Assembly (NCBI GenBank): GCA_963834795.1
Contig: CAWIDL010000032.1
Span: 238,278 to 302,277, forward strand
Source of the DNA: an uncultured delta proteobacterium
GTDB taxonomy: Bacteria; Desulfobacterota; Desulfobaccia; Desulfobaccales; 0-14-0-80-60-11
Reading direction: 5' to 3'
Length of the DNA: 64,000 nucleotides
Shown: positions 1 to 64,000 of the stretch, in pieces
Position numbering within the stretch: the first letter of the stretch is position 1
Layout of the letters: each line of letters begins with the position of its first letter
The notes under the pieces: generated by a model
What the model saw: only the letters and a program-made list of their open reading frames with translations
Databases searched by the model: none
What the model was told of the DNA's origin: nothing
Made by a program: the position numbers and the translations under genes

Positions 1-911
1 GCCAGCAACTGATCCTTAACCTGGTTTTCCAGATTGGCCTGTCGCATCCGCTCCTTCCCTTTAATGATATCCTCTCTCACCGCCTCACGCAAGTCAGCCA
101 CCCCTTGAAAATTGCCTCCCAGGCCCTTGGCAAAGTCATCATCCAGGTCTGGGACCACCTTTTCTTTGACTTCATGAATCTTCACCTGGAACTCCACCGA
201 TTTGCCGGCCAACAAAGGATTGGCAAAGTCATCCGGCAGGCTCACCGCAAAGCGGCTCTCCGCCCCTTCCCTGAGACCCAAGAGGTGGTTTTCGAACTCG
301 GCGTTGAACTTGCCGCTGCCCACCTCCAGGTAGGCGCCCTCCGCCTTGCCGCCCTCCGCCGGCTGGCCCGCGTAATAGGCCTGGTAATCCAGCCTCACGA
401 AATCGCCCTGCTGCGCCCCGCGGCCCTCCGCCGGGGGATTTAGCAGGGCATGGGATTGGCGGATCTCTTCGATCCCGGCCTCCACCTCGGCGTCGCTCAC
501 CTCCACCGGGGGGGCCGACACCTCCAGACCCAGGTAATCCTCCACCTTGAATTCCGGGGTCACTTCCAGCTCCACCTGGTAGCGGTAATTCTCACCAGCC
601 ACCACCGCCGGGGGCGGCTCCGGCCAACTCAGATGCACCGGCTCCAGGTCTTTCTCCTTTAAGGCCTCCCCCAGGGAACGGCGTACCAGGGTATCGGACA
701 CCTCTTGGTCGATCTGTTTATGGTAATACATCTCCAGGACGGTGCGGGGCACCTTGCCGGGACGGAAGCCTTTGACCTTGACCCGCTTGCCCAAGTCCCG
801 ATAGGCCCGCTCCACTTCCGCGGTCACCTTGGAGAGGGGCACCTCGATCAGCAGTCTCCGTTTAACTTCGCTCAGGTTCTCCATCTCCACTCTTACCGCA
901 CTCTCGGTCAT
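1..911 (-). CDS. tig: Trigger factor, N-terminal ~303 codons (3' end runs off the window start)
   Basis: Absent from the ORF track because it is open at the window edge. Manual minus-strand translation from the ATG at 909-911 gives MTESAVRVEMENLSEVKRRLLIEVP..VKVKGFRPGKVPRTVLEMYY.., which is the trigger-factor ribosome-binding signature (GFRxGxxP), followed by an FKBP-like region. The plus-strand ORFs at 105-1217 are antisense artefacts. Confidence 0.85.
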   Translation of the reverse strand, partial: MTESAVRVEMENLSEVKRRLLIEVPLSKVTAEVERAYRDLGKRVKVKGFRPGKVPRTVLEMYYHKQIDQEVSDTLVRRSLGEALKEKDLEPVHLSWPEPPPAVVAGENYRYQVELEVTPEFKVEDYLGLEVSAPPVEVSDAEVEAGIEEIRQSHALLNPPAEGRGAQQGDFVRLDYQAYYAGQPAEGGKAEGAYLEVGSGKFNAEFENHLLGLREGAESRFAVSLPDDFANPLLAGKSVEFQVKIHEVKEKVVPDLDDDFAKGLGGNFQGVADLREAVREDIIKGKERMRQANLENQVKDQLL

Positions 912-1120
912 CGTCTCATCTCTTTCCATTGGATCATTAGCGAGGATATATCTCCTCCCCCTCCCCCAGATAAGATGGGCAGGCCCACCTCTTTCTACCT
1001 GGTCTTCCTTGATTATTCAGAGAGGCGAATAATTTTAGCCGGGCCCTCTTACTGGCTCATAACCCGGAAACCCAAGGTCTCTGAGGGTTTTTGGTTAGGG
1101 CCGGCCTCCCCCGCAGGGCG

Positions 1121-1201
1121 TGCGAGAGGGGGGACTCGAACCCCCACGGTTGCCCGCTGGAACCTAAATCCAGTGCGTCTGCCTAATTCCGCCACTCTCG
1201 C
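1121..1201 (-). tRNA. tRNA-Leu (anticodon TAG)
   Basis: The reverse complement folds as a cloverleaf. Acceptor stem is GCGAGAG/CTCTCGC plus discriminator A. Anticodon arm is CTGGA-TTTAGGT-TCCAG. There is a long variable arm (CGGGCAACCGTG) and a T-arm GGGGG-TTCGAGT-CCCCC. CCA is not encoded. Confidence 0.9.
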
Positions 1202-1337
1202 CGGTTTCTGCCGATAAATTTATTTACTTTCCCTCTCCAAGTCAAGCCGATACTCCCTGGGCTCGGGATTTGCTCGCTCCCGTTGTTTCCCGGAAGATTT
1301 CATGTTATGAATTAAACCACTATCTGTTAAGCAGGTA

Positions 1338-1660
1338 CAGTATTGTCCGGCAATAAAATTGCACGAAGAAGCTTACACCATCTCGCAGTTAAACTCTAGG
1401 CCTTGGTAATTTTAACGATATCAACATATTATACCGATGCAAGCAAATCCCCTCTCCCCTGCGAGGGGAGAGAGGTGAGGGGTGGCTTCGTCGGCCGTCC
1501 AGATCCCCCCTCACCCTGCCATCTCCCCGGTCCCAACACCCCCAAGGGGGAGAGGAAAAAAGCTTGTAAATTCCATGAAATGATTAGCTAGTGGGCATGC
1601 CTGAATTCAAACAGATCTCTACTGCCTGCATCATAGCAAAAACCTTGCCGGACCCTACTG
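1338..1660. mobile_element. MITE copy 1 (non-autonomous derivative of the IS1380-family element at 56378)
   Basis: Terminal inverted repeats are cagtattgtccggcaa ... ttgccggaccctactg. The left ~100 nt match the left end of the IS at 56378 and copies 2 and 3. No credible ORF; 1403..1591 is a translation of low-complexity sequence. Confidence 0.75.
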
Positions 1661-1948
1661 AAGCAGGGAGATGAATGAAAGTTTTAATTATTTTTCATTC
1701 CGAGCCGCCGGCAGGCGGCGAAGAACCTCGTTTTGGAGACCCTTTGCCTGCGGCTCAGCTTAATAATATTGTATCATTTTCTCATAAGATGCTCAAGCTT
1801 TTCGCCTAAAGGCGAAGGTTTTAAACCAAGATCATGGAAAAATAAAATGTCCGGTCGGGTCATTATTATGGCAGTCTTGATTTTTCCAGGGTTATCGGCC
1901 TGATCGCCAGGGAACGGCAATTTCCTTATTAGGGATCGTTCTCTAACT

Positions 1949-3548
1949 CTTAATAACTCAAGTTTCGCACCCCTGAATTGGGGAAAAGTGGTTAAAAGAA
2001 TTGGAGATAGCGTTGAGATAAGCTCGAAACTGGGGTTCTGGATCACCAAATTGGGCCAGAGTGTTTAGCACGGTTTTCAGGAAAGTGACAAGGTATTGCC
2101 ACAGGCGCTCCAAGAAGGTGAGCTTACCGGTCTCTTCTTCCAGTTGGCGGAAGAGGTCGCCGATGGTCTGGGACCGCTCATCGTGCTCCAGGAGGTAGGC
2201 CAACAGGCTGTAACGGAAAAAGGCCTGGGTGACGGAGAAAACCTGGGCGGCAAAGGAACGGCCCTGCTCTTGACCCAGCTCCAGGCGCTGCTTGGCTTCT
2301 TTGAAAAACACCTCAATGGACCAGCGGCCTAGATATTTTTGCACTACCTGGACGGCGGTCAGGGTAAGGTCGGTGGTGAAAAAGGCGGCCCAAGGCGGCT
2401 CCGCCTTGATTTTGCCTCCGGGTCGGGCTTCCAGATCAGGCTCTTTATAGCCTTTGGTAAAGACGATGGCGCCCTGCAGGCCATTGCCGCACCGGACCGG
2501 TGCCAGGGTAAGGGAGAGCCCTAATTCCGCCGCCTTGACCAGCCGGTGTTTGTAGGCCTGATAGAGTTGGTCCAGGGTAGAGCCGACCCCGTCCCGATAG
2601 TAGAGGGTATGGTCCCGCTTCAAGCGGCCGATGACGTTAAGGCCCAGGTCCTTGACCCCTTGACAGAATTTGGGGGAAGTAAACCAGGCATCCACCAGGA
2701 GGTAAAGGGCCGGAATACCTTGTGTCAGGGCTTCCTTAAGCATCTTCAAGGCCAGGGCGGTTTGGTCAACTCCCTGGCATCGCGGAGACGCTGGGCCAAA
2801 TCTCCCCTGGTCTTGCGGGGCCGGGCCTCTCCGGCCTCCACGGGGGCGGTTTGGGAGAAATGGTGGCCGAAGTTCACGGGATAGAAGTTTCGGGACGTCA
2901 ACAATCCCAGGGTCAGGATCTCATAGCCTTTGACGGTTTTGCCTTGAGAGTGGTCGTAGACGAAACTCAGATTTTCCAGGCGTTTGCCCCGTTTGGGGAG
3001 GGCGGAGGTATCCAGGATGAAGCAGTTTTCCCGGGCCGTCTGGGACCACTGCAGCCGCCCGCCCAGGTAGGCGAGGAAGCGCCGGTAAAAAGGCCCCCAA
3101 CTCCATTCGGCTTTCTTGAAGCGGTAGAAGGCGTCTTTTTGGGCTTGAAACAGGGACTTGAGCGGTCGGTGGACCAGGTCATGGACGGTCTTGATATGCA
3201 GAAACACCAGATTGGTAAGGACAAACAAGAGATGCCGGGGGCTGAAGCCTTCGTGCTTGCGGATACCGGCTCCGGTCAGATGGCTTTGAATATGAAGCAC
3301 GGCAAACAATTCCTTGATCCTCAGGTCCAGTTCGGCGCGGAAATTTTTCAGGGCCGTTTCGATTTGTCCTTGAAAGAGAACGATTTTCCTGTTATGCAAG
3401 GGAAGGCTCCTTTTTTGTGGGTTTCGTTAACGATTTCGCAATCTTAACTTACCACAAATCTGGAGCCTTTTCCATTTTATTGATCTCTTTCTAAAACAAT
3501 AATAAGTAATTATCCGCAGTTACTTGGTGCGAAACTTGAGTTAATAAG
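1949..3548 (-). mobile_element. IS4-family insertion sequence (~1.6 kb)
   Basis: The ends are 22/23-matching inverted repeats: cttaataactcaagtttcgcacc (1949-1971) and ggtgcgaaacttgagttaataag (3526-3548). They enclose a DDE transposase. I could not identify a target-site duplication. Confidence 0.8.
1958..3399 (-). pseudogene. IS4-family DDE transposase split into two frames (ORFs 2746..3399 and 1958..2749)
   Basis: The N-terminal ORF carries ..FILDTSALPKRGK.. (first D region). The C-terminal ORF carries ..LYLLVDAWFTS.. and ..GRWSIEVFFKEAKQ.. (the DDE and YREK-type region). The ORFs are offset by one frame, and the C-terminal frame stays open upstream (..DQTALALKMLKEAL), so the shift lies at about 2750-2830. 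Confidence 0.8.
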
Positions 3549-3647
3549 CCGGGCAAATTAATGCAGCTTAAGGCTCATTATTCCCGGCGGCTTGGCCTGG
3601 CTTACAGGCGAGATACTGTGCTACCCTAATAAAAACGGCATAAGGGG

Positions 3648-5069
3648 ATGCGGACCATGGAAGTTCAGGAAAAAGACGAATTTAAGCAATTACGGGATCG
3701 CCTGGCGGTAACCGCCAGGCTGGTATGGGACCGGGTGGACCAGGGCGAACTGGCGGCCATCTTCGCATACGCTGACCATTACAAGACCTTTCTGGACCGG
3801 GCCAAGACCGAGCGGGAGGCGGTCCAGGAGATCGTGCGCCAGGCCCAGGCCCGGGGCTTTGTGGATCTCAGCTCCCGGACCCCGGGCCCCAGGGTTTTTT
3901 ATAATTATAAGGGCAAGAGCATCGCCCTGGTGGTCCAGGGCAAAAGGCCCCTGAGCTCCGGACTGCGATTGGTGGCCTCGCACATCGACTCCCCCCGCCT
4001 GGATCTGAAACCCTATCCCCTTTACGAGGACACGGACCTCACCTTTCTAAAGACCCACTATTACGGGGGCATCAAGAAATACCAGTGGCTGGCCCGGCCC
4101 CTGGCTATTCACGGGGTCATCCTCAAGGCCGACGGCGCCAGCGTGGACCTCCAGATAGGCGAAGACCCGGCGGACCCGGTGTTCACCGTGCTGGACCTGC
4201 TGCCCCATCTGGCCCGCAAGGCCCAGATGGAAAAGAAGGTGACCGAGGCCTTCGAGGGCGAAAAGCTCAATGTCCTGGTCGGCACTCTGCCCCTGGGGAA
4301 TACCGAGACCAAGGAGCGCTTCAAACTCCACTTTCTGAAACTCCTGGAAGAGCGCTATGGCATCAATGAAGAAGACTTCACCAGCGCCGAGGTGGAAGTA
4401 GTGCCCGCGGGCCCGGCCCGGGACCTGGGCTGGGACCGCAGCCTGGTGGGGGCCTACGGCCAGGATGACCGGGCCTGCGCCTATGCCGAACTGGCGGCCG
4501 CCCTGGACCTCCAGGAGCCGGAGCATACTTGCATGGCCCTGTTCTATGACAAGGAGGAAACCGGCTCCGACGGCAATACTTCCGCCAAGAGCTGCCTCCT
4601 GCAAGAGATAGTGGAACTCCTCCTGGAGCGCCAGGGGGAAAGCCCCCAGGGCCGGCGCCGGGTGCTGATGGCCTCCCGGGCCATTTCCGCCGACGTCACC
4701 GGGGCCCTGGACCCGGACTGGCTCGAAGTCTCTGAAAAGCGCAACGCCGCTCGTCTGGGCTACGGGGTGGGGCTCAGCAAGTACGGCGGCAGCGGCGGCA
4801 AGTATTCCACCAGCGACGCCAACGCCGAGTATGTGGCCTGGCTCCGCAGGGTCTTCCAGGAACACGGGGTCATCTGGCAGGCGGGTCAGTTGGGCAAGGT
4901 GGATGAAGGCGGCGGCGGCACCATCGCCAAGTTCCTGGCCATCCACGGCCTGGAGATCATCGACTGCGGCACCCCACTGCTTTCCATGCATTCCCCCTTC
5001 GAGGTGGCCTCCAAGGCCGACCTCTACATGACCTTCAAGGCCTACCGGGCCTTTTTCGGGGCGGGCTAG
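3648..5069 (+). CDS. M18-family (aspartyl/aminopeptidase 1-like) zinc aminopeptidase
   Basis: Full-length ORF with ..LVASHIDSPRLDLKPYPL..THYYGGIKKYQW.. and C-terminal ..SMHSPFEV.. motifs typical of peptidase M18. The ATG at 3657 has a better-spaced SD (aagggga) and may be the true start. Confidence 0.8.
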   Translation: MRTMEVQEKDEFKQLRDRLAVTARLVWDRVDQGELAAIFAYADHYKTFLDRAKTEREAVQEIVRQAQARGFVDLSSRTPGPRVFYNYKGKSIALVVQGKRPLSSGLRLVASHIDSPRLDLKPYPLYEDTDLTFLKTHYYGGIKKYQWLARPLAIHGVILKADGASVDLQIGEDPADPVFTVLDLLPHLARKAQMEKKVTEAFEGEKLNVLVGTLPLGNTETKERFKLHFLKLLEERYGINEEDFTSAEVEVVPAGPARDLGWDRSLVGAYGQDDRACAYAELAAALDLQEPEHTCMALFYDKEETGSDGNTSAKSCLLQEIVELLLERQGESPQGRRRVLMASRAISADVTGALDPDWLEVSEKRNAARLGYGVGLSKYGGSGGKYSTSDANAEYVAWLRRVFQEHGVIWQAGQLGKVDEGGGGTIAKFLAIHGLEIIDCGTPLLSMHSPFEVASKADLYMTFKAYRAFFGAG

Positions 5070-5595
5070 GGGAGGTTTAGCTTTTCTGTGAGGGGGTTTA
5101 AGACCAATACGGTTCATTTAAAGAGGTTCTAAGAAATCGGTGGGCTCGTGCCCACCCTACATTTTCAACTCGTTCCCAAGTTGTACTTGGGAACGAGAAT
5201 GATTACCGAATTTGACTTGGCGAAGCATGGGCGTCCCCAAGCTCAGCTTGGGGACGAGAAAAAAAATCGTAGGTCAGCGATGACGGCGTCATGAGGCAGC
5301 CAGACCAGCAAAGCCACCTGAGACCTCTGTGAAAGTCCCTTTACCTGTCATTCTGAGGGAGTGAAGCGACCGAAGAATCTCATAATTGACAAAATGACTT
5401 TTAGCAGAGGTCTCAACCTGCAAGAATTCGGCTGCCCGGGGACTGGCGAGGCGTTGGCGGGTGCTTCCCTTGCAAACCCGGAAAAAGTGATTAAATTTAA
5501 GGGATAAACCCGTTAAGCAAAAACCTTTCTCGATACTGGAAACTGGGCGACCCAGCGGGTCGCCCCTACTCGAAACTCAAAACCGGATATCTCAG

Positions 5596-6174
5596 ATGGC
5601 TAAATTCTTTGCGCGATTTAAGGCGGATGCCCCGGACGCCTCCATCTCCACCTGGGGGAATCTGGCCAACTTCTATAGCCTCCTGATCTTTCTCATTGCC
5701 ATTCCCTTTGTTCTCATTGTCCTCCTGGTGTGGCTCACCAGCTTGCTGGGTTTGAGCTCCTGGCTGTTCGCCGGCTTTGCCACCCTGTGCGCCTGGATCG
5801 GCTGGCGCCTCTACCGCTGGTGGCGGACAGTTAAGACCAGGATGACCGCTCAGGGGAGCGAATTTCACGACCTGATGCGGGAGGCGGCCAGGAACGGCAA
5901 GAACGTGGAGGTCTCCCTGCTCAGCGGCGCCTTGACCTTGCGGTATCCCGGCGCCGAGAATCTGGCCGCGGCCCTGCCGGGGCGGCCCCGAGCCCTGGCC
6001 CTGGCTGCCCCCCTGACCCTGGAGGCCGAGGCCGAAGAAATGCGCCCCTGGCTGCCGCCGGAACGCTTTCGGGAGGAACTGGAGGGATTTGTGCGTCTGC
6101 GGGACGAAGGGGTGATCAGCGCCGAGGAATTCGACCGCCTCAAGGCCAGCCTGCTGCAAAGGGTTTCTGCCTAG
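5596..6174 (+). CDS. Membrane protein with C-terminal SHOCT domain
   Basis: Two predicted TM helices (LLIFLIAIPFVLIVLLVWL; WLFAGFATLCAWIGW). The C-terminus LRDEGVISAEEFDRLKASLL fits the SHOCT short C-terminal domain pattern. Confidence 0.6.
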   Translation: MAKFFARFKADAPDASISTWGNLANFYSLLIFLIAIPFVLIVLLVWLTSLLGLSSWLFAGFATLCAWIGWRLYRWWRTVKTRMTAQGSEFHDLMREAARNGKNVEVSLLSGALTLRYPGAENLAAALPGRPRALALAAPLTLEAEAEEMRPWLPPERFREELEGFVRLRDEGVISAEEFDRLKASLLQRVSA

Positions 6175-6507
6175 GGGGCTGGATCAGCAGTCCAAAGGAC
6201 TATTAACCGAGTATCTCCCGAGGCTCCGCATAGAGGACAAGCAGGCCGCGTCCTACGCGCGTCTTTTGGTGCGTGAGACGCGCCCTACGCAAGCTGAGCC
6301 TGGAGGCCGATCTTTAAAATAGGGCGGGCTGTGCCCGCCTTCTTAGCTATCCGAAGGATAATGCACCCGGGGTTTGAGGCACAGCCGTCATAGCCCCAAA
6401 AATCGGCGGCCACAGGCCGCCCTATAAAATCTTTTGAGTTTCGAGTTTCGGGTGAACGCTAAGACAAAAAAGACATAAAAGGCAACAAGCCTGAAATTTC
6501 GCCCCGC

Positions 6508-7140
6508 TTAAACCTCCGGCACGGACTTCTCCGGCTGAATTTCTTCGGCGCCCATGGCGTACGCCGGCCCGGAGGTCAGCGCCCCCCCATCCCAGAAGTC
6601 TCGGCGCTGGCGGTAGTAGCCGTGGAGACGGACCAGTCTGCGGGCCAGTTGCCGGAGGGACTGGTCCCCCAGGTGGTCCAGGCAGGATTGCAGCAGGGCC
6701 AGAAAGCCGCCGGGCAAGTAATACCCCTCTTTCCCCAGGCTGCCCCGATATTCCACGCGGTAACCGTCCGCCGGAAGTTCATAGAACTCCAGCTCATAGG
6801 TGCGCAGGGCCGGCAGGGCCTGGTCGTTGACCAGGCGCAGTTGCCCCAAGGGCAGGCGGGGGCGTCGGGGAGGGCCTTCGTCGCTCAGCACCCGCTGGCA
6901 CACCCGGTCCAAAAAGACCATCAATTCCCGGGCCACCCGGACCTCGTTCATCTCTGATAATTCGAACAAAATGCGGGCGTAACCGAAAATCACCAGCGGG
7001 ATGGTGTCGGATTCCGGGTCCTGGCTGTGGTGCCAGAAGATGTGCGGAGTTACCTGGCCCTGGGGGTAAAAATCGATTCTGACCGTAGCCTTGTGCAGGC
7101 CCGGTTCCCGGCGAAACCGCCCCAGTATCCGTTTAATCAT
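6508..7140 (-). CDS. Hypothetical protein (210 aa)
   Basis: Long ORF with coding-like composition and no family I recognise. The antisense ORFs are shorter. Confidence 0.5.
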   Translation of the reverse strand: MIKRILGRFRREPGLHKATVRIDFYPQGQVTPHIFWHHSQDPESDTIPLVIFGYARILFELSEMNEVRVARELMVFLDRVCQRVLSDEGPPRRPRLPLGQLRLVNDQALPALRTYELEFYELPADGYRVEYRGSLGKEGYYLPGGFLALLQSCLDHLGDQSLRQLARRLVRLHGYYRQRRDFWDGGALTSGPAYAMGAEEIQPEKSVPEV

Positions 7141-7429
7141 GGTTCTAAGGGAGATGCAGGTCTTTCCTCAGATTCACCGTTGCTGGACCCCGCCTATCCT
7201 CTGGAACCCATTCCGGTTGGCTCTGCAGATAGGCGCCACCTCAGTGAAAGACCTGGACGGCGCGGAAAGCCGCCGGGTAGCGCCGAAAATGCAGATTTAC
7301 CTTACCCAATGCGCCGCCGAAAGTCAAACCATTTCCAGGGTTCGCGGGACCGGGGCATCACCCCCGGAAAATTGCGGTTTACAAGCCTGGGGAGATATTT
7401 TATAAACTAAGCATAAACGGAGAGAGCCG

Positions 7430-7852
7430 GTGTCCAAGTCGCCCCAGCTGGGCCGGGTACTGCCCCAGGGAGTGCCCGGCAGCATAAAGAAACGGCAGCT
7501 CCTCAATGACCAGGAGCTGAAAGCGGAACCTTGCCGGGAGTATGGCGAAAAGTTTCTGGCCCTGGGCTGGTGGGAGGACGCCCTGGAATTTTTCCAAAAG
7601 GGCCACGATTCCCAAGGACTGGAGAAGATTAAAAATCACTGCCTGGAGACGGGGGACGCCTACTTGCTGGCCAGGCTGGGGGTCCCCCAGGACCCGCACA
7701 CCTGGCAACAATTAGCAACGCGGGCCCTGGATCTGGGAAAATTTCGCTTTGCCCGGCGAGCCTATAAGCTGTCCGGTGATCCGGATAAAGCTGCCATGGT
7801 GGAAGCACTGATATCCGGCACAGAGACGGAAAAGACGCAAGATCAAGATTGA
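7430..7852 (+). CDS. Hypothetical protein (140 aa, GTG start)
   Basis: SD ggagagag lies just upstream of the GTG. The stop is 2 nt before the start of the next gene, suggesting an operon. No recognisable domain. Confidence 0.5.
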   Translation: MSKSPQLGRVLPQGVPGSIKKRQLLNDQELKAEPCREYGEKFLALGWWEDALEFFQKGHDSQGLEKIKNHCLETGDAYLLARLGVPQDPHTWQQLATRALDLGKFRFARRAYKLSGDPDKAAMVEALISGTETEKTQDQD

Positions 7853-7854
7853 CC

Positions 7855-8892
7855 ATGATTATCCGGGATTGTTACCGCATTCTGGGAGTACCCCCCAACG
7901 CCCCCCTGGCAGAGGTCCGCCAGCGCTACCGGTCCTTGGCCCGCCAGCACCACCCGGACCACCACCCGGACGATCCCGAAGCCGGCATTCGCTTCCGGCA
8001 GTTGGCGGAGGCTTACCAGACTATCCAGCAAGCCCGCAGCCGCTCTCGAACCGCCTGCCAAAATCTTAGACGTCCCAGGTTCCCTGAAGATGCTGAGTTG
8101 TTTCAAGAATTCTTTGGAATCTCCGGCGGTTCGGCCCGTTTGCGGCAATCCGCCGGGGCCGACTTTCGCTACGATTTGCAGATCTCCTTCGCGGCCGCCT
8201 TGCGCGGGACCCAGGCGGTAATCCAGGTGGATCGCTCCTTTAACTGCCGCCACTGCCAGGGCACCGGTCTGGCGCCGGGAGGCGGCTACGCCTCCTGCCC
8301 CGCCTGCCGGGGCCGCGGTCGCAGCCATTGCGGACCCGGACTGCTGCGCTTCGGGCCGCGGTGCCCGCGCTGTGGCGGCAGCGGCAAGGTTATCGCCCAG
8401 GCCTGCGACCATTGCCACGGCCAGGGCGCCACTCCGGGCAAACGGGAATATCGGCTGCGCCTCCCCCCGGGGATCCCTGACGGCGCTCGCCTGCGCCTGC
8501 ACGGTGAGGGTGGCCAAGGTTTTCAAAACGGCCCCCCGGGGAACCTGGAGGTAGTCATTCATGTGGCCCCGGATGACTTCTTCACCCGGATTGGCAATGA
8601 TATCCATTGCCAGGTGCGGGTCTCCTGCGCCAAAGCGGCCCGGGGCGGGGTCATCCTGGTTCCCACTTTGGACGGCTACCGAGCGGTGGAACTCCCCCAA
8701 GGCGCTCAGAGCGGCTGGGTTTTCCGCTTCCCCGGAGCCGGAGCCCCCGGGGGGCCCGGCCGGCTGCCGGGCGATCAGGTGATGGAGATCGTGGTCAACC
8801 CAGCCGATGACTTCAAGATTGGACAGAATCAGCGGTTCGCAGAGCTGTCTCGCCTGGGAAGCGAGGCGCGAACCGGGGTAGGATATGAGTAA
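7855..8892 (+). CDS. DnaJ-class J-protein paralogue (J domain + 4x CxxCxGxG zinc finger + C-terminal domain, no G/F region)
   Basis: The J domain reads DCYRILGVPPNAPLAEVRQRYRSLARQHHPD (HPD present). Zinc-finger repeats are CRHCQGTG, CPACRGRG, CPRCGGSG and CDHCHGQG. The track start at 7849 is TTG; the ATG at 7855 is preferred. Confidence 0.8.
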   Translation: MIIRDCYRILGVPPNAPLAEVRQRYRSLARQHHPDHHPDDPEAGIRFRQLAEAYQTIQQARSRSRTACQNLRRPRFPEDAELFQEFFGISGGSARLRQSAGADFRYDLQISFAAALRGTQAVIQVDRSFNCRHCQGTGLAPGGGYASCPACRGRGRSHCGPGLLRFGPRCPRCGGSGKVIAQACDHCHGQGATPGKREYRLRLPPGIPDGARLRLHGEGGQGFQNGPPGNLEVVIHVAPDDFFTRIGNDIHCQVRVSCAKAARGGVILVPTLDGYRAVELPQGAQSGWVFRFPGAGAPGGPGRLPGDQVMEIVVNPADDFKIGQNQRFAELSRLGSEARTGVGYE

Positions 8893-9385
8893 GTTCACCC
8901 ACCTGGACGAGACCGGGCAACTGCGTATGGTGAATGTGGCCGATAAAGCCGAAACCCGGCGCCGCGCCACCGCGGCCTGCCGCATCATCGTGGGTCCCAA
9001 GGTCTTTCCCCTGCTCCAGGCCGGCCGCCTTCCCAAAGGCGATGTTTGGGCGGCCGCCAGACTCGCCGGCATCATGGCCGCCAAGAACACGGCTCAATTG
9101 ATCCCCTTGTGCCATTCCCTGCCCCTTACCTTCGTTGCGGTGGATTTTACCCTGGAACCCCAGGAATGGGCGGTGCGCATCCAGACCCGGGTCGAGACCC
9201 AGGCCCGCACCGGGGTGGAGATGGAAGCCTTGACCGCCGCGGCGGTGGCTGCTCTTACCATCTACGATATGTCCAAGGCAGTGGATCGCGGCTTGGTGAT
9301 CGGTGAGTTGCTATTGCTGGAAAAAAGCGGTGGAACCAGCGGCGATTACCACCGACCGCAGGCCTCCCGCGAAATCTTGAGCTAA
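8885..9385 (+). CDS. moaC: Cyclic pyranopterin monophosphate synthase MoaC
   Basis: LTHLDETGQLRMVNVADK..LIPLCHSLPL..RTGVEMEALTAAAVAALTIYDM is a full-length MoaC signature. It overlaps the upstream gene by 8 nt. Confidence 0.9.
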   Translation: MSKFTHLDETGQLRMVNVADKAETRRRATAACRIIVGPKVFPLLQAGRLPKGDVWAAARLAGIMAAKNTAQLIPLCHSLPLTFVAVDFTLEPQEWAVRIQTRVETQARTGVEMEALTAAAVAALTIYDMSKAVDRGLVIGELLLLEKSGGTSGDYHRPQASREILS

Positions 9386-9409
9386 TTGGATATGGCCGGA
9401 GTTTAACCG

Positions 9410-9772
9410 ATGAATGAGCAACGTCTAGAATTTTTTCGCAACCTCTTAAAGGAGCGACTCGGGGAAATCCTGGGGGAAGCCGACAAGACCAGGACCGACA
9501 TGACCAGCGCGTTGGCCCCTTTCCCTGACCCCACCGACCGGGCCACCCTGGAAACCGACCGCAATTTTACCCTCAGAATTCGGGACCGGGAACGCAGGCT
9601 CATCACCAAGATCCGGGAGGCCCTGGAACGCATCGATGACGGGACCTATGGCAACTGTGAGATTTGCGGGGGTGAAATCAGCGAGAAACGTCTCATCGTC
9701 CGTCCGGTGACCACCATGTGCATTGGCTGCAAGTCCCGGCAAGAAGCCCTGGAGCGGGCTCGGGGCCATTAA
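9410..9772 (+). CDS. dksA: DksA/TraR-family C4 zinc-finger protein
   Basis: Coiled-coil N-terminus and CEICGGEISEKRL..CIGCK, the four-Cys finger typical of DksA. Confidence 0.8.
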   Translation: MNEQRLEFFRNLLKERLGEILGEADKTRTDMTSALAPFPDPTDRATLETDRNFTLRIRDRERRLITKIREALERIDDGTYGNCEICGGEISEKRLIVRPVTTMCIGCKSRQEALERARGH

Positions 9773-9889
9773 CCGCAATGGCCGCTGAGAGGCCAGATGT
9801 CAGTAACTTCTGTTAGCCAATTTGCACCTGGACTCCGCTGACCCTTTTTCCCTAAAACCGACCACTGACCACTGGCCCCTTTTCTTCAC

Positions 9890-10936
9890 ATGTCCCACCC
9901 CATCGATCTGAAGGAATTCACCCTTAACGACATGGAGCGGCTTACGGCCACTTGGGGCCAACCGGCCTTCCGCGGCCGCCAGCTGCTCAAGTGGCTCTAC
10001 AAGGGAGTCTTCGACTTCCGGGAGATGACCGACGTCTCCCGGAGCTTCCAGGAGGAGCTGGGCCGACGGGCCGTCATCGGCCAGCTTCGGGTGGAGCAGG
10101 AGTTGGAGGCCGCCGACGGCTGCCGGAAATTCAGGTTCGCCCTGGGAGACGGCTCGCTGGTGGAGTCGGTCCTCATCCCCGAGGAAGGCCATTACACCCT
10201 GTGCCTGTCCACCCAGGTGGGTTGCGCCCAGGGGTGCCGCTTCTGCCTGACGGCCCGGCGTGGCCTGGTGCGCCAGCTTACGGCCGGGGAGATCGTCGGC
10301 CAGGTGCTGGCGGTGCGCCGCATCCTTAACAAAAAACCCCCGGACGGCCCCTTACCGTTCCTTACCAACCTGGTCTTCATGGGAATGGGGGAGCCCCTGG
10401 CCAATTTTCCCCAATTGGTTAAGGCCCTCACCATGATCACCGCGCCCTGGGGGCTCAACTTCTCGTCCCGGCGCATCACCGTGTCCACCGTGGGGCTGGC
10501 CCCCTTGATCCCGCTCCTGGGGCGGGAGGCCCGGGCCAATCTCACCGTTTCCCTCAACGCCCCGGATGACCGCACCCGCGACCGGCTCATGCCCGTCAAC
10601 CGGCGCTATCCCCTGGCCACACTCCTGGCCGCCTGCCGCAGCTTCCCCCTCCCACGGCACCGGCGCATCACCTTTGCTTACGTCCTGCTGAAAGACCTGA
10701 ACGATGCCCCGGACCAGGCCCGGCAACTGGCCCGGCTGCTGAAGGGCTTCCGCGCCAAGATCAACCTCATCCCCTTCAATCCACACCCCAAACTGCCCTT
10801 CTCCCCGCCTTCCGGGGAACGCCTCCTGGAGTTTCAGGAGATCCTGCGAGCCTCTAATTATACGGTCCTGATCCGGGAGAGCCGCGGCCGGGAGATCGGC
10901 GCCGCCTGCGGCCATTTGGCGGGGACGCGGGCCTGA
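9890..10936 (+). CDS. rlmN: 23S rRNA/tRNA adenine-C2 methyltransferase RlmN (radical SAM)
   Basis: ..FRGRQLLKWLY.., the CLSTQVGCAQGCRFCLT radical-SAM cluster motif and C-terminal ..GREIGAACGHL. Confidence 0.9.
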   Translation: MSHPIDLKEFTLNDMERLTATWGQPAFRGRQLLKWLYKGVFDFREMTDVSRSFQEELGRRAVIGQLRVEQELEAADGCRKFRFALGDGSLVESVLIPEEGHYTLCLSTQVGCAQGCRFCLTARRGLVRQLTAGEIVGQVLAVRRILNKKPPDGPLPFLTNLVFMGMGEPLANFPQLVKALTMITAPWGLNFSSRRITVSTVGLAPLIPLLGREARANLTVSLNAPDDRTRDRLMPVNRRYPLATLLAACRSFPLPRHRRITFAYVLLKDLNDAPDQARQLARLLKGFRAKINLIPFNPHPKLPFSPPSGERLLEFQEILRASNYTVLIRESRGREIGAACGHLAGTRA

Positions 10937-10957
10937 GGTTAGGCGCTCCCTAAAAAG

Positions 10958-10990
10958 CAAGGGCGGTCACCGGACCGCCCTTGCCCTTTA
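10958..10990 (+). terminator. Hairpin terminator candidate downstream of rlmN
   Basis: Perfect 11-bp stem caagggcggtc / gaccgcccttg with a 4-nt loop (accg), 22 nt after the stop. The T-tract is weak (cccttta). Confidence 0.45.
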
Positions 10991-11026
10991 CCTCTCCCTC
11001 TCCGGGGATTATCCGTACCCTAGGGT

Positions 11027-11120
11027 CTGTTTTCTGTTTACTGTTTTCTGTTTTCTGTGAAAGGCAAAATCAAAGTCAAAGGCCCTTTAGCAGAGGCAGA
11101 AAACAGAAAACTGAAAACAG
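11027..11120. repeat. Heptamer-word hairpin repeat, copy 1 (ctgtttt.. / ..aaaacag arms around a conserved core)
   Basis: Sequence is ctgttttctgtttactgttttctgttttctg-[tgaaaggcaaaatcaaagtcaaaggccctttagcagagg]-cagaaaacagaaaactgaaaacag. It is near-identical to 11625..11704. Confidence 0.85.
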
Positions 11121-11138
11121 GATCCAGAGACGCGCCTC

Positions 11139-11531
11139 TCATTTAACCCCCTCCCAGGGGAGTCCGGGGAATTTTCCCTCGTCGCGGCGGTCCACGGCCA
11201 GGCGGTAGTCCCGCTTGCCGATGCCCACCAGGCGGTCTTCCTTAAAAACCAGGGGGGTATAGCCTCCACGCACCGTGTTGGAATCCTCGAAATCCATGCT
11301 GTGAGTCAGGTAAAAATAGAAGGTATAGTGGCCGCCGCGGTAATCCCCATCTTCCCGGATCCCGGGCTGGCCCATGATTCCCGCCACTTCCGACTCGGTC
11401 ATGCCAAGCTTCACGGCATGGAAATGGACGAAATTGCCCCAGATTTCCTTATCGAATCTCTGATAGAGTATCGGCTCGCCGCAGCCAGGCGAAAACATTC
11501 CCAGAATCAGGAGGAGATAGAGCCAAGACAT
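11139..11531 (-). CDS. Small lipoprotein, SmpA/OmlA (BamE)-like
   Basis: Signal peptide ending ..GMFSPGC, followed by ..GMTESEVAGIMGQP.., the typical SmpA_OmlA core. Family assignment is tentative. Confidence 0.55.
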   Translation of the reverse strand: MSWLYLLLILGMFSPGCGEPILYQRFDKEIWGNFVHFHAVKLGMTESEVAGIMGQPGIREDGDYRGGHYTFYFYLTHSMDFEDSNTVRGGYTPLVFKEDRLVGIGKRDYRLAVDRRDEGKFPGLPWEGVK

Positions 11532-11624
11532 GTTTTATCCTTGTACCATGGTTGAATTGCACCCACTAAGATAAACATCACGGCAGATTCCGTCAATCCA
11601 AAGGGCCGCCAGCAGTCTAGAATA

Positions 11625-11704
11625 CTGTTTTCTATTTTCTGTAAAAGGCAAAATCAAAGTCAAAGGCCCTTTAGCAGAGGCAGAAAACAGGAAACAGAAA
11701 ACTG
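11625..11704. repeat. Heptamer-word hairpin repeat, copy 2
   Basis: Same orientation and core (aaaggcaaaatcaaagtcaaaggccctttagcagagg) as 11027..11120. The two copies bracket the lipoprotein gene as direct repeats. Confidence 0.85.
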
Positions 11705-11710
11705 CCTTCA

Positions 11711-12433
11711 CTAGCGCACCGCCAGGCGCAGAAAATTGCTCATAAAGCGGCGAAAATTCCGCCCCATCTCGCTTTCCTGGGATCGGGCCGTGGCCATGAC
11801 GGCCGCGACATCGGCCCCGGAGTCGGTTAGGGCCCAGGCCGCGTCAAATTGCAGCCACCTCTCAATGTCGGCAGGACCGACGTGGTTGTCAAACTGCAGT
11901 CCCACCACTCTGGGCGAGGCCGCCAGGCCCAGGGCTTCCACCGGCGCCGCCGCGGAGCGAGCCAGGATGTCAATCCCCCCGGGCAAGGGCGGCATTACTC
12001 CCTGCCCGTGCCATTTAAAGAGTTGGGGGCGGGCCGGCAACCCTTGAAAAGCCGGATGGGCCAGACCTGCCTGGGTCAGTTCGCCGCCAATAAAGCCCAC
12101 CGACTTTTTGGGCAAGGGGCCCACCCGACAGCCCAGGACGTGACCCAGGAGCTGGTGGCCCAGGCAAAATCCCAGGTAAGCCTTACCCAGGGCCAGCGCC
12201 TGCCTGATGGTCTCCTTCAGGGGCGCCAGGTAGGGAAACTGCTCTTCTTCATCCACATTGGGGGAGCCCCCCAGGACGATGAGCCCGTCAAAGCCGGCTA
12301 CTGCCGGCACCGGCTCATGCCAGGCCTCCAGTATCCGGTAAGTCATCCCGCCCGACTGCAAGGCCGCCAATAGGTGCTGCCCGGGGGCCTCCCAGTCCAG
12401 ATGCTGCACTATCAAAAAATTCTGCCCACCCAT
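11711..12433 (-). CDS. Class-I glutamine amidotransferase-like protein
   Basis: ..FDGLIVLGGSPNV.. and the nucleophile elbow ..YLGFCLGHQLLGHVLG.. (GxCxGxQ) are typical of GATase1. Confidence 0.75.
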   Translation of the reverse strand: MGGQNFLIVQHLDWEAPGQHLLAALQSGGMTYRILEAWHEPVPAVAGFDGLIVLGGSPNVDEEEQFPYLAPLKETIRQALALGKAYLGFCLGHQLLGHVLGCRVGPLPKKSVGFIGGELTQAGLAHPAFQGLPARPQLFKWHGQGVMPPLPGGIDILARSAAAPVEALGLAASPRVVGLQFDNHVGPADIERWLQFDAAWALTDSGADVAAVMATARSQESEMGRNFRRFMSNFLRLAVR

Positions 12434-12544
12434 GCCTCTCGTCCTTGAATCTAAAGATTATCCCGGAGGCCCGGACCCAGGGGCGCAAGAGTCAAGAGAT
12501 TATAGCCTTTTACCCGCCGGCGGAGTAGATTTTAATTAAGCAAT

Positions 12545-12782
12545 CGGTAGTGTCCGGCAACAAGATTGCACGAAGAAACTTACCCTATCTCGCAGTTAAA
12601 CTCTATCCCATTGTAATTTCAACAATATCCATATATTATACCGATGCCACCCAATCTCTCTCCCCTGCGAGGGAAGAGGGAAAAAGCCTGTAAATTCCGG
12701 GAAATGATTAGTATGGGGCATGCCCAAGTTCAAACAGCTCTCTACTGCCTGCCTCATGGCAAAAACCTTGCCGGACACTACT
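12545..12782. mobile_element. MITE copy 2
   Basis: cggtagtgtccggcaa ... ttgccggacactact termini, collinear with copies 1 and 3. This is the shortest copy (~238 bp). Confidence 0.75.
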
Positions 12783-12816
12783 TTTAAGGAATGAAAGAAT
12801 TATCCTGACCTCGTCA

Positions 12817-13590
12817 ATGAGCGAATTTTTGCTGGAGTCTGGCGGCCTGAGCTGCTACCAAAACCCTCTGCTGGCCGCCTTTCCGGAATTGACCCATGGT
12901 TTTTTCACCCGGCGGGGCGGGGTGAGCCTCGGGGCGTATGACAGTCTGAACCTCAGCTTCAACGTGGGGGATCGTCGGGAGGCGGTAGCCGAGAATCGCC
13001 GCCGGGTGCGGGAGGCGCTGGGGCTCAGGGCCCTGGCCAGCGCCAGTCAGAAACATGGACGCCGGGAGGTTGTAGTTGCCGGAGAGCCCCGGCCGAGGCC
13101 CGACGGCGAGTTGGAGGCCGCCGATATCCTGTTCACCCGCCAACCCGGGGTGGGGCTGCTGATCAAACAGGCGGACTGCCAGGCGGTGGTCATTTACGAC
13201 CCGGGCCGCCGGGTGGTGGCCAACATCCACTGCGGCTGGCGCGGCCAGGTGCAGAATGTCCTGGGAACCGCGGTGGCCCGGCTTAAGAAGCAGTTCGGCT
13301 GCCAGCCGGCGGACCTGTACGCTGCCATCAGCCCCAGCCTGGGGCCCTGCTGCGCCGAATTTCGCCACTTCCGCCAGGAATTTCCCCCTGAATTCTGGCC
13401 CTACCAAACGCGGCCCCACTACTTCGACCTCTGGCGCCTCAGCCGGGATCAGTTGCTGGCGGCCGGGCTTAAGGAGGCGCACCTGGCTCTTGCCGGCCTC
13501 TGCACCAGGTGCGGCGCCACGCAATTCTTCTCTTACCGCCGGGAGCGGATCACCGGCCGCCAAGGGACGGTCATCGCCCTCAAAATCTGA
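12817..13590 (+). CDS. pgeF: Peptidoglycan editing factor PgeF / YfiH (laccase-domain, DUF152) protein
   Basis: ..THGFFTRRGGVS..SLNLSFNVGD.., ..ADCQAVVIYDP.., ..HCGWRG.. and a C-terminal ..CT.C....FFSYRR pattern. Confidence 0.85.
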   Translation: MSEFLLESGGLSCYQNPLLAAFPELTHGFFTRRGGVSLGAYDSLNLSFNVGDRREAVAENRRRVREALGLRALASASQKHGRREVVVAGEPRPRPDGELEAADILFTRQPGVGLLIKQADCQAVVIYDPGRRVVANIHCGWRGQVQNVLGTAVARLKKQFGCQPADLYAAISPSLGPCCAEFRHFRQEFPPEFWPYQTRPHYFDLWRLSRDQLLAAGLKEAHLALAGLCTRCGATQFFSYRRERITGRQGTVIALKI

Positions 13591-13614
13591 TCCCCGCCCA
13601 CTTTAAAAAAACCT

Positions 13615-13761
13615 TTACCCCTGCCTGTCGCCCTTCTTGCCGAACTTTTCCTTTAGATCGTTGACCGTCTTCTTGGCGAACTCGACCGCCTGGTCCACCT
13701 GCCGCGGGTACGCGTAGCCCACGTAGACGCCGATGGCAAAGCCCAGAATCAGTAACAACAT
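13615..13761 (-). CDS. Small membrane protein (48 aa), below the ORF-track cutoff
   Basis: Manual translation gives MLLLILGFAIGVYVGYAYPRQVDQAVEFAKKTVNDLKEKFGKKGDRQG*, one TM helix plus an amphipathic tail. An SD-like aaagga lies 8 nt upstream. It fills an otherwise empty gap. Confidence 0.4.
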   Translation of the reverse strand: MLLLILGFAIGVYVGYAYPRQVDQAVEFAKKTVNDLKEKFGKKGDRQG

Positions 13762-13812
13762 GAAATCATCCTTTCCATTCGAGGTTAACCGGTGAAGACC
13801 GCACGGAGAGAA

Positions 13813-14475
13813 TTAGCCGAATTTACAGGTGCCCCGCCCTTCCAGGGAAACCAGGGCTTCCCTGGCCAACTGCGCCACCGTGACGTGGCGCAGCTCTTCG
13901 CGGTCATAGATGGTCACCGGGTTTTCATCATTCGTGAGGGCCTGCAGCTCGGCGGCGGCCCAGCAATAGCCAGCCTTTCCCAGGGCCCAGACCGCCAGGG
14001 CCCGAATTTGCGAGTCGGTACTTGTGAGAAAAGGCACAATAACTGGCAAAACTTCGCCCAGAAGCGAAGGGTGCCGCTCCGCCAGCCGGCCGATGCCCCA
14101 GAGCATGGGGGCCCGGGAAAACTCTTCGGTAAGCAAACCCATAAACATGGGGATAATCTCGTTCACCAGGGATATCTGGTGTCTGCCGATTTCCCCCAGG
14201 GCCGCGGCCGCCCCCCAGCCAAAACTGCCGGAATCCTCGTTCAGCAGCCACAAGAGGCGGCTGATGAGCTTCTGCACCTGGCGGGGATGGGCCCCGGCCA
14301 GCCGCCCCAGGGCCTCCAGGGCTCGCCAGTGCAGCAAGTCCCGGGGGTCATAGAGAAATTGCAGCAGGGTCTCCCCAACCCGCCGGTCAGCGGCCGCCAG
14401 GGCCAGCAGCTCCGGGTAATCCGCTTCCCGGAGCAGCTTCCGCAGTTGTTCCCTGAGGGTCCGTTGATTTACCAA
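13813..14475 (-). CDS. HEAT-repeat protein (DVU0298-like family)
   Basis: Repeated helical units contain ..WRALEALGRL.., ..AAAALGEIG.. and ..IRALAVWALGKAG.. (HEAT/PBS-lyase-like). Confidence 0.6.
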   Translation of the reverse strand: MVNQRTLREQLRKLLREADYPELLALAAADRRVGETLLQFLYDPRDLLHWRALEALGRLAGAHPRQVQKLISRLLWLLNEDSGSFGWGAAAALGEIGRHQISLVNEIIPMFMGLLTEEFSRAPMLWGIGRLAERHPSLLGEVLPVIVPFLTSTDSQIRALAVWALGKAGYCWAAAELQALTNDENPVTIYDREELRHVTVAQLAREALVSLEGRGTCKFG

Positions 14476-14592
14476 GGCTCACTGTGCCCCAGCCTGGTTT
14501 AGCTCATAAAAAAAGGCGGATGGCGGCCCTAAAAAAAAACGGGTGCGGCTCCCTTCCCGGCAAGTGGCCGCGATCCCTGCGATACCAAAAAC

Positions 14593-15000
14593 TTAAAAGG
14601 GAATATCGTCTTCCGGGACGCCTCCGGGAGGCGGCTCAAAGGACGCCTCCGGTTCTTGCAGGCGGTTTCCGCCCGGGCTTCCCAGCATCTGCATGTTTTC
14701 GGCGACGATATCGGTGGTGTAGTGCTTCACCCCGTCTTTTTCATACGATCCGTACTCGATCCGGCCCTCGATCACTACCTGTTTGCCCTTGGACAGATAC
14801 TGGCCGCAGATCTCTGCCAGTTTGCGCCAGACCACAATGCGGTGCCACTCGGTCTTTTCCTGCTTCTGCCCATCTTTGCCGGTGAATCTGCGGCTGGTAG
14901 CCAGCGAGAACTTACACACCGCCGTACCGTCTGCAGTGAATCGCATCTCCGGATCCGCCCCCAGATTGCCCACCAAGATAACCTTATTGACCCCAGCCAT
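14593..15000 (-). CDS. ssb: Single-stranded DNA-binding protein
   Basis: MAGVNKVILVGNLGADPEMRFT..TEWHRIVVW.. OB fold and the acidic tail ..EDDIPF. Confidence 0.95.
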   Translation of the reverse strand: MAGVNKVILVGNLGADPEMRFTADGTAVCKFSLATSRRFTGKDGQKQEKTEWHRIVVWRKLAEICGQYLSKGKQVVIEGRIEYGSYEKDGVKHYTTDIVAENMQMLGSPGGNRLQEPEASFEPPPGGVPEDDIPF

Positions 15001-15138
15001 GGCTCCTCCTTTAGGCCTCGCAGGTATACTTCATCCTCTATCACAGAACCGGCGAGCGGGCAAGGACTTATACCTCAGGGTGGCGGCCAGTCGCCGCCAC
15101 GAATTGACCGCTTCCTGGCAATCACTGCCTGAAGGTTT

Positions 15139-15548
15139 CAGTAGTGTCCGGCAACAAAAATGCACGAAGAAACTTACACTATCCTGCAATTAAACTCTAT
15201 ACCATTGTAATTTCAACGATATCCACATATTATACTGAGCAACCAGATCCCCTCTCCTCTGCGAGGGGAGAGGGAAAAAAACTTGCAAATTTCAGGAAAT
15301 GATCAGCTAGTGTCATGTTTCAGAAATACCTTTAAAAATATCTGCATGTTCTTGTAGCCGCAGGCTTTAGCCTGCGCTCATTTTATTAAGGATTTTCGCA
15401 AGCTTAAGCTTGCGGCTACATTTAACGGCCTAAAGATGAAGGACATTTTTTATTAAAGGAAGATCTGAGACATGACACTAGTGGGCCTGCCTGATTCAAA
15501 CGGCTCCCTACTGCCTGCCTCAAGCAATAACCTTGCCGGACACTACTG
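15139..15548. mobile_element. MITE copy 3 (carries a nested insertion)
   Basis: Perfect termini cagtagtgtccggcaa ... ttgccggacactactg. Collinear with copies 1 and 2 except for the 165-bp insert at 15313..15477. Confidence 0.8.
15313..15477. mobile_element. Nested mini-element inside MITE copy 3
   Basis: Bounded by the 12-bp inverted repeat tcatgtttcaga / tctgagacatga and flanked by a direct duplication ctagtg (15307-15312 and 15478-15483). Copies 1 and 2 contain that motif only once (gattagCTAGTGggcatgcc). Confidence 0.6.
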
Positions 15549-15579
15549 ACCACGGCAAAGATTTCCGGAGACAATCTAG

Positions 15580-16326
15580 ATGAAAAACTCACTCATCAGC
15601 TTGGTGGCCATGATGGTGCTGCTTCTGTCCGCTTCCGGCGGCCAGGCGGCGGAACCGGATAAAATGGCCCGGGCCGACGCCCTGATGGAGAGCCCTGCTT
15701 TGGATTCCCAGCAGGCGCAGCAGGCCCTGGCCCTCTATGAAGAGCTGCTGCCAGGATCCCCGCTGTTGTTGGTCCGGCTGGCGCGCACCTGCTTCGTTTT
15801 GGGGGATATGGCCCCCGACGCCTCCCGGGCCGGCTATTATGAGAAAGGTCTGACCTACGCCGAAAAACTCGTGGCCCAACAGCCTGACGGGGTCGCCGGC
15901 CATTACTGGAAGGCCTTGAATCTGAGCGGTCTGGCCGACGTCAACCGCCTCCGCGGCTTTAAACTGCTGCCGCAAATCATGGACGAACTCGAACGGTCCC
16001 TGGCCCTGGATGAAACCTTTGACCAGGCCGGGGCCCACCGGGTGTTGGGGCGCATCTATTTTGAGGCGCCCGGCTGGCCCGTGTCGGTGGGAGACCGGAA
16101 AAAATCCTTGGAGCAGCTAACAGCCGCGGTCCGCCTGGCGCCGGACAACAGCACGAACCACCTCTATCTGGCGGAAACCTTGCTGGCCATGGGGGGGAAG
16201 GCCCAGGCCCGAGAGGAGCTGGAGAAGGTTTTGCAGCCCCGGCGCCACGCCATCAGCCCGCAGGACCTGGAGGAAGATCACCGGGAAGCCCGGGGCCTGC
16301 TAAAAAAGCTGGAGGAGCAGGAATGA
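15580..16326 (+). CDS. Secreted TPR protein, TatT-like (TRAP-T-associated TPR component family)
   Basis: Signal peptide MKNSLISLVAMMVLLLSASGGQAA, then ..GHYWKALNLSG.. and ..GRIYFEAPGWPVSVGDRKKS..; the overall layout resembles TatT-family proteins. Confidence 0.55.
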   Translation: MKNSLISLVAMMVLLLSASGGQAAEPDKMARADALMESPALDSQQAQQALALYEELLPGSPLLLVRLARTCFVLGDMAPDASRAGYYEKGLTYAEKLVAQQPDGVAGHYWKALNLSGLADVNRLRGFKLLPQIMDELERSLALDETFDQAGAHRVLGRIYFEAPGWPVSVGDRKKSLEQLTAAVRLAPDNSTNHLYLAETLLAMGGKAQAREELEKVLQPRRHAISPQDLEEDHREARGLLKKLEEQE

Positions 16327-16343
16327 GTTCTGAGTTTTGAGTT

Positions 16344-16390
16344 GTAGGGGCGACAGTGGCACAGGCTTCCAGCCTGTGATCTGGTCGCCC
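16344..16390 (+). repeat. Two-tier hairpin repeat (family A), copy 1
   Basis: Sequence gtaggggcgacagtggcacaggcttccagcctgtgatctggtcgccc. Outer stem is gggcgac/gtcgccc; inner perfect stem is cacaggct/agcctgtg. Confidence 0.85.
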
Positions 16391-16682
16391 GGTTTCGAGT
16401 TTCGAGTTCCTTTAACCAGACACCCAGGGCGTGCTAGGCACGCCGCCTGAGGTTCGGCGGCCACGAGCCGCCCTAGTAACTGGACAAGCTTTCCCTTATC
16501 CCTATAATAATTACATAATTACCTTACAACCTGGTGCTTTGATGATTATGTTAAAATATTATTTTGGGGGAGAATCCTATCCGCAAGAGAAGGCTCAGGC
16601 CGGACTGGGGGAGGCGTGCACGCATCATCCGGCCGATTTGCCTGCTACCCCAAAAAACCGAATTTGCGCTTAAGGGACGAGC

Positions 16683-19493
16683 TTGCTTCCTGAGAATAGC
16701 TTAAATCGACGTATCAAGATTTTTCTCAAGGGGATAGAACTCTTCGCCTGGAACATCATTGTAGTCTCCGTGTTGCTGGCCGGGGTGGCAGTCTATTATA
16801 CTTTTCATGGCCTGACCATCCGCACCAGCCGGAATGACCTGGTGGCCAGCGATAGGCGCCTCCTTCAACTCACCCACCAAATGGATCGGGCTTTCGGAGG
16901 CCGGGACGGCTTGGTGGTGGTGGTGGAAAACGGCCACCCCGAGGTGACCACTAAATTCGCCGATGCCCTGGCAACCGAGTTGCGCCGCTATCCCGACCGG
17001 TTTCCCGATCTCTTTTATCGCCTGGACCCGAAGAGTTTCACGCGCTGGGCCCTTGTCTATTTGGATACCAATGACCTGATCAAGCTCAAAGATAACCTGG
17101 TGGGTCAGAAAAATCTGTTGTCCGGACTGGCTGCCGAGCCGGGCCTGATGACTTTCTATAAGCTGGTTAACGAACAGATGACCCGGGCCATGATCGGCAA
17201 TCTGTTCACCGGGTTTCTGACAGAAGACAAAGGGCAAGAGCAGCCCGACCTAGACCTCTTAAACGCCAGCCTCAAAGAATTGCGTCTTAGCCTGGAAGGG
17301 AACCACCCTTATGTCTCTCCCTTGAATGCCCTTTATCCCAAGGAGTTGGGCGACCTTAGCCAAGAGGGCTACTTTTTTACGGAGAATAACAAATTCCTGA
17401 TGTTCCTGGTTACTCCGCAGCCCGACGGCTACAAGACCATCCATGAGGATGTAAAACTCCTGCGGGACGCGGTGGCTCGGGTTAAAGGCCGATTCCCCGA
17501 GATCCAGGCGGGGGTTACCGGACCGGACGCATTGCAATCGGATGAAATGAGCAGCGCCATGAAGGATGTGACCCTGGCCACCTGGTTATCCCTGTTAAGC
17601 CAGATGATCTTGCTCATCGTCTTTCTGCGGAGCCTGAAGCGGACCTTGGCGGAAGGGATGGCGCTGATTATCGGCATGTGCTGGACTTTTGGGTTGGTTA
17701 CCCTGGTGGTGGGGCATCTGAATATCCTTTCGCTGGTCTTTGCACCCTTACTCCTGGGGCTCACTATCGATTACGGCATCCATTGGTTCTGCCGCTTGGA
17801 AGAAGAGCTAGCGGGCCAACATTGCAGCGCCGAAGCCCTGGCGCGCACTTTTCGCAGGTCGGCCCCGGGCATCATTTATGCGGGCCGGGCGGCGATAGTT
17901 TCCTTTTTGCCCCTGGCCTTTGTGAGCTTCAAGGGCTTGGCCGAATTGGGGCTGATCCTCATCATGGGCGTTGTGGCGATGCTGGTCGCCACTCTGTTGC
18001 TGGTACCGGCCCTGGTCATGGTCAGTGAAAGATGCGCGCCGGCTGGAATTCCCGAGCATCGTCCGGCGTCCCCCAGCCCTTTTCTGCACTTGCATTGGAC
18101 CCATCGCCGGTTGATCGTGGCGCTGGGGGTCTTGATCACGGCTCTGGGCGGCGTCTGTCTGCTACAGGTTCCCTTTGATTTAAATCCCCTGCATCTGCAA
18201 AATCCCAAAACCGAATCAGTGGTGTGGGAAAACAAGCTCCTGGAAGGTTCCAAATATTCCACGTCTTACGGCGCCCTGGCCACCGCGACGCTGGAGGAGC
18301 TGGAGGCCAGGAGTGAGGCGTTGAAAAAGCTGTCCACGGTTTCGCATGTGGAATCGGTGCTATCTTTTCTGCCCGCCAAGATGGGGGAGAAGCGCCGGAT
18401 TTTGACCGAGATGGAGCCGGTCTTGAACTCGGTAAATTTTGCCGGCGCCACGGCCAGGCCTGCCAACCCCAAGGAATTGACCGCCATTTTAGGGCGGATT
18501 AATTTTAAGGTGGGTGAAGCCGCCAAAAATTTGGGACAAGAAGAGGCGGCCACTAAACAGCAGGTAGAAGAGACCCATCAGCTGATCAATAAAATCATCC
18601 CCCTGCTTAATACGGACCTGAATCCCCAGGCCGCGGCGCGCCTGGCCGACTTCAATCACGATTTTGGCGCGGATCTAAAAGACAAATGGGGCCTGCTGCG
18701 GGATTATGCGAAATCAGCCCTGGACTCAGCCCCGCCCACACAGGCGAATTTGCCCCGGTCCGTGCAGGAGCGGTTCATCAGCCCGCAAGGGACTTATCTA
18801 CTCAGGGTGTTTCCTTCCCAGGATGTCTGGAATTTTGAACCCCTGAAACTGTTCGTGAATAGTCTCTGGAGCGTCGACCCCAATGTGGTGGGGGATCCGG
18901 TGCTCCTCTATGTCTTTACCAGGGGCTTTCGCAATTCCGTCCTCTTCGCCGCAGGAATTGCCTTGGTGGCCATTGCCGCCATGCTGGTGATATTTTTCCG
19001 CAGCCTGACATTGGCGCTGCTGGCCTTTATTCCCCTGGTGGTGGGGACCGGCCTAACCTTGATCCTGATGTGGGTTCTGAACCTCTCCTTCAATCAGGCC
19101 AATGTGCTTTTCCTGCCATTAATTTTGGGAGAGGGGATCGAATTTGGGATAATCATCCTGACCCGCTGGCAGCTGGAGGAATCGACCCGGGCCATTGCTC
19201 TGCCGGCCAGTACCGCCAAAGGGGTGGCCCTGGCGGCCTTGACCACCACCGTGGGGTTCGGGAGCTTGATGGTCTCCGGACACAGGGGCATCTTCAGCCT
19301 GGGGCTATTGGCGACGGTGGGAAGCCTCAGCGTTTTAGTGGCTTCTCTGAGCATTTTGCCGGCCTTTCTCCGTCTGTGGGAAAAAGATTATGAACCGGGG
19401 CAGCCAGCCGTTGCCCATTATCTGGGTTTAGGACAATGGCTGCACCATAGCTTGAGGAAAAAATCCGATGAAAAAGCAACTCTCGATCATTAG
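16683..19493 (+). CDS. MMPL/RND-superfamily transporter (HpnN-like, 936 aa)
   Basis: Twofold topology: TM1, a large periplasmic loop, a 5-TM bundle, then a second loop and a second 5-TM bundle. This is typical of MMPL/HpnN-type RND exporters. TTG start preceded by aaggga. Confidence 0.8.
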   Translation: MLPENSLNRRIKIFLKGIELFAWNIIVVSVLLAGVAVYYTFHGLTIRTSRNDLVASDRRLLQLTHQMDRAFGGRDGLVVVVENGHPEVTTKFADALATELRRYPDRFPDLFYRLDPKSFTRWALVYLDTNDLIKLKDNLVGQKNLLSGLAAEPGLMTFYKLVNEQMTRAMIGNLFTGFLTEDKGQEQPDLDLLNASLKELRLSLEGNHPYVSPLNALYPKELGDLSQEGYFFTENNKFLMFLVTPQPDGYKTIHEDVKLLRDAVARVKGRFPEIQAGVTGPDALQSDEMSSAMKDVTLATWLSLLSQMILLIVFLRSLKRTLAEGMALIIGMCWTFGLVTLVVGHLNILSLVFAPLLLGLTIDYGIHWFCRLEEELAGQHCSAEALARTFRRSAPGIIYAGRAAIVSFLPLAFVSFKGLAELGLILIMGVVAMLVATLLLVPALVMVSERCAPAGIPEHRPASPSPFLHLHWTHRRLIVALGVLITALGGVCLLQVPFDLNPLHLQNPKTESVVWENKLLEGSKYSTSYGALATATLEELEARSEALKKLSTVSHVESVLSFLPAKMGEKRRILTEMEPVLNSVNFAGATARPANPKELTAILGRINFKVGEAAKNLGQEEAATKQQVEETHQLINKIIPLLNTDLNPQAAARLADFNHDFGADLKDKWGLLRDYAKSALDSAPPTQANLPRSVQERFISPQGTYLLRVFPSQDVWNFEPLKLFVNSLWSVDPNVVGDPVLLYVFTRGFRNSVLFAAGIALVAIAAMLVIFFRSLTLALLAFIPLVVGTGLTLILMWVLNLSFNQANVLFLPLILGEGIEFGIIILTRWQLEESTRAIALPASTAKGVALAALTTTVGFGSLMVSGHRGIFSLGLLATVGSLSVLVASLSILPAFLRLWEKDYEPGQPAVAHYLGLGQWLHHSLRKKSDEKATLDH

Positions 19494-20061
19494 CCTGACT
19501 CTGGTGGTAATCTGGATAGGGGTCCTCCGGGCTGGGGCTGAGAGCCCTACCGCCTATGTGCGGGGGATCCTGGACAAGACTATGGCGATCCAGAATGATG
19601 CTTCCCTGGACGCCAAGGCCCGGAGTCGGGCCATCCATCAGATCATTGAACAAGATTTCGATTTTCCGATGATGGCTAAGGATACTCTGGGGGCCACCTA
19701 TGGACAGATCAGCGCGGGGCAACGACAGCAATTCACCGGTACTTTCGGTTACCTATTCCAGGCTTCTTACTCCCGCATGGTTCTCAACTTCCTCAAGCAG
19801 GAGAACATCCAATACGGGCAGGAACGCCAGGAAGGCGGCGGCAAGGCCAGGGTAGATACTTCTCTGGTTCGGACCAATGATACCATCCCGGTAACCTATC
19901 TCATGCACTCCACCTCCAGGGGCTGGCTGCTTTATGACGTGGCGGTGGACGGGGTAAGCATTCTGGAAAACTACCGCAATCAATTCAGCCGGGTCATCCG
20001 CACCAAGTCCTTCGGATTTCTCCTGGAGCGGATGGAAGAACAGCGCCGGGCGACCGAGTAA
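19468..20061 (+). CDS. MlaC/Ttg2D-family periplasmic lipid-binding protein
   Basis: Signal peptide, then ..ILDKTMAI.., ..IEQDFDFPMMAKDTLG..W.., ..F..LFQASYS.. and ..GWLLYDVAVDGVSILENYRNQF.. match the MlaC (toluene tolerance Ttg2D) pattern. It overlaps the RND gene by 26 nt. Confidence 0.8.
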   Translation: MKKQLSIISLTLVVIWIGVLRAGAESPTAYVRGILDKTMAIQNDASLDAKARSRAIHQIIEQDFDFPMMAKDTLGATYGQISAGQRQQFTGTFGYLFQASYSRMVLNFLKQENIQYGQERQEGGGKARVDTSLVRTNDTIPVTYLMHSTSRGWLLYDVAVDGVSILENYRNQFSRVIRTKSFGFLLERMEEQRRATE

Positions 20062-20172
20062 ACCTCGCCTCCCCCTTCCCAGCCCCTTGAGCTCTTAGTG
20101 ACATGGTAATAACAAATATCAGCCCACAACAGCCTAATAGGCAAATGAGCACTACCTGACGAGAATTAAAAA

Positions 20173-20595
20173 ATGCATAACAATCTCTTTCGATTGGCCA
20201 TAGGTTTTGCAATTGTTTCTTCCTGCCTTGCATGTGCGGCTAAGCGCCCAATTTTGGCTCCCAATGAGCATCTCAAAGAAATAGGACTAGAGGCTGCCCA
20301 GCGTGATGTAGATGAGTGCATCCGTCTAGCTGCCGAGGCCGGACCAGGGGCTAGGCGGGGCAAGCAGATGGCCGGCCAAACTGCAGGGGGCGCAGTTGTT
20401 GGTGCAGCGGCTGGTGCTGTCGCGGGGGCAATCTCAGGAGGTCCTGGACTTGGTGCTGCGGCCGGGGCGGCTGGCGGAGCCACGGCAGGTCTTTTGCGTG
20501 GACTCTTCGGATCGAGTGATTTGGATGCTGGGCAGCAGCGTTATGCTGAGGACTGTCTACGTCAGAAAGGGTACGACCCAATTGGCTGGCGATAG
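20173..20595 (+). CDS. Lipoprotein with glycine-zipper segment
   Basis: Lipobox ..VSSCLAC.. followed by the G/A-rich GGAVVGAAAGAVAGAISGGPGLGAAAGAAGGATAG (glycine-zipper-like). The locus is AT-richer than its neighbours. Confidence 0.6.
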   Translation: MHNNLFRLAIGFAIVSSCLACAAKRPILAPNEHLKEIGLEAAQRDVDECIRLAAEAGPGARRGKQMAGQTAGGAVVGAAAGAVAGAISGGPGLGAAAGAAGGATAGLLRGLFGSSDLDAGQQRYAEDCLRQKGYDPIGWR

Positions 20596-20640
20596 GAAAA
20601 TGCCCTATCGCAAGAGATGTTGGGAAAGGGTTTTTTATCT

Positions 20641-20787
20641 GGTTCCCAAGCCCCTGCTTGGGAACCCTTTTTTTGCAAAGCTCCGCTTTGCTAAAGGAAC
20701 ATCAAGTTGCAGTTAAATATCAGGCAAACACTCCCCCAAGCAGAGCTTGGGGCAAATCTGCGTTCCCAAGCAGGAGCTTGGGAACGA
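20641..20787. repeat. Composite triple-hairpin repeat (gttcccaag..cttgggaac family), copy 1
   Basis: Three palindromes: ggttcccaagcccctgcttgggaacc, cccccaagcagagcttgggg and cgttcccaagcaggagcttgggaacg. Collinear with 52563..52716. Confidence 0.85.
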
Positions 20788-20875
20788 GTGAAAAGAGGAC
20801 TAAAGGGGTAATCACTACTCTTTTCATATCTTCCGCCCTCAAGTCGCTTAAACGACTTCCTCAATTTTTACGAAC

Positions 20876-22591
20876 TTAGGGCCCTCCCCAATCCAACAAC
20901 AGCAGTTCCGGGATCGAGCGGCCCTGGTAGTGGGAGAGGCGGGTGCTGAAGGCCACCTCCTGTACCCCGGTTAGTGGATGATGGGCCGCCTGCCCGAAGG
21001 CGATGGCTTCCATGACGCAATTCCGGTGGTGCAACTGCACCTTCAGGTGCCGCTCCGCCACCACCCGGGATCCCAGGCACTCCACTTCCCGGCAGACGAA
21101 CACCGGCGCGGGGTTGCCCGGGCCGAAGGGGAGCAGCCGTTCCAGGTGGCCAAAGAATTCCCGGTTCAGCTCCGCCAGCTCCACCTGGGCATCCACCTTC
21201 AGGGTGGGATGGAGGCAGGAGCCGGCGCCCACTTGCTCCTCAAAGGCCTGCTCCAGCTTCTCTTGCAGGGGCGCCAGGTTCTCCGCCGCCACCTCAAAGC
21301 CCGCGGCCGCCGCATGTCCTCCGTAGCGGCTGAGGACCTCCCCGCAGGCTTGAAGCCCCTTAAACAGGTGAAAACCCTCCACGGAGCGGGCCGAACCCCG
21401 GCCGCTGCCGTTCTTCAGGCTCACCAGGGCCACCGGCCGGTGATACTCCTCCGCCAGCCTGGCCGCCACGATGCCCAGCACTCCGAGATGCCAGCCTTCC
21501 TGGGCCAGCACCATTACCGCTCGCTGTTGTAATTTTTCCCGGCGGACCAGGGCGGCGGCCTCTTTGAGCACGGCTTCCTCCAGGGCCTGGCGCTGCCGGT
21601 TCAGTTGGTGCAAATAGTTGGCCTGGAGCCGCGCCTGGGCCAGGTCCCCGCAAAGGAGCAGCTCCAGGGCGCAGCGGGCCTGGCCCAAACGCCCCGCGGC
21701 ATTGATCCGGGGCGCCAGGCGAAAGACCAGGTCCCGGAAGGAGATGGGCTGGCCTGCCAATCTGAGCACTTCCTTCAGGGCCACCAGGCCCGGCCGGCGG
21801 CTCTCTTCCAGGACCTTGAGCCCCTGGCGCACCAGGATGCGGTTCTCCCCCAGGAGGGGCACCACGTCGGCCGCGGTGCCCAGGGCCACCAGGTCCAAAT
21901 AGGGCCTCAGATTGGGCTCCTTGTGCCCCCGGAACCAGCCCTCGGCCCTGAGTTCCGCCCGCACCCCCAAGGCCAGGAGCAGGGCCACCCCCACTCCGGC
22001 CAGGTCCCGGAAGGGATAATCGGGGCCGCCCCGCTTGGGATTGACCACAGCTAGCGCCGGGGGTAGCGCCTGCGAGACTTCGTGATGGTCGGTAACGATG
22101 ACTTCGAGCCCCTGGCTCCCGGCCCAGGCTACCTCTTGAATGTCATTGATGCCGCAGTCCACGGTCACCAGCAGGCGGCTCTTGGGAAGCAGCTCCTGCA
22201 TACCCCCCACCTTCAGGCCGTAACCTTCCCGGAGGCGATCAGGGATGTAGCTGTAACAGGGGAGCCCCAGCCCGGTAAAAAACTGCTGCAACAGGCAGGT
22301 GGCGGTGATGCCGTCGGCGTCGTAGTCGCCGTAGATGGCCAGGGGTTCTCCCTGGCGCACCGCCCGGCCCAGGCGGGTGGCGGCCGTCTCCAGGTCCGCC
22401 AGCCCGAAGGGCGGATAGAGGCGTTCCAGGGTGGGGTCCAGATAGGCCTGGATGTCCTCTACCCCGTTCAGGCCGCGGTTCAGGAGGATACGGGCCACCA
22501 GGGGCGGCAATCCGTGCCGGGCGCTGAGCTCCTTAACCTGCTCCGGCCTCTCCGGATGTAGCTGCCAGCGCTTTTTGCGGCGCATTTTCAC
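20876..22591 (-). CDS. recJ: Single-stranded-DNA-specific exonuclease RecJ
   Basis: ..IYGDYDADGITATCLL.., ..VTVDCGI.. and ..VIVTDHH.. are the DHH family motifs. The length and C-terminal OB region fit RecJ. Confidence 0.9.
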   Translation of the reverse strand: MKMRRKKRWQLHPERPEQVKELSARHGLPPLVARILLNRGLNGVEDIQAYLDPTLERLYPPFGLADLETAATRLGRAVRQGEPLAIYGDYDADGITATCLLQQFFTGLGLPCYSYIPDRLREGYGLKVGGMQELLPKSRLLVTVDCGINDIQEVAWAGSQGLEVIVTDHHEVSQALPPALAVVNPKRGGPDYPFRDLAGVGVALLLALGVRAELRAEGWFRGHKEPNLRPYLDLVALGTAADVVPLLGENRILVRQGLKVLEESRRPGLVALKEVLRLAGQPISFRDLVFRLAPRINAAGRLGQARCALELLLCGDLAQARLQANYLHQLNRQRQALEEAVLKEAAALVRREKLQQRAVMVLAQEGWHLGVLGIVAARLAEEYHRPVALVSLKNGSGRGSARSVEGFHLFKGLQACGEVLSRYGGHAAAAGFEVAAENLAPLQEKLEQAFEEQVGAGSCLHPTLKVDAQVELAELNREFFGHLERLLPFGPGNPAPVFVCREVECLGSRVVAERHLKVQLHHRNCVMEAIAFGQAAHHPLTGVQEVAFSTRLSHYQGRSIPELLLLDWGGP

Positions 22592-22623
22592 TCCGCTGAA
22601 GATGTAGGGGCGACAGCTGACAG

Positions 22624-23706
22624 CTATCTCGCCAGCTCTTCCAGGGCTTCCAGATTGCGGCGCATCCCCAAGGCAATCAAGGTGTCCCCCGCCAGGATGG
22701 GAGTCTCGAGGGTTGGATTGAAGAGCATCTCGCCGTCGCCCCGCTTAATGGCCACCAGGATGAGGTCCAGCTTCTGGCGGAGGCCGGAGTCCTTGAGGGC
22801 CACCCCCACCAGGGACGAGCCAGCGCCGACTTTGATTTCCTCCATGCTCCACTCCAACCCTTCGGTCAGGGCCAGTTCCATAAAGGTGGTCACCGTGGGG
22901 CGCAGGATGGCGCCGGCCATCCTCCGGCCCCCCATTTCATAGGGTGATTCCACCCGGTCGGCCCCGGCCCGCAGCAGCTTCTGCTCCGCCCCCACCTCCT
23001 CGGCCCGGGCCACAATGTAGAGGGCAGGGTTGAGGCTGCGGGCTGACAGGACGATGTAGACATTGTCGGCATCCGAGGAGACTACCGCCACCAAACCCCG
23101 GGCCCGGTCAATGCCCGCCTCTAACAAGACTTCTTCCCGGGTGGCGTCACCGGAGACGACATAATAACCGCTCTCCTCCAGGCGGCTCAGGTTCTCGGGC
23201 TTATTTTCCACGATGACCAGGGGGGTGCCCCGATCATGCAGTTGGCGGGCGATAATCTCGCCGATGCGGCCAAAGCCGCAGATAATATAATGATTTTTCA
23301 GTTTTTGGATGTTCTTCACCAAGCTGCGTCTCCCCAAGACCTCTCTGATCTCCCCTTCCACCACCACCCGGGCCAGGGAAGTGATGATATAGGCCAGGAC
23401 CCCCATGCCGACGAGGATCAGCCCCATGTTATACAGCCGTCCGGTTTGGGAGAGGGGGTGAACCTCCCCATAGCCCACAGTGGACAGGGTGGTTACCGTC
23501 ATGTACAGGGCGTCGAAGAAATTCCAGCCTTCCAGCCAGACAAAGCCCAGACTCCCAAAAATGAGCAACGCCAGCAGGACGGCAGTCAAAGTTAGAATGC
23601 GCCGGAGGGTGGTCAACCCGGTCCGCTGGCTGTGAGTTACCGGAGTCTTGAGCTGGTACATAACATCTTTAGGCGAGGGGCTGGCCAACCCCGAATATCT
23701 TACCAC
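22624..23706 (-). CDS. Potassium channel with two RCK/TrkA domains
   Basis: The selectivity filter TLSTVGYGE sits between two TM helices, followed by the Rossmann motif IICGFGRIGEIIA and TrkA-C regions. The start is ambiguous; Met at 23661 is also possible. Confidence 0.85.
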   Translation of the reverse strand: MVRYSGLASPSPKDVMYQLKTPVTHSQRTGLTTLRRILTLTAVLLALLIFGSLGFVWLEGWNFFDALYMTVTTLSTVGYGEVHPLSQTGRLYNMGLILVGMGVLAYIITSLARVVVEGEIREVLGRRSLVKNIQKLKNHYIICGFGRIGEIIARQLHDRGTPLVIVENKPENLSRLEESGYYVVSGDATREEVLLEAGIDRARGLVAVVSSDADNVYIVLSARSLNPALYIVARAEEVGAEQKLLRAGADRVESPYEMGGRRMAGAILRPTVTTFMELALTEGLEWSMEEIKVGAGSSLVGVALKDSGLRQKLDLILVAIKRGDGEMLFNPTLETPILAGDTLIALGMRRNLEALEELAR

Positions 23707-24248
23707 AAAAAGGCGGGCCCTGGTCGGAAAGAATTCGCCAAATAGCTCTCAGCTTTCAGCCATCAGCTTTCAGCTTTTTGCTTTTTTGCTTTTTTGCTGA
23801 GCGAGGTTAGCGTTTGCTTAACTCATTCTCGTTCCCAAGCTCCCGCCTTGAAAGGTTGTGAAGAATTGGTGGCGCAGGCGTCCCTCGAAAAAAACCTGTG
23901 CGGACTGGGTGGCGGGCGAGACGCCCGCCCCACCGGTCTTCTCATAATTTATGGGTAGGCCAAAGGCCCATGAACGGCTGTTCCGAAAAGTTGCCAATTT
24001 TTCATCGTTGCGGGTGAGCTAAAGGCTCATGAATTACTGCTTGGGAACGCACTGCTACAGTTTCTTTGCCGGCTCTTTTGCCAAATTTTCCGGTTTTTTT
24101 TAATCCTTCAATTAGCTTTCGCCCTTGGTCTTTTGCCTTTAGCTGATACCTGATAACTGATAACTGCTAGCTTCTTAAACCCTCCTTTCTGCAAGTGACC
24201 GGTTAATTCTTTTGGCAGAGAGACCCCGATTGTGGTAATCAGTTGGCC

Positions 24249-24863
24249 ATGTGGATTCAGAAACGCACCTCCTTGGGTCTGATTGCGGCCCTGGTTATGG
24301 CTCCGGCCTGGCTGCTGGGGGGCTGCGCCCCCCGGCCGGCCCCCACCGTGGGTGGTATTACCTTACCACCGGGCAGTTATGTGACCGCCTCCTATCGGGC
24401 CCCCGGCTGGGCGGCGGCCCGAACCTCTTACGCCCTTTCGCCCTTCCCGGTGCAAGCCGCCCGGGGGGTGGCCCCGGAGACCTTTCAGGCATTGTTGCAG
24501 GAGGAGATCTCCCGTGCCTTGCAGGCCAACGGCCTCAAGGTCGACCCCCACAGCGACACGGTGCTCCGGGGCACGGTGTCCCGGCTGGAGGTCCGGGGAG
24601 CCTCCCTCAGGTTCATCACCGGCAGCATCACCGCGGCGCTCACGGTTGAGGGGCAGGTCAGCCGGGGGTCAGAGATCCTCTTCGCCTTCCAGGATCGGAT
24701 CAGGCTGAACTCCCCGGTCAACCCGGGAGCGCCGGCCCCCAAGGAAACGGAACTGCTGTTAACCCAGGCGGCCAGGACCTGCGCCGCCCATCTGCTGAAC
24801 GAACTCCTCCTTACTGGTGCACCGCCGGAGGCAGGTAAATATCGCCAAAAACCCGGACGATGA
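24249..24863 (+). CDS. Lipoprotein of unknown function
   Basis: Signal peptide plus lipobox ..APAWLLGGC. No confident family. The 3' end overlaps the convergent gene by 53 nt. Confidence 0.5.
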   Translation: MWIQKRTSLGLIAALVMAPAWLLGGCAPRPAPTVGGITLPPGSYVTASYRAPGWAAARTSYALSPFPVQAARGVAPETFQALLQEEISRALQANGLKVDPHSDTVLRGTVSRLEVRGASLRFITGSITAALTVEGQVSRGSEILFAFQDRIRLNSPVNPGAPAPKETELLLTQAARTCAAHLLNELLLTGAPPEAGKYRQKPGR

Positions 24864-25590
24864 GCCGGGGCCGCTGCGCTGAGGTGGTGGTCAGCTCGAT
24901 GAGGCCGGCGTAAGGCCCCGAATTGCCGCTGCGGTTACTCACTTCCAGGAGATAGACCCGGTCAGGCTGCACCGCCTTCAGGCTTATCTCGATTTTATTC
25001 GGGATATTGGTGCGATAACCGGTGATCTTAAACGGCCCGGGCAGGTGGGAGGTGAACAACACCTGGCCCCGCACCTCTTCCCCTGATGACCCTTTGAGCC
25101 GCACAATGTGGCTTGGCTGGATTTCGATGAAGGGCAGGGCGTCTCCCGCGAGCATCAGATGGAACTCCGGGGTCTCCGGATCATTGGTGGTGACCAGGGT
25201 GTCCTTACGGAACTGGTGGATCACCGAATAGGGCTTGATGGTCAAGGTAATCTCACCCTGGCTGCCGGGTGGGATGGTGCTGTTATAGCGGGGCACGGTG
25301 CAGGCGCATTCCGGGTCCACTTTCAGGATTTCCAAAGGCTCCTGGCCAATGTTGCGGATTACAAAGGTATGGCTTAACTCCCGGTCTTCAAAGACTTGTC
25401 CGAAATCATGGCGGTCCTCCGTGAGAATGGCCCGGGGCGCCGGTTCAGCCCCCAGCAAGGCGCGGGGGAGGAAGACCTGGACGGTCCAAAAAACCAGGGC
25501 CACCCAGGTCCAGACGGTTTTTATATTTTTGGTATTTTTGGTATTTCGTGTAAGGGTGAGAAATCGCCGCGTATGCCTCTGATTAATCAT
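24811..25590 (-). CDS. DUF1573-domain protein (Ig-like, membrane-anchored)
   Basis: ..HDFGQVFEDRELSHTFVIRNIGQEPLEILKVDPECACTV.. is the DUF1573 signature. Start taken at MINQRH (25590) rather than the track start; the upstream extension is non-coding-like. Confidence 0.7.
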   Translation of the reverse strand: MINQRHTRRFLTLTRNTKNTKNIKTVWTWVALVFWTVQVFLPRALLGAEPAPRAILTEDRHDFGQVFEDRELSHTFVIRNIGQEPLEILKVDPECACTVPRYNSTIPPGSQGEITLTIKPYSVIHQFRKDTLVTTNDPETPEFHLMLAGDALPFIEIQPSHIVRLKGSSGEEVRGQVLFTSHLPGPFKITGYRTNIPNKIEISLKAVQPDRVYLLEVSNRSGNSGPYAGLIELTTTSAQRPRLIVRVFGDIYLPPAVHQ

Positions 25591-25990
25591 TGGTAACCTC
25601 AGGCCAGGGGATGAAGCAAAGCCCATTCTCCTTGATTTAGATATTAAATCCGGAGATGAGCCACCTCTGCTCATTCTCTCGCCGGTAGCGGCTTACCGCC
25701 CGCAGGTGATTTGGCTGGCAGAGAACCTGGGAAAAGCTAATCGACCCGCGCCTTCCCACTGGTTCTGGGGAAAAGAGTCGGAGCGCCGCGATAAAAAATC
25801 CTAATTTTTAAGGGAATTTCCCTCCAAGATCCAGGAGCGTGAGCCGCGATGAGCGGCCAGGCGGCTGCCCCCCTGGTTCAGGGAGGAAATCCGGAATTAA
25901 TTTTACCATTTGCCGTGGCCGGGGAAAAGTTTTATTATGGGGCCAGGACTCCCAGCGCATCGCTTAACCAACTCCAAGGAGAACAGTGTC

Positions 25991-26575
25991 ATGGCACCCA
26001 TGAGCAAGGTCCGCCGCCAGACCCGGGAAACCGAGGTGGAACTGGAACTGGAGCTGGATGGCCGGGGCCGGTCGGAAGTCGCCACCGGCATCCCCTTTCT
26101 GGACCACATGCTTAACCTGTTCGCGGCCCACGGCTATTTCGACCTGAAGATCAAGGCCAGCGGTGATCTGGAAGTAGACCAGCACCACACCGTGGAGGAT
26201 ATCGGCATCTGCCTGGGGCACGCCTTCCGGGAGGCCCTGCAGGGCCGCCCCCAGGTGCGCCGTTTCGGGGAGGCCCGGGTACCCATGGACGAGGCCCTGG
26301 CCCAGGTCAGCGTTGACCTGAGCAACCGCCCCTTCCTTCATCTGGATGCGCACCTCTCCCCGGGGGGCGCCGGCATGGACCCGCAATTGGTGAAGGAGTT
26401 CTGGCGGGCGGTGTGCGTCCATGGCGGCCTGACCCTGCACATCACCGTGCCCTACGGGGAGAACACCCACCACATCCTGGAGGCCATCTTCAAGGCCGCC
26501 GGCCGGGCGCTGGATATGGCCACCCAGCCTGAACCCCGGGTCCACGGGGTGCCGTCCACCAAGGGAGTTTTGTAA
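25991..26575 (+). CDS. hisB: Imidazoleglycerol-phosphate dehydratase
   Basis: ..RQTRETEVELELELDGRG..IPFLDHML..HHTVEDIGICLG..HHILEAIFKA.. Start set at MAPMSK, preceded by aaggaga. Confidence 0.9.
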   Translation: MAPMSKVRRQTRETEVELELELDGRGRSEVATGIPFLDHMLNLFAAHGYFDLKIKASGDLEVDQHHTVEDIGICLGHAFREALQGRPQVRRFGEARVPMDEALAQVSVDLSNRPFLHLDAHLSPGGAGMDPQLVKEFWRAVCVHGGLTLHITVPYGENTHHILEAIFKAAGRALDMATQPEPRVHGVPSTKGVL

Positions 26576-26607
26576 TTTTAAAGATAAATCCTTAGGGGAG
26601 GGAGTAT

Positions 26608-27246
26608 ATGTTCTGCCCAGCCTGCGGCAAGGAGGCGCCGGAGTTGACCAATTTCTGCCAATACTGCGGCCAAACCCTTAATTGGGCCGCCGTGGAGCCG
26701 CAGGTCCAGGGGACCGCCGGAAGACACCCGGCCGCCGTGAAATATGCGGGCTTCTGGCTAAGATTTGTGGCATTTGTCATTGATTGCATCTTTATTTCCA
26801 TTGTAGTCCTGGGCGCCACAACCGTGGTGGCATCTATTTTGGGAGTGCATGCCGGGCTCCATGCAGGAAGGTATGGAGGTATAGCATTCGGGGGGGCCTT
26901 CGGAATAAGGCATTTTAGCGGCACTTTAGTCGCATGGCTCTACTGGGCCCTCATGGAGTCTTCCCCCAAACAAGCAACTCTGGGCAAGATGGCCCTGGGC
27001 CTCAAGGTTACCGACCTCCAGGGGGAACGCCTCTCCTTCGCCAGGGCCACCGGCAGATATTTCGGCAAAATTGTCTCTTCCCTAATTCTCTTTGTCGGCT
27101 TCATGATGGCCGGTTGGACCGAGAAGAAACAGGCCCTCCATGACATCATGGCCGGCACCCTAGTGGTTAAAAAACGGAATTTGCCAGAGAAGTTGGCAAT
27201 AGCTCAAGGTTTTCAACAGGATATGGAAGTCGGCCACCCCAAATGA
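26608..27246 (+). CDS. RDD-family membrane protein with N-terminal zinc ribbon
   Basis: CPACG..FCQYCG ribbon, then ..YAGFWLRFVAFVIDCIF.. and ..ALHDIMAGTLVV.. (RDD domain). Confidence 0.75.
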   Translation: MFCPACGKEAPELTNFCQYCGQTLNWAAVEPQVQGTAGRHPAAVKYAGFWLRFVAFVIDCIFISIVVLGATTVVASILGVHAGLHAGRYGGIAFGGAFGIRHFSGTLVAWLYWALMESSPKQATLGKMALGLKVTDLQGERLSFARATGRYFGKIVSSLILFVGFMMAGWTEKKQALHDIMAGTLVVKKRNLPEKLAIAQGFQQDMEVGHPK

Positions 27247-28208
27247 AACGCAGGGAATTCTTGTGGTGTCTGGCTCTGGGACTGGCGGGGGGCTGGGCCC
27301 TCAGCCGCCCTAATAAAGAACTCCGCCCAGCCGCGGCGACGGCCGGGGGCCCGGAGATGCGCCTGGCCTTTCTGGCCGATGCGCACCTGAAAGACGCTGA
27401 CCAGGGGCGCCCCGAGGCCCTGGCCCTGGCCCGGGCGGTGGCGGAGTTGCGAGCCCTCAAGCCCGGGCCCGATCTGGTCCTGTTCGCCGGAGACCTGGCC
27501 CACCGCGGCCACCCCGGGGCCCTGGCCCTGGGGAAGGAGATCCTCGCCGGCCTGCCGGGGCCTCTGCTAATGCTCATGGGCGAGGGCGACGGCCTGCCGG
27601 ACGGGGCCGCCCCCTGGCGCCGCCTCTTTGGGGAACCCCGGTTTTCCCAGGTCTTACGTAAAGCCGGAAACGGCAACCAGCAAACTGCCCTCCAGATTGT
27701 AGGCCTGCACACCGCCTGGTGTCCGGGCCCCGGGGGACCGTTCTTCCGGGTGGGGGAGCCCGGCCGCCACCGCCTGGCCCGGCAGCTTGCCGGGATGGAC
27801 CACGAAGCGCCCCTCATCCTCCTCTCCCACGCCCCCCTGGACCTCATCTATCGGCCCTGGCAACAGTGGACCGCGGACTGCCGCGAGGTGGCGGCCCTGC
27901 TGGCCGGCTTCCGCCAGGTCCTTTGCCTCCATGGCCATACCCATAATGCAGGGGCCAGGGGTCAGGGGCCAGGGGTCAGTGAAGTTTATGATAGGGACGG
28001 GATCTTTTTGACGGAAAACGGAAAACGGAAAACGGAAAACCGTCTTTTACACCTTTCTCTACCCGCCACTGCCTGGCCCGGCCCCCAGGCATTGCAGGGG
28101 ACCCCGGCCAGCTCCGTCCCCGGGCTGGGCCCCGCCGGCTGCGGCTGGGTGCTGCTTGAGGCAGATGGTGGAGTCTTCCGGTTCCAACCGCGCATCTGGC
28201 GATCATAG
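27243..28208 (+). CDS. Tat-signal metallophosphoesterase (calcineurin-like) with an in-frame repeat insertion
   Basis: Tat-like N-terminus MKRREFLWCLALGLAGG. Motifs ..FLADAHL.., ..FAGDLAHRG.. and ..LHGHTHN.. are present. Nucleotides 27951-28044 are an intergenic-type repeat read in frame. Confidence 0.7.
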   Translation: MKRREFLWCLALGLAGGWALSRPNKELRPAAATAGGPEMRLAFLADAHLKDADQGRPEALALARAVAELRALKPGPDLVLFAGDLAHRGHPGALALGKEILAGLPGPLLMLMGEGDGLPDGAAPWRRLFGEPRFSQVLRKAGNGNQQTALQIVGLHTAWCPGPGGPFFRVGEPGRHRLARQLAGMDHEAPLILLSHAPLDLIYRPWQQWTADCREVAALLAGFRQVLCLHGHTHNAGARGQGPGVSEVYDRDGIFLTENGKRKTENRLLHLSLPATAWPGPQALQGTPASSVPGLGPAGCGWVLLEADGGVFRFQPRIWRS

Positions 28209-28307
28209 CGCTAATTTTCTCGCTGCATCAATATATGTCGATCCTGGCGAGTAATTAGCTATCTTACGGAATCTCTTATAATTTTTTTAGATGAAAAGTA
28301 TGCTAAC

Positions 28308-29111
28308 ATGTCCCCGATGGGAGGATTCGCCCCAAGAATAGAAACTCCAGGGGATTTTCCAAGGGCTTGGCAATCCCCAAAAAAATTTAGCCTCGATAGC
28401 CAGGGCTGCCGCATAATCTCGGATCATCTTATGTTTATTAAAAAAACAATCGAGGACTTATACGAGAAGGCTTATAATCTTTTATTTATTAAAGAAGACT
28501 ACCAAAATGCCATTAAGGTTTTTAGAAAAATTATCCAGCAAAAACCGGATGAGTTTGAGGCCTTCTTCTGGCTCGGTCAAACCTATCTACAGGCCACAGG
28601 CGACTACCAGCAAGCTATAGAGAGTTTTAAGCAGGTAATCCGTCTTCAACCCAATAACGCTGAAGCTTATTTCTCTTTGGGGAGAGCATACGGCCTACTA
28701 GGACATCACCAGGACGAATTAGAGAATTATCTCCAAGCAATTCATATCAAACCAGATTATGCCGAGGCATACGGTAACCTTGGATCAACTTACATAGACC
28801 TCGGTCGTTTTCCTGAAGCGTTGGAGGCTTACAAGAAAGCATCTTCCCTTAAACCTAACGATCCCGAAATATACTATAATATTGGTACTGTGTTTTGTCA
28901 GCTAAACGAAAATGAGATGGCGGTAAAGGCTCTGGAACTGTGTATTCAGCTAAAGCCTGACCATGCGAGGGCCTATTATAATTTGGGTTTAACATATGGA
29001 AAACTTGGTCGATATGATGACGCTTTGGAAGCTTTAAGACAGGTCATTCGCCTTGAACCAGATTCTATAGAGGCACAGTATGCCTTATTAAATATTATTG
29101 GCAATATTTAA
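28308..29111 (+). CDS. TPR-repeat protein (AT-rich islet)
   Basis: Six to seven canonical TPR units (..AEAYFSLGRAYGLLGHHQDELENYLQAIHIKPDYAEAYGNLG..). The true start may be the Met at 28431. Confidence 0.7.
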   Translation: MSPMGGFAPRIETPGDFPRAWQSPKKFSLDSQGCRIISDHLMFIKKTIEDLYEKAYNLLFIKEDYQNAIKVFRKIIQQKPDEFEAFFWLGQTYLQATGDYQQAIESFKQVIRLQPNNAEAYFSLGRAYGLLGHHQDELENYLQAIHIKPDYAEAYGNLGSTYIDLGRFPEALEAYKKASSLKPNDPEIYYNIGTVFCQLNENEMAVKALELCIQLKPDHARAYYNLGLTYGKLGRYDDALEALRQVIRLEPDSIEAQYALLNIIGNI

Positions 29112-29238
29112 TCTGACTTTTCTGGTAAATTGAACAACTATATATCATGTGAGAATATCAGATGACCAACAGAATATAAATTATGTAACAAATATGATGG
29201 CATTTAATTTCGGGGGTTATGTTGCAAGAGGTTGAGCT

Positions 29239-29679
29239 ATGTATAAAGTGCTGGCTGCAATGCATATGGAAATGAATGAAGGGTGGGCTTGGGTTACCAA
29301 TGAGGGTTTTCCTCCTCGGTCGGTCATTAAGATCAAAAACAAAAACAATAGAAAAGTAGTGTATTGCGAGTATCTCGAAATAGATCCTAACTTTCGGGAG
29401 GTGTACAATAATACGTCAAAAAGGGAGAAGATTGACCTTGGAGAAAAAACCATAGTGTTAAACGGCTGGTATAGAAAAAGACTCGGGGGAATAAGCACCA
29501 AATCAAACTATGATCTTAAAATTACTCAAGCAAATGGCTGGTGGGGTAGATTTCGGGTATGTACAGATCATCCACAGGTAGTGGTCCGCTTTTCTATAAA
29601 GTTGGCAGTTATCAGTGTCGGTCTTGCAGCATTGAGTGTTTGCCTTGCAGTACTTAGCATTTGGATGGTATCCAAATGA
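29239..29679 (+). CDS. Hypothetical membrane-anchored protein (146 aa)
   Basis: AT-rich ORF with an SD (gagg) and a C-terminal TM helix LAVISVGLAALSVCLAVLSIWMV. The N-terminal ~100 aa are faintly beta-barrel-like (..VIKIKNK..IVLNGWYRKRLG..). No family assigned. Confidence 0.45.
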   Translation: MYKVLAAMHMEMNEGWAWVTNEGFPPRSVIKIKNKNNRKVVYCEYLEIDPNFREVYNNTSKREKIDLGEKTIVLNGWYRKRLGGISTKSNYDLKITQANGWWGRFRVCTDHPQVVVRFSIKLAVISVGLAALSVCLAVLSIWMVSK

Positions 29680-29762
29680 AACGCGGATTTTTTAAGGTCA
29701 TGATGCTTCGGTCAGAATGAAAATTCTGCCTGTTTCGGGGTTTTCCCATACCTGCTAAAGCC

Positions 29763-31400
29763 TCACTCCCACAACCCCCCCGCCTTTTCAGGTTCCCCCT
29801 TGCCCAAATCCGTCCGGCCGGCCAAACTAAAAAAAAACTCCACCTGGTTCTCCAGGCGGGCGATGAGGGGAGGCAAGCTCCCCGGATCGATGGCCGAGAT
29901 GGCCACCCCGTGATGGATACGGCATTGCGCCCCGGCCAGATTGCGGTCCACCCGGTCGGCTTTGTTAAAGACCGTAAGGAGGGGCTTGTCCTGCAGATTA
30001 AGGGAGCCCAGGATGTCCTCCACCGCGGCCATCTGCTCCACGAAGCGGGGATTGCTCAGGTCCACCACGTGGATGAGGAGGTCGGCCTCCGCCAATTCCT
30101 CCAGGGTGGCCTTAAAGGCTTCCAGCAGGTTCTTGGGCAGGTTTTTGATGAAGCCCACGGTGTCGGTGATAATCACTTCCCGCTCCCGGGGAAAGCGCAG
30201 GCGGCGGCTGGTGGGGTCCAGGGTGGCGAACAGGCGGTCCTCGGAGAGCACTCCGGCGCGGGTCAAGGCATTGAACAGGGTGGATTTGCCGGCGTTGGTG
30301 TAGCCGATGATGGAGAGAATCGGCAGGCCCTGGCGCCGCCGGGACTGGCGCCGCTCCCGGCGTTCCGCCCCCACCCCGGCCAGTTCCTGGCGCAGCCGGT
30401 GCAGGCGGTCCCTGAGGCGGCGGCGGTCCATTTCCAGCTTGCTCTCCCCCGGACCCCGGCCGCCGATGCCCCCCATCAGGCGGGAGAGGGCGTCTCCTTT
30501 GCCCACCAGGCGGGGCAGCAGGTAGTTCACCTGGGCCATCTCCACCTGGAGCTTGCCTTCCCGGCTGCGGGCTCGCTGGGCGAAGAGATCCAGGATCAGT
30601 TGGGTGCGGTCCAGAACCTTGAGTTCGGTGAAGTCCGTGATGGAGCGCACCTGGGAAGGGCTCAGCTCGGCGTCGAACACCAGCAGGTCCGCACCCTGTT
30701 GCAAGGCCTGGATGACCAGTTCTGAAAGACGGCCCTTGCCCATGAGAAAGCGGGGATCGAAGCGCGACCGGCGCTGGATGAGGGTGGCCGCCACCTCCAG
30801 GCCCGCGGACCTGGCCAGCTCGCAGAGTTCCTCCATGGAGTCTTCCGCGGCCGCCCGGTTATTGCCGGTGACCCCGATCAAGATGCCCCGCTCCCGGCCC
30901 CTCCCCTCCTCCCCGGCCGTCTCCACCTGTGCCAGTTCTTCCTCCAGGGAAGCCACCAGGGCGGCAAAATCGAGGCTCAAGGCCCCGGGGTGCGAGGCCT
31001 CGATAATCCCCCAGTTATGCCCGTCCAGGGGCCGAGGCAAGAGGTGGGCCACCTGAATAGCCCCCGCCTGCCCATCGGCACCGGCGGTAACCGCGGCCAC
31101 CGCGTCCAGGCGCAGCAAGGCCAGGTCCATCAAGTCGTCTCGGGTCAGGATGCTGGAGTCCAGGTGGGTATGGATCAGGCGGAGGCCCTTGAGGCGGCCC
31201 TTAGCGCCGCGCTCCCGGGGCAGGGGGGGAATAACCAGGCCCTTGGCGTCCCCCACCAGGACGTGGCTCACCACGCCCTGGCGATCCAGGAGCACCCCTA
31301 CCTGCCGGTGCAGGGAGCGGGAGATTTCTGCCAGTTGCCTGGCCAGCTCCGGGGTGAGAAGCAAGGCCAGCGGCACCTTGCGGCGGTAGAGCCGCTCCAA
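29763..31400 (-). CDS. hflX: GTPase HflX (long form with ~115-aa N-terminal extension)
   Basis: ..GKLQVEMAQVNYLLPRL.., the P-loop GYTNAGKSTLFNALT, ..DTVGF.. and ..NKAD.. Confidence 0.9.
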   Translation of the reverse strand: MERLYRRKVPLALLLTPELARQLAEISRSLHRQVGVLLDRQGVVSHVLVGDAKGLVIPPLPRERGAKGRLKGLRLIHTHLDSSILTRDDLMDLALLRLDAVAAVTAGADGQAGAIQVAHLLPRPLDGHNWGIIEASHPGALSLDFAALVASLEEELAQVETAGEEGRGRERGILIGVTGNNRAAAEDSMEELCELARSAGLEVAATLIQRRSRFDPRFLMGKGRLSELVIQALQQGADLLVFDAELSPSQVRSITDFTELKVLDRTQLILDLFAQRARSREGKLQVEMAQVNYLLPRLVGKGDALSRLMGGIGGRGPGESKLEMDRRRLRDRLHRLRQELAGVGAERRERRQSRRRQGLPILSIIGYTNAGKSTLFNALTRAGVLSEDRLFATLDPTSRRLRFPREREVIITDTVGFIKNLPKNLLEAFKATLEELAEADLLIHVVDLSNPRFVEQMAAVEDILGSLNLQDKPLLTVFNKADRVDRNLAGAQCRIHHGVAISAIDPGSLPPLIARLENQVEFFFSLAGRTDLGKGEPEKAGGLWE

Positions 31401-31476
31401 TTGGCGATACTGGTGGGATTTTAATCCCGTCAGGTTGCCAAACGGGCGATGGATACGAACCTCCGGGTTTTGAGTT

Positions 31477-31523
31477 GTAGGGGCGACAGTGGCACAGGCT
31501 TCCAGCCTGTGATGGGGTCGCCC
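31477..31523 (+). repeat. Two-tier hairpin repeat (family A), copy 2
   Basis: gtaggggcgacagtggcacaggcttccagcctgtgatggggtcgccc, flanked by gttttgagtt / agtttcgagtttcgag heptamer words as in copy 1. Confidence 0.85.
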
Positions 31524-31789
31524 AGTTTCGAGTTTCGAGAAAAAACCACCTCGGGCCGGGAACAGAACTAATTTTCCTGGAGGCAGCTATTTTTTTTATT
31601 TTAACCTTTTTCCTGGAAAAGATGAACTCCTCCCCTTCATCTCACTTGCGAACTTAAAACTCGAAACCCAAAACTCAAAACTTATTAACGGGAGCATGAA
31701 AGGGGTTCCAGCTTTATCCCCTCTCCCCCGATGGGGGAGAGGGTTAGGGTGAGGGGGAATTTAATCTCTTTTCCGCTCCCATTAATAAC

Positions 31790-32386
31790 TCAGACAAGAC
31801 CGTTTCCCCGGGCCAGCAGCGCCCCCTGCACCCGGCGGTATAAATCCTCATCCCTTTGCCACGATTGACGGAGTTTCCGGGCCAGGCCTTGCCGGGATGC
31901 TTCATTGCCGACCAGGGGCAGGTTGGCGCCCGCGATGTGATGGGCCCCCCGGAGGGCCGCCCCCAGAAATTCGCAACCCACCAGGAGGTCGGAGAGCAGG
32001 TGCCACCGGCAGCGTTCCCCGGCCCAGGCCAGCAGTTTCAGGACCTCCGCGGCTTGCCGGGCGATCTCTTCGGGACAGCTCACCGCTTCCTGCGCCGCGT
32101 CCGTAAGGCGCTGGGCGTCTCCCGCGACCCGGGCCGCCGTCAGCCGGGAATAGGCCTGAACATCCCGCTCCTGGAGCTCTCGCAGGAGTTCCGCCAGCCG
32201 CCGCAGCCGGGCCAGCGTTTCTTCCCAGGCGAGCCCCTGATAACCCTTGGGGTTCACTGGACGTTGGCCTTCCAGGCACACCACCTTTTCCAGCAACGCC
32301 AGGCCTAACCTGGCCCCAAAGGCGGCGGCCGCACCGCCTCCCGGGTTGGGCTGCGCCTTGGCCAGCTCTTTCAGGAATGAGTTCAT
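31790..32386 (-). CDS. Cyclodeaminase/cyclohydrolase-family protein (FTCD C-terminal-like)
   Basis: MNSFLKELAKAQPNPGGGAAAAFGARLGLAL.. is the FTCD_C signature (PxPGGGS/A). The track ORF start (32596) runs through heptamer repeats, so the start is trimmed to 32386. Confidence 0.7.
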   Translation of the reverse strand: MNSFLKELAKAQPNPGGGAAAAFGARLGLALLEKVVCLEGQRPVNPKGYQGLAWEETLARLRRLAELLRELQERDVQAYSRLTAARVAGDAQRLTDAAQEAVSCPEEIARQAAEVLKLLAWAGERCRWHLLSDLLVGCEFLGAALRGAHHIAGANLPLVGNEASRQGLARKLRQSWQRDEDLYRRVQGALLARGNGLV

Positions 32387-32764
32387 CTCACCCTCGCTGA
32401 GGGGAAACCACCCCGAGAAGCTGAGTATCACCTTTATGGCGCCGGGCCAAGAAAAATTTTCTGAAAACTCGAAACTCAAAACTCGAAACTTGAAACTGAA
32501 AAGGCCTCCAGCCCCTGGCAGGCTGAGATCCCACTCAGTTAATGCATGCCGGTGAGCGCCATCCCCAGTCCCTTTTGGTAATTTGGGGGCGGCCAAGCCG
32601 GGGCCGCTTAACCTTTAACCTTGAACCTTGAACTAATGTCTTAGCGCAGGGCTTCCCCCGCTGACCTTGCAAACCTGGGCATACATGGATATAATTTAGT
32701 TAACTATGGATATCTGCCTTTAACTCTAATCTTTAAAATTTATTTGATTCCGACCCTCAAAGAT

Positions 32765-34516
32765 ATGGAAAAGATCCCGGATCCCAAAGAACTGGAAAAG
32801 GAGCTGAGCGACTACCTTTCCAAAAAATATGGCAGCCGCATCCAGGTCCTGGCCCCCCAACTCATCACCAAACCCCGGGTGGACGGGGAAGACAAGGGCA
32901 AGGGGGACCCGATCGGCAAGATCGATTTTGACCTGAAGCCCGAAGAGATGGAAGCCTACCTGGACGGATACGTCATCAAACAGGGCCTCGCCAAGAGCAT
33001 CCTGGCTACCAAGGTCTGCACCCACTTCAATCGCATCCGCCATTCCCTGGAACAGGGGCGGGAACCGGAACCGGGGGTGGGCTCCATCAAGAATAACATC
33101 ATCCTCATCGGCCCCACCGGGGTGGGCAAGACCTACCTGGTGAAACTCATTGCCAAAAAGATCGGGGTTCCCTTCATCAAAGGAGATGCCACCAAATTCT
33201 CCGAGACCGGCTATGTGGGCGGTGACGTGGAAGACCTGGTGCGGGACCTGGTATGCGCCGCCGGCGACGACCTGAAACTGGCTCAATACGGCATCATTTA
33301 TATTGACGAAATCGACAAGATTGCCTCCGCCGCGCACACCTGGGGCGGGCCGGATGTCTCCCGCACCGGGGTGCAGCGGGCCTTGCTGAAGCCCATGGAG
33401 GAGACCGAGGTGGATCTGAAGGTGGCCCACGACCCGGTGTCCCAGATCCAGGCCATCGAACACTACCGCCGCACCGGCAAGAAGGAGAAGCGCACCCTCA
33501 ATACCCGTCACATCCTCTTCATTGTCAGCGGCGCCTTCAACGGCCTGGATAAGATTGTCAAGGAGCGCCTCAGTAAGAAAAAGATCGGCTTCCATGGCAA
33601 GATGGCCACCCGGGAGGAAGAGCGGGCCTTCCTGAAGCAGGTCACCGCCGAAGACCTGATTCAATACGGGTTCGAGTCGGAGTTCGTTGGCCGTCTGCCG
33701 GTGGTGGCTGTGTTGGAGCAGCTCACCGCCGGGGACCTCTACGAAATCCTGCGCAACCCCAATAACCCCATCCTTATCAGCAAGAAACGGGATTTTTGGG
33801 CCTATGGGATTGACATCAGATTCGAGGACGAAGCTCTGCGCCTGCTGGCGAACCAGGCGGCCCTGGAAAAGACCGGGGCCCGGGGTTTGGTGAGCGTCAT
33901 TGAGCGGGTCCTCCTCCAGTTCGAAAAGCGACTGCCCTCCACAGACATCAAAGAACTGCTGGTCACCCCGGAATTGGTGGGGGAATCCCAGGAAGAGCTG
34001 GAGAGGCTCATCGCCAATCCGGGTGATCCGGAGATCCGCAAGCGCTTCCAGAAAGCGGCCCGGGCCGAACGGGACCTCCTCAAGAAATTCATCTGGCGTC
34101 GGGAAGAGGATTTACGGGGGCGCTACCGGCTGCCCCTCAGTGACCAGCGGGTGGAGTTGCTGGTGGACCATTACCATCAGTGGGACTGCGACCTGAAGAC
34201 CTGCTTCCAGGAGATGGGCCGTCTCCATGACCAGGTGCGGGTCTTCGAGGACCGCTTCTTTGACGAGCACGCCATCCAGCTCCATTTCGATGAAGAGGCG
34301 GTGGATGAAATCCTGCGCCGGGCTCTGGAGGGCGGCATTTCCGCCTTAGCCGTCTGCGACCGTCTCTCCGAGGAATTGTCCTACGCCCTGAAACTGGTTC
34401 GGGACCGCACTTCCCGGGACCACTTCATCTTGACCCGGGAAGCCCTGGCCGATCTCGACTCCTATCTCAATCGGCTGATCCGGGATCATTACCAGACGAC
34501 CCGCTTTCGGGAATAA
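32765..34516 (+). CDS. ClpX-like AAA+ unfoldase paralogue lacking the zinc-binding domain, with ~190-aa C-terminal extension
   Basis: ..YLDGYVIKQGLAKSILATKVCTHFNRI.., Walker A GPTGVGKT, pore-1 loop TGYVGGDVE, Walker B IIYIDEIDK, an IGF tripeptide (KKKIGFHG) and sensor ..ARGLVSVIERVLL.. No N-terminal Cys cluster. Confidence 0.8.
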   Translation: MEKIPDPKELEKELSDYLSKKYGSRIQVLAPQLITKPRVDGEDKGKGDPIGKIDFDLKPEEMEAYLDGYVIKQGLAKSILATKVCTHFNRIRHSLEQGREPEPGVGSIKNNIILIGPTGVGKTYLVKLIAKKIGVPFIKGDATKFSETGYVGGDVEDLVRDLVCAAGDDLKLAQYGIIYIDEIDKIASAAHTWGGPDVSRTGVQRALLKPMEETEVDLKVAHDPVSQIQAIEHYRRTGKKEKRTLNTRHILFIVSGAFNGLDKIVKERLSKKKIGFHGKMATREEERAFLKQVTAEDLIQYGFESEFVGRLPVVAVLEQLTAGDLYEILRNPNNPILISKKRDFWAYGIDIRFEDEALRLLANQAALEKTGARGLVSVIERVLLQFEKRLPSTDIKELLVTPELVGESQEELERLIANPGDPEIRKRFQKAARAERDLLKKFIWRREEDLRGRYRLPLSDQRVELLVDHYHQWDCDLKTCFQEMGRLHDQVRVFEDRFFDEHAIQLHFDEEAVDEILRRALEGGISALAVCDRLSEELSYALKLVRDRTSRDHFILTREALADLDSYLNRLIRDHYQTTRFRE

Positions 34517-34525
34517 CCCCAGGAC

Positions 34526-35713
34526 ATGGTAGGAGTCTCCAAACTCTATTGCGGCGCGGTGGAAGCCGGCGACCTCCTGCGTTATCAGGGCCGCCAGGCC
34601 CAAGAGCTGCCGTCCCACCTTTTGCAGTTCTCGGCGGATAAAAAGCCGGTGGTGGTCTGGAATGTCACCAGGCGCTGCAACCTCAAATGCCTCCACTGTT
34701 ACGCCCAGGCCACCGCCGGCCCGGCCCAGGATGAGCTGAGCCATCAAGCAGCCCTGGATTTGCTCCGGGACCTGAAGGACTTCGGGGCGCCGGTGGTCCT
34801 GTTTTCCGGGGGTGAGCCCCTGTTGCGGCCGGACCTCTTTGAGCTGGTGGACCGGGCCGTGGCCCACGGCATGCGGGCGGTGATCTCCACCAACGGCACC
34901 CTGATCAGCCGGGACCTGGCCTGGCGCCTGAAAGACCTGGGCCTCTCCTACGTAGGCATCAGCCTGGACGGCGCCGCGGAGGTCCATGACCGCTTTCGGG
35001 GCGAGTCCGGCTCCTTTGCCGCGGCCATGGCCGGGGTGCGCCACTGCCGGGAGATGGGCCTCAAGGTGGGGCTGCGCTTCACCCTCAGCCGCCTCAATTA
35101 CCGGGAAGTGCCGGCCATTTTCGACCTGGTGGAGGAATACCAGCTTCCCCGCATCTGCTTCTATCACCTGGTCTATGCCGGCCGCGGCACCAAGCTGGTG
35201 GCCGAGGCCTTGAGCCACCCCCAGACCCGGGAGCTGTTGGACCTGATCTGCGCCCGCACCCGCCGGATCTTCGACGCCGGCCGCGCCGCCGAGGTGCTCA
35301 CGGTGGACAACCATGCCGACGGCCCTTATATCTACCTGAAGCTGCTTAAGGAAGACCCGCGCAGGGCCGCGGAGGTCCTGGAATTGCTCAAAATGAACGA
35401 AGGGAACAATTCCGGTCGGGGGATCGGCTGCGTCAGTTGGGACGGGGAGGTGCACGCCGACCAGTTCTGGCGCCACTATAGCTTCGGCAACGTGCAGCGC
35501 CGCCCCTTCGGCGAGATCTGGACCGACCTGACGAATCCTCTCATGGCCCGGCTCAAGGACAAAAAGCGCTATGTGGGCGGGCGCTGCGCCCGCTGCCGCT
35601 GGTTGGAGGTCTGCGCCGGCAACTTCCGGGTCCGGGCCGAGGCCCTGAGCGGCGACCTCTGGGACCCTGATCCCGCCTGTTACCTGACGGATGAGGAAAT
35701 CGGGATGAATTGA
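34526..35713 (+). CDS. Radical SAM/SPASM protein, NirJ/AhbC/AhbD family (alternative haem biosynthesis-like)
   Basis: ..VVWNVTRRCNLKCLHCY.. (CxxxCxxC). The C-terminal Cys-rich region ..GIGCVSWDG..GGRCARCRWLEVCAGNFR.. is typical of SPASM domains in NirJ/Ahb enzymes. The precise member cannot be decided by eye. Confidence 0.7.
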   Translation: MVGVSKLYCGAVEAGDLLRYQGRQAQELPSHLLQFSADKKPVVVWNVTRRCNLKCLHCYAQATAGPAQDELSHQAALDLLRDLKDFGAPVVLFSGGEPLLRPDLFELVDRAVAHGMRAVISTNGTLISRDLAWRLKDLGLSYVGISLDGAAEVHDRFRGESGSFAAAMAGVRHCREMGLKVGLRFTLSRLNYREVPAIFDLVEEYQLPRICFYHLVYAGRGTKLVAEALSHPQTRELLDLICARTRRIFDAGRAAEVLTVDNHADGPYIYLKLLKEDPRRAAEVLELLKMNEGNNSGRGIGCVSWDGEVHADQFWRHYSFGNVQRRPFGEIWTDLTNPLMARLKDKKRYVGGRCARCRWLEVCAGNFRVRAEALSGDLWDPDPACYLTDEEIGMN

Positions 35714-35750
35714 ATTTTTTTAGGGGCAGCCAATCCTCAAAAAATAATCA

Positions 35751-35805
35751 GGGGCGGCAGTGGCACAGGCTTCCAGCCTGTGATTGGCTCGCCCCTGGTT
35801 TTCAG
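35751..35805 (+). repeat. Two-tier hairpin repeat (family A), copy 3
   Basis: ggggcggcagtggcacaggcttccagcctgtgattggctcgcccc. The track ORF 35710..35982 is merely its translation (..WHRLPACD..). Confidence 0.8.
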
Positions 35806-35913
35806 AAAGCGGATGATTATTTCTTTAACTACCTTAACTCCTGCAAGATAATCTGCAACGCCTCGTCTCACCTCGTTGATTTCTTCCCGGCGCGGTCGCC
35901 TTCCAGGCTGGCT

Positions 35914-36159
35914 CTACTCTTCCACGGCGATGTCTTCCACGGCGATGGCTGCGTCGATTTTGCTGACATTGATGGCTTGTAGTCCTTTGGGGCCTTCGCT
36001 TACCTCGAATTCCACCCGGTCGTCCTCCTTCAAGGTGCGGAAGCCGGAGCCCGCAATATTGGTGTAGTGTACGAACAGGTCGGGGCCGTCCTCGCGTTTG
36101 ATGAAACCGTAGCCTTTGGCTTCGTTGAACCACTTGACCGTACCGTTATTGATCGCCAT
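35914..36159 (-). CDS. cspA: Cold-shock protein (CspA family) with short acidic C-terminal tail
   Basis: [24 protein letters not shown].. are the RNP1/RNP2 motifs. Confidence 0.9.
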
Positions 36160-36469
36160 TCCTCACTCCTTTTAACCCTGGTTCCTTTGCCGGCAGCGGC
36201 CAGGGGGACGCAGGCCCAAAAAAAACGGCCGGCCCCCGCCATACCGTCATTATCTTAACTTTGTCGCCCCGAGCACCGCATTTACGCCTGATTATAGGAT
36301 GGCAATCTCGCTAGCACACACCCGGGTTGACTGTCAAGAAAATTCTTTCAGGAGATTCTTGACATCGTGGGGCCGCCGCGCTAAAAGCTCAGGCCGCCCC
36401 GGAGGCAGCTCCGGTGTTCCCCAACTCGCCCTGGAAAAAAAGCCAAACCGGGGCACGCCCCCCCTCTCA

Positions 36470-37435
36470 TCAGGAATGATCCAGAGGGATGTCCAAGAGA
36501 ATCCTGAGGTGGTCCTCGACGCACTCCTCCAGAACCTCCAGGTTATAGCCGCCTTCCAGCACCGTGATCAGCCGGCCTCCGGCGCTTTCCTGGGCCAGAT
36601 CCAGCACCAGGCGGGTCATCTCCCGGTAGCCGCTCCGGGTCAGGTGCATATTAGCCAGGGGATCCTTGGAGTGAGCGTCGAAGCCCGCGGAAATCATCAC
36701 AAACTGCGGGGCAAATTGCCGCAGGCGGGGCAGCCCCTCGTTCTGCAAGGCCTCCAGATATTCCTCATCGCCGCTGCGGGGCGGAAAGGGCAGGTTCAGG
36801 GTGAAGCCCTTACCCGGACCCTTGCCCTCCTCCCGGTGATAGCCGGTGCCGGGGTAGCAGTACTGCGGGTCCTCGTGCAGCGACAGGTAAAAGACCCGGG
36901 GGTCGGCCTCGAAGAGGTGCTGGGTGCCGTTGCCGTGGTGCACGTCCCAATCGACGATGGCCACCCGCTCCAGGCCGAAGTTTTCCAGGAGATAGACGGC
37001 GCCCAGGGCCACGTTGTTGAAAAAGCAAAAGCCCATGGCCCGGTCCCGCTCGGCATGGTGCCCCGGCGGCCGCACCGCGCAAAAGGCATTATCGGCCTTA
37101 TCTCCCATGATGGCATCCGCCGCGGCCATCACCCCGCCCGCGGCCAGCAGGGCGATCTCGTAGGATTCCGGGCTGATGCCGCAGTCCTGCACCTCAAAGA
37201 TTTGTTCACCCCGCTGGCAGGCATCTTGGAACCGCAGGATATAATCCGGATCATGCAGGCGCTCCACCCAGGCCAGGGGGGCGGGGTAAGGTTTGAGCTG
37301 GATCAGCAATTCCAGAACCCCGCTACCCTTGAGGCTGGCCTGGATGGCCTTTAGCCGGTCGGGCCGTTCCGGATGCCACGACCCTGGATCGTGCAACAGG
37401 TAGCGGTCGTCATAAACGTAGCCGGTGCGGCGCAT
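36470..37435 (-). CDS. Histone deacetylase-family (AcuC/Aph-like) deacetylase
   Basis: ..HPERPDRL.., ..FCAVRPPGHHAE.., ..VAIVDWDVHHGNGTQ.. and ..SAGFDAH.. are the class I/II HDAC catalytic motifs. Confidence 0.85.
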   Translation of the reverse strand: MRRTGYVYDDRYLLHDPGSWHPERPDRLKAIQASLKGSGVLELLIQLKPYPAPLAWVERLHDPDYILRFQDACQRGEQIFEVQDCGISPESYEIALLAAGGVMAAADAIMGDKADNAFCAVRPPGHHAERDRAMGFCFFNNVALGAVYLLENFGLERVAIVDWDVHHGNGTQHLFEADPRVFYLSLHEDPQYCYPGTGYHREEGKGPGKGFTLNLPFPPRSGDEEYLEALQNEGLPRLRQFAPQFVMISAGFDAHSKDPLANMHLTRSGYREMTRLVLDLAQESAGGRLITVLEGGYNLEVLEECVEDHLRILLDIPLDHS

Positions 37436-37621
37436 GTTCTCTCCTGGCTGACTGAACTGCCGATGATTATCTTAAAAAATATCCTCAGGGCATTAGGCTT
37501 GTAAAGGATTTTTCGGCGGAAAACGGGATTCTGCGGACCAATAATTTGGGAAAGGCGAAAGGGGCAAGCGGCTCGCCGCGGCGGCGATCTCCTCCGCCTA
37601 CCCCTCCACCGCCACCCCTGG

Positions 37622-38200
37622 TCAAAGCAGGCGTTGCTCCACCACTTCCCATTTGACATTGTTGAAGAAGGCGGTGAGGTAGTCCGCCCGCTTGATGCCG
37701 TAGTCGGTCATGTAGGCATGCTCGAAGACGTCCAGAATCAGCAAGGGATTTAGGCCCGCCGGATGCCCCACGTCATGTTCATTGATCCACTGGTTGATAA
37801 TCAGACCCGTCTCCGGGTCCTCGTAGCAGACGGCCCAACCGATGCCCCGCATGGAGGCCACCGCCATAAAATCGTTGGCGCAGGAATCCACGGAGCCGAA
37901 CTGGGCCTCCACCCGCTTGGTAAGTTCCGGGGCCTTGGCGGGCTCGCCTTTGCCCCCCAAGTTGCTGAAATAGAGTTCGTGCAGTCGCATGCCGTTGAAT
38001 TCCCACCCCAGGCGCCGCTTTAGTTCGGCAAACTCCGGGGTTCCCTGCTTGCCGTCCTTAAGCAGGGCCGTCAGCAGGTCCAGGACCTTATTGGTGTTGG
38101 TCACATAGCCCTGGTAGAGGGTGAAATGATTCTTGAGCAAGGTGTCACTAAAGCCTTTCATACCCAACAGAAAAGAAAAATCCTTGGCGGTATAGGTCAT
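37622..38200 (-). CDS. sodB: Fe/Mn superoxide dismutase
   Basis: ..HFTLYQGYV.., ..FNGMRLHELYF.. and ..LILDVFEHAYMTDY.. (the DxxEHAYY-type metal site). Start set at MTYTAK, preceded by aaggag. Confidence 0.85.
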   Translation of the reverse strand: MTYTAKDFSFLLGMKGFSDTLLKNHFTLYQGYVTNTNKVLDLLTALLKDGKQGTPEFAELKRRLGWEFNGMRLHELYFSNLGGKGEPAKAPELTKRVEAQFGSVDSCANDFMAVASMRGIGWAVCYEDPETGLIINQWINEHDVGHPAGLNPLLILDVFEHAYMTDYGIKRADYLTAFFNNVKWEVVEQRLL

Positions 38201-38538
38201 GCTGAGCTCCTTTCCGGCCGCCACCTCAAACGAAAAAAACGAAAAAGGCGGCCACCGTCTTTTTCATTAAAGATAGTGACGCCCGGAGGCCTGAGCAAGG
38301 CGGCGCGCAAAATTTCCGGCGCCTTGGGGGAAGGCGCGGGGGATAAATAAGTTTTCGGTTTTCGGTTTGCGGTTAAGAAAACCTCTCATAAGTAGCTTAT
38401 TTTACTGGCCTTTTACCACTGGCCCACGCCAGTCCGCCGCCGGGCGCGCCTGATTCGCCCACCCCGCCGGCCGCCTGGACCCAGCCGCCTTTTCGTTGCC
38501 TGGCCGGTGCTGATGGGGTATATTTCAAACTTACAGGT

Positions 38539-38805
38539 TCATTCCGGGGCTTCTGGTTCCAAGTCTTCCGGGTCCAGCAGACCTTGCTGGAGCAAGGCCC
38601 GTTCCAGTTCGGCCAGCCCCTGCTTGAAGGCCGGATAAAGAGTCACGGCCAGGGAAATCCCTTTGCGGGTGGGGAGCCATTCCCCTTCCTGCTCCCCGGG
38701 GACGTGCACCCGGATATCGATGAGGCGGTGGCCCTTAAACTCGGACAGCGACAGCAAGACGACTTCGCGGGCGTTTTTGGTTATCTTACTAATTACTTCG
38801 GACAT
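38539..38805 (-). CDS. PC4/YdbC-like (transcriptional coactivator p15 family) small ssDNA-binding protein
   Basis: ..REVVLLSLSEFKGHRLIDIRVHV..WLPTRKGISL.. matches the bacterial PC4-like pattern. Assignment is moderate. Confidence 0.5.
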   Translation of the reverse strand: MSEVISKITKNAREVVLLSLSEFKGHRLIDIRVHVPGEQEGEWLPTRKGISLAVTLYPAFKQGLAELERALLQQGLLDPEDLEPEAPE

Positions 38806-38889
38806 GGTTCCCCCTGCGGCTTTCCTGCCAGGAAATTTGCTGGGGATTGACTTCGCTTATCTGATCGACATTGTCAACCCCCTTCTTCG

Positions 38890-40362
38890 ATGCAGCTCTA
38901 TAATACCTTAAGCAGACACAAGGAAGCCTTCAAGCCCCTGACCCTGGGGAAAGTGGGGTTTTATGCTTGCGGAGTGACGGTTTACGACGACTGCCACCTG
39001 GGCCACGCCCGCTCCGGCGTGGTCTTTGAGGTCCTGGTGCGCTATTTGCGCCGTCAGGGGCTAACGGTCAACTGGGTGAGAAATTTTACCGACATCGATG
39101 ACAAGATCATCCGCCGGGCCCAGGAAACCGGAACCTCCTGGCAGGAGGTGGCCGAGCGCTACATCGCCTCCTTCCGGCAAGACACCGCGGCCTTGGGATT
39201 GCCCCCGGCCCAATGGGAGCCCCGAGCCACGGACCACCTGCCCCAGATCGTCGCCCTGATCCGCCGCCTGGAAGAGCGTGGATTCGCCTACCGGGGCGCC
39301 ACCGACGTCTATTTCCGGGTACGCAGCTTTCCCGGCTACGGTAAGCTCTCCGGCCAGAACCCGGATGACATGCGGGTGGGCGCCCGCATCGAGGTGGACC
39401 CGCACAAGGAAGACCCCCTGGACTTCGTCCTGTGGAAGAGCAGCAAGCCCGGAGAGCCAGCCTGGCCCAGCCCCTGGGGCCCGGGCCGCCCCGGCTGGCA
39501 CATCGAATGCTCCGCCATGAGCATGCACTACCTGGGGGAGACCTTCGACCTGCATGGCGGCGGCCAGGACCTGATCTTCCCCCACCACGAAAACGAGCTG
39601 GCCCAATCCGAGGCGGCCACCGGCCAGCCCTTCGCCCGCTACTGGCTGCATCACGGGCTGCTCACCCTCAACCAGGAGAAGATGTCCAAGTCCCTGGGAA
39701 ATTTCTTCACCATCAAGGAAGTCCTGGCCCGTTTTCCCGCGGAGGTGGTACGCTTCTTCCTCATCAATGGCCACTACCGCAGCCCTCTCGATTTCTCCGA
39801 CGCCGCCCTGGCCGAGGCCGAGGCCGCCCTGCTGCGGCTTTATTCCACTCTGGCCCGGCTCCGCGAGGGGCTCCGCCCCCACCAGGATTTTAAGCCGCTG
39901 GCCTCCCCGGACCTTCAGGCCAGCCTGACCTCAGAGGCAGGCGCCCGCCTTGCTTCCCTGCGGTCCCGCTTTGAGGCGGCCATGGACGACGATCTCAACA
40001 CCGCCCAGGCCCTGGGCTACCTCTTCGACGCGGTGCGACTGATCAACCGACTGATGGAGGAACCTTCAGACCATCCGGGCTATTTCACGGTTCTGCGGGA
40101 GGCCGATCACTCCCTGGCGGACCTGGGCCGGGTGCTGAATCTGCTCCAGGACGACCCGGTCGAGATGGTCCGAACCCTGAGACAGAAGGCCGTGGACCTG
40201 AAGATTGCCCCGGAAGAGATTGCACGCCTCATCGACGAGCGGATACTGGCTCGGAACCGCAAGGACTGGGCCCGGGCCGACGCCATCAGGAAAACGTTGG
40301 CCGAAATGGAGATCGTCCTGGAAGATACTCCCCAGGGGACCGTTTGGCGGGTGAAGAGCTAA
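38890..40362 (+). CDS. cysS: Cysteine--tRNA ligase
   Basis: ..FYACGVTVYDDCHLGHARS.. (HIGH region), ..WHIECSAM.. and KMSKSLGN. Confidence 0.95.
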   Translation: MQLYNTLSRHKEAFKPLTLGKVGFYACGVTVYDDCHLGHARSGVVFEVLVRYLRRQGLTVNWVRNFTDIDDKIIRRAQETGTSWQEVAERYIASFRQDTAALGLPPAQWEPRATDHLPQIVALIRRLEERGFAYRGATDVYFRVRSFPGYGKLSGQNPDDMRVGARIEVDPHKEDPLDFVLWKSSKPGEPAWPSPWGPGRPGWHIECSAMSMHYLGETFDLHGGGQDLIFPHHENELAQSEAATGQPFARYWLHHGLLTLNQEKMSKSLGNFFTIKEVLARFPAEVVRFFLINGHYRSPLDFSDAALAEAEAALLRLYSTLARLREGLRPHQDFKPLASPDLQASLTSEAGARLASLRSRFEAAMDDDLNTAQALGYLFDAVRLINRLMEEPSDHPGYFTVLREADHSLADLGRVLNLLQDDPVEMVRTLRQKAVDLKIAPEEIARLIDERILARNRKDWARADAIRKTLAEMEIVLEDTPQGTVWRVKS

Positions 40363-40363
40363 C

Positions 40364-40472
40364 TAATAGCTGACAGCTATCAGCTTTTGGGTTTTGTGTT
40401 TTTGGGTTTTGTTTTTTGGTTATTGGTTTTTGCTTTAGCTCACTGCTGACCGCTGATAGCTGTCAGCTATTA
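40364..40472. repeat. 21-bp perfect inverted repeat flanking a T/G-rich heptamer tract
   Basis: taatagctgacagctatcagc (40364-40384) and its exact reverse complement gctgatagctgtcagctatta (40452-40472) are separated by ttttgggttttgtgtttttgggttttg... The element starts 2 nt after the cysS stop. Confidence 0.85.
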
Positions 40473-40492
40473 AACTTCAAGGAGGTTTTCAT

Positions 40493-40777
40493 ATGGCCAC
40501 ATTCCTGATGTTTGGCAAATACTCAGCCCAGGCCCTGAAAGAGATGAGCCCGGGACGCACCCAGAAGGTGCGGGACAAGGTCAAGGAAATGGGCGGGGAA
40601 GTGAAGGCGATTTACGCCGTGCTGGGAAAGATGGACCTGCTGCTGGTGGTCAACCTGCCCGGCATCGAGGCGGCCGTGAAGGCCTCCCTGGCCCTGAGCA
40701 AAATGACCGGCATCTCTTTTACTACCTCGCCCGCCCTGCCGGTGGAGGAATTTGACAAAATAATCGCTCAGGTGTGA
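40493..40777 (+). CDS. GYD-domain protein
   Basis: MATFLMFGKYS..ALKEMS..R....K..K.MGGEVKAIYAVLGKMDLLLVV.. matches the GYD family layout. Confidence 0.7.
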   Translation: MATFLMFGKYSAQALKEMSPGRTQKVRDKVKEMGGEVKAIYAVLGKMDLLLVVNLPGIEAAVKASLALSKMTGISFTTSPALPVEEFDKIIAQV

Positions 40778-41088
40778 TGTTTTTTTGGGGGGGGGCCAGG
40801 GGCCGACGGCCCCTGCCCTCCCCCCAAGCCCCCCTCCCAACCCCCAGAATTTAGCCGGGGAAGGCGGGCTGCGCCCGACTTCCCCGGCTTAAAAATAGGG
40901 GCGACCCAGCAGGTCGCCCTTACTCTTATGAGGATTGGGGGTGGGGGTTTGGGGGAGTTTTTTGTAAGTGTAAGGGCCCTCGGCCCACTTACAATCCCTC
41001 CCCCAACTTTTTTAACCTTTTGGGGTGGGTGGCGCCAAGCCACCCACCCCAAAAAAATGTTATATTTAATTTTGCCGATATTAATAAT

Positions 41089-43086
41089 ATGTCAGAGCAG
41101 TTCCATCTAGTCACGCCCTTCCAGCCCAAAGGGGATCAGCCCCAGGCCATCCGCCGGTTGATCCAGGGGGTTAGGCACGGCCAGCCCCATCAGGTGTTGC
41201 TGGGGGTAACCGGCTCCGGCAAGACCTTCACGGTGGCCAACGTCATCGCCGCGGTGAATCTGCCCACCCTGGTGCTGGCCCCCAACAAGACCCTGGCCGC
41301 CCAGCTCTACGGCGAGTTCCATGAGTTCTTTCCGGAAAACGCGGTGGAGTATTTTGTAAGTTACTACGATTATTATCAGCCAGAGGCCTACGTGCCGCAG
41401 GCGGACCTCTATATCGAGAAGGACGCCTCCATCAACGAAGCCATCGACCGGTTGCGCCATTCCGCCACCCGCTCCCTGTTTGACCGCAATGATGTGATCA
41501 TCGTGGCTTCAGTCTCCTGCATCTACGGTCTGGGCTCGCCGGAGGCCTACCACGGCATGCTCCTCTATCTGGAGGAGGGCGTGGTCAGGGACCGCCGGGA
41601 GGTCCTGGCCAAGCTGGTGGAGATCCTGTACGAGAGGAATGACCTCGATTTTCACCGGGGGACTTTTCGGGTGCGGGGCGACCGGGTGGAGATCTTTCCG
41701 GCCTACGAAGAGGACCTGGCCATCCGCATCGAATTTTGGGGCGACACGGTGGAGGCCATCAAGGAGATCGACCCCTTGCGGGGCCAGACCTTACGCCGCC
41801 TCAAAAAGATCACGGTCTATCCCGCTTCCCATTACGTCACCACCGACCTGGTGCGGCGCCAGGCCACGGCCGCCATCGAGGCGGAACTGAGCGAGCGCCT
41901 CGCCTGGTTCCAGCAACAGGGGAAACTGTTGGAGGCCCAACGCCTGGGGGAGCGCACCCGTTTCGACCTGGAAATGATGAAGGAGCTGGGTTTTTGCCAC
42001 GGCATCGAGAATTATTCCCGACACCTCACCGGCCGGTCCCCGGGGGAGCCACCCCCTACCCTGCTGGACTACCTGCCTCGGGAATCCCTGGTGGTCATCG
42101 ACGAATCCCACATCACCATCCCCCAGCTCCAGGGCATGTACCGGGGAGACCGCTCCCGCAAACAGACCCTGGTGGATTTCGGCTTCCGCCTGCCTTCGGC
42201 CCTGGACAACCGGCCCCTCAGTTTCGAAGAGTTCGAAACCCGGGTGCACAAGTTGATTTACGCCTCCGCCACCCCCGGCCCCTATGAGCTGGACAAGGCC
42301 GGCGGCCGGGAGGTGGAGCAAGTCGTTCGCCCCACCGGCCTGATGGACCCCAAGATCACCGTGAAGCCGGCCAGCCACCAGGTGGATGATCTCCTGGGCG
42401 AGATCCGGGCCCGGGTGCAGCGGAGCGAGCGGGTCCTGATAACCACTCTCACCAAACGCATGGCCGAAGACCTTACCGAGTACTACCAGGACCTGGACCT
42501 TAAGGTGCGTTACCTCCATTCCGACATCACCACCCTGGAGCGCATGGAGATCATTCGGGACCTGCGCCTGGGAGTCTTCGACGTCCTGGTGGGCATCAAC
42601 CTCTTGCGGGAAGGGCTGGATCTGCCGGAAGTCTCCCTGGTCGCCATCCTGGATGCGGACAAGGAGGGCTTCTTGCGCTCCGGGCGCTCCCTGATCCAGA
42701 CCTGCGGCCGGGCGGCCCGCAATGTCCGGGGCGAAGTGCTCTTCTATGCCGACCGGGTAACCCCCTCCATGGCCGCGGCCATCCAGGAGACCGACCGCCG
42801 CCGGGCCCTGCAGCAAATTTACAATAAACGCCACGGCATCACCCCGGAGACCATCCAGAGCCGGATCAAAGACGTCCTGGGCTCGGTGTACGAACAGGAT
42901 TATGTCACCGTGCCTATGGCCGCCGAAGACCCGGCCCCCTATCTGCTGGAGGAGGAAGCAGCAGCCCGGATTGCCCGCCTGAAGCGGGAGATGCAGGCCG
43001 CTGCCAAGAAGCTGGATTTTGAGCGGGCCGCGACCCTGCGGGACCAGATCCGGGCCCTGGAGGCTGGACGGCTTAAGTACGCCTGA
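41089..43086 (+). CDS. uvrB: Excinuclease ABC subunit B
   Basis: ..[11 protein letters not shown].., GVTGSGKTF, ..[11 protein letters not shown].., DESH and the C-terminal UVR motif ..[14 protein letters not shown]. Start set at MSEQFHL (41089); the upstream part of the track ORF is repeat sequence. Confidence 0.95.
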
Positions 43087-43231
43087 GTTACGGGGTGCGG
43101 GGTTAAGATTTTAATTTTTTAAGTGAACTTCTTCTGAAGGAATGGGAGGGGGCCAATTAAACCACTACCTGTTAAAGCAGGTAGATTTTCCAACGACTGA
43201 AAATCTTACTCGGGTAATTCTGGCTCAAAAC

Positions 43232-44383
43232 TCACCTCTCCTCCTCCGCCCTTTTCTTGGGCCGCTTGCCATCGGGTTTAGCCTGCAATTTGAGGAATTC
43301 CTCCAGTAGCCGCTTCTGTTGGGAGCTGAGCCGGGTGGGGGTCTCCAGGGCCACTTCCACCACCAGGTCGCCCCTGGATTTGCCCCTGAGGCCCGGAAGC
43401 CCTTCCCTCGGGATGCGGAAGGTAGCCCCGGGCTGGGTGCCGGCTGGCACTTGCAGGAGCTTCTTGGAATTCAAGGTGGGAATAGTGACCGTGGCGCCCA
43501 GGGCCGCTTCCACAAAAGAGAGGTGCGCCTGGTAACGGAGATCTCGTTCCTTCCGGGAGAAGATGGGATGCGGGGTGATCTGAACTTCCAGGTAAAGGTC
43601 ACCGGCAGGGCCGCCTCTGACGCCCGCTTCCCCTTCCCCCCGGAGGCGCAGGCGGGTGCCGCTGTCCACCCCCGGCGGAATGCGCACCTGGAGCTGCTTC
43701 TTTTCCTTCACCGTGCCGCCGCCCCCGCAGTTGACGCAGGGGGAGGTGATGAGGGTGCCAGCCCCGAGACAATCCGGACAATTGTTGAAGATCTTCAGAA
43801 ATCCTCGGGGCTGGCTAACCTGGCCCCGGCCCCCACAGCGCGGGCAGCTCTGACGCTGGACGCCGGGCTCCAAGCCGCTGCCGCCGCAGCGCCGGCAACT
43901 GACTCGTCGTTCCACCTCCAGGCTGGTATCCAGGCCTCGGACCACTTCTTCCAGGGTCAGGACCACCCGCTGGCGCAAATCCGCCCCGGGTTGGGCCCGT
44001 TCGGCCTGGGCCGGCCGTTTCCCGAAGCTGAAGAATTCCTCGAATATGTCCCCAAAGGAGCCGAAGGTATCCTCAAAACCGCTGAAGCCGCCGACATCCA
44101 TACCGGCCACGCCCGCATGGCCATACAGGTCGTAAAGCTCCCGCTTCTCGGTATCCGACAGCACCTGGTAAGCTTCGGAAATCAGCTTGAATTGCTCTTC
44201 CGCCTGCTTGTCCCCGGGATTCTTGTCGGGATGATGTTTGAGAGCCAACTGCCGGTAACTGCCTTTGATTTCCTCCACTGAGGCATCCCGGGAGACCCCC
44301 AAGATCTCATAATATTCTGTCATTCCGGCCGAACCACTCCCAGCCTCATCCACTGGATGATTTTTCGCCCTAATGGTCATCAT
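43232..44383 (-). CDS. dnaJ: Molecular chaperone DnaJ
   Basis: [35 protein letters not shown], a G/F region, four CxxCxGxG repeats and the C-terminal domains. Start chosen at MMTIR (SD aaggaag). The track start at 44437 (MNFEL..) lies in the gttcaaa repeat. Confidence 0.9.
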
Positions 44384-44424
44384 CTTCACTTCCTTTGTCA
44401 AGGACGGCTGCGGACATGGAGATA

Positions 44425-44504
44425 GTTCAAAGTTCAAAGTTCAAAGTTTCACCTCGAAGTAAGTTTGCCCTTAACCTTGAACCTTGAACTTTGAACTTTG
44501 AACT
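44425..44504. repeat. Heptamer-word long hairpin (gttcaaa x3 / tttgaac x3) between yggU and dnaJ
   Basis: The left arm gttcaaagttcaaagttcaaag is complementary to the right arm ..ctttgaactttgaactttgaac. The right arm encodes the last ~11 codons of the DUF167 ORF (..[12 protein letters not shown]). Confidence 0.8.
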
Positions 44505-44797
44505 TTTTTTGGAAGGGCTTCCAGGCGGGCCTCCAGGTCCGGGGAGAGATCGTGGATTTCCACCAGCTTGCTGCGGCTGCGGGCCCCCAGGAGACGGAAG
44601 GCGTCCTGGGGAAGCTTCAGGGCCCGAGCCAGGAAGGCCAGGAGTTCCCGGTTGGCCGCCCCCTTTTCCGGGACAGCCGTCAGCCGGACCTTGAGACGGT
44701 CGCCATGCAAGCCCACCACCTCGGTGCGCCGGCCCCCCGGAGCCACCGTTAGCCGCAGCAGGTAGCCCTGGCAGGTGGGCGAAAACCAGGTGGACAT
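44471..44797 (-). CDS. yggU: DUF167 (YggU-family) protein
   Basis: ..LLRLTVAPGGRRTEVVGLHGDRLKVRLTAVPEKGAANRELLAFLA.. is the DUF167 core. Start trimmed to MSTWF so it no longer overlaps yggT. Confidence 0.75.
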   Translation of the reverse strand: MSTWFSPTCQGYLLRLTVAPGGRRTEVVGLHGDRLKVRLTAVPEKGAANRELLAFLARALKLPQDAFRLLGARSRSKLVEIHDLSPDLEARLEALPKKVQSSKFKVQG

Positions 44798-44811
44798 CCC
44801 GAGGCTAGTCC

Positions 44812-45111
44812 TCAGCAGATCCGGTAGGCCAGGCCCAGGAGGCTGGCCCACAGGAAACTTCTCAAAAATACGATGGCCAGCAGCACCAGGAGGGGGCTCA
44901 GATCCAGGCCGCTATAGACCAGGGGCAGCCGCTGCCGCAACCAGGCCAGCACCGGTTCGGTGACCTTATAGAGAAACCGGACGATGGGGTTGTAGGGATC
45001 GGGGTTCACCCAGGAAATCAGGGCCCGGGCGATGATAATATACATATAGATGGCGAGCCCCAGGTCAAGGATCTTGGCCAGGGCCACCAGCAGATTGCTT
45101 AGGACAAACAT
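44812..45111 (-). CDS. yggT: YggT-family membrane protein
   Basis: ..IIIARALISWVNPDPYNPIVRFLYKVTEPVL.. is the YGGT repeat signature. Confidence 0.85.
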   Translation of the reverse strand: MFVLSNLLVALAKILDLGLAIYMYIIIARALISWVNPDPYNPIVRFLYKVTEPVLAWLRQRLPLVYSGLDLSPLLVLLAIVFLRSFLWASLLGLAYRIC

Positions 45112-45248
45112 TCCCGCTTCTCCATTTCTTAAGAAATTTAGTCTATTATGGCCGGGGCGCTAAAATTGTCAAGGCGGAAAGGTAATGATAGCAATCAGCT
45201 CCTGTAGGGTGCGCACTGCGCACCCTACATGGCTGATTGCTGAAAGCA

Positions 45249-45292
45249 GGGCGACCCGATCACAGGCTGGAAGCCTGTGCCACTGTCGCCCC
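45249..45292 (-). repeat. Two-tier hairpin repeat (family A), copy 4 (inverted orientation)
   Basis: gggcgacccgatcacaggctggaagcctgtgccactgtcgcccc is the reverse complement of the family consensus. It is adjacent to another nested hairpin at 45191-45240. Confidence 0.85.
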
Positions 45293-45378
45293 TCCTGCTG
45301 ACGGCTGACAGCTAAAAAATACCAGGTTGCGCCGGCCCGAGGCATTCCTTAAAATAGAAAGATTAGCCAGCGTCTCAG

Positions 45379-46619
45379 ATGAAAAACTCCGTAACCTTCA
45401 AGGCCCTGCGCCATCGCAATTTTCAGCTCTTTTTCACCGGCCAGCTGATCTCCCTCACCGGCTCCTGGATGCAGTCGGTGGCCTTCAGTTGGCTGGTCCT
45501 GGTGCTCACCAACTCCGCCCTCTACCTGGGACTGGTTGGCGCCCTGCAAACCCTGCCGGTGCTGCTCTTCTCCTTTCTGGGGGGCGTGGTGGCGGACCAC
45601 ACCAGCAAACTGCGCCTGATGTTCATTACGCAGACATCCCTATTGCTGCTGGCCCTGGCCCTGGGGCTGCTGGTGGACCTGCAGCTCATCAAGATTTGGG
45701 ACCTCTGCCTCATCGTCTTCCTCTCCGGCACGGTAATGGCCTTCGATATCCCGGCGCGCCAGGCCTTCATCGTGCAGCTGGTGGGCAAGCCGGACCTGCC
45801 CAACGCCATTGCCCTCAACTCCAGCCTGTTCAACGCCACCCGGGTGATGGGCCGGCGGTGGGCGGGGTGGTGATCGCGGCCATGGGCATGGCCAACTGCT
45901 TCTATCTCAACGCCGCCAGCTTTCTGGCGGTGCTCCTGGCCCTGGCGCTCCTCAAACTGCCTCCCTCCCAGCCGGCGCCCTGGACGCCCCTGTGGCGCGC
46001 CTGGAAGGAACTCGGAGACTACCTGCGGACCAGGCGGGAGGTGCGGCTGATCCTGCTGCTGATGACCCTGGTGGCCGTCCTGGCCATGCCCTATTACGTG
46101 CTGCTGCCCATGCTGGCCCGGAATACCCTGGGGGTGGGGCCCAGTGGCTTCGGCATCCTCATGGGCGCCAGCGGCCTGGGGGCCTTTCTGGGCGGCCTCA
46201 TCCTGGCCCGCCGCCTGCAGAGTAGCCCTCCCATGCCCTCCTTCCTGACAGGTCAGGCCCTGTTTCTCCTGGGGCTGGTGGGCCTGGGGCTCTGCGGCTC
46301 ATATTACGCCGCCCTGGTCTTCATGTTCATTATCGGCTTCGGCATGGTGACCCAACTCTCCACCGGCAACAGCCTGCTGCAGCTCAACGTACCCGATGAA
46401 CTGCGGGGCCGCCTCATGAGCCTCTTCGGGCTCATCGTCATGGGCTTCGCCCCGATAGGCAGCCTCATTTACGGGGTGGCGGCCCACTTCGCCGGCCCGG
46501 GACCCACCATCGCCGGAGGGGGCCTCTTGGCCGCCCTGGGCGCCGGCATCATCCTGCTGCGCTACCCTGATCTGCGCCGCCTCGAGTTCACCGACCTGGG
46601 ACCCGCCGAAAGTGATTGA
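45379..46619 (+). pseudogene. MFS transporter (MFS_3/EntS-like) interrupted by a 1-nt frameshift
   Basis: Frame 1 (45379..45873) gives TM1-6 and ends ..FNATRVMGRRWAGW*. Frame 2 continues ..GPAVGGVVIAAMGMANCFYLNAASF.. to 46619. Restoring one G/C in atgggccgg (about 45849-45853) gives the canonical ..ATRVMGPAVGG.. Confidence 0.8.
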
Positions 46620-46707
46620 CCTTTGTTGGGAGCTTGGGAGAAATAGCCACACTTGCAGAATAAATTAGAAATTAATTTTTAAGGGTGAAAAATCTATTTT
46701 TTCCACC

Positions 46708-46794
46708 TTGCATTTTTGGGAAGATGAGTTATATTGACCTCTATAAGAGGTCATATGACCTCAATTATAGTTCGCATGACCTATATAGGAGGTC
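46708..46794 (+). promoter_or_regulatory. Candidate sigma70 promoter plus TGACCT-type operator palindromes upstream of the wHTH gene
   Basis: -35 ttgcat (46708-13), 16-nt spacer, -10 tatatt (46730-35). Immediately after come gacctct-ata-agaggtc (46736-52), a tgacct half-site (46756) and gacctatataggaggtc (46778-94), which overlaps the SD aggagg. Confidence 0.45.
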
Positions 46795-46801
46795 TATCCA
46801 A

Positions 46802-47131
46802 ATGTTGGCGCCCCTGCTCGGATCAATTAGTGGCGAGAGAACACTACTTTTTATTTTTGCGAGAGGAGAAGGGTACGCGCGCGAGATAGCGAGATTTTAT
46901 AATACAGATTTGACTCCTATCCAAAGGAAACTTGAAAGGTTTGAAGCAGATGGGGTTTTATACAGCCGCTTTGCCGGGAGAACTCGTCTATATTCGTTCA
47001 ATCCAAGATACGTATTTAAGCCAGAGATCGAAAACCTTCTCAAAAAGGCTTTAACTTTTTACCCCCCAAATGAGCGTGAAGCGCTTTTAATGAATAGGCG
47101 TAGACCCAGGAGGAGTGGTAAGCCATTATGA
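46802..47131 (+). CDS. Winged-helix DNA-binding protein (antitoxin-like, AbiEi/MarR-type)
   Basis: ..ERTLLFIFARGEGYAREIARFYNTDLTPIQRKLERFEADGVLYSRFAGRTRLYSFN.. is a wHTH. Start moved to the Met at 46802, which has a strong aggagg SD. The stop overlaps the next start (ATGA). Confidence 0.6.
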   Translation: MLAPLLGSISGERTLLFIFARGEGYAREIARFYNTDLTPIQRKLERFEADGVLYSRFAGRTRLYSFNPRYVFKPEIENLLKKALTFYPPNEREALLMNRRRPRRSGKPL

Positions 47132-47665
47132 AGCAAATCAAAGATATGTCGATCGGAGAATTAGCAGCATTTATATGTAGCCATCTTAAACGCAGAGGCA
47201 TTGATGTTGTCTTATCAGGGGGAAGTTGTGTCTCAATTTACACTGAAAATAAATATGCTTCCCTTGATTTAGATTTCATTGAATTTAATTATATTGATAG
47301 AAAGAAATTAAAAAAAGAGCCTTTTGGAAATAGGATTTCATGAAAAAAATAAGTATTTCGTAAATCCTGAAACAGATATCTTCTTGGAATTCCCACCAGG
47401 CCCCCTTAATACTGGGGAAGAACCAGTAAAAGAAGTTATTACAATAAATTTTCCCACAGGTGAATTAAGGATCATTTCTCCGACTGATTGTGTTAAAAAT
47501 AGACTCGCTGCATATTATCATTGGGGAGATCAACAAAGTTTAGAGCAAGCAGTATTGGTTGCAAAAGATAACAGGATAAGTCTGGAAGAAATAGAACGAT
47601 GGTCTAAGGTAGAGGATAAGATGTCGGTTTTTCACGTAATAAGAAATCGCCTTGAAGTCCGCTAA
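47128..47665 (+). pseudogene. Nucleotidyltransferase-fold (AbiEii/DUF6036-like) protein split by a frameshift in an A7 run
   Basis: ORFs 47128..47343 and 47324..47665 are consecutive frames. Removing one A from aaaaaaa (47310-47316) gives the continuous ..DRKKLKKSLLEIGFHEKNKYF.. The N-terminus ..VVLSGGSCVSIY.. resembles the NTase G-S motif. Confidence 0.55.
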
Positions 47666-47836
47666 ATTATTTCTAATTTAAACAAGTTGGCCTTCAGCAA
47701 TTTCTCCCTGATTTCCCCTGAGCCCCCAAGAAGATTTCAAAAGCCCCCCATGCAGAGATTTTGAAATTGGCGATGACTAAAATTTAGTCATTGTCGATCC
47801 TTTTCAAAATGACCCACTAGCCGACGCCAAAATATC

Positions 47837-47865
47837 TTGTGATTTGCTGATATTTCTGTTATAAA
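47837..47865 (+). promoter_or_regulatory. Candidate promoter of the rpsB-tsf-pyrH-frr-uppS cluster
   Basis: ttgtga, 17-nt spacer, tataaa, about 120 nt upstream of rpsB and followed by a very GC-rich leader (47890-47975). Confidence 0.35.
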
Positions 47866-47984
47866 AATTCGATTTGCAATAAATTACTCACGCCCCGCCA
47901 GGGCGGGCCGGTGCCGGCGCCAGTTGCCAAAGGCGGCGGTGGCCCCGCCGGCGGCGGAGCGGTGGACTAACCGGAGGAAAACCC

Positions 47985-48833
47985 ATGTCTTACGTCACCA
48001 TGAAGGAACTGCTGGAGGCCGGGGTGCATTTCGGCCACCAGACCCGCCGCTGGAACCCCAAGATGGCGCCTTATATCTTCGGGGCCAGAAACGGCATCCA
48101 CATCATCGACCTGCAAAAAACCGTCCAGTTCTTCAAGACCGCCTATAATTACGTGGTGGAACGGGTGGCGGACGGCGGCCTCGTCCTCTTCGTGGGCACC
48201 AAGAAACAGGCCCAGGACGCCATTGCCGAAGAAGCCAAACGCTGCGGCATGTTCTACGTCAACCACCGCTGGCTGGGAGGCATGCTCACCAACTTTTCGA
48301 CCATCAGCCGTTCCATTGCCCGCCTGAAGGAGTTTGAGGCCATGAAGGAAGATGGCTCCCTCCGCCGCTTTCCCAAAAAAGAGGTCCTGATGATGGAGAA
48401 GAAGGCGGCCAAGCTGGAGCGCTCCCTGGGCGGCATCAAGAATATGGGGCGCCTCCCCGATATCGTCTATGTGGTGGACCCCCGCAAGGAAGACATCGCG
48501 GTGATGGAAGCCCGCAAGGTCCACGTCCCCTTGCTGTCCATCGTGGACAGCAACTGCGATCCCACGGAGATCGATTATCCCATCCCGGGCAATGACGATG
48601 CCATCCGCGCCATCCGCCTCCTCACCGCCCGCGTCGCCGACGCGGTGCTGGAAGGCAAAAAACTGGCGGAAGAGCGCCTCCAGGGACAGTTGGATAAGGA
48701 GGCTGCCGCGGCCCTGACGGCAGAAGCGGCGCCGGCCCCGGCCCCGGAGGTCGTGTTCCCGGAACCCTCGGAGGCCCCGCCGGCCCCGCCGGCCGAAGTC
48801 TCCGCTGAGGGAGCGGCCAAAACCGAGGCCTAA
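47985..48833 (+). CDS. rpsB: 30S ribosomal protein S2 (with A/P/E-rich C-terminal tail)
   Basis: [38 protein letters not shown].. Confidence 0.95.
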
Positions 48834-48949
48834 AGGGGAAGCAGGCTCACCGGCAAAACGTCTCGGTTCTCCGGTGAGTTAACCTGTTCCCATTTCCCGC
48901 CTGGTCGTTCCCCAATGTAAAAAATGGCCGGGTGGCAAGGAGAGATTAC

Positions 48950-49807
48950 TTGGAGATAACCGCCGAATTGGTAAAAACCTTGCGTGACCGGACCGACGCC
49001 GGGATGATGGATTGTAAAAAGGCCCTGAAGGAAACGGCCGGCGACCTGGAGGCCGCGGTGGCCTACCTGCGCCAGAAGGGCCTGGCAGTGGCCAGCAAGC
49101 GAGCCGGCCGGACCACCACCGAAGGCTGCGTCTGGGCCCATGTCAGCCCGGATCATCAGTCCGGGGTGCTCCTGGAAGTGAATTGTGAATCCGATTTTGT
49201 CGCCAAAACCGACTCCTTTCAGGAGTTGGGCCCCCGCCTGGCGGAGCAGTTGGCCGCGGCCGCCATGGAAACGGTGGAGGAGTTGCTGGCCCAGCGCTGC
49301 ACCCACTCTCCCGGATTGAACGTGGCCGACTACCTCAACGAAGTCATCGCCAAGACCGGGGAGAAGTGCCAGGTGCGCCGCTTCAGCCGCTATCGCGGCG
49401 ACCTGGTGGCCGCCTACATTCACCACGGCGGCAAGATCGGGGTGATGTTGCAGCTTAGCGGCGGCGACGCCGCCCCTGAGGCTGTGGCCGCCGCCAGGGA
49501 CCTGGCCATGCAGGTGGCCGCCACCAATCCCCTGGCGGTCAGCCGGGAACAGGTGCCGGCCGAGACCGTCTCCAAGGAAAAGGCCATCTATGCGGCCCAG
49601 GCCCAGGAGAGCGGCAAGCCGGCCCAGATCATTGAAAAAATGGTAGTCGGCCGTTTGGAAAAGTTTTATAAGGAAGTCTGCCTCCTGGAGCAGCCCTTCG
49701 TGAAAAATCCGGAGCAGACCGTCAGCCAGTTTCTCAAAGAAGTGGGAAAGAAGATGGAGAAAGAACTCCAGGTCAGAGGCTTCAGCCGATTCCAGGTGGG
49801 TGTATGA
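48950..49807 (+). CDS. tsf: Elongation factor Ts
   Basis: (M)EITAELVKTLRDRTDAGMMDCKKALKETAGDLEAAVAYLRQKG.. TTG start at 48950, preceded by aaggaga; the track start at 48932 is less likely. Confidence 0.9.
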   Translation: MEITAELVKTLRDRTDAGMMDCKKALKETAGDLEAAVAYLRQKGLAVASKRAGRTTTEGCVWAHVSPDHQSGVLLEVNCESDFVAKTDSFQELGPRLAEQLAAAAMETVEELLAQRCTHSPGLNVADYLNEVIAKTGEKCQVRRFSRYRGDLVAAYIHHGGKIGVMLQLSGGDAAPEAVAAARDLAMQVAATNPLAVSREQVPAETVSKEKAIYAAQAQESGKPAQIIEKMVVGRLEKFYKEVCLLEQPFVKNPEQTVSQFLKEVGKKMEKELQVRGFSRFQVGV

Positions 49808-49816
49808 CCTAACGCC

Positions 49817-50554
49817 ATGGCGCCGCAGACCCCAAAATATAATCGCGTCCTTCTCAAGTTGAGTGGCGAGACCCTGGCGGGCCACAAAAAGTTCGGCATG
49901 GACCCCGCCACCCTGAAGGCCATCGCCCTGGAGATCAAGGCGGTGGTGGCGCTAAAAGTCCAGGTGGGCGTGGTGGTGGGCGGCGGTAACATCTTCCGGG
50001 GGCTGGAGGCCAGCGCCCAGGGGATTGAACGGGCCGTGGCCGACTACATCGGCATGCTGGCCACGGTCATCAACGCCCTGGCCTTGCAAGACGCCCTGGA
50101 AAAGGCGGGACTGCCCACCCGGGTGATGAGCGCCATCACCATGAACGAAGTGGCGGAGCCCTACATCCGCCGCCGGGCCCTCCGCCACCTGGAAAAGGGG
50201 CGGGTGCTGATCTTCGGGGCCGGCACCGGCAGTCCCTACTTCACCACGGATACCGCCGCGGCTCTGCGGGCCACCGAGATCGGCGCCCAGCTTATCCTCA
50301 AGGGCACCAAGGTGGCCGGCATCTACGACCGGGACCCGCTCATCCACCCCGACGCCCAGATGCTGCCCCGGCTCACCTACTTCCAGGTCCTGGAAAAGTC
50401 CCTGCGGGTCATGGACAGCACCGCGGTCACCCTGTCCATGGAACAGAACATCCCCATCGTCGTCTTCAAACTCCTGGAACCGGGAAACATGAAAAAAGTG
50501 GTGCTGGGCATGGAGGTTGGCACCCTGGTGGAGAAACCCCCCGATGAAAGATGA
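49817..50554 (+). CDS. pyrH: UMP kinase
   Basis: ..[15 protein letters not shown].., ..[11 protein letters not shown].. and ..[10 protein letters not shown].. Confidence 0.95.
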
Positions 50555-51101
50555 CGTCCTCAACGAGACCAAACGCAAGATGGACAAGGTACTGGAGGCC
50601 ATGGCCCGGGACCTCTCCCGGGTGCGCACCGGCCGGGCCTCCGTGGTCCTGCTGGAAGGCATCAAGGTGGACTGCTACGGCGCCTCCATGCCCATCTCCC
50701 AGGTGGCCTCCCTGGCCGCCCCGGAACCCCGGCTGCTCACGGTGCAACCCTGGGACCCCTCTGTGCTCGGAGACCTGGAAAAGGCCATCCTTAAATCCGA
50801 CCTGGGTTTGACTCCCATGAACGACGGCAAGATCATCCGGCTGCCCATCCCCGCCCTCACCACCGAACGCCGCAAGGATCTGGTGAAGATGGTGAAGAAG
50901 ATGGAGGAGGAGGCCAAGGTGGCCTTGCGCAACCTCCGCCGGGAGGCCAACGAAGACCTGAAAGAAATGAAGAAGGATAAACTGCTGGCCGAAGATGAGG
51001 CCCACCGGGGCCAGGAAGAAGTCCAGAAGATCACCGATGACTGGATCAAGAAGCTGGAGGCCCAGGCGGCCGAAAAAGAAAAGGAGATCATGGCCTTCTG
51101 A
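50544..51101 (+). CDS. frr: Ribosome recycling factor
   Basis: ..[57 protein letters not shown]-like. Start at MKDDVLNE, overlapping the pyrH end. Confidence 0.95.
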
Positions 51102-51118
51102 ACGGCCGGAGGTAAGTC

Positions 51119-51895
51119 TTGCCCAATAATTCTTATCCTTCGGACTGCAATAAGCTTCCCCGCCATGTGGCCATCATCATGGACGGTAATGGCCGCTGGG
51201 CCCGGCGCCGGGGTCTGGTCCGCATCAAGGGCCACGTGGCCGGGGTAGAGTCGGTGCGCACCATAGTTCGCCTGGCCCGCAAGTTGGGCATCTCTTACCT
51301 CACCCTGTTCGCCTTCTCCGAAGAAAACTGGCAGCGCCCCGCCATGGAAATCCGGGCCCTGATGGCCCTGCTGCGCCGTTTCCTGCACCGGGAACTCCCC
51401 GAGATGCAGGAAAATCAGATTGCCCTAAGGGCCATCGGCAACTTGCCACAACTGCCCGCGGCGGTGCAGCGCGATCTGGCCCAAATCATCGCCGCCACCG
51501 CCCAGGGGACGGGGAACAAGATGGTCCTGACCCTGGCCCTGAGCTACGGCGGGCGCAGCGAGATCGTCCAGGCGGTACAGGCCCTGGCCCGGGACCTCCT
51601 GGCCGGCCGGCTGGCGCCCGCAGAGATCGACGCCGCCCTCCTGGCCCGCTACCTTTACACCGCCGACCTGCCCGACCCGGACCTGATGATCCGCACCAGC
51701 GGCGAGTACCGCTTGAGCAACTTTCTCCTCTGGCAGTCCGCCTATACCGAACTCTACGTCACCGACACCCTGTGGCCCGATTTCCGGGAAGAAGCCTTCC
51801 TGGCCGCCCTGGATGCCTACTGCCAGCGGGACCGCCGCTTCGGCCTCACCCAGGAACAGATCCAAGACCAGGACGCCTCCGACCCCGGGCATTGA
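51119..51895 (+). CDS. uppS: Undecaprenyl-diphosphate (isoprenyl) synthase
   Basis: ..PRHVAIIMDGNGRWA.., ..LTLFAFSEENWQRP.. and ..IRTSGEYRLSNFLLWQSAYTELY.. Confidence 0.95.
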   Translation: MPNNSYPSDCNKLPRHVAIIMDGNGRWARRRGLVRIKGHVAGVESVRTIVRLARKLGISYLTLFAFSEENWQRPAMEIRALMALLRRFLHRELPEMQENQIALRAIGNLPQLPAAVQRDLAQIIAATAQGTGNKMVLTLALSYGGRSEIVQAVQALARDLLAGRLAPAEIDAALLARYLYTADLPDPDLMIRTSGEYRLSNFLLWQSAYTELYVTDTLWPDFREEAFLAALDAYCQRDRRFGLTQEQIQDQDASDPGH

Positions 51896-51980
51896 GAAAT
51901 TGTTGGGGAGGGGGCTAAGGGCTTTTTTGTAAGTGGCCCTTCCCCCCTCCCCAAACCCCTCCCCCAATCCCATAAGAATT

Positions 51981-52026
51981 GTAGGGGCGACAGTGGCACA
52001 GGCTTCCAGCCTGTGATCGGGGCGGC
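51981..52026 (+). repeat. Two-tier hairpin repeat (family A), copy 5
   Basis: gtaggggcgacagtggcacaggcttccagcctgtgatcggggcggc; the distal outer arm is degenerate. Confidence 0.8.
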
Positions 52027-52048
52027 TCCTATAGCATAGTTAATAGTA

Positions 52049-52528
52049 TTAACCTTCGAACACTGGTCCCAGTCGTCCCTTAAGATAATCTTCAAGTAAG
52101 TCCTTGATATTATTTAAAGAGGGATTTAAAAAGAAATGGTCCCTATCAGCATTTTGCTGAATCCATAAACCATAATCATTTATAATCTGACCTATTCCAA
52201 GATAGTTCCATAGAATCCTACGATTCGAAATTGCTCCTGCCAAAGTGCTCATAGCAGAACCAGGTTTTTAATGCTGATATTTAAAACGTGCGCCGGAATT
52301 AGGACCAACCTTCCCCACTTTTAAAACTCGGTTAGGACCCGCCGGAGCATTAGTTCTTGGATTCATGGAAAATACATAAACAGCACAAGTACGACTTGGC
52401 AAACTTGGTGGCGTGTGGGGAGTTGTAATAAGATTGTGTGTTATTGCATTATTCGGTAAATTGATACCATAATGTTTAATTAAATCATTAACAAAATCTT
52501 GAATGAGGTTCCCGGGATTAATTAACAT
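52049..52528 (-). pseudogene. GIY-YIG-like small protein interrupted by one in-frame TAA
   Basis: ORFs 52268..52591 and 52049..52252 are in the SAME frame, separated only by the TAA at 52268-52270 (..ARFKYQH*KPGSAMSTLAGAI..). ..CAVYVFS..(N)..RVLKVGKVG.. resembles the GIY-YIG/T5orf172 core. Strong SD aggagg before the Met at 52528. AT-rich. Confidence 0.45.
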
Positions 52529-52562
52529 CTTTTTCCTCCTATCAGGGAATTCACCATTTCCT

Positions 52563-52716
52563 GGTTCCCAAGCTCCAGCTTGGGAACCCATTTTTTGGCC
52601 AGGCTCCGCCTGGCAGGGATTACGAGATAGGAAATTATCATCGTATTACAAGAGACGTTGCCCAAGCAGAGCTTGGGCCAAAATTTCCGTTCCCAAGCAG
52701 GAGCTTGGGAACGAGA
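52563..52716. repeat. Composite triple-hairpin repeat (gttcccaag..cttgggaac family), copy 2
   Basis: ggttcccaagctccagcttgggaacc ... ttgcccaagcagagcttgggcc ... cgttcccaagcaggagcttgggaacg, in the same order and spacing as 20641..20787. Confidence 0.85.
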
Positions 52717-52732
52717 AAAAGGAGCGAGAGTG

Positions 52733-52785
52733 GCACAGGCTTCCAGCCTGTGATCGGGTCGCCCCTTTTACATTTCTTCGCCGCA
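52733..52785 (+). repeat. Two-tier hairpin repeat (family A), copy 6
   Basis: gagcgagagtggcacaggcttccagcctgtgatcgggtcgcccc, directly following the triple-hairpin array. Confidence 0.8.
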
Positions 52786-52821
52786 CTTGCAGAGACTTGG
52801 TTCCCCCCGCCCCTACCCCGG

Positions 52822-54666
52822 TTAACCATGCTCCCGCAACCAATCCTGCACCTTTTCCGCCACCTGGCGATTTAACCCCGGAACCGCCGCCAGTTCCTCC
52901 ACCGCCGCCGCCTTTAACGCCTCCAGATGTGGAAAATGCTGCAACAACCGCCGGCGCCGCACCGGGCCGATGCCGGGGATCTGCTGCAAGACCGACTCCA
53001 CCATCTCCTGGCGGGCCCGCCGTCGGTGATAGGTGATGGCGAAGCGGTGGGCCTCGTCCCGCAGCCTGAGGAGCAGCAGCCAGCCCGGAGAGTTGGCCGG
53101 CGGAAACAGCGGGTTCTTCCTTCCTGCCAGAAAGAGGCGGTCCTTTACCTCCCCCCTCCCCCGCTTAAGCCCGGCCTTGGCCAGGCCCACCACCGCCAGA
53201 TTTCCCAGACCCAGCTCCTGCAGGGCCTTCAGGACCACGTTGAGCTGCCCCTGGCCGCCGTCCACCACCAGCAGGTCCGGCAGCACCTGTCCCTCCTTGC
53301 CGTAATGGCGCTGCACCACCTCCCGCAGCATGGCGTAATCGTCCTGGCCGGCCACCCCCCGGATGCGAAAGCGCCGATAACCGGACTTGTCCGGGAGGCC
53401 GTCGGCAAAGGCCACCAGGGCCCCCACCGCTTGCTCTCCCTGGAGGGTGGAGATGTCCAGGCATTCCAGGCGGCCAGGCCTCCGGGCCAGATGCAGCCGC
53501 GCCTCCAGGTCCGCCAGGGCCGCCTCGGGCGAGGGGGGGGTGCGGCGCCGTTTCAGGGCGGCCCGGGCATTTTCCGCCGCCAGGTTCAGGAGCCGGCTCC
53601 GCTCGCCAGCCCGGGGCGCCAGCAGGCGCATGGGCCCCCCCTTCTCTTCGCTGAGCAGCGCCTCCAGCAGCCGCCGGTCGTCAATCTCCCGGGGCAGCAG
53701 CATCTCATCCGGCAAGGGCCGACCCGCGGCATAATACTGCTTGACAAAGGCCCCCAGCAAATCACCGTCCGCGGGCAGTTCCGGGAAAAAGTACTCCCGG
53801 CTGCCGGTCACCAGCCCGGCCCGGATCACCAGCACCAGGACCAGGGCCTGGCCGTTCTCCCGGGCCAGCCCCAGGACATCCTGGTCCTTGAAGCTGGGCC
53901 GGGCCATGTCCTGGCGCTCCAGGGTCTGGGTGATGGCGCGCCTGCGGTCCCGCAGCACCGCGGCCCGCTCGAAATCCAGGAGGCCGGCGGCCTGGTCCAT
54001 TTCCTCCTTGAGCCTTTTCAAGAGACTGCGGCTCCGCCCCTTGAGGAGCAGGACCGCCTCCTGCACCGCCTTGCCGTATTCCGCGGAGCTCACCTGGCCG
54101 GCGCAAGGGCCCAGGCAATGCTCCAACTGAAACTCCAGGCATGGCCGGGAGCGCGGCGCCAGGCGGCGTTCCTTGCAGGTGCGCACCCCGAATGCCTGTT
54201 TCATCACCTTGAGGGTCTCCCGGGCCAGGCCGGCAGAGGCGAAGGGGCCGAAATAGAGGGCCCCGTCCGCCTGGAAGCGCCGCACGAATCTAAGGGCCGG
54301 AAACTCCTCCTTCAGATCAAGGCGCAGACAGAGATAGTTCTTGTCATCCCGCAGCATCACGTTGTAGCGGGGGCGGTGCTCCTTGATGAGGTTGCGCTCC
54401 AGGATCAGGGCCTCCCGGCCGGTGGCGGTGATAATGAAATCCACCCGGGCCATTTTTTTCAGCATCAGGGCGGTCTTGCCATCATGGCGCTCCGGGGCCT
54501 TGAGGTAAGATCCCAGGCGGTGCCTCAGGTTTACCGCCTTGCCCACGTAGAGCACCTTGCCGCCGCTGTCTTTGAAGAGGTAAACGCCGCTGGCCCCGGG
54601 TATTTTCCCCAGGGCCGCGGCCAGGGCCGGATAGGGAGCGTTGGACTTTACTTTGGAGGCGGGCAT
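52822..54666 (-). CDS. uvrC: Excinuclease ABC subunit C
   Basis: ..GVYLFKDSGGKVLYVGKAVNLRHRLGSY.. (GIY-YIG domain), a UVR motif ..FERAAVLRDR.., the RNase H-like endonuclease region and a C-terminal (HhH)2. Confidence 0.95.
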   Translation of the reverse strand: MPASKVKSNAPYPALAAALGKIPGASGVYLFKDSGGKVLYVGKAVNLRHRLGSYLKAPERHDGKTALMLKKMARVDFIITATGREALILERNLIKEHRPRYNVMLRDDKNYLCLRLDLKEEFPALRFVRRFQADGALYFGPFASAGLARETLKVMKQAFGVRTCKERRLAPRSRPCLEFQLEHCLGPCAGQVSSAEYGKAVQEAVLLLKGRSRSLLKRLKEEMDQAAGLLDFERAAVLRDRRRAITQTLERQDMARPSFKDQDVLGLARENGQALVLVLVIRAGLVTGSREYFFPELPADGDLLGAFVKQYYAAGRPLPDEMLLPREIDDRRLLEALLSEEKGGPMRLLAPRAGERSRLLNLAAENARAALKRRRTPPSPEAALADLEARLHLARRPGRLECLDISTLQGEQAVGALVAFADGLPDKSGYRRFRIRGVAGQDDYAMLREVVQRHYGKEGQVLPDLLVVDGGQGQLNVVLKALQELGLGNLAVVGLAKAGLKRGRGEVKDRLFLAGRKNPLFPPANSPGWLLLLRLRDEAHRFAITYHRRRARQEMVESVLQQIPGIGPVRRRRLLQHFPHLEALKAAAVEELAAVPGLNRQVAEKVQDWLREHG

Positions 54667-54747
54667 CTTATCTTTAGAATAACAGGCGGCTTCCGCCTGT
54701 CAAGCCACGGAAAACCCTGAACAATAAGGCGCCAAAGAGAGACCCTG

Positions 54748-55584
54748 ATGACCCTGCCATTGCGGCCCCTGGGCCACACCGGCCACCAGGCCACCATCCT
54801 CGGATTGGGCGGAGAAGGAGTGCTGCGCACCTACGACTTTGAGAAGGAGGCCCAGGCGGTCATCGCCGCGGCCCTGGAGACAGGGATCCGGTACTTCGAA
54901 TCCGCCCGGGCCTACTCGGGGAGCGAAGCCTATCTGGGCCGGGGCCTGAAGGGCCAGCGGCATCGAGTTTTCCTCACCAGCAAGTCCCACGGCCGCACCG
55001 CCAGGGAGGCCCTGGCCCAACTGTCCGTCACCCTGAAGAACCTGGACACCGATTATCTGGACCTGTGGCAGGTGCACGATGTGCGCACCCTGGACGAAGT
55101 GGAGGCCCTGGGAAGGCCCGGAGGGGCCCTCGAAGCCTTCCGCCAGGCCAAAGAGAGGGGTTGGGCCAGGTTCATCGGGGTTACCGGCCACCACGACCCG
55201 GAGGTGCTTAAGCGGGCCCTGGATCTTTACCAGTTTGACACGGTGCTGCTGCCGGTCAACCCGGCGGAGCCGCAGCACTTAAGCTTCCTGCCCCTGGCCG
55301 CCGCGGCCCAGACCCGTGGCCTCGGGGTCATCGGCATGAAGGTCCTGTGCCGGGGGCAACTGCCCCGGATGGCGGAGGACCCGGAGGCCCTGACCCGGGA
55401 ACTGCTGGCCTATGCCTTGAGCCAGTCCGTCAGCCTGGTGGTCATCGGCGCCGATTCCCCGGAGCAGGTGCGCGGGCTTGCCGCCGCGGCCCGGGACTTC
55501 GTCCCCATGACCCCGGAAGAGATGCGCCGCCTGGAGGAGGCAGTGGCCCCGTTTGCCAGGCAATTAATGTATTATAAGCCCTGA
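54748..55584 (+). CDS. Aldo/keto reductase
   Basis: ..LGLGGEGVLR.., ..GIRYFESARAYSGSE.., ..DLWQVHDV.. and ..IGVTGHH.. fit the AKR pattern. Confidence 0.8.
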   Translation: MTLPLRPLGHTGHQATILGLGGEGVLRTYDFEKEAQAVIAAALETGIRYFESARAYSGSEAYLGRGLKGQRHRVFLTSKSHGRTAREALAQLSVTLKNLDTDYLDLWQVHDVRTLDEVEALGRPGGALEAFRQAKERGWARFIGVTGHHDPEVLKRALDLYQFDTVLLPVNPAEPQHLSFLPLAAAAQTRGLGVIGMKVLCRGQLPRMAEDPEALTRELLAYALSQSVSLVVIGADSPEQVRGLAAAARDFVPMTPEEMRRLEEAVAPFARQLMYYKP

Positions 55585-56354
55585 CTATCCTTTTTTTCCG
55601 CCAGCCTGCTCCGCACATACCAGTCGATCTGGCGGCAAATGCCCTTGATCACCTGGGCCTCCCGGGCCCGCAGGCCGTGGCGCTGGAAGAGCTGGCGCAC
55701 GTTGAACATCCAGTGCTCCGGATTCTGTTGGGAAATGAAATTGATCTTCAGCAGGGTCTCCTGGAGCATGGCGTACATGGATTCCAGTTCCCGGGTGTTG
55801 GCCAGGCGAGGCGCGCCCCGGGGCCGCGGATCCCTCGCCGCGGTGAACAGTTCGTAGGCCAGGACCATCACCGCCTGGGCCAGGTTCAGTGAGGAGCAGT
55901 CCCCGGTGGGGATAGTCACCAGGGCGTGGCACAGGGGGAGTTCCTCATTGGTGAGCCCGAAATTCTCCGGCCCGAAGAGCAGGGCGATGTCGTTGTGGGC
56001 CGACAATGCTATGAGCTTGTCGGCCAGCTCCCGGGGGGTGAAAAAGGCGCGGCGCACCCCGCCCAGGCGGGCCGTGGCGCCCACCACATATTGAAAAGGC
56101 GCCAGGGCTCCGGCCAGGTCGTCGTAAACTTCCAGGCGGGTCAGCAGCTCCACCGCCGGGCCAGTGGCCATCATCGCCATGCGCTCGAAGTCCAGGTCCT
56201 GGGGCTGCACCGCGATGAGGCGCTTAAGACCCATGTTGCAGGCGGCCCGGGCCACGGCGCCAATGTTTTCCGGCAGCCGCGGCCGGAAGAGCACCACCGC
56301 CACCCCCGGGAGCCGCACCCGCGCTTCCGGGTCCGGTTGTTTCTGTCGCTTCAT
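55572..56354 (-). CDS. trmJ: SpoU/TrmH-class tRNA 2'-O-methyltransferase (TrmJ-like)
   Basis: ..VVLFRPRLPENIGAVARAACNMG.., ..LLFGPENFGLTNEEL.. and ..IPTGDCSSLNLAQAVMVLAYEL.. are SPOUT motifs 1-3. Confidence 0.8.
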   Translation of the reverse strand: MKRQKQPDPEARVRLPGVAVVLFRPRLPENIGAVARAACNMGLKRLIAVQPQDLDFERMAMMATGPAVELLTRLEVYDDLAGALAPFQYVVGATARLGGVRRAFFTPRELADKLIALSAHNDIALLFGPENFGLTNEELPLCHALVTIPTGDCSSLNLAQAVMVLAYELFTAARDPRPRGAPRLANTRELESMYAMLQETLLKINFISQQNPEHWMFNVRQLFQRHGLRAREAQVIKGICRQIDWYVRSRLAEKKDSQGL

Positions 56355-56377
56355 GGCCCTAATTTAACATATCCGCT

Positions 56378-56939
56378 CAGTAGTGTCGGGCAACAAAATT
56401 TACCTGAAGAACCTGACAATTTCGCCCAGTTAAAATCTAGACCATTGTAATTCCAACGATAGCAACATATTATCCTGGATTATGCCGCAAGAATTGCCTG
56501 AAATAAGCATAACTATATGATATAAGGAGAAATAACAGGCAATTTCGGGGGGTCCAAGATGCTCATCAATGGTGAAAGCCGGAAAGAGGTGGTTCGGCCG
56601 GATTTTAACCGGGCTATCAGGATAGATTTTCAGGGCGCTCAAATCACTTCAGATACCGGTTTTCTCCTGCTGCGAGAGATTGATGACCGCTTCAGAATCA
56701 TCGCCCCCATGGAGGAATGCCTGGAGGACCTGAGATCATCAACCCATACCAGGCATTCGCTAATCCAGATGGTGCAGCAAAGAGTTTACCAGATAGCTGC
56801 CGGTTATGAGGATTGTAACGACGCCGATTTTCTGCGTATTGATCCAGCCCTCAGGCTGGCCATCGGCAAAGACCATCGGGCCGGGGTCAGCCAGTCAATG
56901 CTCTCCCGTTTGGAGAACGAGGTTCTGAGTCAGGGCTAG
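56378..56939 (+). mobile_element. Truncated IS1380-family element: left terminal repeat plus the first ~126 codons of the transposase (CDS 56559..56939)
   Basis: The left end cagtagtgtcgggcaacaaaattt.. equals the MITE termini. The ORF ..FNRAIRIDFQGAQITSDTGFLLLREIDDRF..AAGYEDCNDADFLRIDPALRLA..SQSMLSRLEN.. matches the N-terminal region of IS1380-type DDE transposases, then stops abruptly. No DDE core or right end follows. Confidence 0.7.
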
Positions 56940-57054
56940 AACCATTAGCCAGAAACCAGCTACTTAGGCCCACCTTGGCGTATGCGTACGAGCGGAGCGC
57001 CGGGTGGCGGTGGCGTGCGTTGCCAGAAATCACATTTGGGTAAGACGCGAAACG

Positions 57055-57816
57055 CTACTCATTTGTGGTCGAGACGGACTTTGCTTCGCTGAACGCAACT
57101 TCCTTCTGCAATGCCGTGAGCGCCTTATCTGCGGGGAAAGTACTCCTTTTTTGGATTTGCTCTTCGAGGTAGTGGGCAAGTATTTCCCCAGTCTGCAACA
57201 GATGCCGCTCCAGCAAAGCAACGGCCCGAGTGACGTCTCGTTTCACACATGCCTGCAAGATCTCGGCATGCTCCCGTTTCGTTTGCTTTTTGTACTTCGG
57301 CAGCGCGAAGTACAGCCGCAAATACCGCTGTACTCGCTGGCGTTGCCTATCAATGAGGTTAAGCAGTCTAGGTCGCTTTGCCGGTGCATACAGCGCCAGG
57401 TGAAAGTCGCTGTTGCGGTTCACATTATCAACTCCGGCGGCCGGTGCCGTGTACAGCGCTTCTTCGGCCCTCCCCAAGGTAGCGAGGGTGTGATGGGGAA
57501 TGGCCAGTCGCAGTGCGGTGCATTCCAGCGCGGCCAGAATTTCGTAGATCTCCAGCGCCTCATCAATGCTGAGCGGCGCCACCGAGGCTCCTTTGTTGGG
57601 CAGAAAAACGACCCAGCCTTCGGTTTCCAGCTGTCGCAAAGCCTCCCGTACCGGGATTCGGCTTACCTCGAATTGGCGCGCTAGCCCTTCCTGCCGGAGC
57701 GCTTCGCCCCCCAGCAGGCGTCCCTCGATGATCGCCACCCGCAGAGCCCCCGAAATCGCCTGGGGTGTGCTTACGCGGCCGTGCAGTGGGCTTCGGATCC
57801 TGTATGTGCTCGTCAT
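57055..57816 (-). CDS. GntR-family transcriptional regulator with FCD ligand domain
   Basis: wHTH ..LRQEGLARQFEVSRIPVREALRQLETEGWVVFLPNKGASV.., followed by an all-helical FCD-type domain (..FHLALY..). Confidence 0.85.
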   Translation of the reverse strand: MTSTYRIRSPLHGRVSTPQAISGALRVAIIEGRLLGGEALRQEGLARQFEVSRIPVREALRQLETEGWVVFLPNKGASVAPLSIDEALEIYEILAALECTALRLAIPHHTLATLGRAEEALYTAPAAGVDNVNRNSDFHLALYAPAKRPRLLNLIDRQRQRVQRYLRLYFALPKYKKQTKREHAEILQACVKRDVTRAVALLERHLLQTGEILAHYLEEQIQKRSTFPADKALTALQKEVAFSEAKSVSTTNE

Positions 57817-57883
57817 GATGAATAATTATACACACCTAGTAAAAAAAATATAGATAAAAAACGTTGACTTTCTTTTTTTGTAT

Positions 57884-57895
57884 ATTGTATACAAT
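57884..57895. promoter_or_regulatory. Perfect 12-bp palindrome ATTGTATACAAT, candidate GntR/FadR-type operator
   Basis: Fits the t.GT-N-AC.a logic of GntR-family operators. It lies 68 nt upstream of the gntR start, in the divergent control region. Confidence 0.4.
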
Positions 57896-58097
57896 TAATC
57901 AACCCATCGGGGTGAATATGGCTCTTCGGCGACAAGGTTTCGAACTCGGCTTTCCCCGCACGCAATCGCGGTAAGCCACGCAGCTGGGATCCACCCTGGC
58001 GTAAGCGGAATTTCGAAGAACTGGGGAACAGACTATGACTGGTCCTAGTGCTCAACCGAAGCTGAACCCGGATCTCGAGAAAACCTTCACTGCCGAA

Positions 58098-58253
58098 AGA
58101 TGGGCGGGTGCGATGGAAATAGGCCTCACGATGCTCGCAGCGGGGACGCCGGAACCCCTCAGGCCAGCGCAGGCGAAACAATTGCTTTTGGCAGGCTTTC
58201 TCGGTGCTAAACCGTTTCTGAAATTGCATCAGGCTGAGTGCTTTCTGTTGCAT
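58098..58253 (-). pseudogene. IS1595-family transposase remnant (N-terminal zinc-ribbon region only)
   Basis: ..MQFQKRFSTEKACQKQLFRLRWPEGFRRPRCEHREAYFH.. resembles the IS1595 N-terminus with degraded Cys ligands. The remainder of track ORF 57813..58253 is non-homologous read-through. Confidence 0.5.
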
Positions 58254-58421
58254 TGCCTTGCTCCATTTGTCTAAATATTTACGCTAATTGTACCATATTC
58301 TTTAGAGCAAAGGCAATAATCGATACAAAAATATTACCCTATATTAATGCAAATAAAAGCGTCATGCTTAATTACTAATTAAGTAACAATGCTATTCATA
58401 AATTTTAAAGGGGTGAAGAAG

Positions 58422-58796
58422 ATGGAAAAAAACGGAAAGAAACAACCAAATCATGGCCATTGGGACAAAGAGTTAGAATCGGGAAAAGGTTACTGGGCCA
58501 AGGCATTCGAATCTAACTTGTACAAAGAAATAGTACGCAAGAGATTCGGTGTCGTGATCCCGCTATTGGTAGGGTTTTCTGTGCTCTTCTTCGTATTGTT
58601 TACCATACAACAGTTCTTTAGAGGCTTAGCCGACGCGATGATAATTGGGAATTTGAATTTTAATTTTATATTTTCAATGCTTATATTCCCAATTGTATGG
58701 TTAACGGGTTTATTATTCCTCCGATACATTCGCAAGCATGTATATCCCTTGGAGGACGAAATAATTAAGCAATTTTCCAGGAAGAGGGGGGAATAA
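58422..58796 (+). CDS. DUF485 (YjcH-like) membrane protein
   Basis: Two TM helices with ..LYKEIVRKRFGVVIPLL... It sits 1 nt upstream of an SSS symporter, the classic yjcH-actP arrangement. Start at MEKNGKK after aaagggg. Confidence 0.7.
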   Translation: MEKNGKKQPNHGHWDKELESGKGYWAKAFESNLYKEIVRKRFGVVIPLLVGFSVLFFVLFTIQQFFRGLADAMIIGNLNFNFIFSMLIFPIVWLTGLLFLRYIRKHVYPLEDEIIKQFSRKRGE

Positions 58797-58797
58797 C

Positions 58798-60324
58798 ATG
58801 GAACATCTTGCCATTTACATGTTCTTATTCTTAGTTACAATAACTCTAATTATCACATATATATCCGCACGTTATATGAAAACGGCTACGGATTACTATG
58901 CGGCTGGCAGAACCATTAAAGGCTGGCAAAACGGCTTGGCTATCACCGGAGAATTTCTGACTTCGGCGGCCTTCTTGGGAATAGGCGGTTTAATCGCCTT
59001 GTCGGGGATTGATGGGCAAATATTTTCTCTTACCTGGTTCGCTTCATATCTGGTGGTTTTACTCCTAGTCGCTGAAGCGGTCAGAAATTCCGGGAAATAC
59101 ACCTTTGCCGATGTGATTTCCTACCGCCTGAACCCCCGAGTAATCCGCCCAATCGCGGCGGTTACCACCTTGATTATATGCATAACGTATTTGATCCCGC
59201 AAATGGTTGCTGCTGGGGCGTTAGCTAAGTTATTGTTCGGAATTCCCGCTTCTTGGGGAATCCTTATTGTTGGCACGTTAATGGTTATCTATATCACTTT
59301 TGGGGGAATGACGGCGGCTACCTGGATTCAAATCGTCAAAGCGGTGCTCCTATTAATAGGTGCATACATACTGGCGATTTTGGTGTTGGCGAAATTCCAT
59401 TTCAGCCCAAGCGAACTGTTTGGCGCAGTCATGAATACCAAAGGGATTGAAAATAACGTGAACCCCGGGGGATGGTTAAAGAGCCCCTGGGAAAGATATT
59501 CACTGGGATTCAGCATGCTGTTCGGCACTGCTGCTTTACCCCATGTGTTGATGCGTTTTTACACCGTGCCTTCCAAGGCTTATGCCCAATCAAGCGTGGT
59601 CTGGGTCCTGACCTTTATGGCCATGTATCACGTTCTGACTTTTATCTTCGGCTTCGGCGCGGCGGTAATCGTCGGAACCAGTGTGATCAAGAGCCTGGAT
59701 CCCGGTGGAAACATGACGGTGCCGTTATTGGCACGCGCGGTCGGTGGCGGCGCAGGAACGTTTGGCGGTGAGTTTCTCATGTCATTCATCTGCTCAGTGG
59801 CGTTTATCACGATTATCGCCGCCGTTTCGGGTTTGTGTATCGCCGCTGCCAGCGCATTTTCCTATGATTTTTGGTTTAATGTGGTCAAGAGAGGCCAACA
59901 GACGCAGCCAGAACAAGTAAGAACCGCAAAGATCTCTGCGGTGATTATCGGTACTCTGGCCATTCTTTTCAGTCTGTCGGCCCAACGCCTCAACGTTGCT
60001 TACCTGGCGGGATTGGCTTTCGCCATCGCCGCCACCGTAAACCTTCCAACAATTATCTTCTCGCTATACTGGAAGAGACTAACGAACACTGGAGCAGTCA
60101 TCGGCATGATAGGTGGCACCATCGTAGCCGTAACCCTCGTGTTGACAGGCCCGCAATTTATGGGCAAGCAGGCGCTTTTCCCCTTGGCTAACCCCGGTAT
60201 CGTTAGTATCCCCATTGGGTTCCTGCTCACCTATTTGGGCTCGATATTCACTTCAGATACTGACGCTGCTCACAAATATGTGGAGTTGGCAGTTCGTTCC
60301 CAAACTGGTTTGGGCGCTGAATAA
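58798..60324 (+). CDS. Sodium:solute symporter, ActP/cation-acetate-type monocarboxylate permease
   Basis: About 13 TM helices, ..DYYAAGRTIKGWQNGLAITGEFLTSAAFLGIGG.. and ..GGMTAATWIQIVKA.. are typical of the ActP branch of the SSF. Confidence 0.8.
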   Translation: MEHLAIYMFLFLVTITLIITYISARYMKTATDYYAAGRTIKGWQNGLAITGEFLTSAAFLGIGGLIALSGIDGQIFSLTWFASYLVVLLLVAEAVRNSGKYTFADVISYRLNPRVIRPIAAVTTLIICITYLIPQMVAAGALAKLLFGIPASWGILIVGTLMVIYITFGGMTAATWIQIVKAVLLLIGAYILAILVLAKFHFSPSELFGAVMNTKGIENNVNPGGWLKSPWERYSLGFSMLFGTAALPHVLMRFYTVPSKAYAQSSVVWVLTFMAMYHVLTFIFGFGAAVIVGTSVIKSLDPGGNMTVPLLARAVGGGAGTFGGEFLMSFICSVAFITIIAAVSGLCIAAASAFSYDFWFNVVKRGQQTQPEQVRTAKISAVIIGTLAILFSLSAQRLNVAYLAGLAFAIAATVNLPTIIFSLYWKRLTNTGAVIGMIGGTIVAVTLVLTGPQFMGKQALFPLANPGIVSIPIGFLLTYLGSIFTSDTDAAHKYVELAVRSQTGLGAE

Positions 60325-60384
60325 GTAATATTGACCGCTAAAGAAGTTGATGATGTTACAAAAAAACGTAAGGAGGAAAGAATT

Positions 60385-61446
60385 ATGCCTGGAGATACCT
60401 ATCCAAAACTGAAAGCCGCTGCGGTACAAGCAGCCCCCGTGTTTCTGGACCGGGATGCCACCATTGACAAGGTCGCTAAGCTTACGCGCGAAGCCAAGGC
60501 GTTGGGAGCAGACTTGGTGGTTTTTCCCGAATCCTTTATCCCGACCTTTCCGGTCTGGAACATCCTTCATGCTCCGATCGACCAACACGATTTCTACAGG
60601 CGGTTATTCGATAACTCTGTTCTTGTCCCGAGCACTCAATCACGGAAACTTGCCGACATCGCTTGTGCCAACCAGGTGTTTTTGTCGGTCGGCATTACGG
60701 AGAAGAGCGATTACAGCATGGGGGCGATGTGGTGTACGCAACTCTTGTTCGATCGGACCGGCAAATTGATTAACCGCCATCGCAAGCTTGTCCCAACTTG
60801 GGCCGAATGTCTTTCCTGGGGTCCCGGCGATGCCTCTGACTTGCGTCCTGTGGCTACGGAAATCGGGAAGATTGGCACGTTAATATGTGGCGAAAATACC
60901 AATACCCTCGCTCGCTTTGCTATGCTGGCCCAAGGAGAGCAGGTCCACATTGCGTGTTACCCCCCGGCTTGGCCTTTTAGACGCACTGCGTCAAAATCGG
61001 GGCAGGGTGGGTGTTATGATTTAAAGGACATTACCCGCTTTCGGTCAGCAGCCCACGCTTTTGAAGGGAAAGTTTTCGTAATCGCTTGTCACGCGGTGCT
61101 TGACGACGATGCCATCGAGCAAATTTCGGCCGGCAATCCTGACATCCGTACGTTGCTTGAAAATGCCGCCAAGCCGACTTCCATGATTGTCGGACCTACG
61201 GGAGACATCTTGGGAAAACCGGTGGAGGGTGTGGAAGGCATTACCATTGCCGATATTGACATCAGCGAAAGTATAACTCTTAAGGAAGCACATGACATTA
61301 TCGGTAGGTATAATCGGTTTGATGTTTTCCAATTGCGGGTTAACCAAACCAGGATTAAGCCCATACGCCTTTATACCACTGCCAGTGCGTTTGAAGAGCC
61401 TACACCTTCACCATGTGCTTTTGAAGAAGAAAAGGAAGAAGATTAG
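60385..61446 (+). CDS. Nitrilase (nitrilase-superfamily branch 1-like)
   Basis: Collinear with bona fide nitrilases. Catalytic residues: Glu in ..LVVFPESFIP.., Lys in ..NRHRKLVPTWAE.., Cys in ..GTLICGENTN.. Also ..LARFAMLAQGEQVHIA.. and ..IGRYNRFDVFQLRVN.. Start at MPGDTY after aaggagg. Confidence 0.8.
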   Translation: MPGDTYPKLKAAAVQAAPVFLDRDATIDKVAKLTREAKALGADLVVFPESFIPTFPVWNILHAPIDQHDFYRRLFDNSVLVPSTQSRKLADIACANQVFLSVGITEKSDYSMGAMWCTQLLFDRTGKLINRHRKLVPTWAECLSWGPGDASDLRPVATEIGKIGTLICGENTNTLARFAMLAQGEQVHIACYPPAWPFRRTASKSGQGGCYDLKDITRFRSAAHAFEGKVFVIACHAVLDDDAIEQISAGNPDIRTLLENAAKPTSMIVGPTGDILGKPVEGVEGITIADIDISESITLKEAHDIIGRYNRFDVFQLRVNQTRIKPIRLYTTASAFEEPTPSPCAFEEEKEED

Positions 61447-61603
61447 GACTTCATAAAAAAAGTTGAGCTGTCCACAGGTAAAAATGAGGACGGCTTCTCA
61501 TACATCTACTTGAAGGCTTCCTGAAAAATAGATGCATGGCAATAAACTGATGCCGGCATGTTGAACCGCTGGCTTATAACAAAGCTAAGGAGAATAAGTA
61601 ATT

Positions 61604-62299
61604 ATGGCTATCGATGCACTTGAAATGAAACTGCGACCCCCAGAGATTCAACTCAACCCCTATCCTCCCAAAACGATAACGCTGGCCAATGGTAAGACCA
61701 TGGTGGTCCGTGAAGCAAAGCGAGAAGAATGCGGCGTGCTCCTCGGCACTGTATATCCGCTCCTGGGGGTTCCTACTGATTATTACGATGTCGTGGCCGC
61801 GCGCATGTTTTCAGAGCTCCTCGCTTGGTTCCGCTACCGCATTGCCAACGAGTTCGTGATCGTCGGTGCTATCGACGGCGTCATCGCCGGCATTGTAACG
61901 AGCCGGCACGTCGACGATCATCTCGGCATGAGCCTGCATACTCTTGCCGTCGACCGCGGACTCAGAGTTGGAGCCCAGTTGTTTGCGGCCAAGATGGAGC
62001 ATCACATGGATTATCTCAACGAGGACCAAGTCTGGATCGTCGCAGAAAGTCCGATAGGTTTCAGACGGTGGATGATCGAGTACGAGCTGGAGGACCGCTC
62101 CTCAGGCTTTCCTAACATCAGGCACGAACTGGGCGGCGTTCCCACCTACGCCCTTACCCGAAAGCTGTGGGAAAAACACAAGGCGGACAAGTGCACCGGC
62201 ACGAGGCCGGTTCCGGCGAACATTCTGGCCACTGCCGATAGGCTGAAAATGCCCGAGGAATATCCGCAGATATTGGGTTACAAGAGGAGTAAGCAATGA
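61604..62299 (+). CDS. Hypothetical protein, weakly GNAT-fold-like (231 aa)
   Basis: ..VVREAKREE.., ..FVIVGAIDGVIAGIVTS.. and ..LAVDRGLRVGAQLFAAKMEHHM.. are reminiscent of GNAT beta4-alpha3 (the R-x-x-G-x-G/A region). Its stop overlaps the next start (ATGA). Confidence 0.4.
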   Translation: MAIDALEMKLRPPEIQLNPYPPKTITLANGKTMVVREAKREECGVLLGTVYPLLGVPTDYYDVVAARMFSELLAWFRYRIANEFVIVGAIDGVIAGIVTSRHVDDHLGMSLHTLAVDRGLRVGAQLFAAKMEHHMDYLNEDQVWIVAESPIGFRRWMIEYELEDRSSGFPNIRHELGGVPTYALTRKLWEKHKADKCTGTRPVPANILATADRLKMPEEYPQILGYKRSKQ

Positions 62300-63495
62300 C
62301 AGCACGTGTTGGCATTGTCGGCATAGGTCACATAAAGTTCGGAAATCTTTCTGAATATGATCTCGTCGATATCATGGCATATACCGCGACGGATGCCCTT
62401 ATCGATGCCGGTATCCTTGAGGACCGCCGGATAATCGACCAGATCTTCGTCGCCAACATGCTCGGGGGCATGATAAACCACCAGACCGGCATCGCAAGTG
62501 CCCTCGTAAGCCGGCTCGATCTCGAGCCGACGGCTGCCGAACTGGTGGAGAACGGCCCCGCTTCGGGCGCCTCCGCGGTCAAACTCGGCTATATGGCCAT
62601 CGCTTCGGGGATGGCCAACGTGGTGATGGTCGTGGGTGGTGAGACCATGCGGAAGGTGACGGGCTGGGAAGCCACTGATTGCGTAGCCACGCTGGGACAT
62701 CCCGAAGCTGAATACGACATGGGGCTGACGTTTCCGGCGCTGGGGGGGATGTTCGCCCGGCTCTATATGGAACGTTACGGAGTCACCGAACGCGACCTGG
62801 CCCTCGTGGCGGTCAAGGATCACGAGAACGGCTCCAAGAATAAGTATGCGCACATAGATGGAACCTGCACCATTGAGGCCATCCATGACAGCCCCAACGC
62901 GCACGTGGTCAACAACTACGTGGCCGAACCGTTGCGCCTATTCTCGGTATGCCCGGTTTCCGACGGCGCCGCAGTGTTGATCCTGGTGAACATGGATTCG
63001 CCCATTGTTGAGAAATTCAAGAAGAAACCCATACGCATCGCCGGCATTGGGTCGGCTACGGACACTCACTGCATGCACAACCGGAAGGACCCGGTCGAAA
63101 TGGGAGCTGTGAAACTTTCAGCAGAACGGGCCTACGCCATGGCGGGAGTCAAGCCGGAGGATATCTCCTTTGCCGAACTCCATGACCCCTTTGTCATTTT
63201 GGAGTTAGCCATAAGTGAGGAGGTCGGGTTATTCCCACGGGGTAAAGCGGTGGACGCCTTACGCCGTGGCGAGACCGGGATCGACGGACGTCTGCCCATC
63301 AACACCTCGGGCGGGCTCAAGGCCAAGGGACATCCAGTCGGTGCCACCGGAGTCTCTCAGGTGGTGGAACTCGTCCGCCAGCTCCGGGGCAAGGCGGAAA
63401 AAGGCAGGCAAGTCAAGGACCCCCGGTATGGCATGTCGGTGAATTTCGGCGGATTGGCCAACAACGTCATCACTATTATCTGCGCCAAGGATTAA
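62296..63495 (+). CDS. Thiolase-fold protein (archaeal/SCP-x type) lacking both catalytic cysteines
   Basis: MTARVGIVGIGHIKFG.., ..CPVSDGAAVLILV.. and ..NTSGGLKAKGHPVGATGVSQVVELVRQLRG.. match archaeal-type thiolases. However, the nucleophile motif reads ENGPASGAS (Pro88, codon 62557-62559) and the HDCF motif reads LHDPFV (Pro298, codon 63187-63189). Confidence 0.8.
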   Translation: MTARVGIVGIGHIKFGNLSEYDLVDIMAYTATDALIDAGILEDRRIIDQIFVANMLGGMINHQTGIASALVSRLDLEPTAAELVENGPASGASAVKLGYMAIASGMANVVMVVGGETMRKVTGWEATDCVATLGHPEAEYDMGLTFPALGGMFARLYMERYGVTERDLALVAVKDHENGSKNKYAHIDGTCTIEAIHDSPNAHVVNNYVAEPLRLFSVCPVSDGAAVLILVNMDSPIVEKFKKKPIRIAGIGSATDTHCMHNRKDPVEMGAVKLSAERAYAMAGVKPEDISFAELHDPFVILELAISEEVGLFPRGKAVDALRRGETGIDGRLPINTSGGLKAKGHPVGATGVSQVVELVRQLRGKAEKGRQVKDPRYGMSVNFGGLANNVITIICAKD

Positions 63496-63498
63496 AGT

Positions 63499-63891
63499 AT
63501 GATCGATTTCAGCGTCTACGACAAACAGGAACCCAGGATATATGGCTATAAGTGTCCTAAATGTGGCACTGCCTATTATCCGGCGACGATGCTCTGTGCG
63601 AAATGCAGTAACCGGCGTGACCCTTCGGGGATCGTCCACCCGGATTGGGATAAGTTCTCGTTGGAAGGACCTTGCAAACTTCTGACCTGGACCAGAGTGT
63701 GGGCCCTGCCCGAAGGCTATGACCGGCCGTACTTGCTGTTCAGCATCGTGGAATTCCCCAACGGTCTCAGGGCCGCGGGTCAGCTTGAAACGAAAAACCC
63801 GGTTACGGGCATGGATCTCGTCGCCCACGTGAAGGAGTCCTCGGAAAGGCCGGGCCCACCAGTCAATGTGTTCGTCTTCTCCGACGACTGA
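63499..63891 (+). CDS. DUF35 protein (Zn-ribbon + OB fold, thiolase partner)
   Basis: CPKCGTAYYPATMLCAKCS rubredoxin-like ribbon, then an OB segment ..LLTWTRVWALPEGYDRPYLLFSIVEFPNGLRAAGQL... It begins 3 nt after the thiolase-like gene. Confidence 0.8.
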   Translation: MIDFSVYDKQEPRIYGYKCPKCGTAYYPATMLCAKCSNRRDPSGIVHPDWDKFSLEGPCKLLTWTRVWALPEGYDRPYLLFSIVEFPNGLRAAGQLETKNPVTGMDLVAHVKESSERPGPPVNVFVFSDD

Positions 63892-63924
63892 AACATTATA
63901 GGGGTTCATTCCTGTGATCCGCAG

Positions 63925-64000
63925 TCAAACAGTGGACGGAGTTAAGGACGCAACTGCTGGCCTTTCAAACTGCAGCGGTGACAAATAGCCTAAGGTCGAA
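63925..64000 (-). CDS. IS3-family transposase (OrfB) C-terminal end, partial
   Basis: Minus-strand translation from the window edge gives ..STLGYLSPLQFERPAVASLTPSTV*, the conserved integrase-core tail (LGYxSPxxFE) of IS3-family OrfB. A putative IS terminus (5'-TG) lies at about 63889. Confidence 0.6.
   Translation of the reverse strand, partial: STLGYLSPLQFERPAVASLTPSTV

Follow-up and report, generated by a model that had tools for sequence, protein, structure and literature searches.

The 64,000-nt stretch of delta proteobacterium DNA analysed here (the window) carries a set of short related repeats, one of which directly adjoins the start of an IS1380-family transposase gene, and the question raised by this arrangement is whether the gene is a remnant of the element from which the repeats are derived. 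Bacteria are well known to harbour MITEs, many accepted families of which are orphans. The first-pass annotation of this DNA had regarded the repeats as deletion derivatives of an IS1380-type element and the repeat at 56378 as its truncated parent. We conclude that a small, abundant transposon without coding capacity, flanked by 9-bp target-site duplications (TSDs), is represented in the window by three copies and a fragment. This transposon, here named MITE-A, is an ordinary, orphan and new MITE family of Desulfobaccales bacteria, and the IS1380-family gene adjoining its fragment belongs to a different element, an IS that landed in a MITE copy, and not to the family parent. Considered as a whole, the locus is very probably best explained by a MITE-A that is mobilised in trans and generates 9-bp TSDs, with an independent IS1380-family IS lying inside the copy at 56378. 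A plausible but wrong parent assignment is thereby corrected, as a transposase fragment adjoining a MITE end is not proof of parentage.

The MITE-A family in the window and in other genomes

MITE-A can be defined as a high-copy repeat by its terminal inverted repeats (TIRs), its TSD, two size classes and a target motif. The TIRs are 16 nt long (CAGTAGTGTCCGGCAA; terminal consensus 5'-CAGTAGTGTCCGG(C/T)A(A/G)) and are common to the three complete elements and the 96-nt left-end fragment. With up to three mismatches allowed, CAGTAGTGTCCGGCAA is matched eight times in the window against 0.32 matches expected, and seven of the eight are ends of the four elements, which confirms the shared TIRs of about 16 nt reported previously. 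The eighth match, at 15893 with three mismatches, is located within a gene and was rejected as an element end, being a chance match. Across the fetched loci at least 210 TIR termini were recognized. The consensus elements have stops in every frame and tblastn found no transposase gene inside the paired elements, at least 74 in all; with their TIRs and no transposase gene, the earlier description of the repeats as non-autonomous is borne out. Element lengths are mostly 214-454 bp with modes near 241 and 315 bp, and copies with nested inserts reach about 1 kb.

All elements in the window lie on the forward strand, and the three complete copies can be aligned over both arms. Copy 1 (1338..1660, 323 nt, with TIRs at 1338-1353 and 1645-1660) is of the ~315-nt form, which is set apart from the ~241-nt form by an extra GC-rich module of about 80 nt, found in this copy at about 1475..1555 (GGTGAGGGGTGG…CCCCTCACCC). 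Copy 2 (12545..12783, 239 nt) has the short form, and copy 3 (15139..15548, 410 nt), the TIRs of which are perfect, consists of the short form plus a nested second MITE of 169 nt. The sizes noted earlier are real and are accounted for by the module and the nested MITE, save that copy 2 had been ended at 12782 and not at 12783. The fragment (56378..56473, 96 nt, TIR CAGTAGTGTCGGGCAA) is 78-81% identical to the left end of the complete copies, in agreement with the roughly 100 nt of shared sequence first claimed, and it ends at the AT-rich spot of the MITE, CATATTAT, where the IS inserted. Among the neighbouring genes that had been named, tRNA-Leu, pgeF (PF02578) and ssb (PF00436) are present, but trigger factor (tig) is absent next to copy 1. 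This copy is neighboured by tRNA-Leu and by an IS4-family IS (1949-3548, TIRs CTTAATAACTCAAGTTTCGCACC), followed by an M18 aminopeptidase gene.

A scan of genome contigs for MITE-A gave at least 107 blocks, and nearly every block listed belongs to a MAG of Desulfobaccales or to one labelled 'delta proteobacterium'. The SPRUCE 187 MAG contributed at least 42 complete copies, MFD03323 at least 11 copies and the complete chromosome OY969108.1 at least six; the high genomic copy number that had been predicted from the window is therefore real. One full copy is located on an IMG/VR contig. Repeats of this family fragment the assemblies of peat and soil Desulfobaccales MAGs and will confuse gene calling there.

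Nine-base-pair target duplications and target preference

Insertion of MITE-A by a transposase acting in trans would proceed via cuts staggered by 9 bp, which would leave 9-bp direct duplications on either side of the element. Among the matches listed, a perfect 9-bp TSD flanks 32 of 73 copies against 0.63 in shuffled pairings, and with at most one mismatch the count rises to 50 of 73 against 1.15. No comparable excess was seen at other lengths from 2 to 12, where there is only a weak excess at 2-3 nt. Convincing TSDs had not been recognized by eye in the first reading, yet they are present at copy 1 (AAGCAGGTA at 1329-1337 and AAGCAGGGA at 1661-1669) and at copy 2 (TTAAGCAAT at 12536-12544 and TTAAGGAAT at 12784-12792); copy 3 has none, its flanks being TGAAGGTTT and ACCACGGCA. 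The boundaries and the duplication of copy 1 were validated by a comparison suggested earlier, in which a paralogous hairpin at 43160..43192 on the forward strand (AATTAAACCACTACCTGTTAAAGCAGGTAGAT) serves as a proxy for the empty site.

The target sites of MITE-A are often inside other small repeats. A logo of the targets has A at -5/-4, S at -2/-1 and T at +14/+15, a signal possibly inflated because many insertions fall in one other repeat family. The favoured target would be two-fold symmetric: the duplication would lie among G/C runs, and an A-tract and a T-tract would stand about 4-5 nt away on its upstream and downstream sides, respectively.

IS4-family elements are among the closest known parallels to MITE-A. 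Their TSDs range from 9 bp (IS10, IS50) to 10-12 bp (IS231), the ends of IS10/IS50 and IS231A start with C(A/T), their targets are two-fold symmetric, and those of IS231A have A/T tracts on either side of GC blocks. By description, these elements and their derivatives resemble MITE-A in TSD length, end type and symmetric target. The 9-bp TSD, CA-type ends and symmetric target of MITE-A may thus be compatible with an IS4-like (Tn5/Tn10/IS231-type) or an ISAs1-like enzyme, an assignment held with low confidence. No IS4-family transposase bounded by MITE-A TIRs was found in the fetched DNA, and the TIRs of the IS4-family IS in the window are unrelated to those of MITE-A.

A MITE with a 9-bp duplication has already been described in another former deltaproteobacterium, and the biology of MITE-A is ordinary beside it. 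Chunjie, found in Geobacter uraniireducens Rf4 and reported by Chen et al. (2008), is summarised in later papers as 178-235 bp long with TIRs of ~21 bp and 9-bp direct repeats, and as present in tens of complete and numerous incomplete copies, mostly intergenic and with a stable predicted fold (PMC3184786, PMC10969869); a reference sequence is given as NC_009483:2632106-2632324. Compared by description only, the two families agree in size and in the 9-bp direct repeat (PMC3184786), whereas Chunjie is described as A+T-rich and MITE-A has GC-rich hairpins. Geobacter is missing from the MITE-A matches listed in the genome scan.

Age of the copies and the source of the transposase

No autonomous element with MITE-A TIRs was detected in at least 107 genome blocks, 76 metagenome loci, two viral contigs and a plasmid collection. 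Since none was found, we infer, rather than observe, that MITE-A is mobilised in trans by a putative DDE transposase, and the same applies to the family of that enzyme. The genome loci were taken as fixed 8-kb blocks around the at least 107 matches listed, and a rare parent could therefore escape.

The copies of MITE-A are old, because they are ~93% identical to the consensus (about 7% diverged) and because SPRUCE 187, the MAG of a relative that is ~94% identical, has the copy 2 insertion at the orthologous position; the recent activity once proposed from the window finds no support on either count. The maximum pairwise identity between copies is 96.7%. With this divergence, the shared copy 2, the failure to find a parent in the genome blocks and the full copy on the IMG/VR contig, it is possible, if rather doubtful, that the parent is a larger or rarer element (a transposon of >3.5 kb or a plasmid or phage element) or is extinct, and that MITE-A is now an immobile fossil. 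However, perfect TSDs persist in 32 of the 73 copies among the matches listed, at least one site differs between relatives (a MITE occupies L071:3644-3958 in SPRUCE 187 and is missing from the window), and the genome search for the parent covered the at least 107 blocks listed. We consider it improbable that the mover belongs to an undescribed IS family or is a chromosomally fixed (domesticated) enzyme, in either case not recognisably related to any IS with these termini, and that MITE-A perhaps also acts as the vehicle of a small DUF559 nuclease cassette.

The IS1380-family element at 56474

According to ISfinder, members of the IS1380 family are about 1.6-2 kb long, with a single ORF, TIRs starting with CC and a TSD of 4-5 bp. 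The element at 56474 is a true member of this family. Its 5' fragment (56474..56935, forward strand) comprises its own left end CCTGGATTATGCCGC, a 5'UTR and the first 125 transposase codons; the ORF fragment occupies 56559-56939 and the IS is truncated at about 56930. The encoded fragment matches PF13701 and scores 76.9 bits against NF033539, at N-terminal positions 1-99 only, while an intact relative that is 83% identical over the window fragment scores 360.6 bits (cutoff 180). Intact relatives are 1604-1634 bp long (about 1610) with an ORF of 438-439 aa and CC…GG ends. A 5-bp TSD is present in three to four of 20 IS copies and perfect in three (L174, L176, L184) against 0.46 in the control, and the left flanks of the copies are 72% A+T. 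In its length of ~1.6 kb, CC ends and 5-bp TSD the element thus resembles IS1380, IS1247 and ISEcp1, whereas MITE-A, with CAG ends and a 9-bp TSD, shares no sequence similarity with the family.

That the MITEs are deletion derivatives of this IS, with the element at 56378 as a truncated master sharing their left end, is very unlikely. The idea stems from the 96 nt of MITE left end directly upstream of the transposase start, to which may be added a loose likeness seen by eye between inner segments of the IS left end and of the MITE TIR (GCAA…AATTGC), regarded here as chance. Against it, the ends of the IS (CCTGGATTATGCCGC / CCGAGATTATGCSGC) are not those of MITE-A (CAGTAGTGTCCGGCAA). Among 76 independent metagenome loci the IS starts with CCTGGATTAT and ends with ATAATCTCRG, both ends being seen in 27, and conservation between IS copies starts exactly at window position 56474, the point at which contig L004 also begins. 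MITE-A sequence was found upstream of none of 74 independent IS copies. The TSD is 5 bp for the IS (IS1247 likewise has a 5-bp direct repeat; PMC3281130, Table 2) and 9 bp for the MITE, and blastn-short of MITE-A against three IS copies returned only chance words of 8-14 nt (E of 0.2 or more). Deletion derivatives of the IS itself do exist, at 382-468 bp, and these bear IS ends and not MITE ends. A full-length IS1380-family master with MITE termini was likewise not found in the fetched DNA. The first-pass annotation had made parentage depend on termini shared with a transposase-bearing element; those of MITE-A match none in the fetched DNA, and the claim therefore fails on its own terms.

The junction between IS and MITE also varies. 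The IS lies inside MITE-A at three positions, ~56 (L059), 96 (the window) and 146, inverted (L030), and thus in both orientations, while the same AT-rich spot is occupied by other inserts in L023 and L053. Given the IS's own ends, the lack of MITE sequence upstream of all 74 copies and these varied junctions, the supposed fourth copy is an IS-interrupted MITE. Here, the only AT-rich stretch of a MITE-A copy was hit by an unrelated, conventional IS1380-family IS of ~1610 bp with AT-rich targets, and a later deletion removed the remainder of both the IS and the MITE.

Nested elements and internal features

Copy 3 is interrupted by a second element, MITE-B (15310..15478, forward strand, 169 nt), with TIRs GTGTCATGTTTCAGA / TCTGAGACATGACAC. 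Its insertion site is CTAG with the TA duplicated (15308-15309 and 15479-15480), which we take to be the target signature of IS630. The TA duplication of MITEs derived from IS630/Tc1-mariner elements (RUP, Correia-like) is shared by MITE-B only and not by MITE-A. Eight further MITE-B copies occur at about seven other loci (further MITE-B at L108, L067, L015, L076, L070, L021, L081 and L072, plus L102), four of them with the same flanks, CTA before and TAG after the element. Overall, at least three MITE families and the IS1380-family IS are densely nested in one another, and this nesting could serve to date their insertions relative to each other.

The internal palindrome reported for the MITEs is real and forms a GC hairpin at 12656..12679 (CTCTCTCCCCTGCGAGGGAAGAGG), ~1449-1474 and 15249-15274. 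This motif is generic and occurs beyond the MITE too, at 31708-31741 as well as in unrelated bacteria. It is scarcely credible that the repeats are REP/BIME-like palindromes or a structured ncRNA family spread by recombination or RAYT-type enzymes, as their stable predicted fold (z-scores of -3.7 and -3.3), conserved hairpin and intergenic location might suggest, since this is contradicted by precise 9-bp duplications at the exact TIR boundaries, by insertions whose targets were other repeats and an IS, and by the occurrence of the hairpin outside the element. No Rfam family matches MITE-A.

The left arm contains a promoter-like TTGTAA-17-TATTAT on the forward strand, at 12611..12639 in copy 2 and 15205-15233 in copy 3, which is probably a relic of the promoter of the parent's transposase. 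MITE orientation is not biased toward neighbouring genes (16 versus 12, p=0.57). A TIR-bounded variant of 696 bp has a perfect TSD and a DUF559 cassette with an intact ORF. The sequences that flank this cassette are similar to the GC-rich module of copy 1 and seem to have been kept in the common 315-nt form.

Copies and distribution of MITE-A

The repeat family termed MITE-A is delimited by 16-nt terminal inverted repeats (TIRs), and its terminus can also be written as CAGTAGTGTCCGG. Searching the window with the 16-mer CAGTAGTGTCCGGCAA at up to three mismatches yields eight matches, against 0.32 expected by chance, of which seven are the inverted ends of copies 1 (1338-1660), 2 (12545-12783) and 3 (15139-15548) and the left end at 56378; the eighth, at 15893, carries three mismatches, lies within a gene and is attributed to chance. 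TIR matches are thus present at all four positions at which the first-pass annotation had located elements. Copies 1 to 3 can be aligned over a left arm of about 105 nt and a right arm of about 100 nt, and the element at 56378 (copy 4) has only its first 96 nt in common with MITE-A, at 78-81% identity. Copy 1 is situated between tRNA-Leu and an IS4-family IS (1949-3548), beyond which lies an M18 aminopeptidase gene. As for the neighbouring genes named earlier, tRNA-Leu, pgeF (PF02578) and ssb (PF00436) are present and "tig" is absent.

A scan with a degenerate terminus pattern, using one genome per species, matched at least 107 blocks, almost all of them in MAGs assigned to Desulfobaccales or labelled "delta proteobacterium". 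The blocks listed, together with the window, contain at least 210 termini and at least 74 paired elements of 214-1002 bp, and among the matches listed the paired elements number at least 11 in MFD03323, at least six in the complete chromosome OY969108.1 and at least 42 in the Desulfobaccales MAG SPRUCE 187, which is about 94-95% identical to the window across the GATase-pgeF region. These counts indicate that MITE-A is high-copy and lineage-wide, and SPRUCE 187 alone bears out the high genomic copy number that had been proposed. Pattern matches outside the Desulfobaccales lie in coding DNA and are chance occurrences. A viral collection contained one MITE-A copy and one chance match, and a BLAST search of a plasmid collection recovered nothing of MITE-A except its generic GC hairpin. 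ENA metagenome contigs also carry a protein encoded in the window. In the more distant MFD01299 (L098:1551-2460, about 72% identical to the window) a MITE-A-type terminus occurs at 2233-2248 in the same GATase-pgeF intergenic region, which points either to an ancient insertion or to a site targeted repeatedly.

Median identity to the MITE-A consensus is about 93%. Pairwise identity among copies of about 315 nt has a median of 86.3% across genomes and 88.7% within SPRUCE 187, where the maximum is 96.7%. Copy 2 occupies an orthologous site in SPRUCE 187, with 92% identity over the element and its flanks, and the two genomes differ in at least one site (L071:3644-3958). The recent activity suggested at first reading is unsupported for the window copies, in view of their divergence from the consensus and the sharing of copy 2 with SPRUCE 187; low-level or past activity within the lineage is supported.

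The IS1380-family element beside copy 4

The left end at 56378 adjoins, as first described, the start of an IS1380-family transposase: the ORF at 56559-56939 encodes a 126-aa N-terminus (PF13701, E=8e-33; NF033539 positions 1-99). MITE-A had accordingly been regarded as derived from an IS1380-type element, with copy 4 as its truncated parent. Alignment of copy 4 (56378-56473) and its downstream sequence with L002, L003 and L004, three other loci with this IS, places the start of conservation exactly at 56474 (CCTGGATTATGCCGC); upstream of this boundary the contexts are unrelated, and the contig of L004 begins there. A metagenome scan for the IS left end recovered 76 loci, 27 of which contain the inverse right end …GCSGCATAATCTCRG. 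Complete copies of the IS measure 1604-1634 bp and possess intact ORFs of 438-439 aa, a full-length transposase reaches, after repair, 360.6 bits with NF033539 (cutoff 180), and deletion derivatives of 382-468 bp retain the IS ends. Duplications of 5 bp are perfect in three of 20 unique copies (ATACT, ATAAG, ATTAT; 0.46 expected), with a fourth matching at four of five positions, and the left flanks are 72% A+T. A 5-bp direct repeat (DR) is likewise listed for IS1247 of the same family (PMC3281130, Table 2).

MITE-A sequence is found upstream of the IS in none of 74 copies, a MITE TIR occurs anywhere in only one of the 76 IS loci, and the two elements have only chance words of 8-14 nt in common. 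An IS that has its own ends and its own duplications, and that is never preceded by MITE-A in these copies, is not the source of the MITEs; L002 and L003, considered as "master copies", are wholly without the MITE TIR. Copy 4 is instead a MITE-A copy into which an IS1380-family IS has inserted. Insertions of this IS type within MITE-A are also found at about nt 56 in L059, as a derivative of about 290 nt with both IS ends, and at about nt 146, inverted, in L030. The break point of copy 4 is the AT-rich stretch CATATTATA, regarded as an insertion hot-spot because L023 and L053 hold unrelated inserts there. Following insertion, the IS was truncated at about 56930 along with the remainder of MITE copy 4.

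In a protein search with the 126-aa fragment, none of the best 120 matches exceeds 220 aa. This had raised the possibility of a stand-alone N-terminal protein or of a programmed frameshift, rejected in view of the intact 438-439-aa ORFs; the short matches are fragments or deletion derivatives. Internally deleted IS1380-type derivatives are numerous (L003:3905-4999, L004, L059:~195-490 on the minus strand, L123/L128/L158); mini-elements of 290-468 bp keep both IS ends, and a derivative in Nitrospinota MAGs joins aa 1-185 in frame to aa 362-438.

Target sites and internal anatomy

Target-site duplications (TSDs) of 2-12 bp were assessed in 73 elements with both flanks, with shuffled left/right pairings as the control. 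Directly flanking the TIRs, 32 of the 73 have a 9-bp direct repeat without mismatches, and 50 have one with no more than a single mismatch (controls 0.63 and 1.15); among the other lengths in that range, 2-3 bp are weakly enriched and none is enriched to a similar degree in these elements. The duplication, which had escaped detection by eye, is present at copy 1 (AAGCAGGTA / AAGCAGGGA) and copy 2 (TTAAGCAAT / TTAAGGAAT), and none was found in the flanks of copy 3, which lies in the ssb-TPR intergenic region and may have lost it through an adjacent deletion or through recombination between copies. Removal of the element and one TSD from the copy 1 flanks leaves AATTAAACCACTAtCTGTTA-AGCAGGTAGAT, and comparison with 43160-43192 (AATTAAACCACTAcCTGTTAaAGCAGGTAGAT) supports the earlier proposal that the paralogue at about 43165 can serve well as an empty-site proxy. 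Reconstructed targets are two-fold symmetric, with A at -5/-4, G/C at -2/-1, G/C at TSD positions 2 and 8 and T at +14/+15, a logo that may be partly inflated because many targets fall within another repeat (for example …AAATCCCC|CCTAAATCC|CCCTTT…). The commonest host of MITE-A insertions is a third repeat family, MITE-C, with the TSD CCTAAATCC, a pattern suggestive of strong target specificity or, alternatively, of composites having been amplified. MITE-C (AGTGTTTCAYAAYTAKCTGGACATAATATC…GGGGGATTTAGGGGG) is seen at L045:461-651, L054:~670-820, L074, L068 and others.

Two size classes of MITE-A are distinguished, whose consensus sequences are 241 and 315 nt long; the latter contains an extra GC-rich module, located at about 1475-1555 in copy 1. 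A 696-bp variant that has TIRs of the MITE-A type and is flanked by a perfect 9-bp TSD (L021:419-1114; L042:~2617-3283) has an intact DUF559 ORF (PF04480, E=9e-37) between GGTGAGGGGTGG / CCCCTCACCC. Judged by sequence, loss of the ORF from this cassette would leave something resembling the extra module of the 315-nt form. Copy 3 is a short form with a nested 169-nt element at 15310-15478 belonging to a second family, MITE-B (about 170 nt), which has its own TIRs (GTGTCATGTTTCAGA) and is inserted in CTAG with TA duplicated on both sides, a target that we take to be an IS630/mariner-like signature. Eight further MITE-B copies occur at seven other loci, four of these copies having the same CTA|…|TAG flanks; MITE-B is seen at L108, L067, L015, L076, L070, L021, L081, L072 and L102. 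The extra length of longer MITE-A copies likewise comes from further nested repeats.

The predicted MITE-A fold is stable (z-scores of -3.7 and -3.3), and an Rfam search matched tRNA alone and no MITE-A family. The central GC hairpin, also encountered outside MITE-A at 31708-31741 and in unrelated plasmids, is a generic motif. Promoter donation, prompted by copies 2 and 3 ending 31-33 nt ahead of a start codon, was rejected because MITE-A copies are not preferentially oriented toward the starts of adjacent genes (16 vs 12, p=0.57), and for this reason the promoter-like TTGTAA-17-TATTAT of the left arm is read as a relic and not as a host-exploited promoter.

Candidate parents and other repeats

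By tblastn, no transposase-coding DNA adjoins any MITE-A terminus among the matches listed, unpaired termini being truncated copies, variant ends entering housekeeping genes or block-edge artefacts. Clustering of multi-copy ORFs over about 700 kb of loci recovered nothing recurrent but the IS1380-type transposase, and relaxed 11-mer terminus pairing at 900-3500 nt found neighbouring MITEs only. Several candidates were discarded: a recurrent variant end (…GGCAAGGTTTTTGCTAATCTGCCG…) leads into housekeeping genes; the long paired copies (508-1002 bp), viewed as decayed parents, owe their extra DNA to nested repeats and in one case the DUF559 ORF; the MITE arms, viewed as N- and C-termini of a parent transposase, have a consensus frame that stops after 16 codons; and the TIRs of the IS4-family IS next to copy 1 are unrelated to those of MITE-A. 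MITE-A is therefore for now an orphan family among the loci examined. An IS4-like (Tn5/Tn10/IS231-type) or ISAs1-like transposase would presumably go with a 9-bp TSD, CA-type ends and a symmetric target with a GC core and AT flanks, and by this analogy such an enzyme is a lead for MITE-A.

MITE-A has all the structural features of a bacterial MITE bar a known cognate IS. By description, in size and 9-bp DRs, its closest analogue is Chunjie of Geobacter uraniireducens, an element of 178-235 bp reported to have 21-bp TIRs and 9-bp DRs and to be present in tens of complete copies, with partial ones in addition (PMC3184786, PMC10969869). The main value of the analysis lies in the corrected parentage and in a defined repeat family for annotating Desulfobaccales genomes.

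The IS4-family IS (NF049925; 1949-3548, minus strand) has a transposase split into ORFs 2746-3399 and 1958-2749, 23-nt TIRs (CTTAATAACTCAAGTTTCGCACC) and no obvious TSD; in L048 the same TIR directly borders a degenerate MITE terminus. Six copies of a REP-like 45-nt palindromic family (AGGGGCGACAGTGGCACAGGCTTCCAGCCTGTGATCNGGTCGCCC) lie in the window (16346, 31479, 35750, 45247 (inverted), 51983 and 52720), and this family is found in other Desulfobaccales loci too, such as L054. An 80-nt repeat pair (11039-11118 and 11623-11702) has the ends GTTTTCTGTTTTCTG…CAGAAAACAGAAAAC; a MITE-A copy lies within this repeat in SPRUCE 187, and none does in the window. Hairpins of the form GTTCCCAAGC…GCTTGGGAAC are located at 20639/52561 and 20754/52681. 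Directly after the MITE and IS debris, GC content drops from about 65% to 42-52% over about 56400-62000, a segment that may be a horizontally acquired block between IS remnants. An IS1595-type transposase fragment (zinc-ribbon domain PF12760; 57813-58253, minus strand) adjoins a GntR/FCD regulator (57055-57816), and the low-GC genes at 58389-60324 encode a DUF485 protein and a sodium:solute symporter.

Follow-up and report, generated by a model that had tools for sequence, protein, structure and literature searches.

Repeats of the tandem heptanucleotide kind have been reported before, from cyanobacteria, Xanthomonas, Geobacter and Beggiatoa. The canonical STRR words of cyanobacteria, CCCCAGT, TTGGTCA and CAACAGT, are not those used in the window analysed here, a stretch of 64,000 nucleotides from an uncultured member of the Desulfobaccales; the host phylum also differs, and the window arrays are short (2-7 units) and often form the arms of hairpins. 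Nevertheless, like the arrays of the window, the STRR of Calothrix and Nostoc consist of tandem 7-nt units with several words per genome, are mostly intergenic and have no known function (Mazel 1990, as cited in PMC4692102). Among the repeat-rich prokaryotic genomes of one survey, moreover, most have heptanucleotides as their most abundant class of long SSRs (Mrazek 2007, as summarised in PMC4679880). For the GGGAATC repeats of Xanthomonas and the GGGGA(C/T)T repeats of Nostoc, an intergenic excess restricted to heptamers has been described, with most arrays of about 4 units, arrays of greatly varying length and sequence between the same gene pairs of related species, and some inverted pairs, among them GGGAATC pairs in Xanthomonas, that would fold into stem-loops or cruciforms (Rehm et al. 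2015, PMC4692102). All of these traits recur here, as does a G-quadruplex motif, found in the array termed A below. In contrast, one G-rich word dominates each of those genomes, whereas the window uses three families that are mostly based on A/T tracts, and what that paper says of its SSRs, as far as it was available, makes no mention of interior inversion or REP nesting, both features of the present arrays.

Geobacter metallireducens, a former deltaproteobacterium, carries sites of 4-5 tandem heptanucleotides, MTYCTGA and GGACCGG, catalogued as multicopy elements, which as in the window occur as opposite-strand pairs of variable spacing, lying within genes as well as between them (Aklujkar et al. 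2009, PMC2700814). Their consensus words differ, the TCAGNNN family of the window having just the CTGA core in common with them; the authors read them as sites for IHF/HU or a global regulator, and comparative evidence on slippage and inversion, given below, is absent from their account. The original remark that no description was known from this kind of genome fails on these Geobacter pairs, as well as on the reports from Xanthomonas and Beggiatoaceae, while a literature search returned no report on heptanucleotide repeats of the Desulfobaccales themselves. TAACTGA repeats are known from Beggiatoaceae, Cyanobacteria and Bacteroidetes (MacGregor 2015, PMC4679880), and the identical word is found at 24143-24166. 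The arrays are short and intergenic in both cases, but the published ones lie a few nt upstream of starts and are almost never inverted, whereas in the window the word has one locus, with the nearest ORF about 77 nt away.

Abundance, placement and vocabulary of the arrays

Period-7 arrays were called with TRF on the 64-kb window and the non-redundant set was counted, with second-order Markov shuffles and 80 unrelated bacterial UvrB loci (1.4 Mb in total) as controls. The window holds 18 arrays against 1.2 in the shuffles, an excess of about 15-fold (Poisson P~1e-15), besides 3 further arrays of period 14, and 7 is its top period. TRF and reading of the sequence recovered all the heptamer runs originally listed, at the same positions or a few bases off. 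Array density reaches 0.28/kb, against 0.037/kb in the UvrB loci, and the Desulfobaccales relatives gave 0.167/kb, about 200 kb of this clade being covered; richness in heptamer arrays is a property of the clade, not of the window alone. As first proposed, the arrays favor spacers: 15 of the 18 are intergenic, in a window of which at most 28% is non-coding (P=2e-6). Chance, or an artefact of long-read metagenome assembly, is effectively refuted as the source of this pattern, by the excess over shuffles and by the recurrence of the same arrays in independent SPAdes, JGI and NCBI MAG assemblies. Homopolymer indels of the long-read type do separate the window from the related locus L081, yet none of the differences falls inside a heptamer array.

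We consider it probable (about 0.6) that these arrays are heptanucleotide SSRs of the STRR/LSSR type, driven by slippage, in part organized as REP/MITE-like palindromes and mostly tolerated just past stop codons. Precedents for heptamer slippage, length variation between the same genes and inverted pairs are found in PMC4679880 (summarising Mrazek 2007), in PMC4692102 and in PMC2700814; a link between the 7-nt unit length and polymerase contacts is published speculation.

The vocabulary is restricted. In the window and its relatives, 34 of 43 period-7 arrays (79%) belong to three word families, AAAACNN (including one-mismatch variants), TCAGNNN and GTTCAAN (also given as GTTCAAR), against 5 of 52 in the control loci (Fisher P=2e-12), and matches to (AAAACNN)x3 are specific to the window, occurring at 10 loci where shuffles give 0.2 and the controls 0.7 per 64 kb. 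Random slippage seeds do not predict such a vocabulary common to distant genomes. It would suit multimeric sites for a sequence-specific DNA- or RNA-binding protein, the period reflecting subunit spacing and the binder being, for example, a global regulator resembling IHF/HU or an RNA-binding protein of ring-shaped or multi-domain type (S1, Csp, CsrA, HutP), as likewise proposed for the Geobacter pairs (PMC2700814) and the TAACTGA repeats (PMC4679880); stable copy number in some arrays points the same way. We regard this as rather improbable, given that strand and gene distance are inconsistent (convergent, divergent and co-directional spacers as well as a coding loop), that unit number and sequence differ between close relatives, that the presence of loci is patchy, the cysS and dnaJ arrays being absent from L086, L087 and L089, and that no candidate protein emerged.

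Hairpins, composite loci and solitary arrays

Some arrays are inverted pairs, and consequently long hairpins form. The loci with paired arms or REP cores are the following (strand given where assigned; dG and z from RNA folding):

40364-40472: hairpin F1; arms 40364-40384 and 40452-40472 of AGCTGAC/AGCTATC units, 21 bp, 100% complementary; loop a (TTTTGGG/TTTTGTG)x7 array, 40385-40436; dG -43.2, z -5.75
44424-44506: hairpin F2; arms (AGTTCAA)x3.6 and (CCTTGAA/CTTTGAA)x5; stem 44424-44448/44480-44504, 25 nt, 96% complementary; dG -38.1, z -6.8
11026-11128: hairpin F3a; (TCTGTTT)x4.7 at 11026-11058 and (CAGAAAA)x3.4 at 11097-11120(-11128); stem 11027-11050/11097-11120, 24 nt, 92% complementary; A-rich loop of period 6; dG -36.5, z -4.05
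11623-11702: hairpin F3b, second copy of F3a with a shorter left arm; z -2.87
45190-45315: composite palindrome between the divergent yggT and MFS genes; heptamer arms of CAGC type, GCAATCAGC / GCTGATTGC, GCTGACGGCTGACAGC, around two nested REP palindromes, GTAGGGTGCGCACTGCGCACCCTAC and a core of GGGGCGAC...GTCGCCC; z -8.25
16324-16410, plus strand: composite of (TGAGTTY)x2.9 and (GTTTCGA)x2.4 adjoining a GTAG-type REP core, 16344-16390
31467-31540, plus strand: second copy of this composite; GTTTTGAGTT, REP core, (GTTTCGA)x2.3
5529-5586, minus strand: short REP GTAGGGGCGACCCGCTGGGTCGCCC with GTTTTGA/GTTTCGA-type units on its flanks

The three stems quoted beforehand, at 40364/40452, 11027-11120 and 44425/44504, are thus real. 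Five of the seven hairpin or composite loci start or stop 0-10 nt from a stop codon: F1 begins 2 nt past the stop of cysS, its end lying about 6 nt short of the ribosome-binding site of a GYD gene, F3a and F3b end 10 and 8 nt past the stops (11139 and 11711) of minus-strand DUF3192 and GATase genes, and the stop codon of gene 15580-16326 is the first TGA of the 16324-16410 array. The right arm of F2 overlaps the 3' end of a minus-strand DUF167 gene, and the dnaJ promoter region follows downstream of this hairpin. Such placement, the high stability of the stems (dG -27 to -43 kcal/mol) and the fit of the F1 left arm and T-rich loop to a terminator pattern (40368-40385, in window orientation) would be expected of selected transcription terminators or 3'-end protectors whose heptamer texture is incidental. 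This is very unlikely, however: the full stems are not followed by a U-tract, terminator-like matches are not above shuffles (9 vs 9.7; 6 vs 10.2), the 45190-45315 composite sits between divergent promoters, the cysS spacer of L083 preserves stem complementarity poorly, and solitary arrays are left without an account. Under the slippage reading, transcribed hairpins may instead behave as REP-like stable 3' stem-loops, not as classical terminators.

The expectation that runs are often matched downstream by their reverse complement holds for the four long hairpins, but most arrays are solitary, including those at 6432, 24143, 31651, 32465, 32610 and 38351. The arrays outside the paired loci are (strand unassigned):

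6432-6450: (TTTCGAG)x2.7, solitary, in a convergent spacer
22604-22633: GTAGGGGCGAC, then AGCTGAC AGCTATC units; the spacer is 32 nt long, with a minus-strand gene on either side
23744-23800: (AGCTTTC/AGCCATC)x4.9, then (TTTTTGC)x3, an F1-like arm-plus-loop vocabulary; ruled out as a hairpin (RNA folding z -0.87)
24143-24166: (CTGATAA)x3.4, solitary; direct repeats of TAACTGA, with ORF 24243 lying ~77 nt downstream
31651-31682: (AACTCAA/AACTCGA)x4.6, solitary (TRF)
32465-32501: (AAACTCG)x5.4, in the FTCD_C/ClpX-like divergent spacer; a long ORF across it was dropped in favour of the gene call in L081
32608-32633: (AACCTTG)x3.4 (TRF); the word of 32607-32634 is shared with the F2 arm portion 44470-44497
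38351-38374: (GTTTTCG)x3.4, the reverse complement of ACCGAAA, in the SOD/PC4 spacer

The original claim that every locus has its own word is an overstatement in view of the three families and of F3a/F3b (95% identity over 80 nt) and 16334-16406/31467-31539 (96% over 73 nt), each pair being copies of a single element. The arrays are indeed not pieces of one REP family, yet their words are related and whole elements recur as copies. Nor are sequences entirely unshared, as several arrays flank a GTAG-type REP core present in six copies in the window. These cores are genuine, and like REP/BIME and RAYT-associated GTAG REPs the loci are intergenic palindromes just past stops, in many copies and nested; the heptamer hairpins, in contrast, lack the GTAG motif and are internally periodic.

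Inheritance and change in relatives

Comparison of orthologous spacers, as originally suggested, revealed whole-unit differences among Desulfobaccales relatives. In L095 the 31524 array has one extra unit (+7 nt) and the 32610 array 5.6 units against 3.4 in the window (+14 nt); in L093, with a CysS 97% identical to that of the window, F1 is shorter by 7 nt in its right arm and by 15 nt in its loop; and the dnaJ-spacer arms range from 3.6 to 7 units across the window, L083, L084 and L088. Within the cysS-GYD hairpin, the interior is flipped between strains with CysS proteins 97-98% identical to that of the window: the F1 loop agrees with the reverse-complemented L084 loop at 50 of 53 positions and has no forward alignment, with collinear flanks. 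The loop is T-rich in the window, L081, L082 and L093 (the truncated variant of L095-L097 looks alike) and A-rich in L094 (98%), L084, L083 and L088. Whole-unit indels and the inverted interior fit the predicted combination of slippage and templated inversion. We hypothesize that slipped-strand mispairing in a 7-nt register makes arrays grow, shrink and homogenise, and that arm-to-arm recombination or template switching would keep the arms complementary while flipping the segment between them. By contrast, five relatives have the 38351 array at the same 3.4 units, with unit-level substitutions, and such long-stable copy number, also seen in array B below, suggests constraint.

Whole hairpins are found again at non-orthologous sites, an F1-like element lying in the L083 yggT/MFS spacer (78% over 98 nt). 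This, the duplicates described above, the REP cores nested in or flanked by arrays, another, MITE-like insert in the dnaJ hairpin loop of L083 and L088, and loci present in some relatives and missing in others could be explained by non-autonomous MITE/REP-like mobile elements with heptamer-built terminal inverted repeats, moved by a trans-acting transposase or RAYT, slippage being secondary. We consider this unlikely: F3a and F3b show no target-site duplication, the window holds no transposase or RAYT gene save an IS1595 zinc-ribbon fragment, arm unit number differs between copies, many arrays are without an inverted partner, and in-frame arrays are kept in one gene over deep divergence. In the slippage reading, REP/MITE-like copying to new spacers would still occur, both of whole hairpins and of arrays attached to GTAG-type REP cores, and arrays would persist where harm is small, that is a few bases past stops, elsewhere in spacers and in a surface loop of one protein that tolerates them.

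In-frame arrays in a phosphoesterase gene

Two arrays originally taken as intergenic both lie in frame within a CpdA/Icc-like metallophosphoesterase gene (27243-28208):

27949-27979, plus strand: array A, (CAGGGGC CAGGGGT)x2.2, a G-quadruplex motif (GGGG x4), encoding AGARGQGPGVS
28011-28040, plus strand: array B, (ACGGAAA)x4.3, 100% matches, encoding TENGKRKTEN

The two do not pair with each other (RNA folding z -1.35). Unit gain or loss inside the gene would shift the reading frame, and in fact array A of L090 is 7 nt shorter and frameshifted. Rickettsia palindromic elements, reportedly 100-150 nt long and inserted in frame in genes, similarly represent intergenic-type repeat DNA tolerated in protein surface loops, although they are palindromes and those of the window SSR arrays. 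SSR contingency loci, including the heptanucleotide SSRs of Haemophilus influenzae (PMC2651432), share with this gene a unit length not divisible by 3 within an ORF, and the likeness appears to extend to its alleles, those differing by one unit being frameshifted with the downstream frame intact; on the other hand, the organism here is a free-living anaerobe, and its gene codes for a phosphoesterase of housekeeping type instead of a surface antigen. Array B still has about 4.3 units where protein identity has fallen to 55%, and its change is concerted, all four units being ACGGAAA in the window, whereas most homologues have (ACCGAAA)n, encoding TENRKPKTEN.

Heptamer arrays and their vocabulary

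The window is an ordinary chromosomal segment (GC about 58-60%) carrying rlmN, cysS, uvrB, dnaJ, hflX, rpsB-tsf-pyrH-frr and other housekeeping genes; its exact CysS protein is also found on the metagenome contigs ENA ERZ25039519 contig_23882 and Logan ERR12076131, and the nearest named CysS relatives belong to MAGs labelled 'Desulfobaccales bacterium'. In the TRF output 23 of the 64 rows have a period of 7, and after removal of overlaps 18 period-7 arrays and three of period 14 are left. The period-7 arrays hold 2.1-5.4 copies with 80-100% matches, arranged head to tail as in LSSR/STRR repeats. Second-order Markov shuffles predict 1.2 such arrays (Poisson P~1e-15), 7 is the modal period, with at most 9 arrays for any other, and an independent match-run scan detected 7 period-7 runs against 0 expected, so that the heptamer runs described in the original prediction are real and highly non-random. 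Likewise, the anticipated intergenic enrichment was observed, 15 of the 18 arrays lying outside genes in a window whose non-coding share is at most 28% (P=2e-6). The density of period-7 arrays reaches 0.28 per kb in the window and 0.167 in eight relatives, compared with 0.037 in 1.4 Mb of unrelated bacterial loci. These control loci, anchored on UvrB and distant (<=69% identity) among the matches listed, are dominated by the coding-compatible periods 9 and 12, unlike the window.

An origin of the arrays as assembly artefacts is excluded. Only two substitutions and three single-base indels separate the window from the homologous locus L081, with homopolymer runs accounting for two or more of the indels, and since none of these differences falls in any heptamer array the arrays are not assembly noise; moreover, relatives assembled by SPAdes, JGI and NCBI show matching arrays. 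At Rfam gathering thresholds the window yielded only a tRNA, and no known RNA family covered any array.

The notion that each locus has its own, unrelated word did not survive the comparison. When rotation and both strands are allowed, AAAACNN (or one-mismatch variants), TCAGNNN and GTTCAAN take in 34 of the 43 period-7 arrays of the window and nine relatives, against 5 of 52 control arrays (Fisher P=2e-12), and triple AAAACNN matches occur at 10 window loci versus 0.2 in shuffles. Based on this clustering and on the triple matches, CTGTTTT, CGGAAAA, GTTTTCG, GTTTTGA and TTTTGGG are variants of one theme. On inspection, the AAAACNN arrays followed no consistent strand orientation with respect to transcription. 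Whole elements recur as well. One is present twice, at 11026-11128 and 11623-11702 (95% over 80 nt), and a second pair of copies, 96% alike over 73 nt, occupies 16334-16406 and 31467-31539. The array at 32607-32634 shares its word with the arm at 44470-44497, and the cysS-GYD hairpin resembles an element in the yggT/MFS spacer of the relative L083 (78% over 98 nt).

Recurring heptamer element types in the spacers of the window
F1: 40364-40472, 23744-23800 and 45190-45315; near-palindromic CAGCTGN arms, (TTTTGGG)n or (AAAACCC)n loop
F2: 44424-44506 and 32608-32633; GTTCAAR arms
F3 (copies F3a and F3b): 11026-11128 and 11623-11702; CTGTTTT/CAGAAAA arms, period-6 A-rich loop
F4: GAGTTTY/GTTTCGA arrays directly flanking a GTAG-type REP core, GTAGGGGCGACAGTGGCACAGGCTTCCAGCCTGTGAT..GTCGCCC

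A reading of GTTCAAR as an integron attC site (core GTTRRRY) was rejected, since the word has a C where a purine is required and neither an integrase nor a cassette structure is present.

Hairpins, palindromic cores and gene ends

The three long stems of the original prediction exist, with 21 bp at 100%, 24 nt at 92% and 25 nt at 96% complementarity, and they fold far better than shuffles (z -5.75, -4.05 and -6.8, respectively). Opposite-strand heptamer arrays are paired at variable distance at 11026/11097, 40364/40452 and 44424/44480. The broader claim that the arrays serve as hairpin arms is not sustained, as most arrays are solitary and 23744-23800 fails to fold (z -0.87). A stop codon lies at a distance of 0-10 nt from five of the seven hairpin or composite loci, and arrays are also found in the divergent promoter spacers 45190-45315, 32465-32633 and 23744-24166.

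Hairpin and composite loci at stop codons
F3a: 10 nt past the stop codon of DUF3192
F3b: 8 nt past the stop codon of the GATase gene
F1 of the cysS-GYD spacer: starts 2 nt past the cysS stop
F2: overlaps the stop codon of DUF167
16324 array: its first TGA is the stop codon itself

We infer a possible role at the RNA level, such as a REP-like 3' stem-loop. A terminator role of the hairpins is improbable: in the window scans no U-tract followed the full stems and terminator-like patterns showed no enrichment, and on the same grounds an identity as intrinsic terminators was rejected.

REP-like sequence is nested within several of these loci. Six window copies of the GTAG-type REP GTAGGGGCGACAGTGGCACAGGCTTCCAGCCTGTGAT..GTCGCCC share an identical 26-nt core; the copies at 16344 and 31477 and a shorter form at 5569 lie inside F4-type arrays, and the copy at 45249 lies between CAGC-type units. 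The heptamer hairpins themselves are devoid of GTAG. It is the nested cores that look REP-like, not the heptamer arms, because the cores carry GTAG (GTAGGGGCGAC..., 6 copies) and the arms do not. No RAYT (Y1 transposase) gene was found within the 64-kb window. As for likeness to MITEs, inverted arms are present and F3 occurs in two copies, and target-site duplications, looked for at F3a and F3b, were not seen in this small sample. Several other palindromic families share the spacers. A second perfect REP, GTAGGGTGCGCACTGCGCACCCTAC, is located at 45203-45229, and members of a GTTCCCAAGCnnnnGCTTGGGAAC family are paired in inverted orientation at a distance of about 75-100 nt. A MITE-like element of 240-410 nt is bounded by 15-bp terminal inverted repeats AGTAGTGTCCGGCAA (7 termini versus 0.04 expected) and has an internal hairpin CCCTCTCC..GAGGGGAGAGGG. 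A separate one, CCTCTG(T/C)(G/A)AAAG...GTCATTCTGAGGGAGTGAAGCGACCGAAGAAT...CAGAGG, forms an insertion within the loop of the heptamer hairpin of the dnaJ spacer in the relatives L083 and L088, and the loop termini of F3 (11050-11100) are similar to its termini. Palindromic elements with G-runs and C-runs, GGGGGGGGGCCAGGGGCC...CCCTCCCCCCAAGCCCCCCTCCCAACCCCC, fill the cysS-GYD spacer of relatives without the heptamer hairpin.

REP, MITE-like and other palindromic elements
GTAG-type REP copies: 16344-16390, 31477-31523, 35750-35794, 45249-45293 (minus strand), 51981-52021, 52720-52764
GTAG-type REP short forms: 5545-5569, 40899-40919
GTTCCCAAGCnnnnGCTTGGGAAC family: 20633-20665/20762-20794, 52554-52600/52676-52722, 5170-5262, about 23830-23850
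AGTAGTGTCCGGCAA-ended MITE-like element: 1339-1659, 12546-12782, 15140-15547, 56379-about 56480
GTCATTCTGAGGGAGTGAAGCGACCGAAGAAT MITE-like element: window 5325-5412; L083 15590-15690; L088 14955-15085
GGGGGGGGGCCAGGGGCC...CCCTCCCCCCAAGCCCCCCTCCCAACCCCC elements: window 40785-40850, 40930-41020, 51896-51975; L086 10790-10860; L087 and L089 cysS spacers

Unit changes, inversion and in-frame arrays among relatives

The gene order PC4-cysS-GYD-uvrB-dnaJ-DUF167-yggT-MFS is kept in relatives at 78-98% CysS identity, and at orthologous loci the arrays differ by whole units, with copy-number changes of +7, +14 and -7 nt, of the kind sought on the basis of the original prediction, between the window and L095, L093 and L090. 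The window has 2.3 (GTTTCGA) units and 3.4 (AACCTTG) units, versus 3.3 (+7 nt) and 5.6 (+14 nt) in L095, and in L093 (CysS 97% identical) the right arm of F1 is shorter by 7 nt and its loop by 15 nt. Arms in the dnaJ spacer vary between 3.6 and 7 units and combine GTTCAAA and GTTCAAG in differing ways. Both the cysS and the dnaJ hairpins are absent from L086, L087 and L089 (78-83%), which carry GAGTTTC and CTGTTTT words at other places. A motif upstream of dnaJ, CCCCTTGTCAAG(A/G)A(C/T)GG (44370-44410; CTTGACA on the dnaJ strand), is conserved in all relatives, including those lacking the hairpin, and is probably a dnaJ promoter or heat-shock element. The SOD/PC4 array is constant at 3.4 units in five relatives and displays only within-unit substitutions.

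Read on the cysS strand, F1 has a T/G-rich interior in the window, L081, L082 and L093, and appears to have one in the truncated variant of L095-L097; the interior is A/C-rich in L094 (98%), L084 (92%), L083 (90%) and L088 (83%). Of 53 loop positions, 50 agree between the window and the reverse-complemented L084 loop, with no forward alignment and both flanks collinear. Given this split in orientation, the reverse-complement match and the collinear flanks, the segment between the F1 arms has flipped at least once among strains with 97-98% CysS identity to the window, as is expected for perfect 21-bp inverted repeats. A metagenome scan anchored on the 3' end of cysS gave only 3 loci, all of one further structural variant. 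The window, L083 and L084 have the outer CAGC arms of the yggT/MFS spacer in common, with two REPs and a TTTTGGG array combined differently in the interiors; the spacers are nested mosaics.

Two arrays previously assigned to a spacer, 27949-27979 (CCAGGGG, array A) and 28011-28040 (CGGAAAA, array B), are in fact inside a CpdA/Icc-like metallophosphoesterase gene (27243-28208) whose homologues align over 100% of its length. Both fall in a variable loop that has the GHTH motif on one side and, on the other, a C-terminal block under strong conservation, LSLPATAWPGP...GCGW. Pairing of the two arrays as a hairpin was rejected (z -1.35). The coding-strand sequence of array A (27949-27979) is that of a canonical G-quadruplex motif, GGGG N3 x4. 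Across the Thermodesulfobacteriota CpdA/Icc-like family this hypervariable loop spans 28-94 residues (residues 235-270 of the window protein) and translates intergenic-type repeats in frame.

Array B, (ACGGAAA)x4.3, translates as T-E-N-G-K-R-K-T-E-N, and TENRKPKTEN, found in most homologues down to 55% identity, corresponds exactly to (ACCGAAA)x4.3; the unit of the intergenic array at 38351 is ACCGAAA in reverse complement. The DNA of the L092 homologue (57% identical) is still 7-periodic (ACCGAAA ACCCAAA ACCGAAA ACAGAAA). In the window lineage the third base is altered in all four units, which is concerted evolution of the DNA and not protein selection. The loop peptides VSGQWPVVS, AVSYQLSAFS and GVRGQGSGV of other homologues correspond to (CAGTGGY)n, (CAGCTNN)n and (CAGGGGY)n, and some loops have a duplicated module or C-rich REP-like segments such as PPLEKGDLGGF. 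A second loop contains (CAGAAAA)x4 in L091, encoding QKTENGKQKT, and is degenerate in the window. AlphaFold assigned pLDDT <50 to residues 233-268 from a shallow 15-sequence alignment, a prediction compatible with a floppy loop and not decisive, since the conserved C-terminus scores low as well; a PDB sequence search matched only the N-terminal part and left the loop uncovered.

Array A, 34 nt long in the window, measures 27 nt in L090 (protein P0131, 89% identical), a difference of exactly -7 nt; the L090 ORF stops at a TGA just before array B, and the whole C-terminal block is open in another frame. An independent frameshift with a like signature is found in a (GGTCAGT)3 array of L091 (P0194). 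The proteins P0181 and P0239 also end inside the loop and come from ENA assemblies in which sequencing error is possible; the frameshifted homologues number two to four. A repeat unit that is not a multiple of 3 within an ORF, together with whole-unit frameshift alleles, makes this gene a candidate contingency locus. The joint reading, that heptamer palindromes and in-frame arrays are both genuine contingency switches in a free-living anaerobe, is highly improbable; if true, the flip of the cysS-GYD interior would move a hairpin-plus-U-tract terminator between strands, one-unit slippage in a CpdA-like cyclic-nucleotide phosphodiesterase would switch its conserved C-terminal block on and off, and the AAAACNN/TCAGNNN vocabulary would reflect a dedicated sequence-specific factor making or reading arrays across Thermodesulfobacteriota.

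Origin of the arrays and likeness to known repeats

The repeats of the original observation are real and non-random; its interpretation is partly right and falls for the spacer location of arrays A and B, a general hairpin-arm role and unrelated words. We hypothesize, with a probability of roughly 0.6 for the account as a whole, that the arrays are heptanucleotide microsatellites in which slipped-strand mispairing in a 7-nt register would produce whole-unit indels and homogenisation; that the arms of inverted pairs may recombine or template-switch, giving inversions and perfect arms; that some arrays may be copied as units, like REPs or MITEs, yielding duplicated hairpins and REP-core composites; and that arrays would accumulate at tolerated sites. 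Two main facts are left unexplained by this account: the vocabulary is restricted yet shared widely, and some arrays have kept their copy number for a long time. They leave room for two other explanations: that the hairpins are a transposase-driven mobile element, which is unlikely, and that the arrays are sites of a sequence-specific binding protein, which we regard as slightly more doubtful.

According to the accounts of Mrazek 2007 given in PMC4679880 and PMC4692102, heptanucleotides are the most abundant class of long SSR in most of the repeat-rich prokaryotic genomes surveyed, polymerase slippage being the proposed cause. In the account of Xanthomonas in PMC4692102, about 185 GGGAATC arrays per genome, mostly of 4 units, are described, lying between the same genes in two species with varying length and some inverted pairs. 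Geobacter metallireducens has paired opposite-strand sites of five tandem MTYCTGA units and 49 GGACCGG x4 elements, between and inside genes (PMC2700814). The window arrays share the pairing on opposite strands at variable distance; the Geobacter consensus MTYCTGA/GGACCGG differs from the window units TCAGCTN, CAGAAAA and GTTCAAR, and only the CTGA core is common. Nor are they cyanobacterial STRRs sensu stricto, the host being Desulfobaccales, not a heterocystous cyanobacterium, and the words AAAACNN, TCAGNNN and GTTCAAR, not STRR1-3. TAACTGA repeats of Beggiatoaceae, Cyanobacteria and Bacteroidetes (PMC4679880) have their word also at 24143-24166 of the window, and in Haemophilus influenzae heptanucleotide SSRs inside ORFs are associated with frameshifts (PMC2651432).

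Our literature search found no published report of heptanucleotide repeats in Desulfobaccales, and this lineage (Thermodesulfobacteriota) is added here to the scattered bacterial lineages with heptanucleotide-dominated spacers. The comparative evidence is of a clean kind rarely shown for such repeats: whole-unit changes between near-identical strains, homogenising arrays, a segment between inverted arrays that flips, and repeat words that invade a protein loop and give frameshift alleles. A restricted vocabulary shared across genomes also bears on the question of why 7 nt and why these particular words. Heptamer arrays break short-read assemblies, as in the case of the L094 contig, which terminates within one, and they inflate ORF calls, so that their presence should be anticipated when such MAGs are annotated.

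A radical-SAM/SPASM gene has, at about 35361, a single-base deletion relative to L081, whose own gene call is split there, and an MFS gene (45327-46619) appears split in the ORF map; both look like long-read assembly errors. A low-GC (45%) island at about 28210-29700 separates the CpdA-like gene from hflX and contains the gene of a TPR-repeat protein (28308-29111) and an ORF of 146 residues without a family match. It looks like an insertion, since the two flanking genes are adjacent in L091. The minus-strand ORF 57813-58253 has an IS1595-type transposase zinc-ribbon domain and adjoins a low-GC block at 58-61 kb (DUF485, SSF symporter, CN-hydrolase). Finally, a 21-nt palindromic unit TGACCTCTATAAGAGGTCACA is repeated 2.9 times at 46735-46794 in a low-GC region, where a weak HTH ORF (46685-47131) begins in overlap with it, and the repeats look like operators or iterons.

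Follow-up and report, generated by a model that had tools for sequence, protein, structure and literature searches.

The passage of hopanoids and other bulky lipids across the periplasm is an unsolved problem, for which the pairing of an RND transporter with an MlaC-like protein is the current leading hypothesis. The locus analyzed here lies in a 64-kb stretch of DNA (64,000 nucleotides, hereafter the window) from an uncultured member of the Desulfobacterota. It encodes such a pair downstream of a TPR protein gene, and a sequence-only reading had proposed all three genes as a candidate lipid-trafficking module with a hybrid route. Which of these genes belong together, to what known systems are they related, and what might they move? 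The three genes are as follows:

15580-16326, + strand: gene for a secreted BstC/TatT-family TPR protein (248 aa; from the open reading frame and Pfam)
16683-19493, + strand: gene for an HpnN-like MMPL/RND inner-membrane transporter (936 aa; TTG start)
19468-20061, + strand: gene for an HpnM-like, MlaC-fold periplasmic carrier, a putative lipid carrier (197 aa; signal peptide)

These coordinates were confirmed by the open reading frames and by an independent gene call on a public contig of identical DNA (L001), which returned the same three genes. The proposed 26-nt overlap between the RND and MlaC-like genes was also found, at 19468-19493.

The RND protein matches Pfam MMPL in two stretches (E 2e-33), and HpnN is its best match by a wide margin in both NCBIfam and the PDB. 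It scores 521.9 bits on the HpnN model TIGR03480, under the cut-off of 751.85, and 319 bits on NF052374, under the cut-off of 1100. Against the HpnN structures 5KHN/6WU0 it reaches 178 bits (E 2.5e-51), whereas MexB and MmpL4/5 give 28 bits or less (23-27). Residues D344, T818, and L826 of Burkholderia multivorans HpnN, which Kumar and colleagues reportedly described in 2017 as proton-relay and channel residues, align to D363, a conserved Thr near 855, and L862 of the RND protein. All three are invariant or nearly so in RND alignments of 40 sequences (A2) and 10 sequences (A3). As had been claimed, the transporter is of the lipid-export HpnN type and not a drug pump, judging by these matches.

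The opposite view, that the RND is a multidrug pump acting in solvent or drug efflux of the Ttg2 “toluene tolerance” type, draws on the historical naming of MlaC homologs as Ttg2, on a weak ACR_tran match of the RND (25.4 bits, under the cut-off), and on the TolC-like OEP genes that accompany relatives in a basal clade. We consider it very improbable. Today the Ttg2/Mla proteins are regarded as transporters of lipids, and the window contains no membrane-fusion protein or OEP gene. When we asked whether the RND groups with drug-efflux proteins, family scores favored HpnN instead, and a drug-efflux identity was rejected on the basis of 17-25 bits for HAE1-type models versus 522 for HpnN.

The product of the third gene matches Pfam MlaC at 122.8 bits. 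Among NCBIfam models it scores 84.1 bits on HpnM (TIGR03481; cut-off 160.1) versus 23 bits on the MlaC equivalog. Its AF2 model (pLDDT 87) returned MlaC/Ttg2D proteins for all of the top 11 Foldseek matches, with TM scores of 0.65-0.81, and a signal peptide can be read at its N-terminus (MKKQLSIISLTLVVIWIGVLRAGA/ES). Sequence and model together predict an exported, HpnM-like protein with an MlaC fold.

The combination of RND and MlaC had been described as a hybrid lipid route, and the novelty implied there does not hold. It corresponds to the hpnN-hpnM pair of TIGRFAMs (TIGR03480/TIGR03481), and a 2025 preprint by Lawrence et al. proposes a Mla-like hopanoid route from HpnN through the MlaC-like HpnM to the outer membrane (PMC12324291). 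The window pair follows the same proposed logic, with lipid extraction by an RND and shuttling by a soluble MlaC-like protein. As in the HpnN-HpnM system (5KHN/5KHS/6WU0), an MMPL/RND protein whose best match is HpnN is encoded beside a signal-peptide-bearing MlaC-fold protein, and shc/hpn clusters of the same phylum contain relatives. The window pair differs in its sub-cut-off scores (522 versus 752 bits and 84 versus 160 bits), in having no hpn genes nearby, and in belonging to a family with several paralogs per genome. The MlaA-like HpnS of the published model is absent; basal Desulfobacterota relatives have a TolC-like OEP, and the window copy has neither. The pair is a divergent member of the hpnN/hpnM kind, which is itself known as a published hypothesis.

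The tight coupling suggested for the two genes was borne out across the phylum. Related loci were gathered with the 10-sequence RND alignment. In 53 of 73 related Desulfobacterota loci an MlaC-like gene lies directly downstream of the RND, an arrangement kept across identities from 94% down to 40%. Overlaps of 26 nt (18 loci), 32 nt (7 loci), and 4 nt (8 loci) recur among them; because the identical 26-nt overlap is found in 18 related loci, the overlap is conserved and not a product of chance. The locus shares with the Mla system (MlaFEDB-MlaC-MlaA) a periplasmic MlaC-fold carrier and the idea of lipid shuttling between membranes, but the inner-membrane partner here is a predicted proton-driven RND rather than an ABC/MCE complex, and the carrier reaches only the 23 bits given above on the equivalog model for MlaC. 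Out to about 10 kb from the locus the annotation shows no Mla ABC or MCE genes, neither MlaFEDB nor MlaA turned up among the clustered families of neighboring genes, and no MlaA, MlaD, MlaE, or MlaF gene adjoins the window pair.

Whether the TPR gene belongs to the same unit is a separate matter. Its product has a Pfam TPR_19 match and falls just under the threshold of PF16811 TAtT (23.9 versus 26.5 bits) and under the cut-off of NF045602 BstC (73.5 versus 350 bits). Its best PDB sequence match is BstC (7T1S; E 5e-19, 28% identity), and its all-helical AF2 model (pLDDT 90.8) has as top Foldseek matches 7T1S (TM 0.68-0.73, E 4e-9), the lipid-transfer TPR domain of PTPIP51 (7CC7), and TPAT (Es_TatT; 8G52/8G53). 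TatT/TPAT proteins (Tp0956 and Es_TatT), with which the TPR protein shares a fold family, bind hydrophobic ligands; no TRAP genes (TatP/Q/M) or BstB gene adjoin the TPR gene. The signal peptide (MKNSLISLVAMMVLLLSASGGQAA/EP) looks like type I, without a lipobox Cys, and the family consensus likewise lacks one. The protein is probably a lipid binder that is genetically separable from the RND-MlaC pair. The spacer between the TPR and RND genes contains several elements of its own:

16348-16390, + strand: hairpin of a repeated, REP-like family, just 3’ of the TPR stop codon (core repeat count)
16481-16508, + strand: sigma-70-like promoter match TGGACA-16-TATAAT, 11/12 (consensus match only)
16520-16682, + strand: conserved leader 5’ of the RND start, which moves with the RND in relocated duplicates

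The spacer exists and holds a repeat-family hairpin, as had been described, although its length is 356 nt (16327-16682) and not 357. With 6 copies of its core, CAGGCT-NNN-AGCCTG, in the window versus 0.21 expected, the hairpin can be assigned to a repeated REP-like family. The promoter-like site is not conserved in the closest relative (L010), and a TTGACT-type element is found in other spacers instead. The leader, for which Rfam gave no match, is kept in all loci of the window’s clade, including two with a different upstream context (L016 and L019). A promoter-like site of its own, together with a leader that accompanies duplicates, makes the pair look like an independent unit.

The similarity to BstC brings in the BstABC sterol transporter of Methylococcus capsulatus (Zhai et al. 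2024, PMC10942540), where an HpnN-like RND, BstA, is likewise found beside a TatT-family all-helical TPR protein. The three genes of the window could on this model make up a BstABC-like pathway, with the MlaC-fold protein in place of the PhnD-like BstB and the TPR protein, whose best sequence and structure match (TM about 0.7) is the sterol-binding BstC, as a second carrier or acceptor. The TPR and RND genes do adjoin on the same strand in the window, in 7 related genome loci (L011-L013, L017, L018, L065, and L070), and in L008/L009, and selection could have favored a move of the RND-MlaC genes beside a TPR gene for a lipid binder. Against this, all four of the more distant relatives (4 of 4) have the TPR gene at the conserved SSB/RecJ site but no RND-MlaC there, and in every clade outside one close clade the 10 kb around the RND contain no BstC-like TPR gene. 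Duplicates of the window-type RND (L014-L016 and L019) lack the TPR gene, and in L010 about 530 nt of it are gone, leaving a remnant beside an intact RND-MlaC pair. The adjacency is limited to one clade and demonstrably secondary, and a hairpin and a promoter-like element separate the genes. Unlike BstC, the TPR protein lacks a lipoprotein signal, and the locus holds no sterol synthesis or demethylase genes. We regard a BstABC-like pathway as unlikely. Less likely again is that, in this Desulfobaccales lineage, the HpnN/HpnM-derived pair and the soluble BstC-like TPR protein were recruited into a new periplasmic relay of three proteins for an envelope lipid other than a hopanoid; the relay would then be one among several paralogous RND-carrier routes, with a different lipid class for each. 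The three-gene module is not supported by these comparisons, the earlier doubt about co-transcription of TPR and RND was justified, and the TPR gene is treated here as a neighbor of the pair rather than a demonstrated member. Overall, the HpnN-type transporter and its conserved coupling to MlaC are what stands of the sequence-only reading; its novelty and its third gene are not.

What the pair may carry is suggested by its relatives. In a basal Desulfobacterota clade the pair lies inside hopanoid clusters (shc, hpnI, hpnH) together with a TolC-like gene; SHC there scores 789 and 815 bits (cut-off 431), and HpnI at relatives’ loci scores 312-356 bits (cut-off 310). Full hpn clusters hold MlaC, OEP, and MMPL genes. 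The shc-linked proteins are also sub-threshold on the HpnN and HpnM models, with 526-549 bits for the RNDs (window RND 522) and 57-81 bits for the MlaC proteins (window carrier 84). Association with shc/hpn genes was seen only in the basal clade and in L049/L051, the latter carrying a Desulfobaccales-type RND paralog with an MlaC partner 1.4 kb from HpnI. Several Desulfobaccales paralogs, the window copy among them, lie apart from the hopanoid genes, and a genome can carry up to four paralogs. No hpn or shc genes occur in the 64-kb window, near loci of the window’s clade, or near those of the clade at 64-68% identity, and an OEP-RND-MlaC set in a Desulfobacca sp. (L053) has no hpn neighbors. 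A search with the SHC of L079 as query gave no Desulfobaccales label among the best 120 matches listed, and a literature search on hopanoids in Desulfobacca found nothing useful. No MlaA/HpnS-like gene or OEP lies beside the window pair, nor was an MlaA/HpnS-like or other conserved acceptor found among the neighbor families of related loci.

We favor, with moderate confidence, the explanation that the RND and MlaC-like genes are translationally coupled and constitute a self-contained unit of the HpnN/HpnM type that exports a hydrophobic envelope lipid. The proton-driven RND would extract a very hydrophobic lipid from the inner membrane and hand it to the co-expressed periplasmic carrier, which would ferry it towards the outer membrane; the comparisons show homology, folds, the conserved coupling, and the link of the basal clade to hopanoid genes, and the direction, the hand-off, and the substrate are what we infer. 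MlaC proteins can also act in retrograde transport. On this view the unit descends from the OEP-HpnN-HpnM set of Desulfobacterota hopanoid clusters, as one of several paralogs in Desulfobaccales that left those clusters, and in the window’s genus it was relocated beside a BstC/TatT-like gene for a periplasmic TPR protein that was already in place. The leading candidate for the substrate, tentatively, is a hopanoid or a related polycyclic or otherwise bulky lipid, with another envelope lipid nearly as likely. The lack of hpn/shc genes near the window’s clade, the sub-cut-off HpnN and HpnM scores, and the missing adjacent acceptor count against this explanation, as does the paralogy, because up to four copies per genome point to diversified substrates.

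Several of these points lend themselves to a different proposal, that the pair moves glycerophospholipids or aminolipids rather than hopanoids, as an RND-driven analog of MlaFEDB-MlaC in outer-membrane lipid homeostasis. All solved MlaC/Ttg2D relatives bind phospholipids, the multiple paralogs suggest several substrates, and both the window copy and its sister clade are without hpn neighbors, the latter adjoining an LPG_synthase_C gene and envelope polysaccharide genes. This proposal is less likely in view of the carrier’s preference for HpnM over MlaC models, the closeness of the RND to HpnN, the ancestral context of the family in an shc/hpn cluster, and the L051 paralog near HpnI.

Together with its relatives, the locus indicates that the pairing reaches well beyond Proteobacteria. 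Its ancestral link in Desulfobacterota is to shc/hpn clusters that have a TolC-like protein instead of MlaA/HpnS, and its diversification has given several paralogs per genome. These paralogs and relatives offer testable material on substrate specificity and on the outer-membrane acceptor; the window’s own copy adds little beyond one more divergent member. Two further features lie 3’ of the pair:

20173-20595, + strand: small glycine-zipper lipoprotein ORF with lipobox IVSSC (L001/L002 only)
20641-20666, + strand: terminator-like GC hairpin followed by T7, of a second palindrome family (from the sequence)

The lipoprotein was considered as an outer-membrane partner and rejected, as tblastn finds the ORF only in the window’s own strain; it probably lies outside the conserved unit.

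The three genes that the sequence-only reading had joined into a lipid-trafficking module lie as follows, and the identical public contig (L001) carries the same three calls. By the names given to near-identical proteins and loci, the source is an uncultured member of the Desulfobaccales (Desulfobacterota). The first 26 nt of the MlaC-like gene lie within the end of the RND gene, as that reading had it, and a 356-nt spacer separates the TPR gene from the RND gene.

Features of the three-gene stretch (window positions)
15580-16326, + strand: TPR protein gene, 248 aa
16348-16390: hairpin inside the TPR-RND spacer
16481-16508: strong sigma-70-like match inside the TPR-RND spacer
16683-19493, + strand: RND gene, TTG start, 936 aa
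19468-20061, + strand: MlaC-like gene, 197 aa
20641-20666: terminator-like hairpin 3' of the three-gene stretch

All three proteins score below the curated cut-offs of named families. The RND protein matches Pfam MMPL, and against curated NCBIfam models it scores 522 bits with HpnN (TIGR03480), 270 with BstA, 151 with HAE3, and 17 with HAE1. Searched against solved structures, it gives 178 bits with Burkholderia HpnN versus 23-28 bits with MmpL4/5 and MexB. Family alignments place HpnN residues D344, T818, and L826 opposite invariant or near-invariant RND residues; their functional importance was reportedly established by Kumar et al. in 2017. The transporter is thus of the lipid-export type anticipated from the sequence, and with scores this low for HAE1, MmpL4/5, and MexB, drug or solvent efflux is very improbable.

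The MlaC-like protein begins with a signal peptide, matches Pfam MlaC with 122.8 bits, and fits the HpnM model (84 bits) better than the MlaC equivalog model (23 bits). The top structure matches of its predicted model (pLDDT 87) are all MlaC/Ttg2D (TM 0.65-0.81). The TPR protein has a signal peptide, and the PDB sequence that it matches best is sterol-binding BstC (7T1S, E 5e-19), although BstC is a lipoprotein and the window protein has no lipobox cysteine. Its predicted model (pLDDT 90.8) aligns, in order, with BstC, the TPR phospholipid-transfer domain of PTPIP51, and TPAT/TatT proteins, and the TPR protein itself probably binds a lipid.

Scanning a single genome per species recovered 80 related RND loci (94-40% identity), every one from Desulfobacterota, and the six-frame ORFs of these loci were then searched with purpose-built HMMs. 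Among the 73 with enough downstream sequence, 53 carry an MlaC-like gene directly 3' of the RND gene, so the adjacency is conserved; 18 loci have an overlap of exactly 26 nt, 7 have one of 32 nt, and 8 have one of 4 nt, and 17 RND paralogs lack an MlaC partner. Neighbor clustering and a neighbor-joining tree separated three contexts. The window clade reads SSB< TPR> RND> MlaC> RecJ<. The sister clade (64-68% identity) reads LysR< RND> MlaC>, flanked upstream by an LPG_synthase_C gene and an ABC transporter and downstream by Wza/Wzz/KpsF polysaccharide genes. A basal clade (40-44% identity; Syntrophales, Desulfobacterales, and Syntrophorhabdales) combines an HpnL-like gene, a TolC-like outer-membrane protein (OEP) gene, RND, and MlaC. 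HpnN-like RNDs have also expanded in Desulfobaccales, with two to four paralogs per genome in several MAGs (L032/L048/L054/L064 in one MAG; L010/L016; L012/L019; L014/L017; L015/L070); several adjoin sigma-54 activators, and only some have an MlaC partner.

The BstC-like TPR gene is far more restricted, occurring in 7/73 loci, each belonging to the close clade around the window (RND identity of 79% or more). Four more distant TPR homologs (56-65% identity) on long contigs (L003, L005, L090, and L091) share the window's backbone of DksA, RlmN, DUF3192, GATase, Cu-oxidase_4, HEAT, SSB<, TPR>, RecJ<, and TrkA, and none of the four has RND or MlaC genes at the TPR site. Because the MAG of L003 holds its four RND paralogs at other sites (L032, L048, L054, and L064), these gene orders indicate that the TPR gene was ancestral at the SSB/RecJ site and that the RND-MlaC unit arrived beside it in the window's lineage. 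Within the window clade, a subclade of duplicates (L014-L016 and L019) has a sigma-54-activator context and no TPR gene. In the closest relative, L010 (RND 94% identical), the TPR gene has lost about 530 nt between short GGCCC(A/G)GGCC repeats, and its remnant (about 9300-9510 of L010, versus window 15580-16326) joins the signal peptide to the last ~45 codons; despite this, the hairpin, leader, RND, and MlaC are all intact.

That leader, ~130-160 nt long (16520-16682) before the RND start, is kept across the window clade at approximately coding-level conservation, and the relocated RND duplicates L016 and L019 retain it. Around GGCGTGCACGC / GGCGTGCCCGCC its bases covary as in a hairpin, and a short ORF lies within it; Rfam offers no match, and the leader may be regulatory. 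Given the TPR-only loci, the TPR-less duplicates, the L010 deletion, and the co-moving leader, RND-MlaC behaves as an autonomous unit with the TPR gene as a separable neighbor, and the proposed membership of the TPR protein in the module is not supported. A working system of all three proteins, in keeping with the resemblance to BstC, is rather unlikely in view of these loci.

Nor is the pairing of an RND pump with a periplasmic carrier, which the sequence-only reading had presented as a hybrid route, without precedent. The TIGRFAM families HpnN and HpnM were defined by association with hopanoid genes, HpnM being an MlaC subfamily. Lawrence et al. 2025 proposed that hopanoids pass from HpnN to HpnM, which docks on the MlaA-like lipoprotein HpnS, noted additional mlaC-like copies adjoining hpnN, and placed Desulfobacterota HpnN in a separate clade (PMC12324291); a full-text literature search found the MlaC-HpnN link in no other paper. 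In Methylococcus, BstABC joins the HpnN-like RND BstA to the PhnD-like binding protein BstB and the TatT-family lipoprotein BstC (PMC10942540). Since both precede it, the hybrid route is an existing hypothesis: the pairing is of a known kind, so far hypothetical, and the window copy is a divergent paralog in a new genomic context. The original observation stands, and its interpretation only in part.

The link to hopanoids comes from relatives. Squalene-hopene cyclase (SHC) occurs in basal-clade loci L083 and L079 (789 and 815 bits; cut-off 431) and HpnI in L049, L051, L076, and L084 (312-356 bits; cut-off 310); in L049 and L051 it lies beside RND paralogs of Desulfobaccales-type clades, with an MlaC partner also in L051. 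Two contigs found via SHC homologs carry complete hpn clusters (shc, hpnG-like PNP_UDP_1, hpnA-like epimerase, hpnH-like radical SAM with DUF3463, GT21, YdjC, SQS_PSY, and B12 radical SAM) that include MlaC, LPG_synthase_TM, OEP, and MMPL genes. Because the shc-linked proteins score much as the window's do (RND 526-549 versus 522 bits with HpnN; MlaC-like 57-81 versus 84 bits with HpnM), the sub-threshold scores mark a phylum-level clade that has diverged, rather than another family.

We consider it fairly likely that the window RND and MlaC-like protein form a two-gene exporter plus shuttle of the HpnN/HpnM type, whose leading candidate cargo is a lipid of the envelope, either hopanoid-like or otherwise strongly hydrophobic. 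No hpn neighbors of RND-MlaC were found in window-clade or sister-clade loci, and an SHC-like ORF search of the 64-kb window found none; the main rival, in which the same machinery carries a phospholipid or aminolipid, is a less probable but serious alternative. The exporter-shuttle pair also differs from its models at the outer membrane: basal relatives place an OEP with the RND, and the HpnN-HpnM-HpnS model includes the MlaA-like HpnS (PMC12324291), whereas neither an OEP nor an HpnS/MlaA-like gene adjoins the window pair.

Of greater interest than the window copy are the Desulfobacterota hopanoid clusters joining an OEP, sometimes a PagL-like barrel, HpnN, and HpnM, as is the expansion of the pair to several paralogs per Desulfobaccales genome. 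In these clusters (L076-L089, L092, and L093), a TolC-like OEP lies directly upstream of the HpnN-like RND, accompanied by an HpnL-like LPG_synthase_TM protein and an MlaC-like protein; L092 adds PagL-like beta-barrel proteins. A membrane-fusion protein and an MlaA/HpnS gene are absent from these clusters. The outer-membrane end of the hopanoid route could thus differ from that proposed for Proteobacteria. Next to OEP-RND-MlaC, upstream of OEP-RND, L076, L078, L082, L083, and L087 share NTP_transferase, an unannotated 270-aa protein, a class-III aminotransferase, a GFO/IDH/MocA (inositol-dehydrogenase-like) oxidoreductase, and one or two IPCT/DIPPS-type CDP-alcohol phosphatidyltransferases, a set that suggests inositol or aminocyclitol lipid head-group synthesis.

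Two palindrome families, both intergenic and REP-like, recur in the window. The spacer hairpin belongs to the first, since its core occurs far more often than expected, and the 20641-20666 terminator-like hairpin is also a copy of the second.

Palindrome sites in the window
16362, 31495, 35766, 45263, 51999, 52736: family 1, core CAGGCT-NNN-AGCCTG (6 copies; 0.21 expected)
20642, 20762, 52564, 52689: family 2, TTCCCAAGC-NNNN-GCTTGGGAAC (4 sites; 0 expected)

Between the MlaC-like gene and the terminator lies a small glycine-zipper lipoprotein ORF (20173-20595; lipobox IVSSC), restricted to this strain (L001/L002) and uncalled in the public record. G+C falls to 0.45-0.51 at 28001-30000, 46001-48000, and 58001-62000, against ~0.60 elsewhere in the window, and these segments may be acquired islands.
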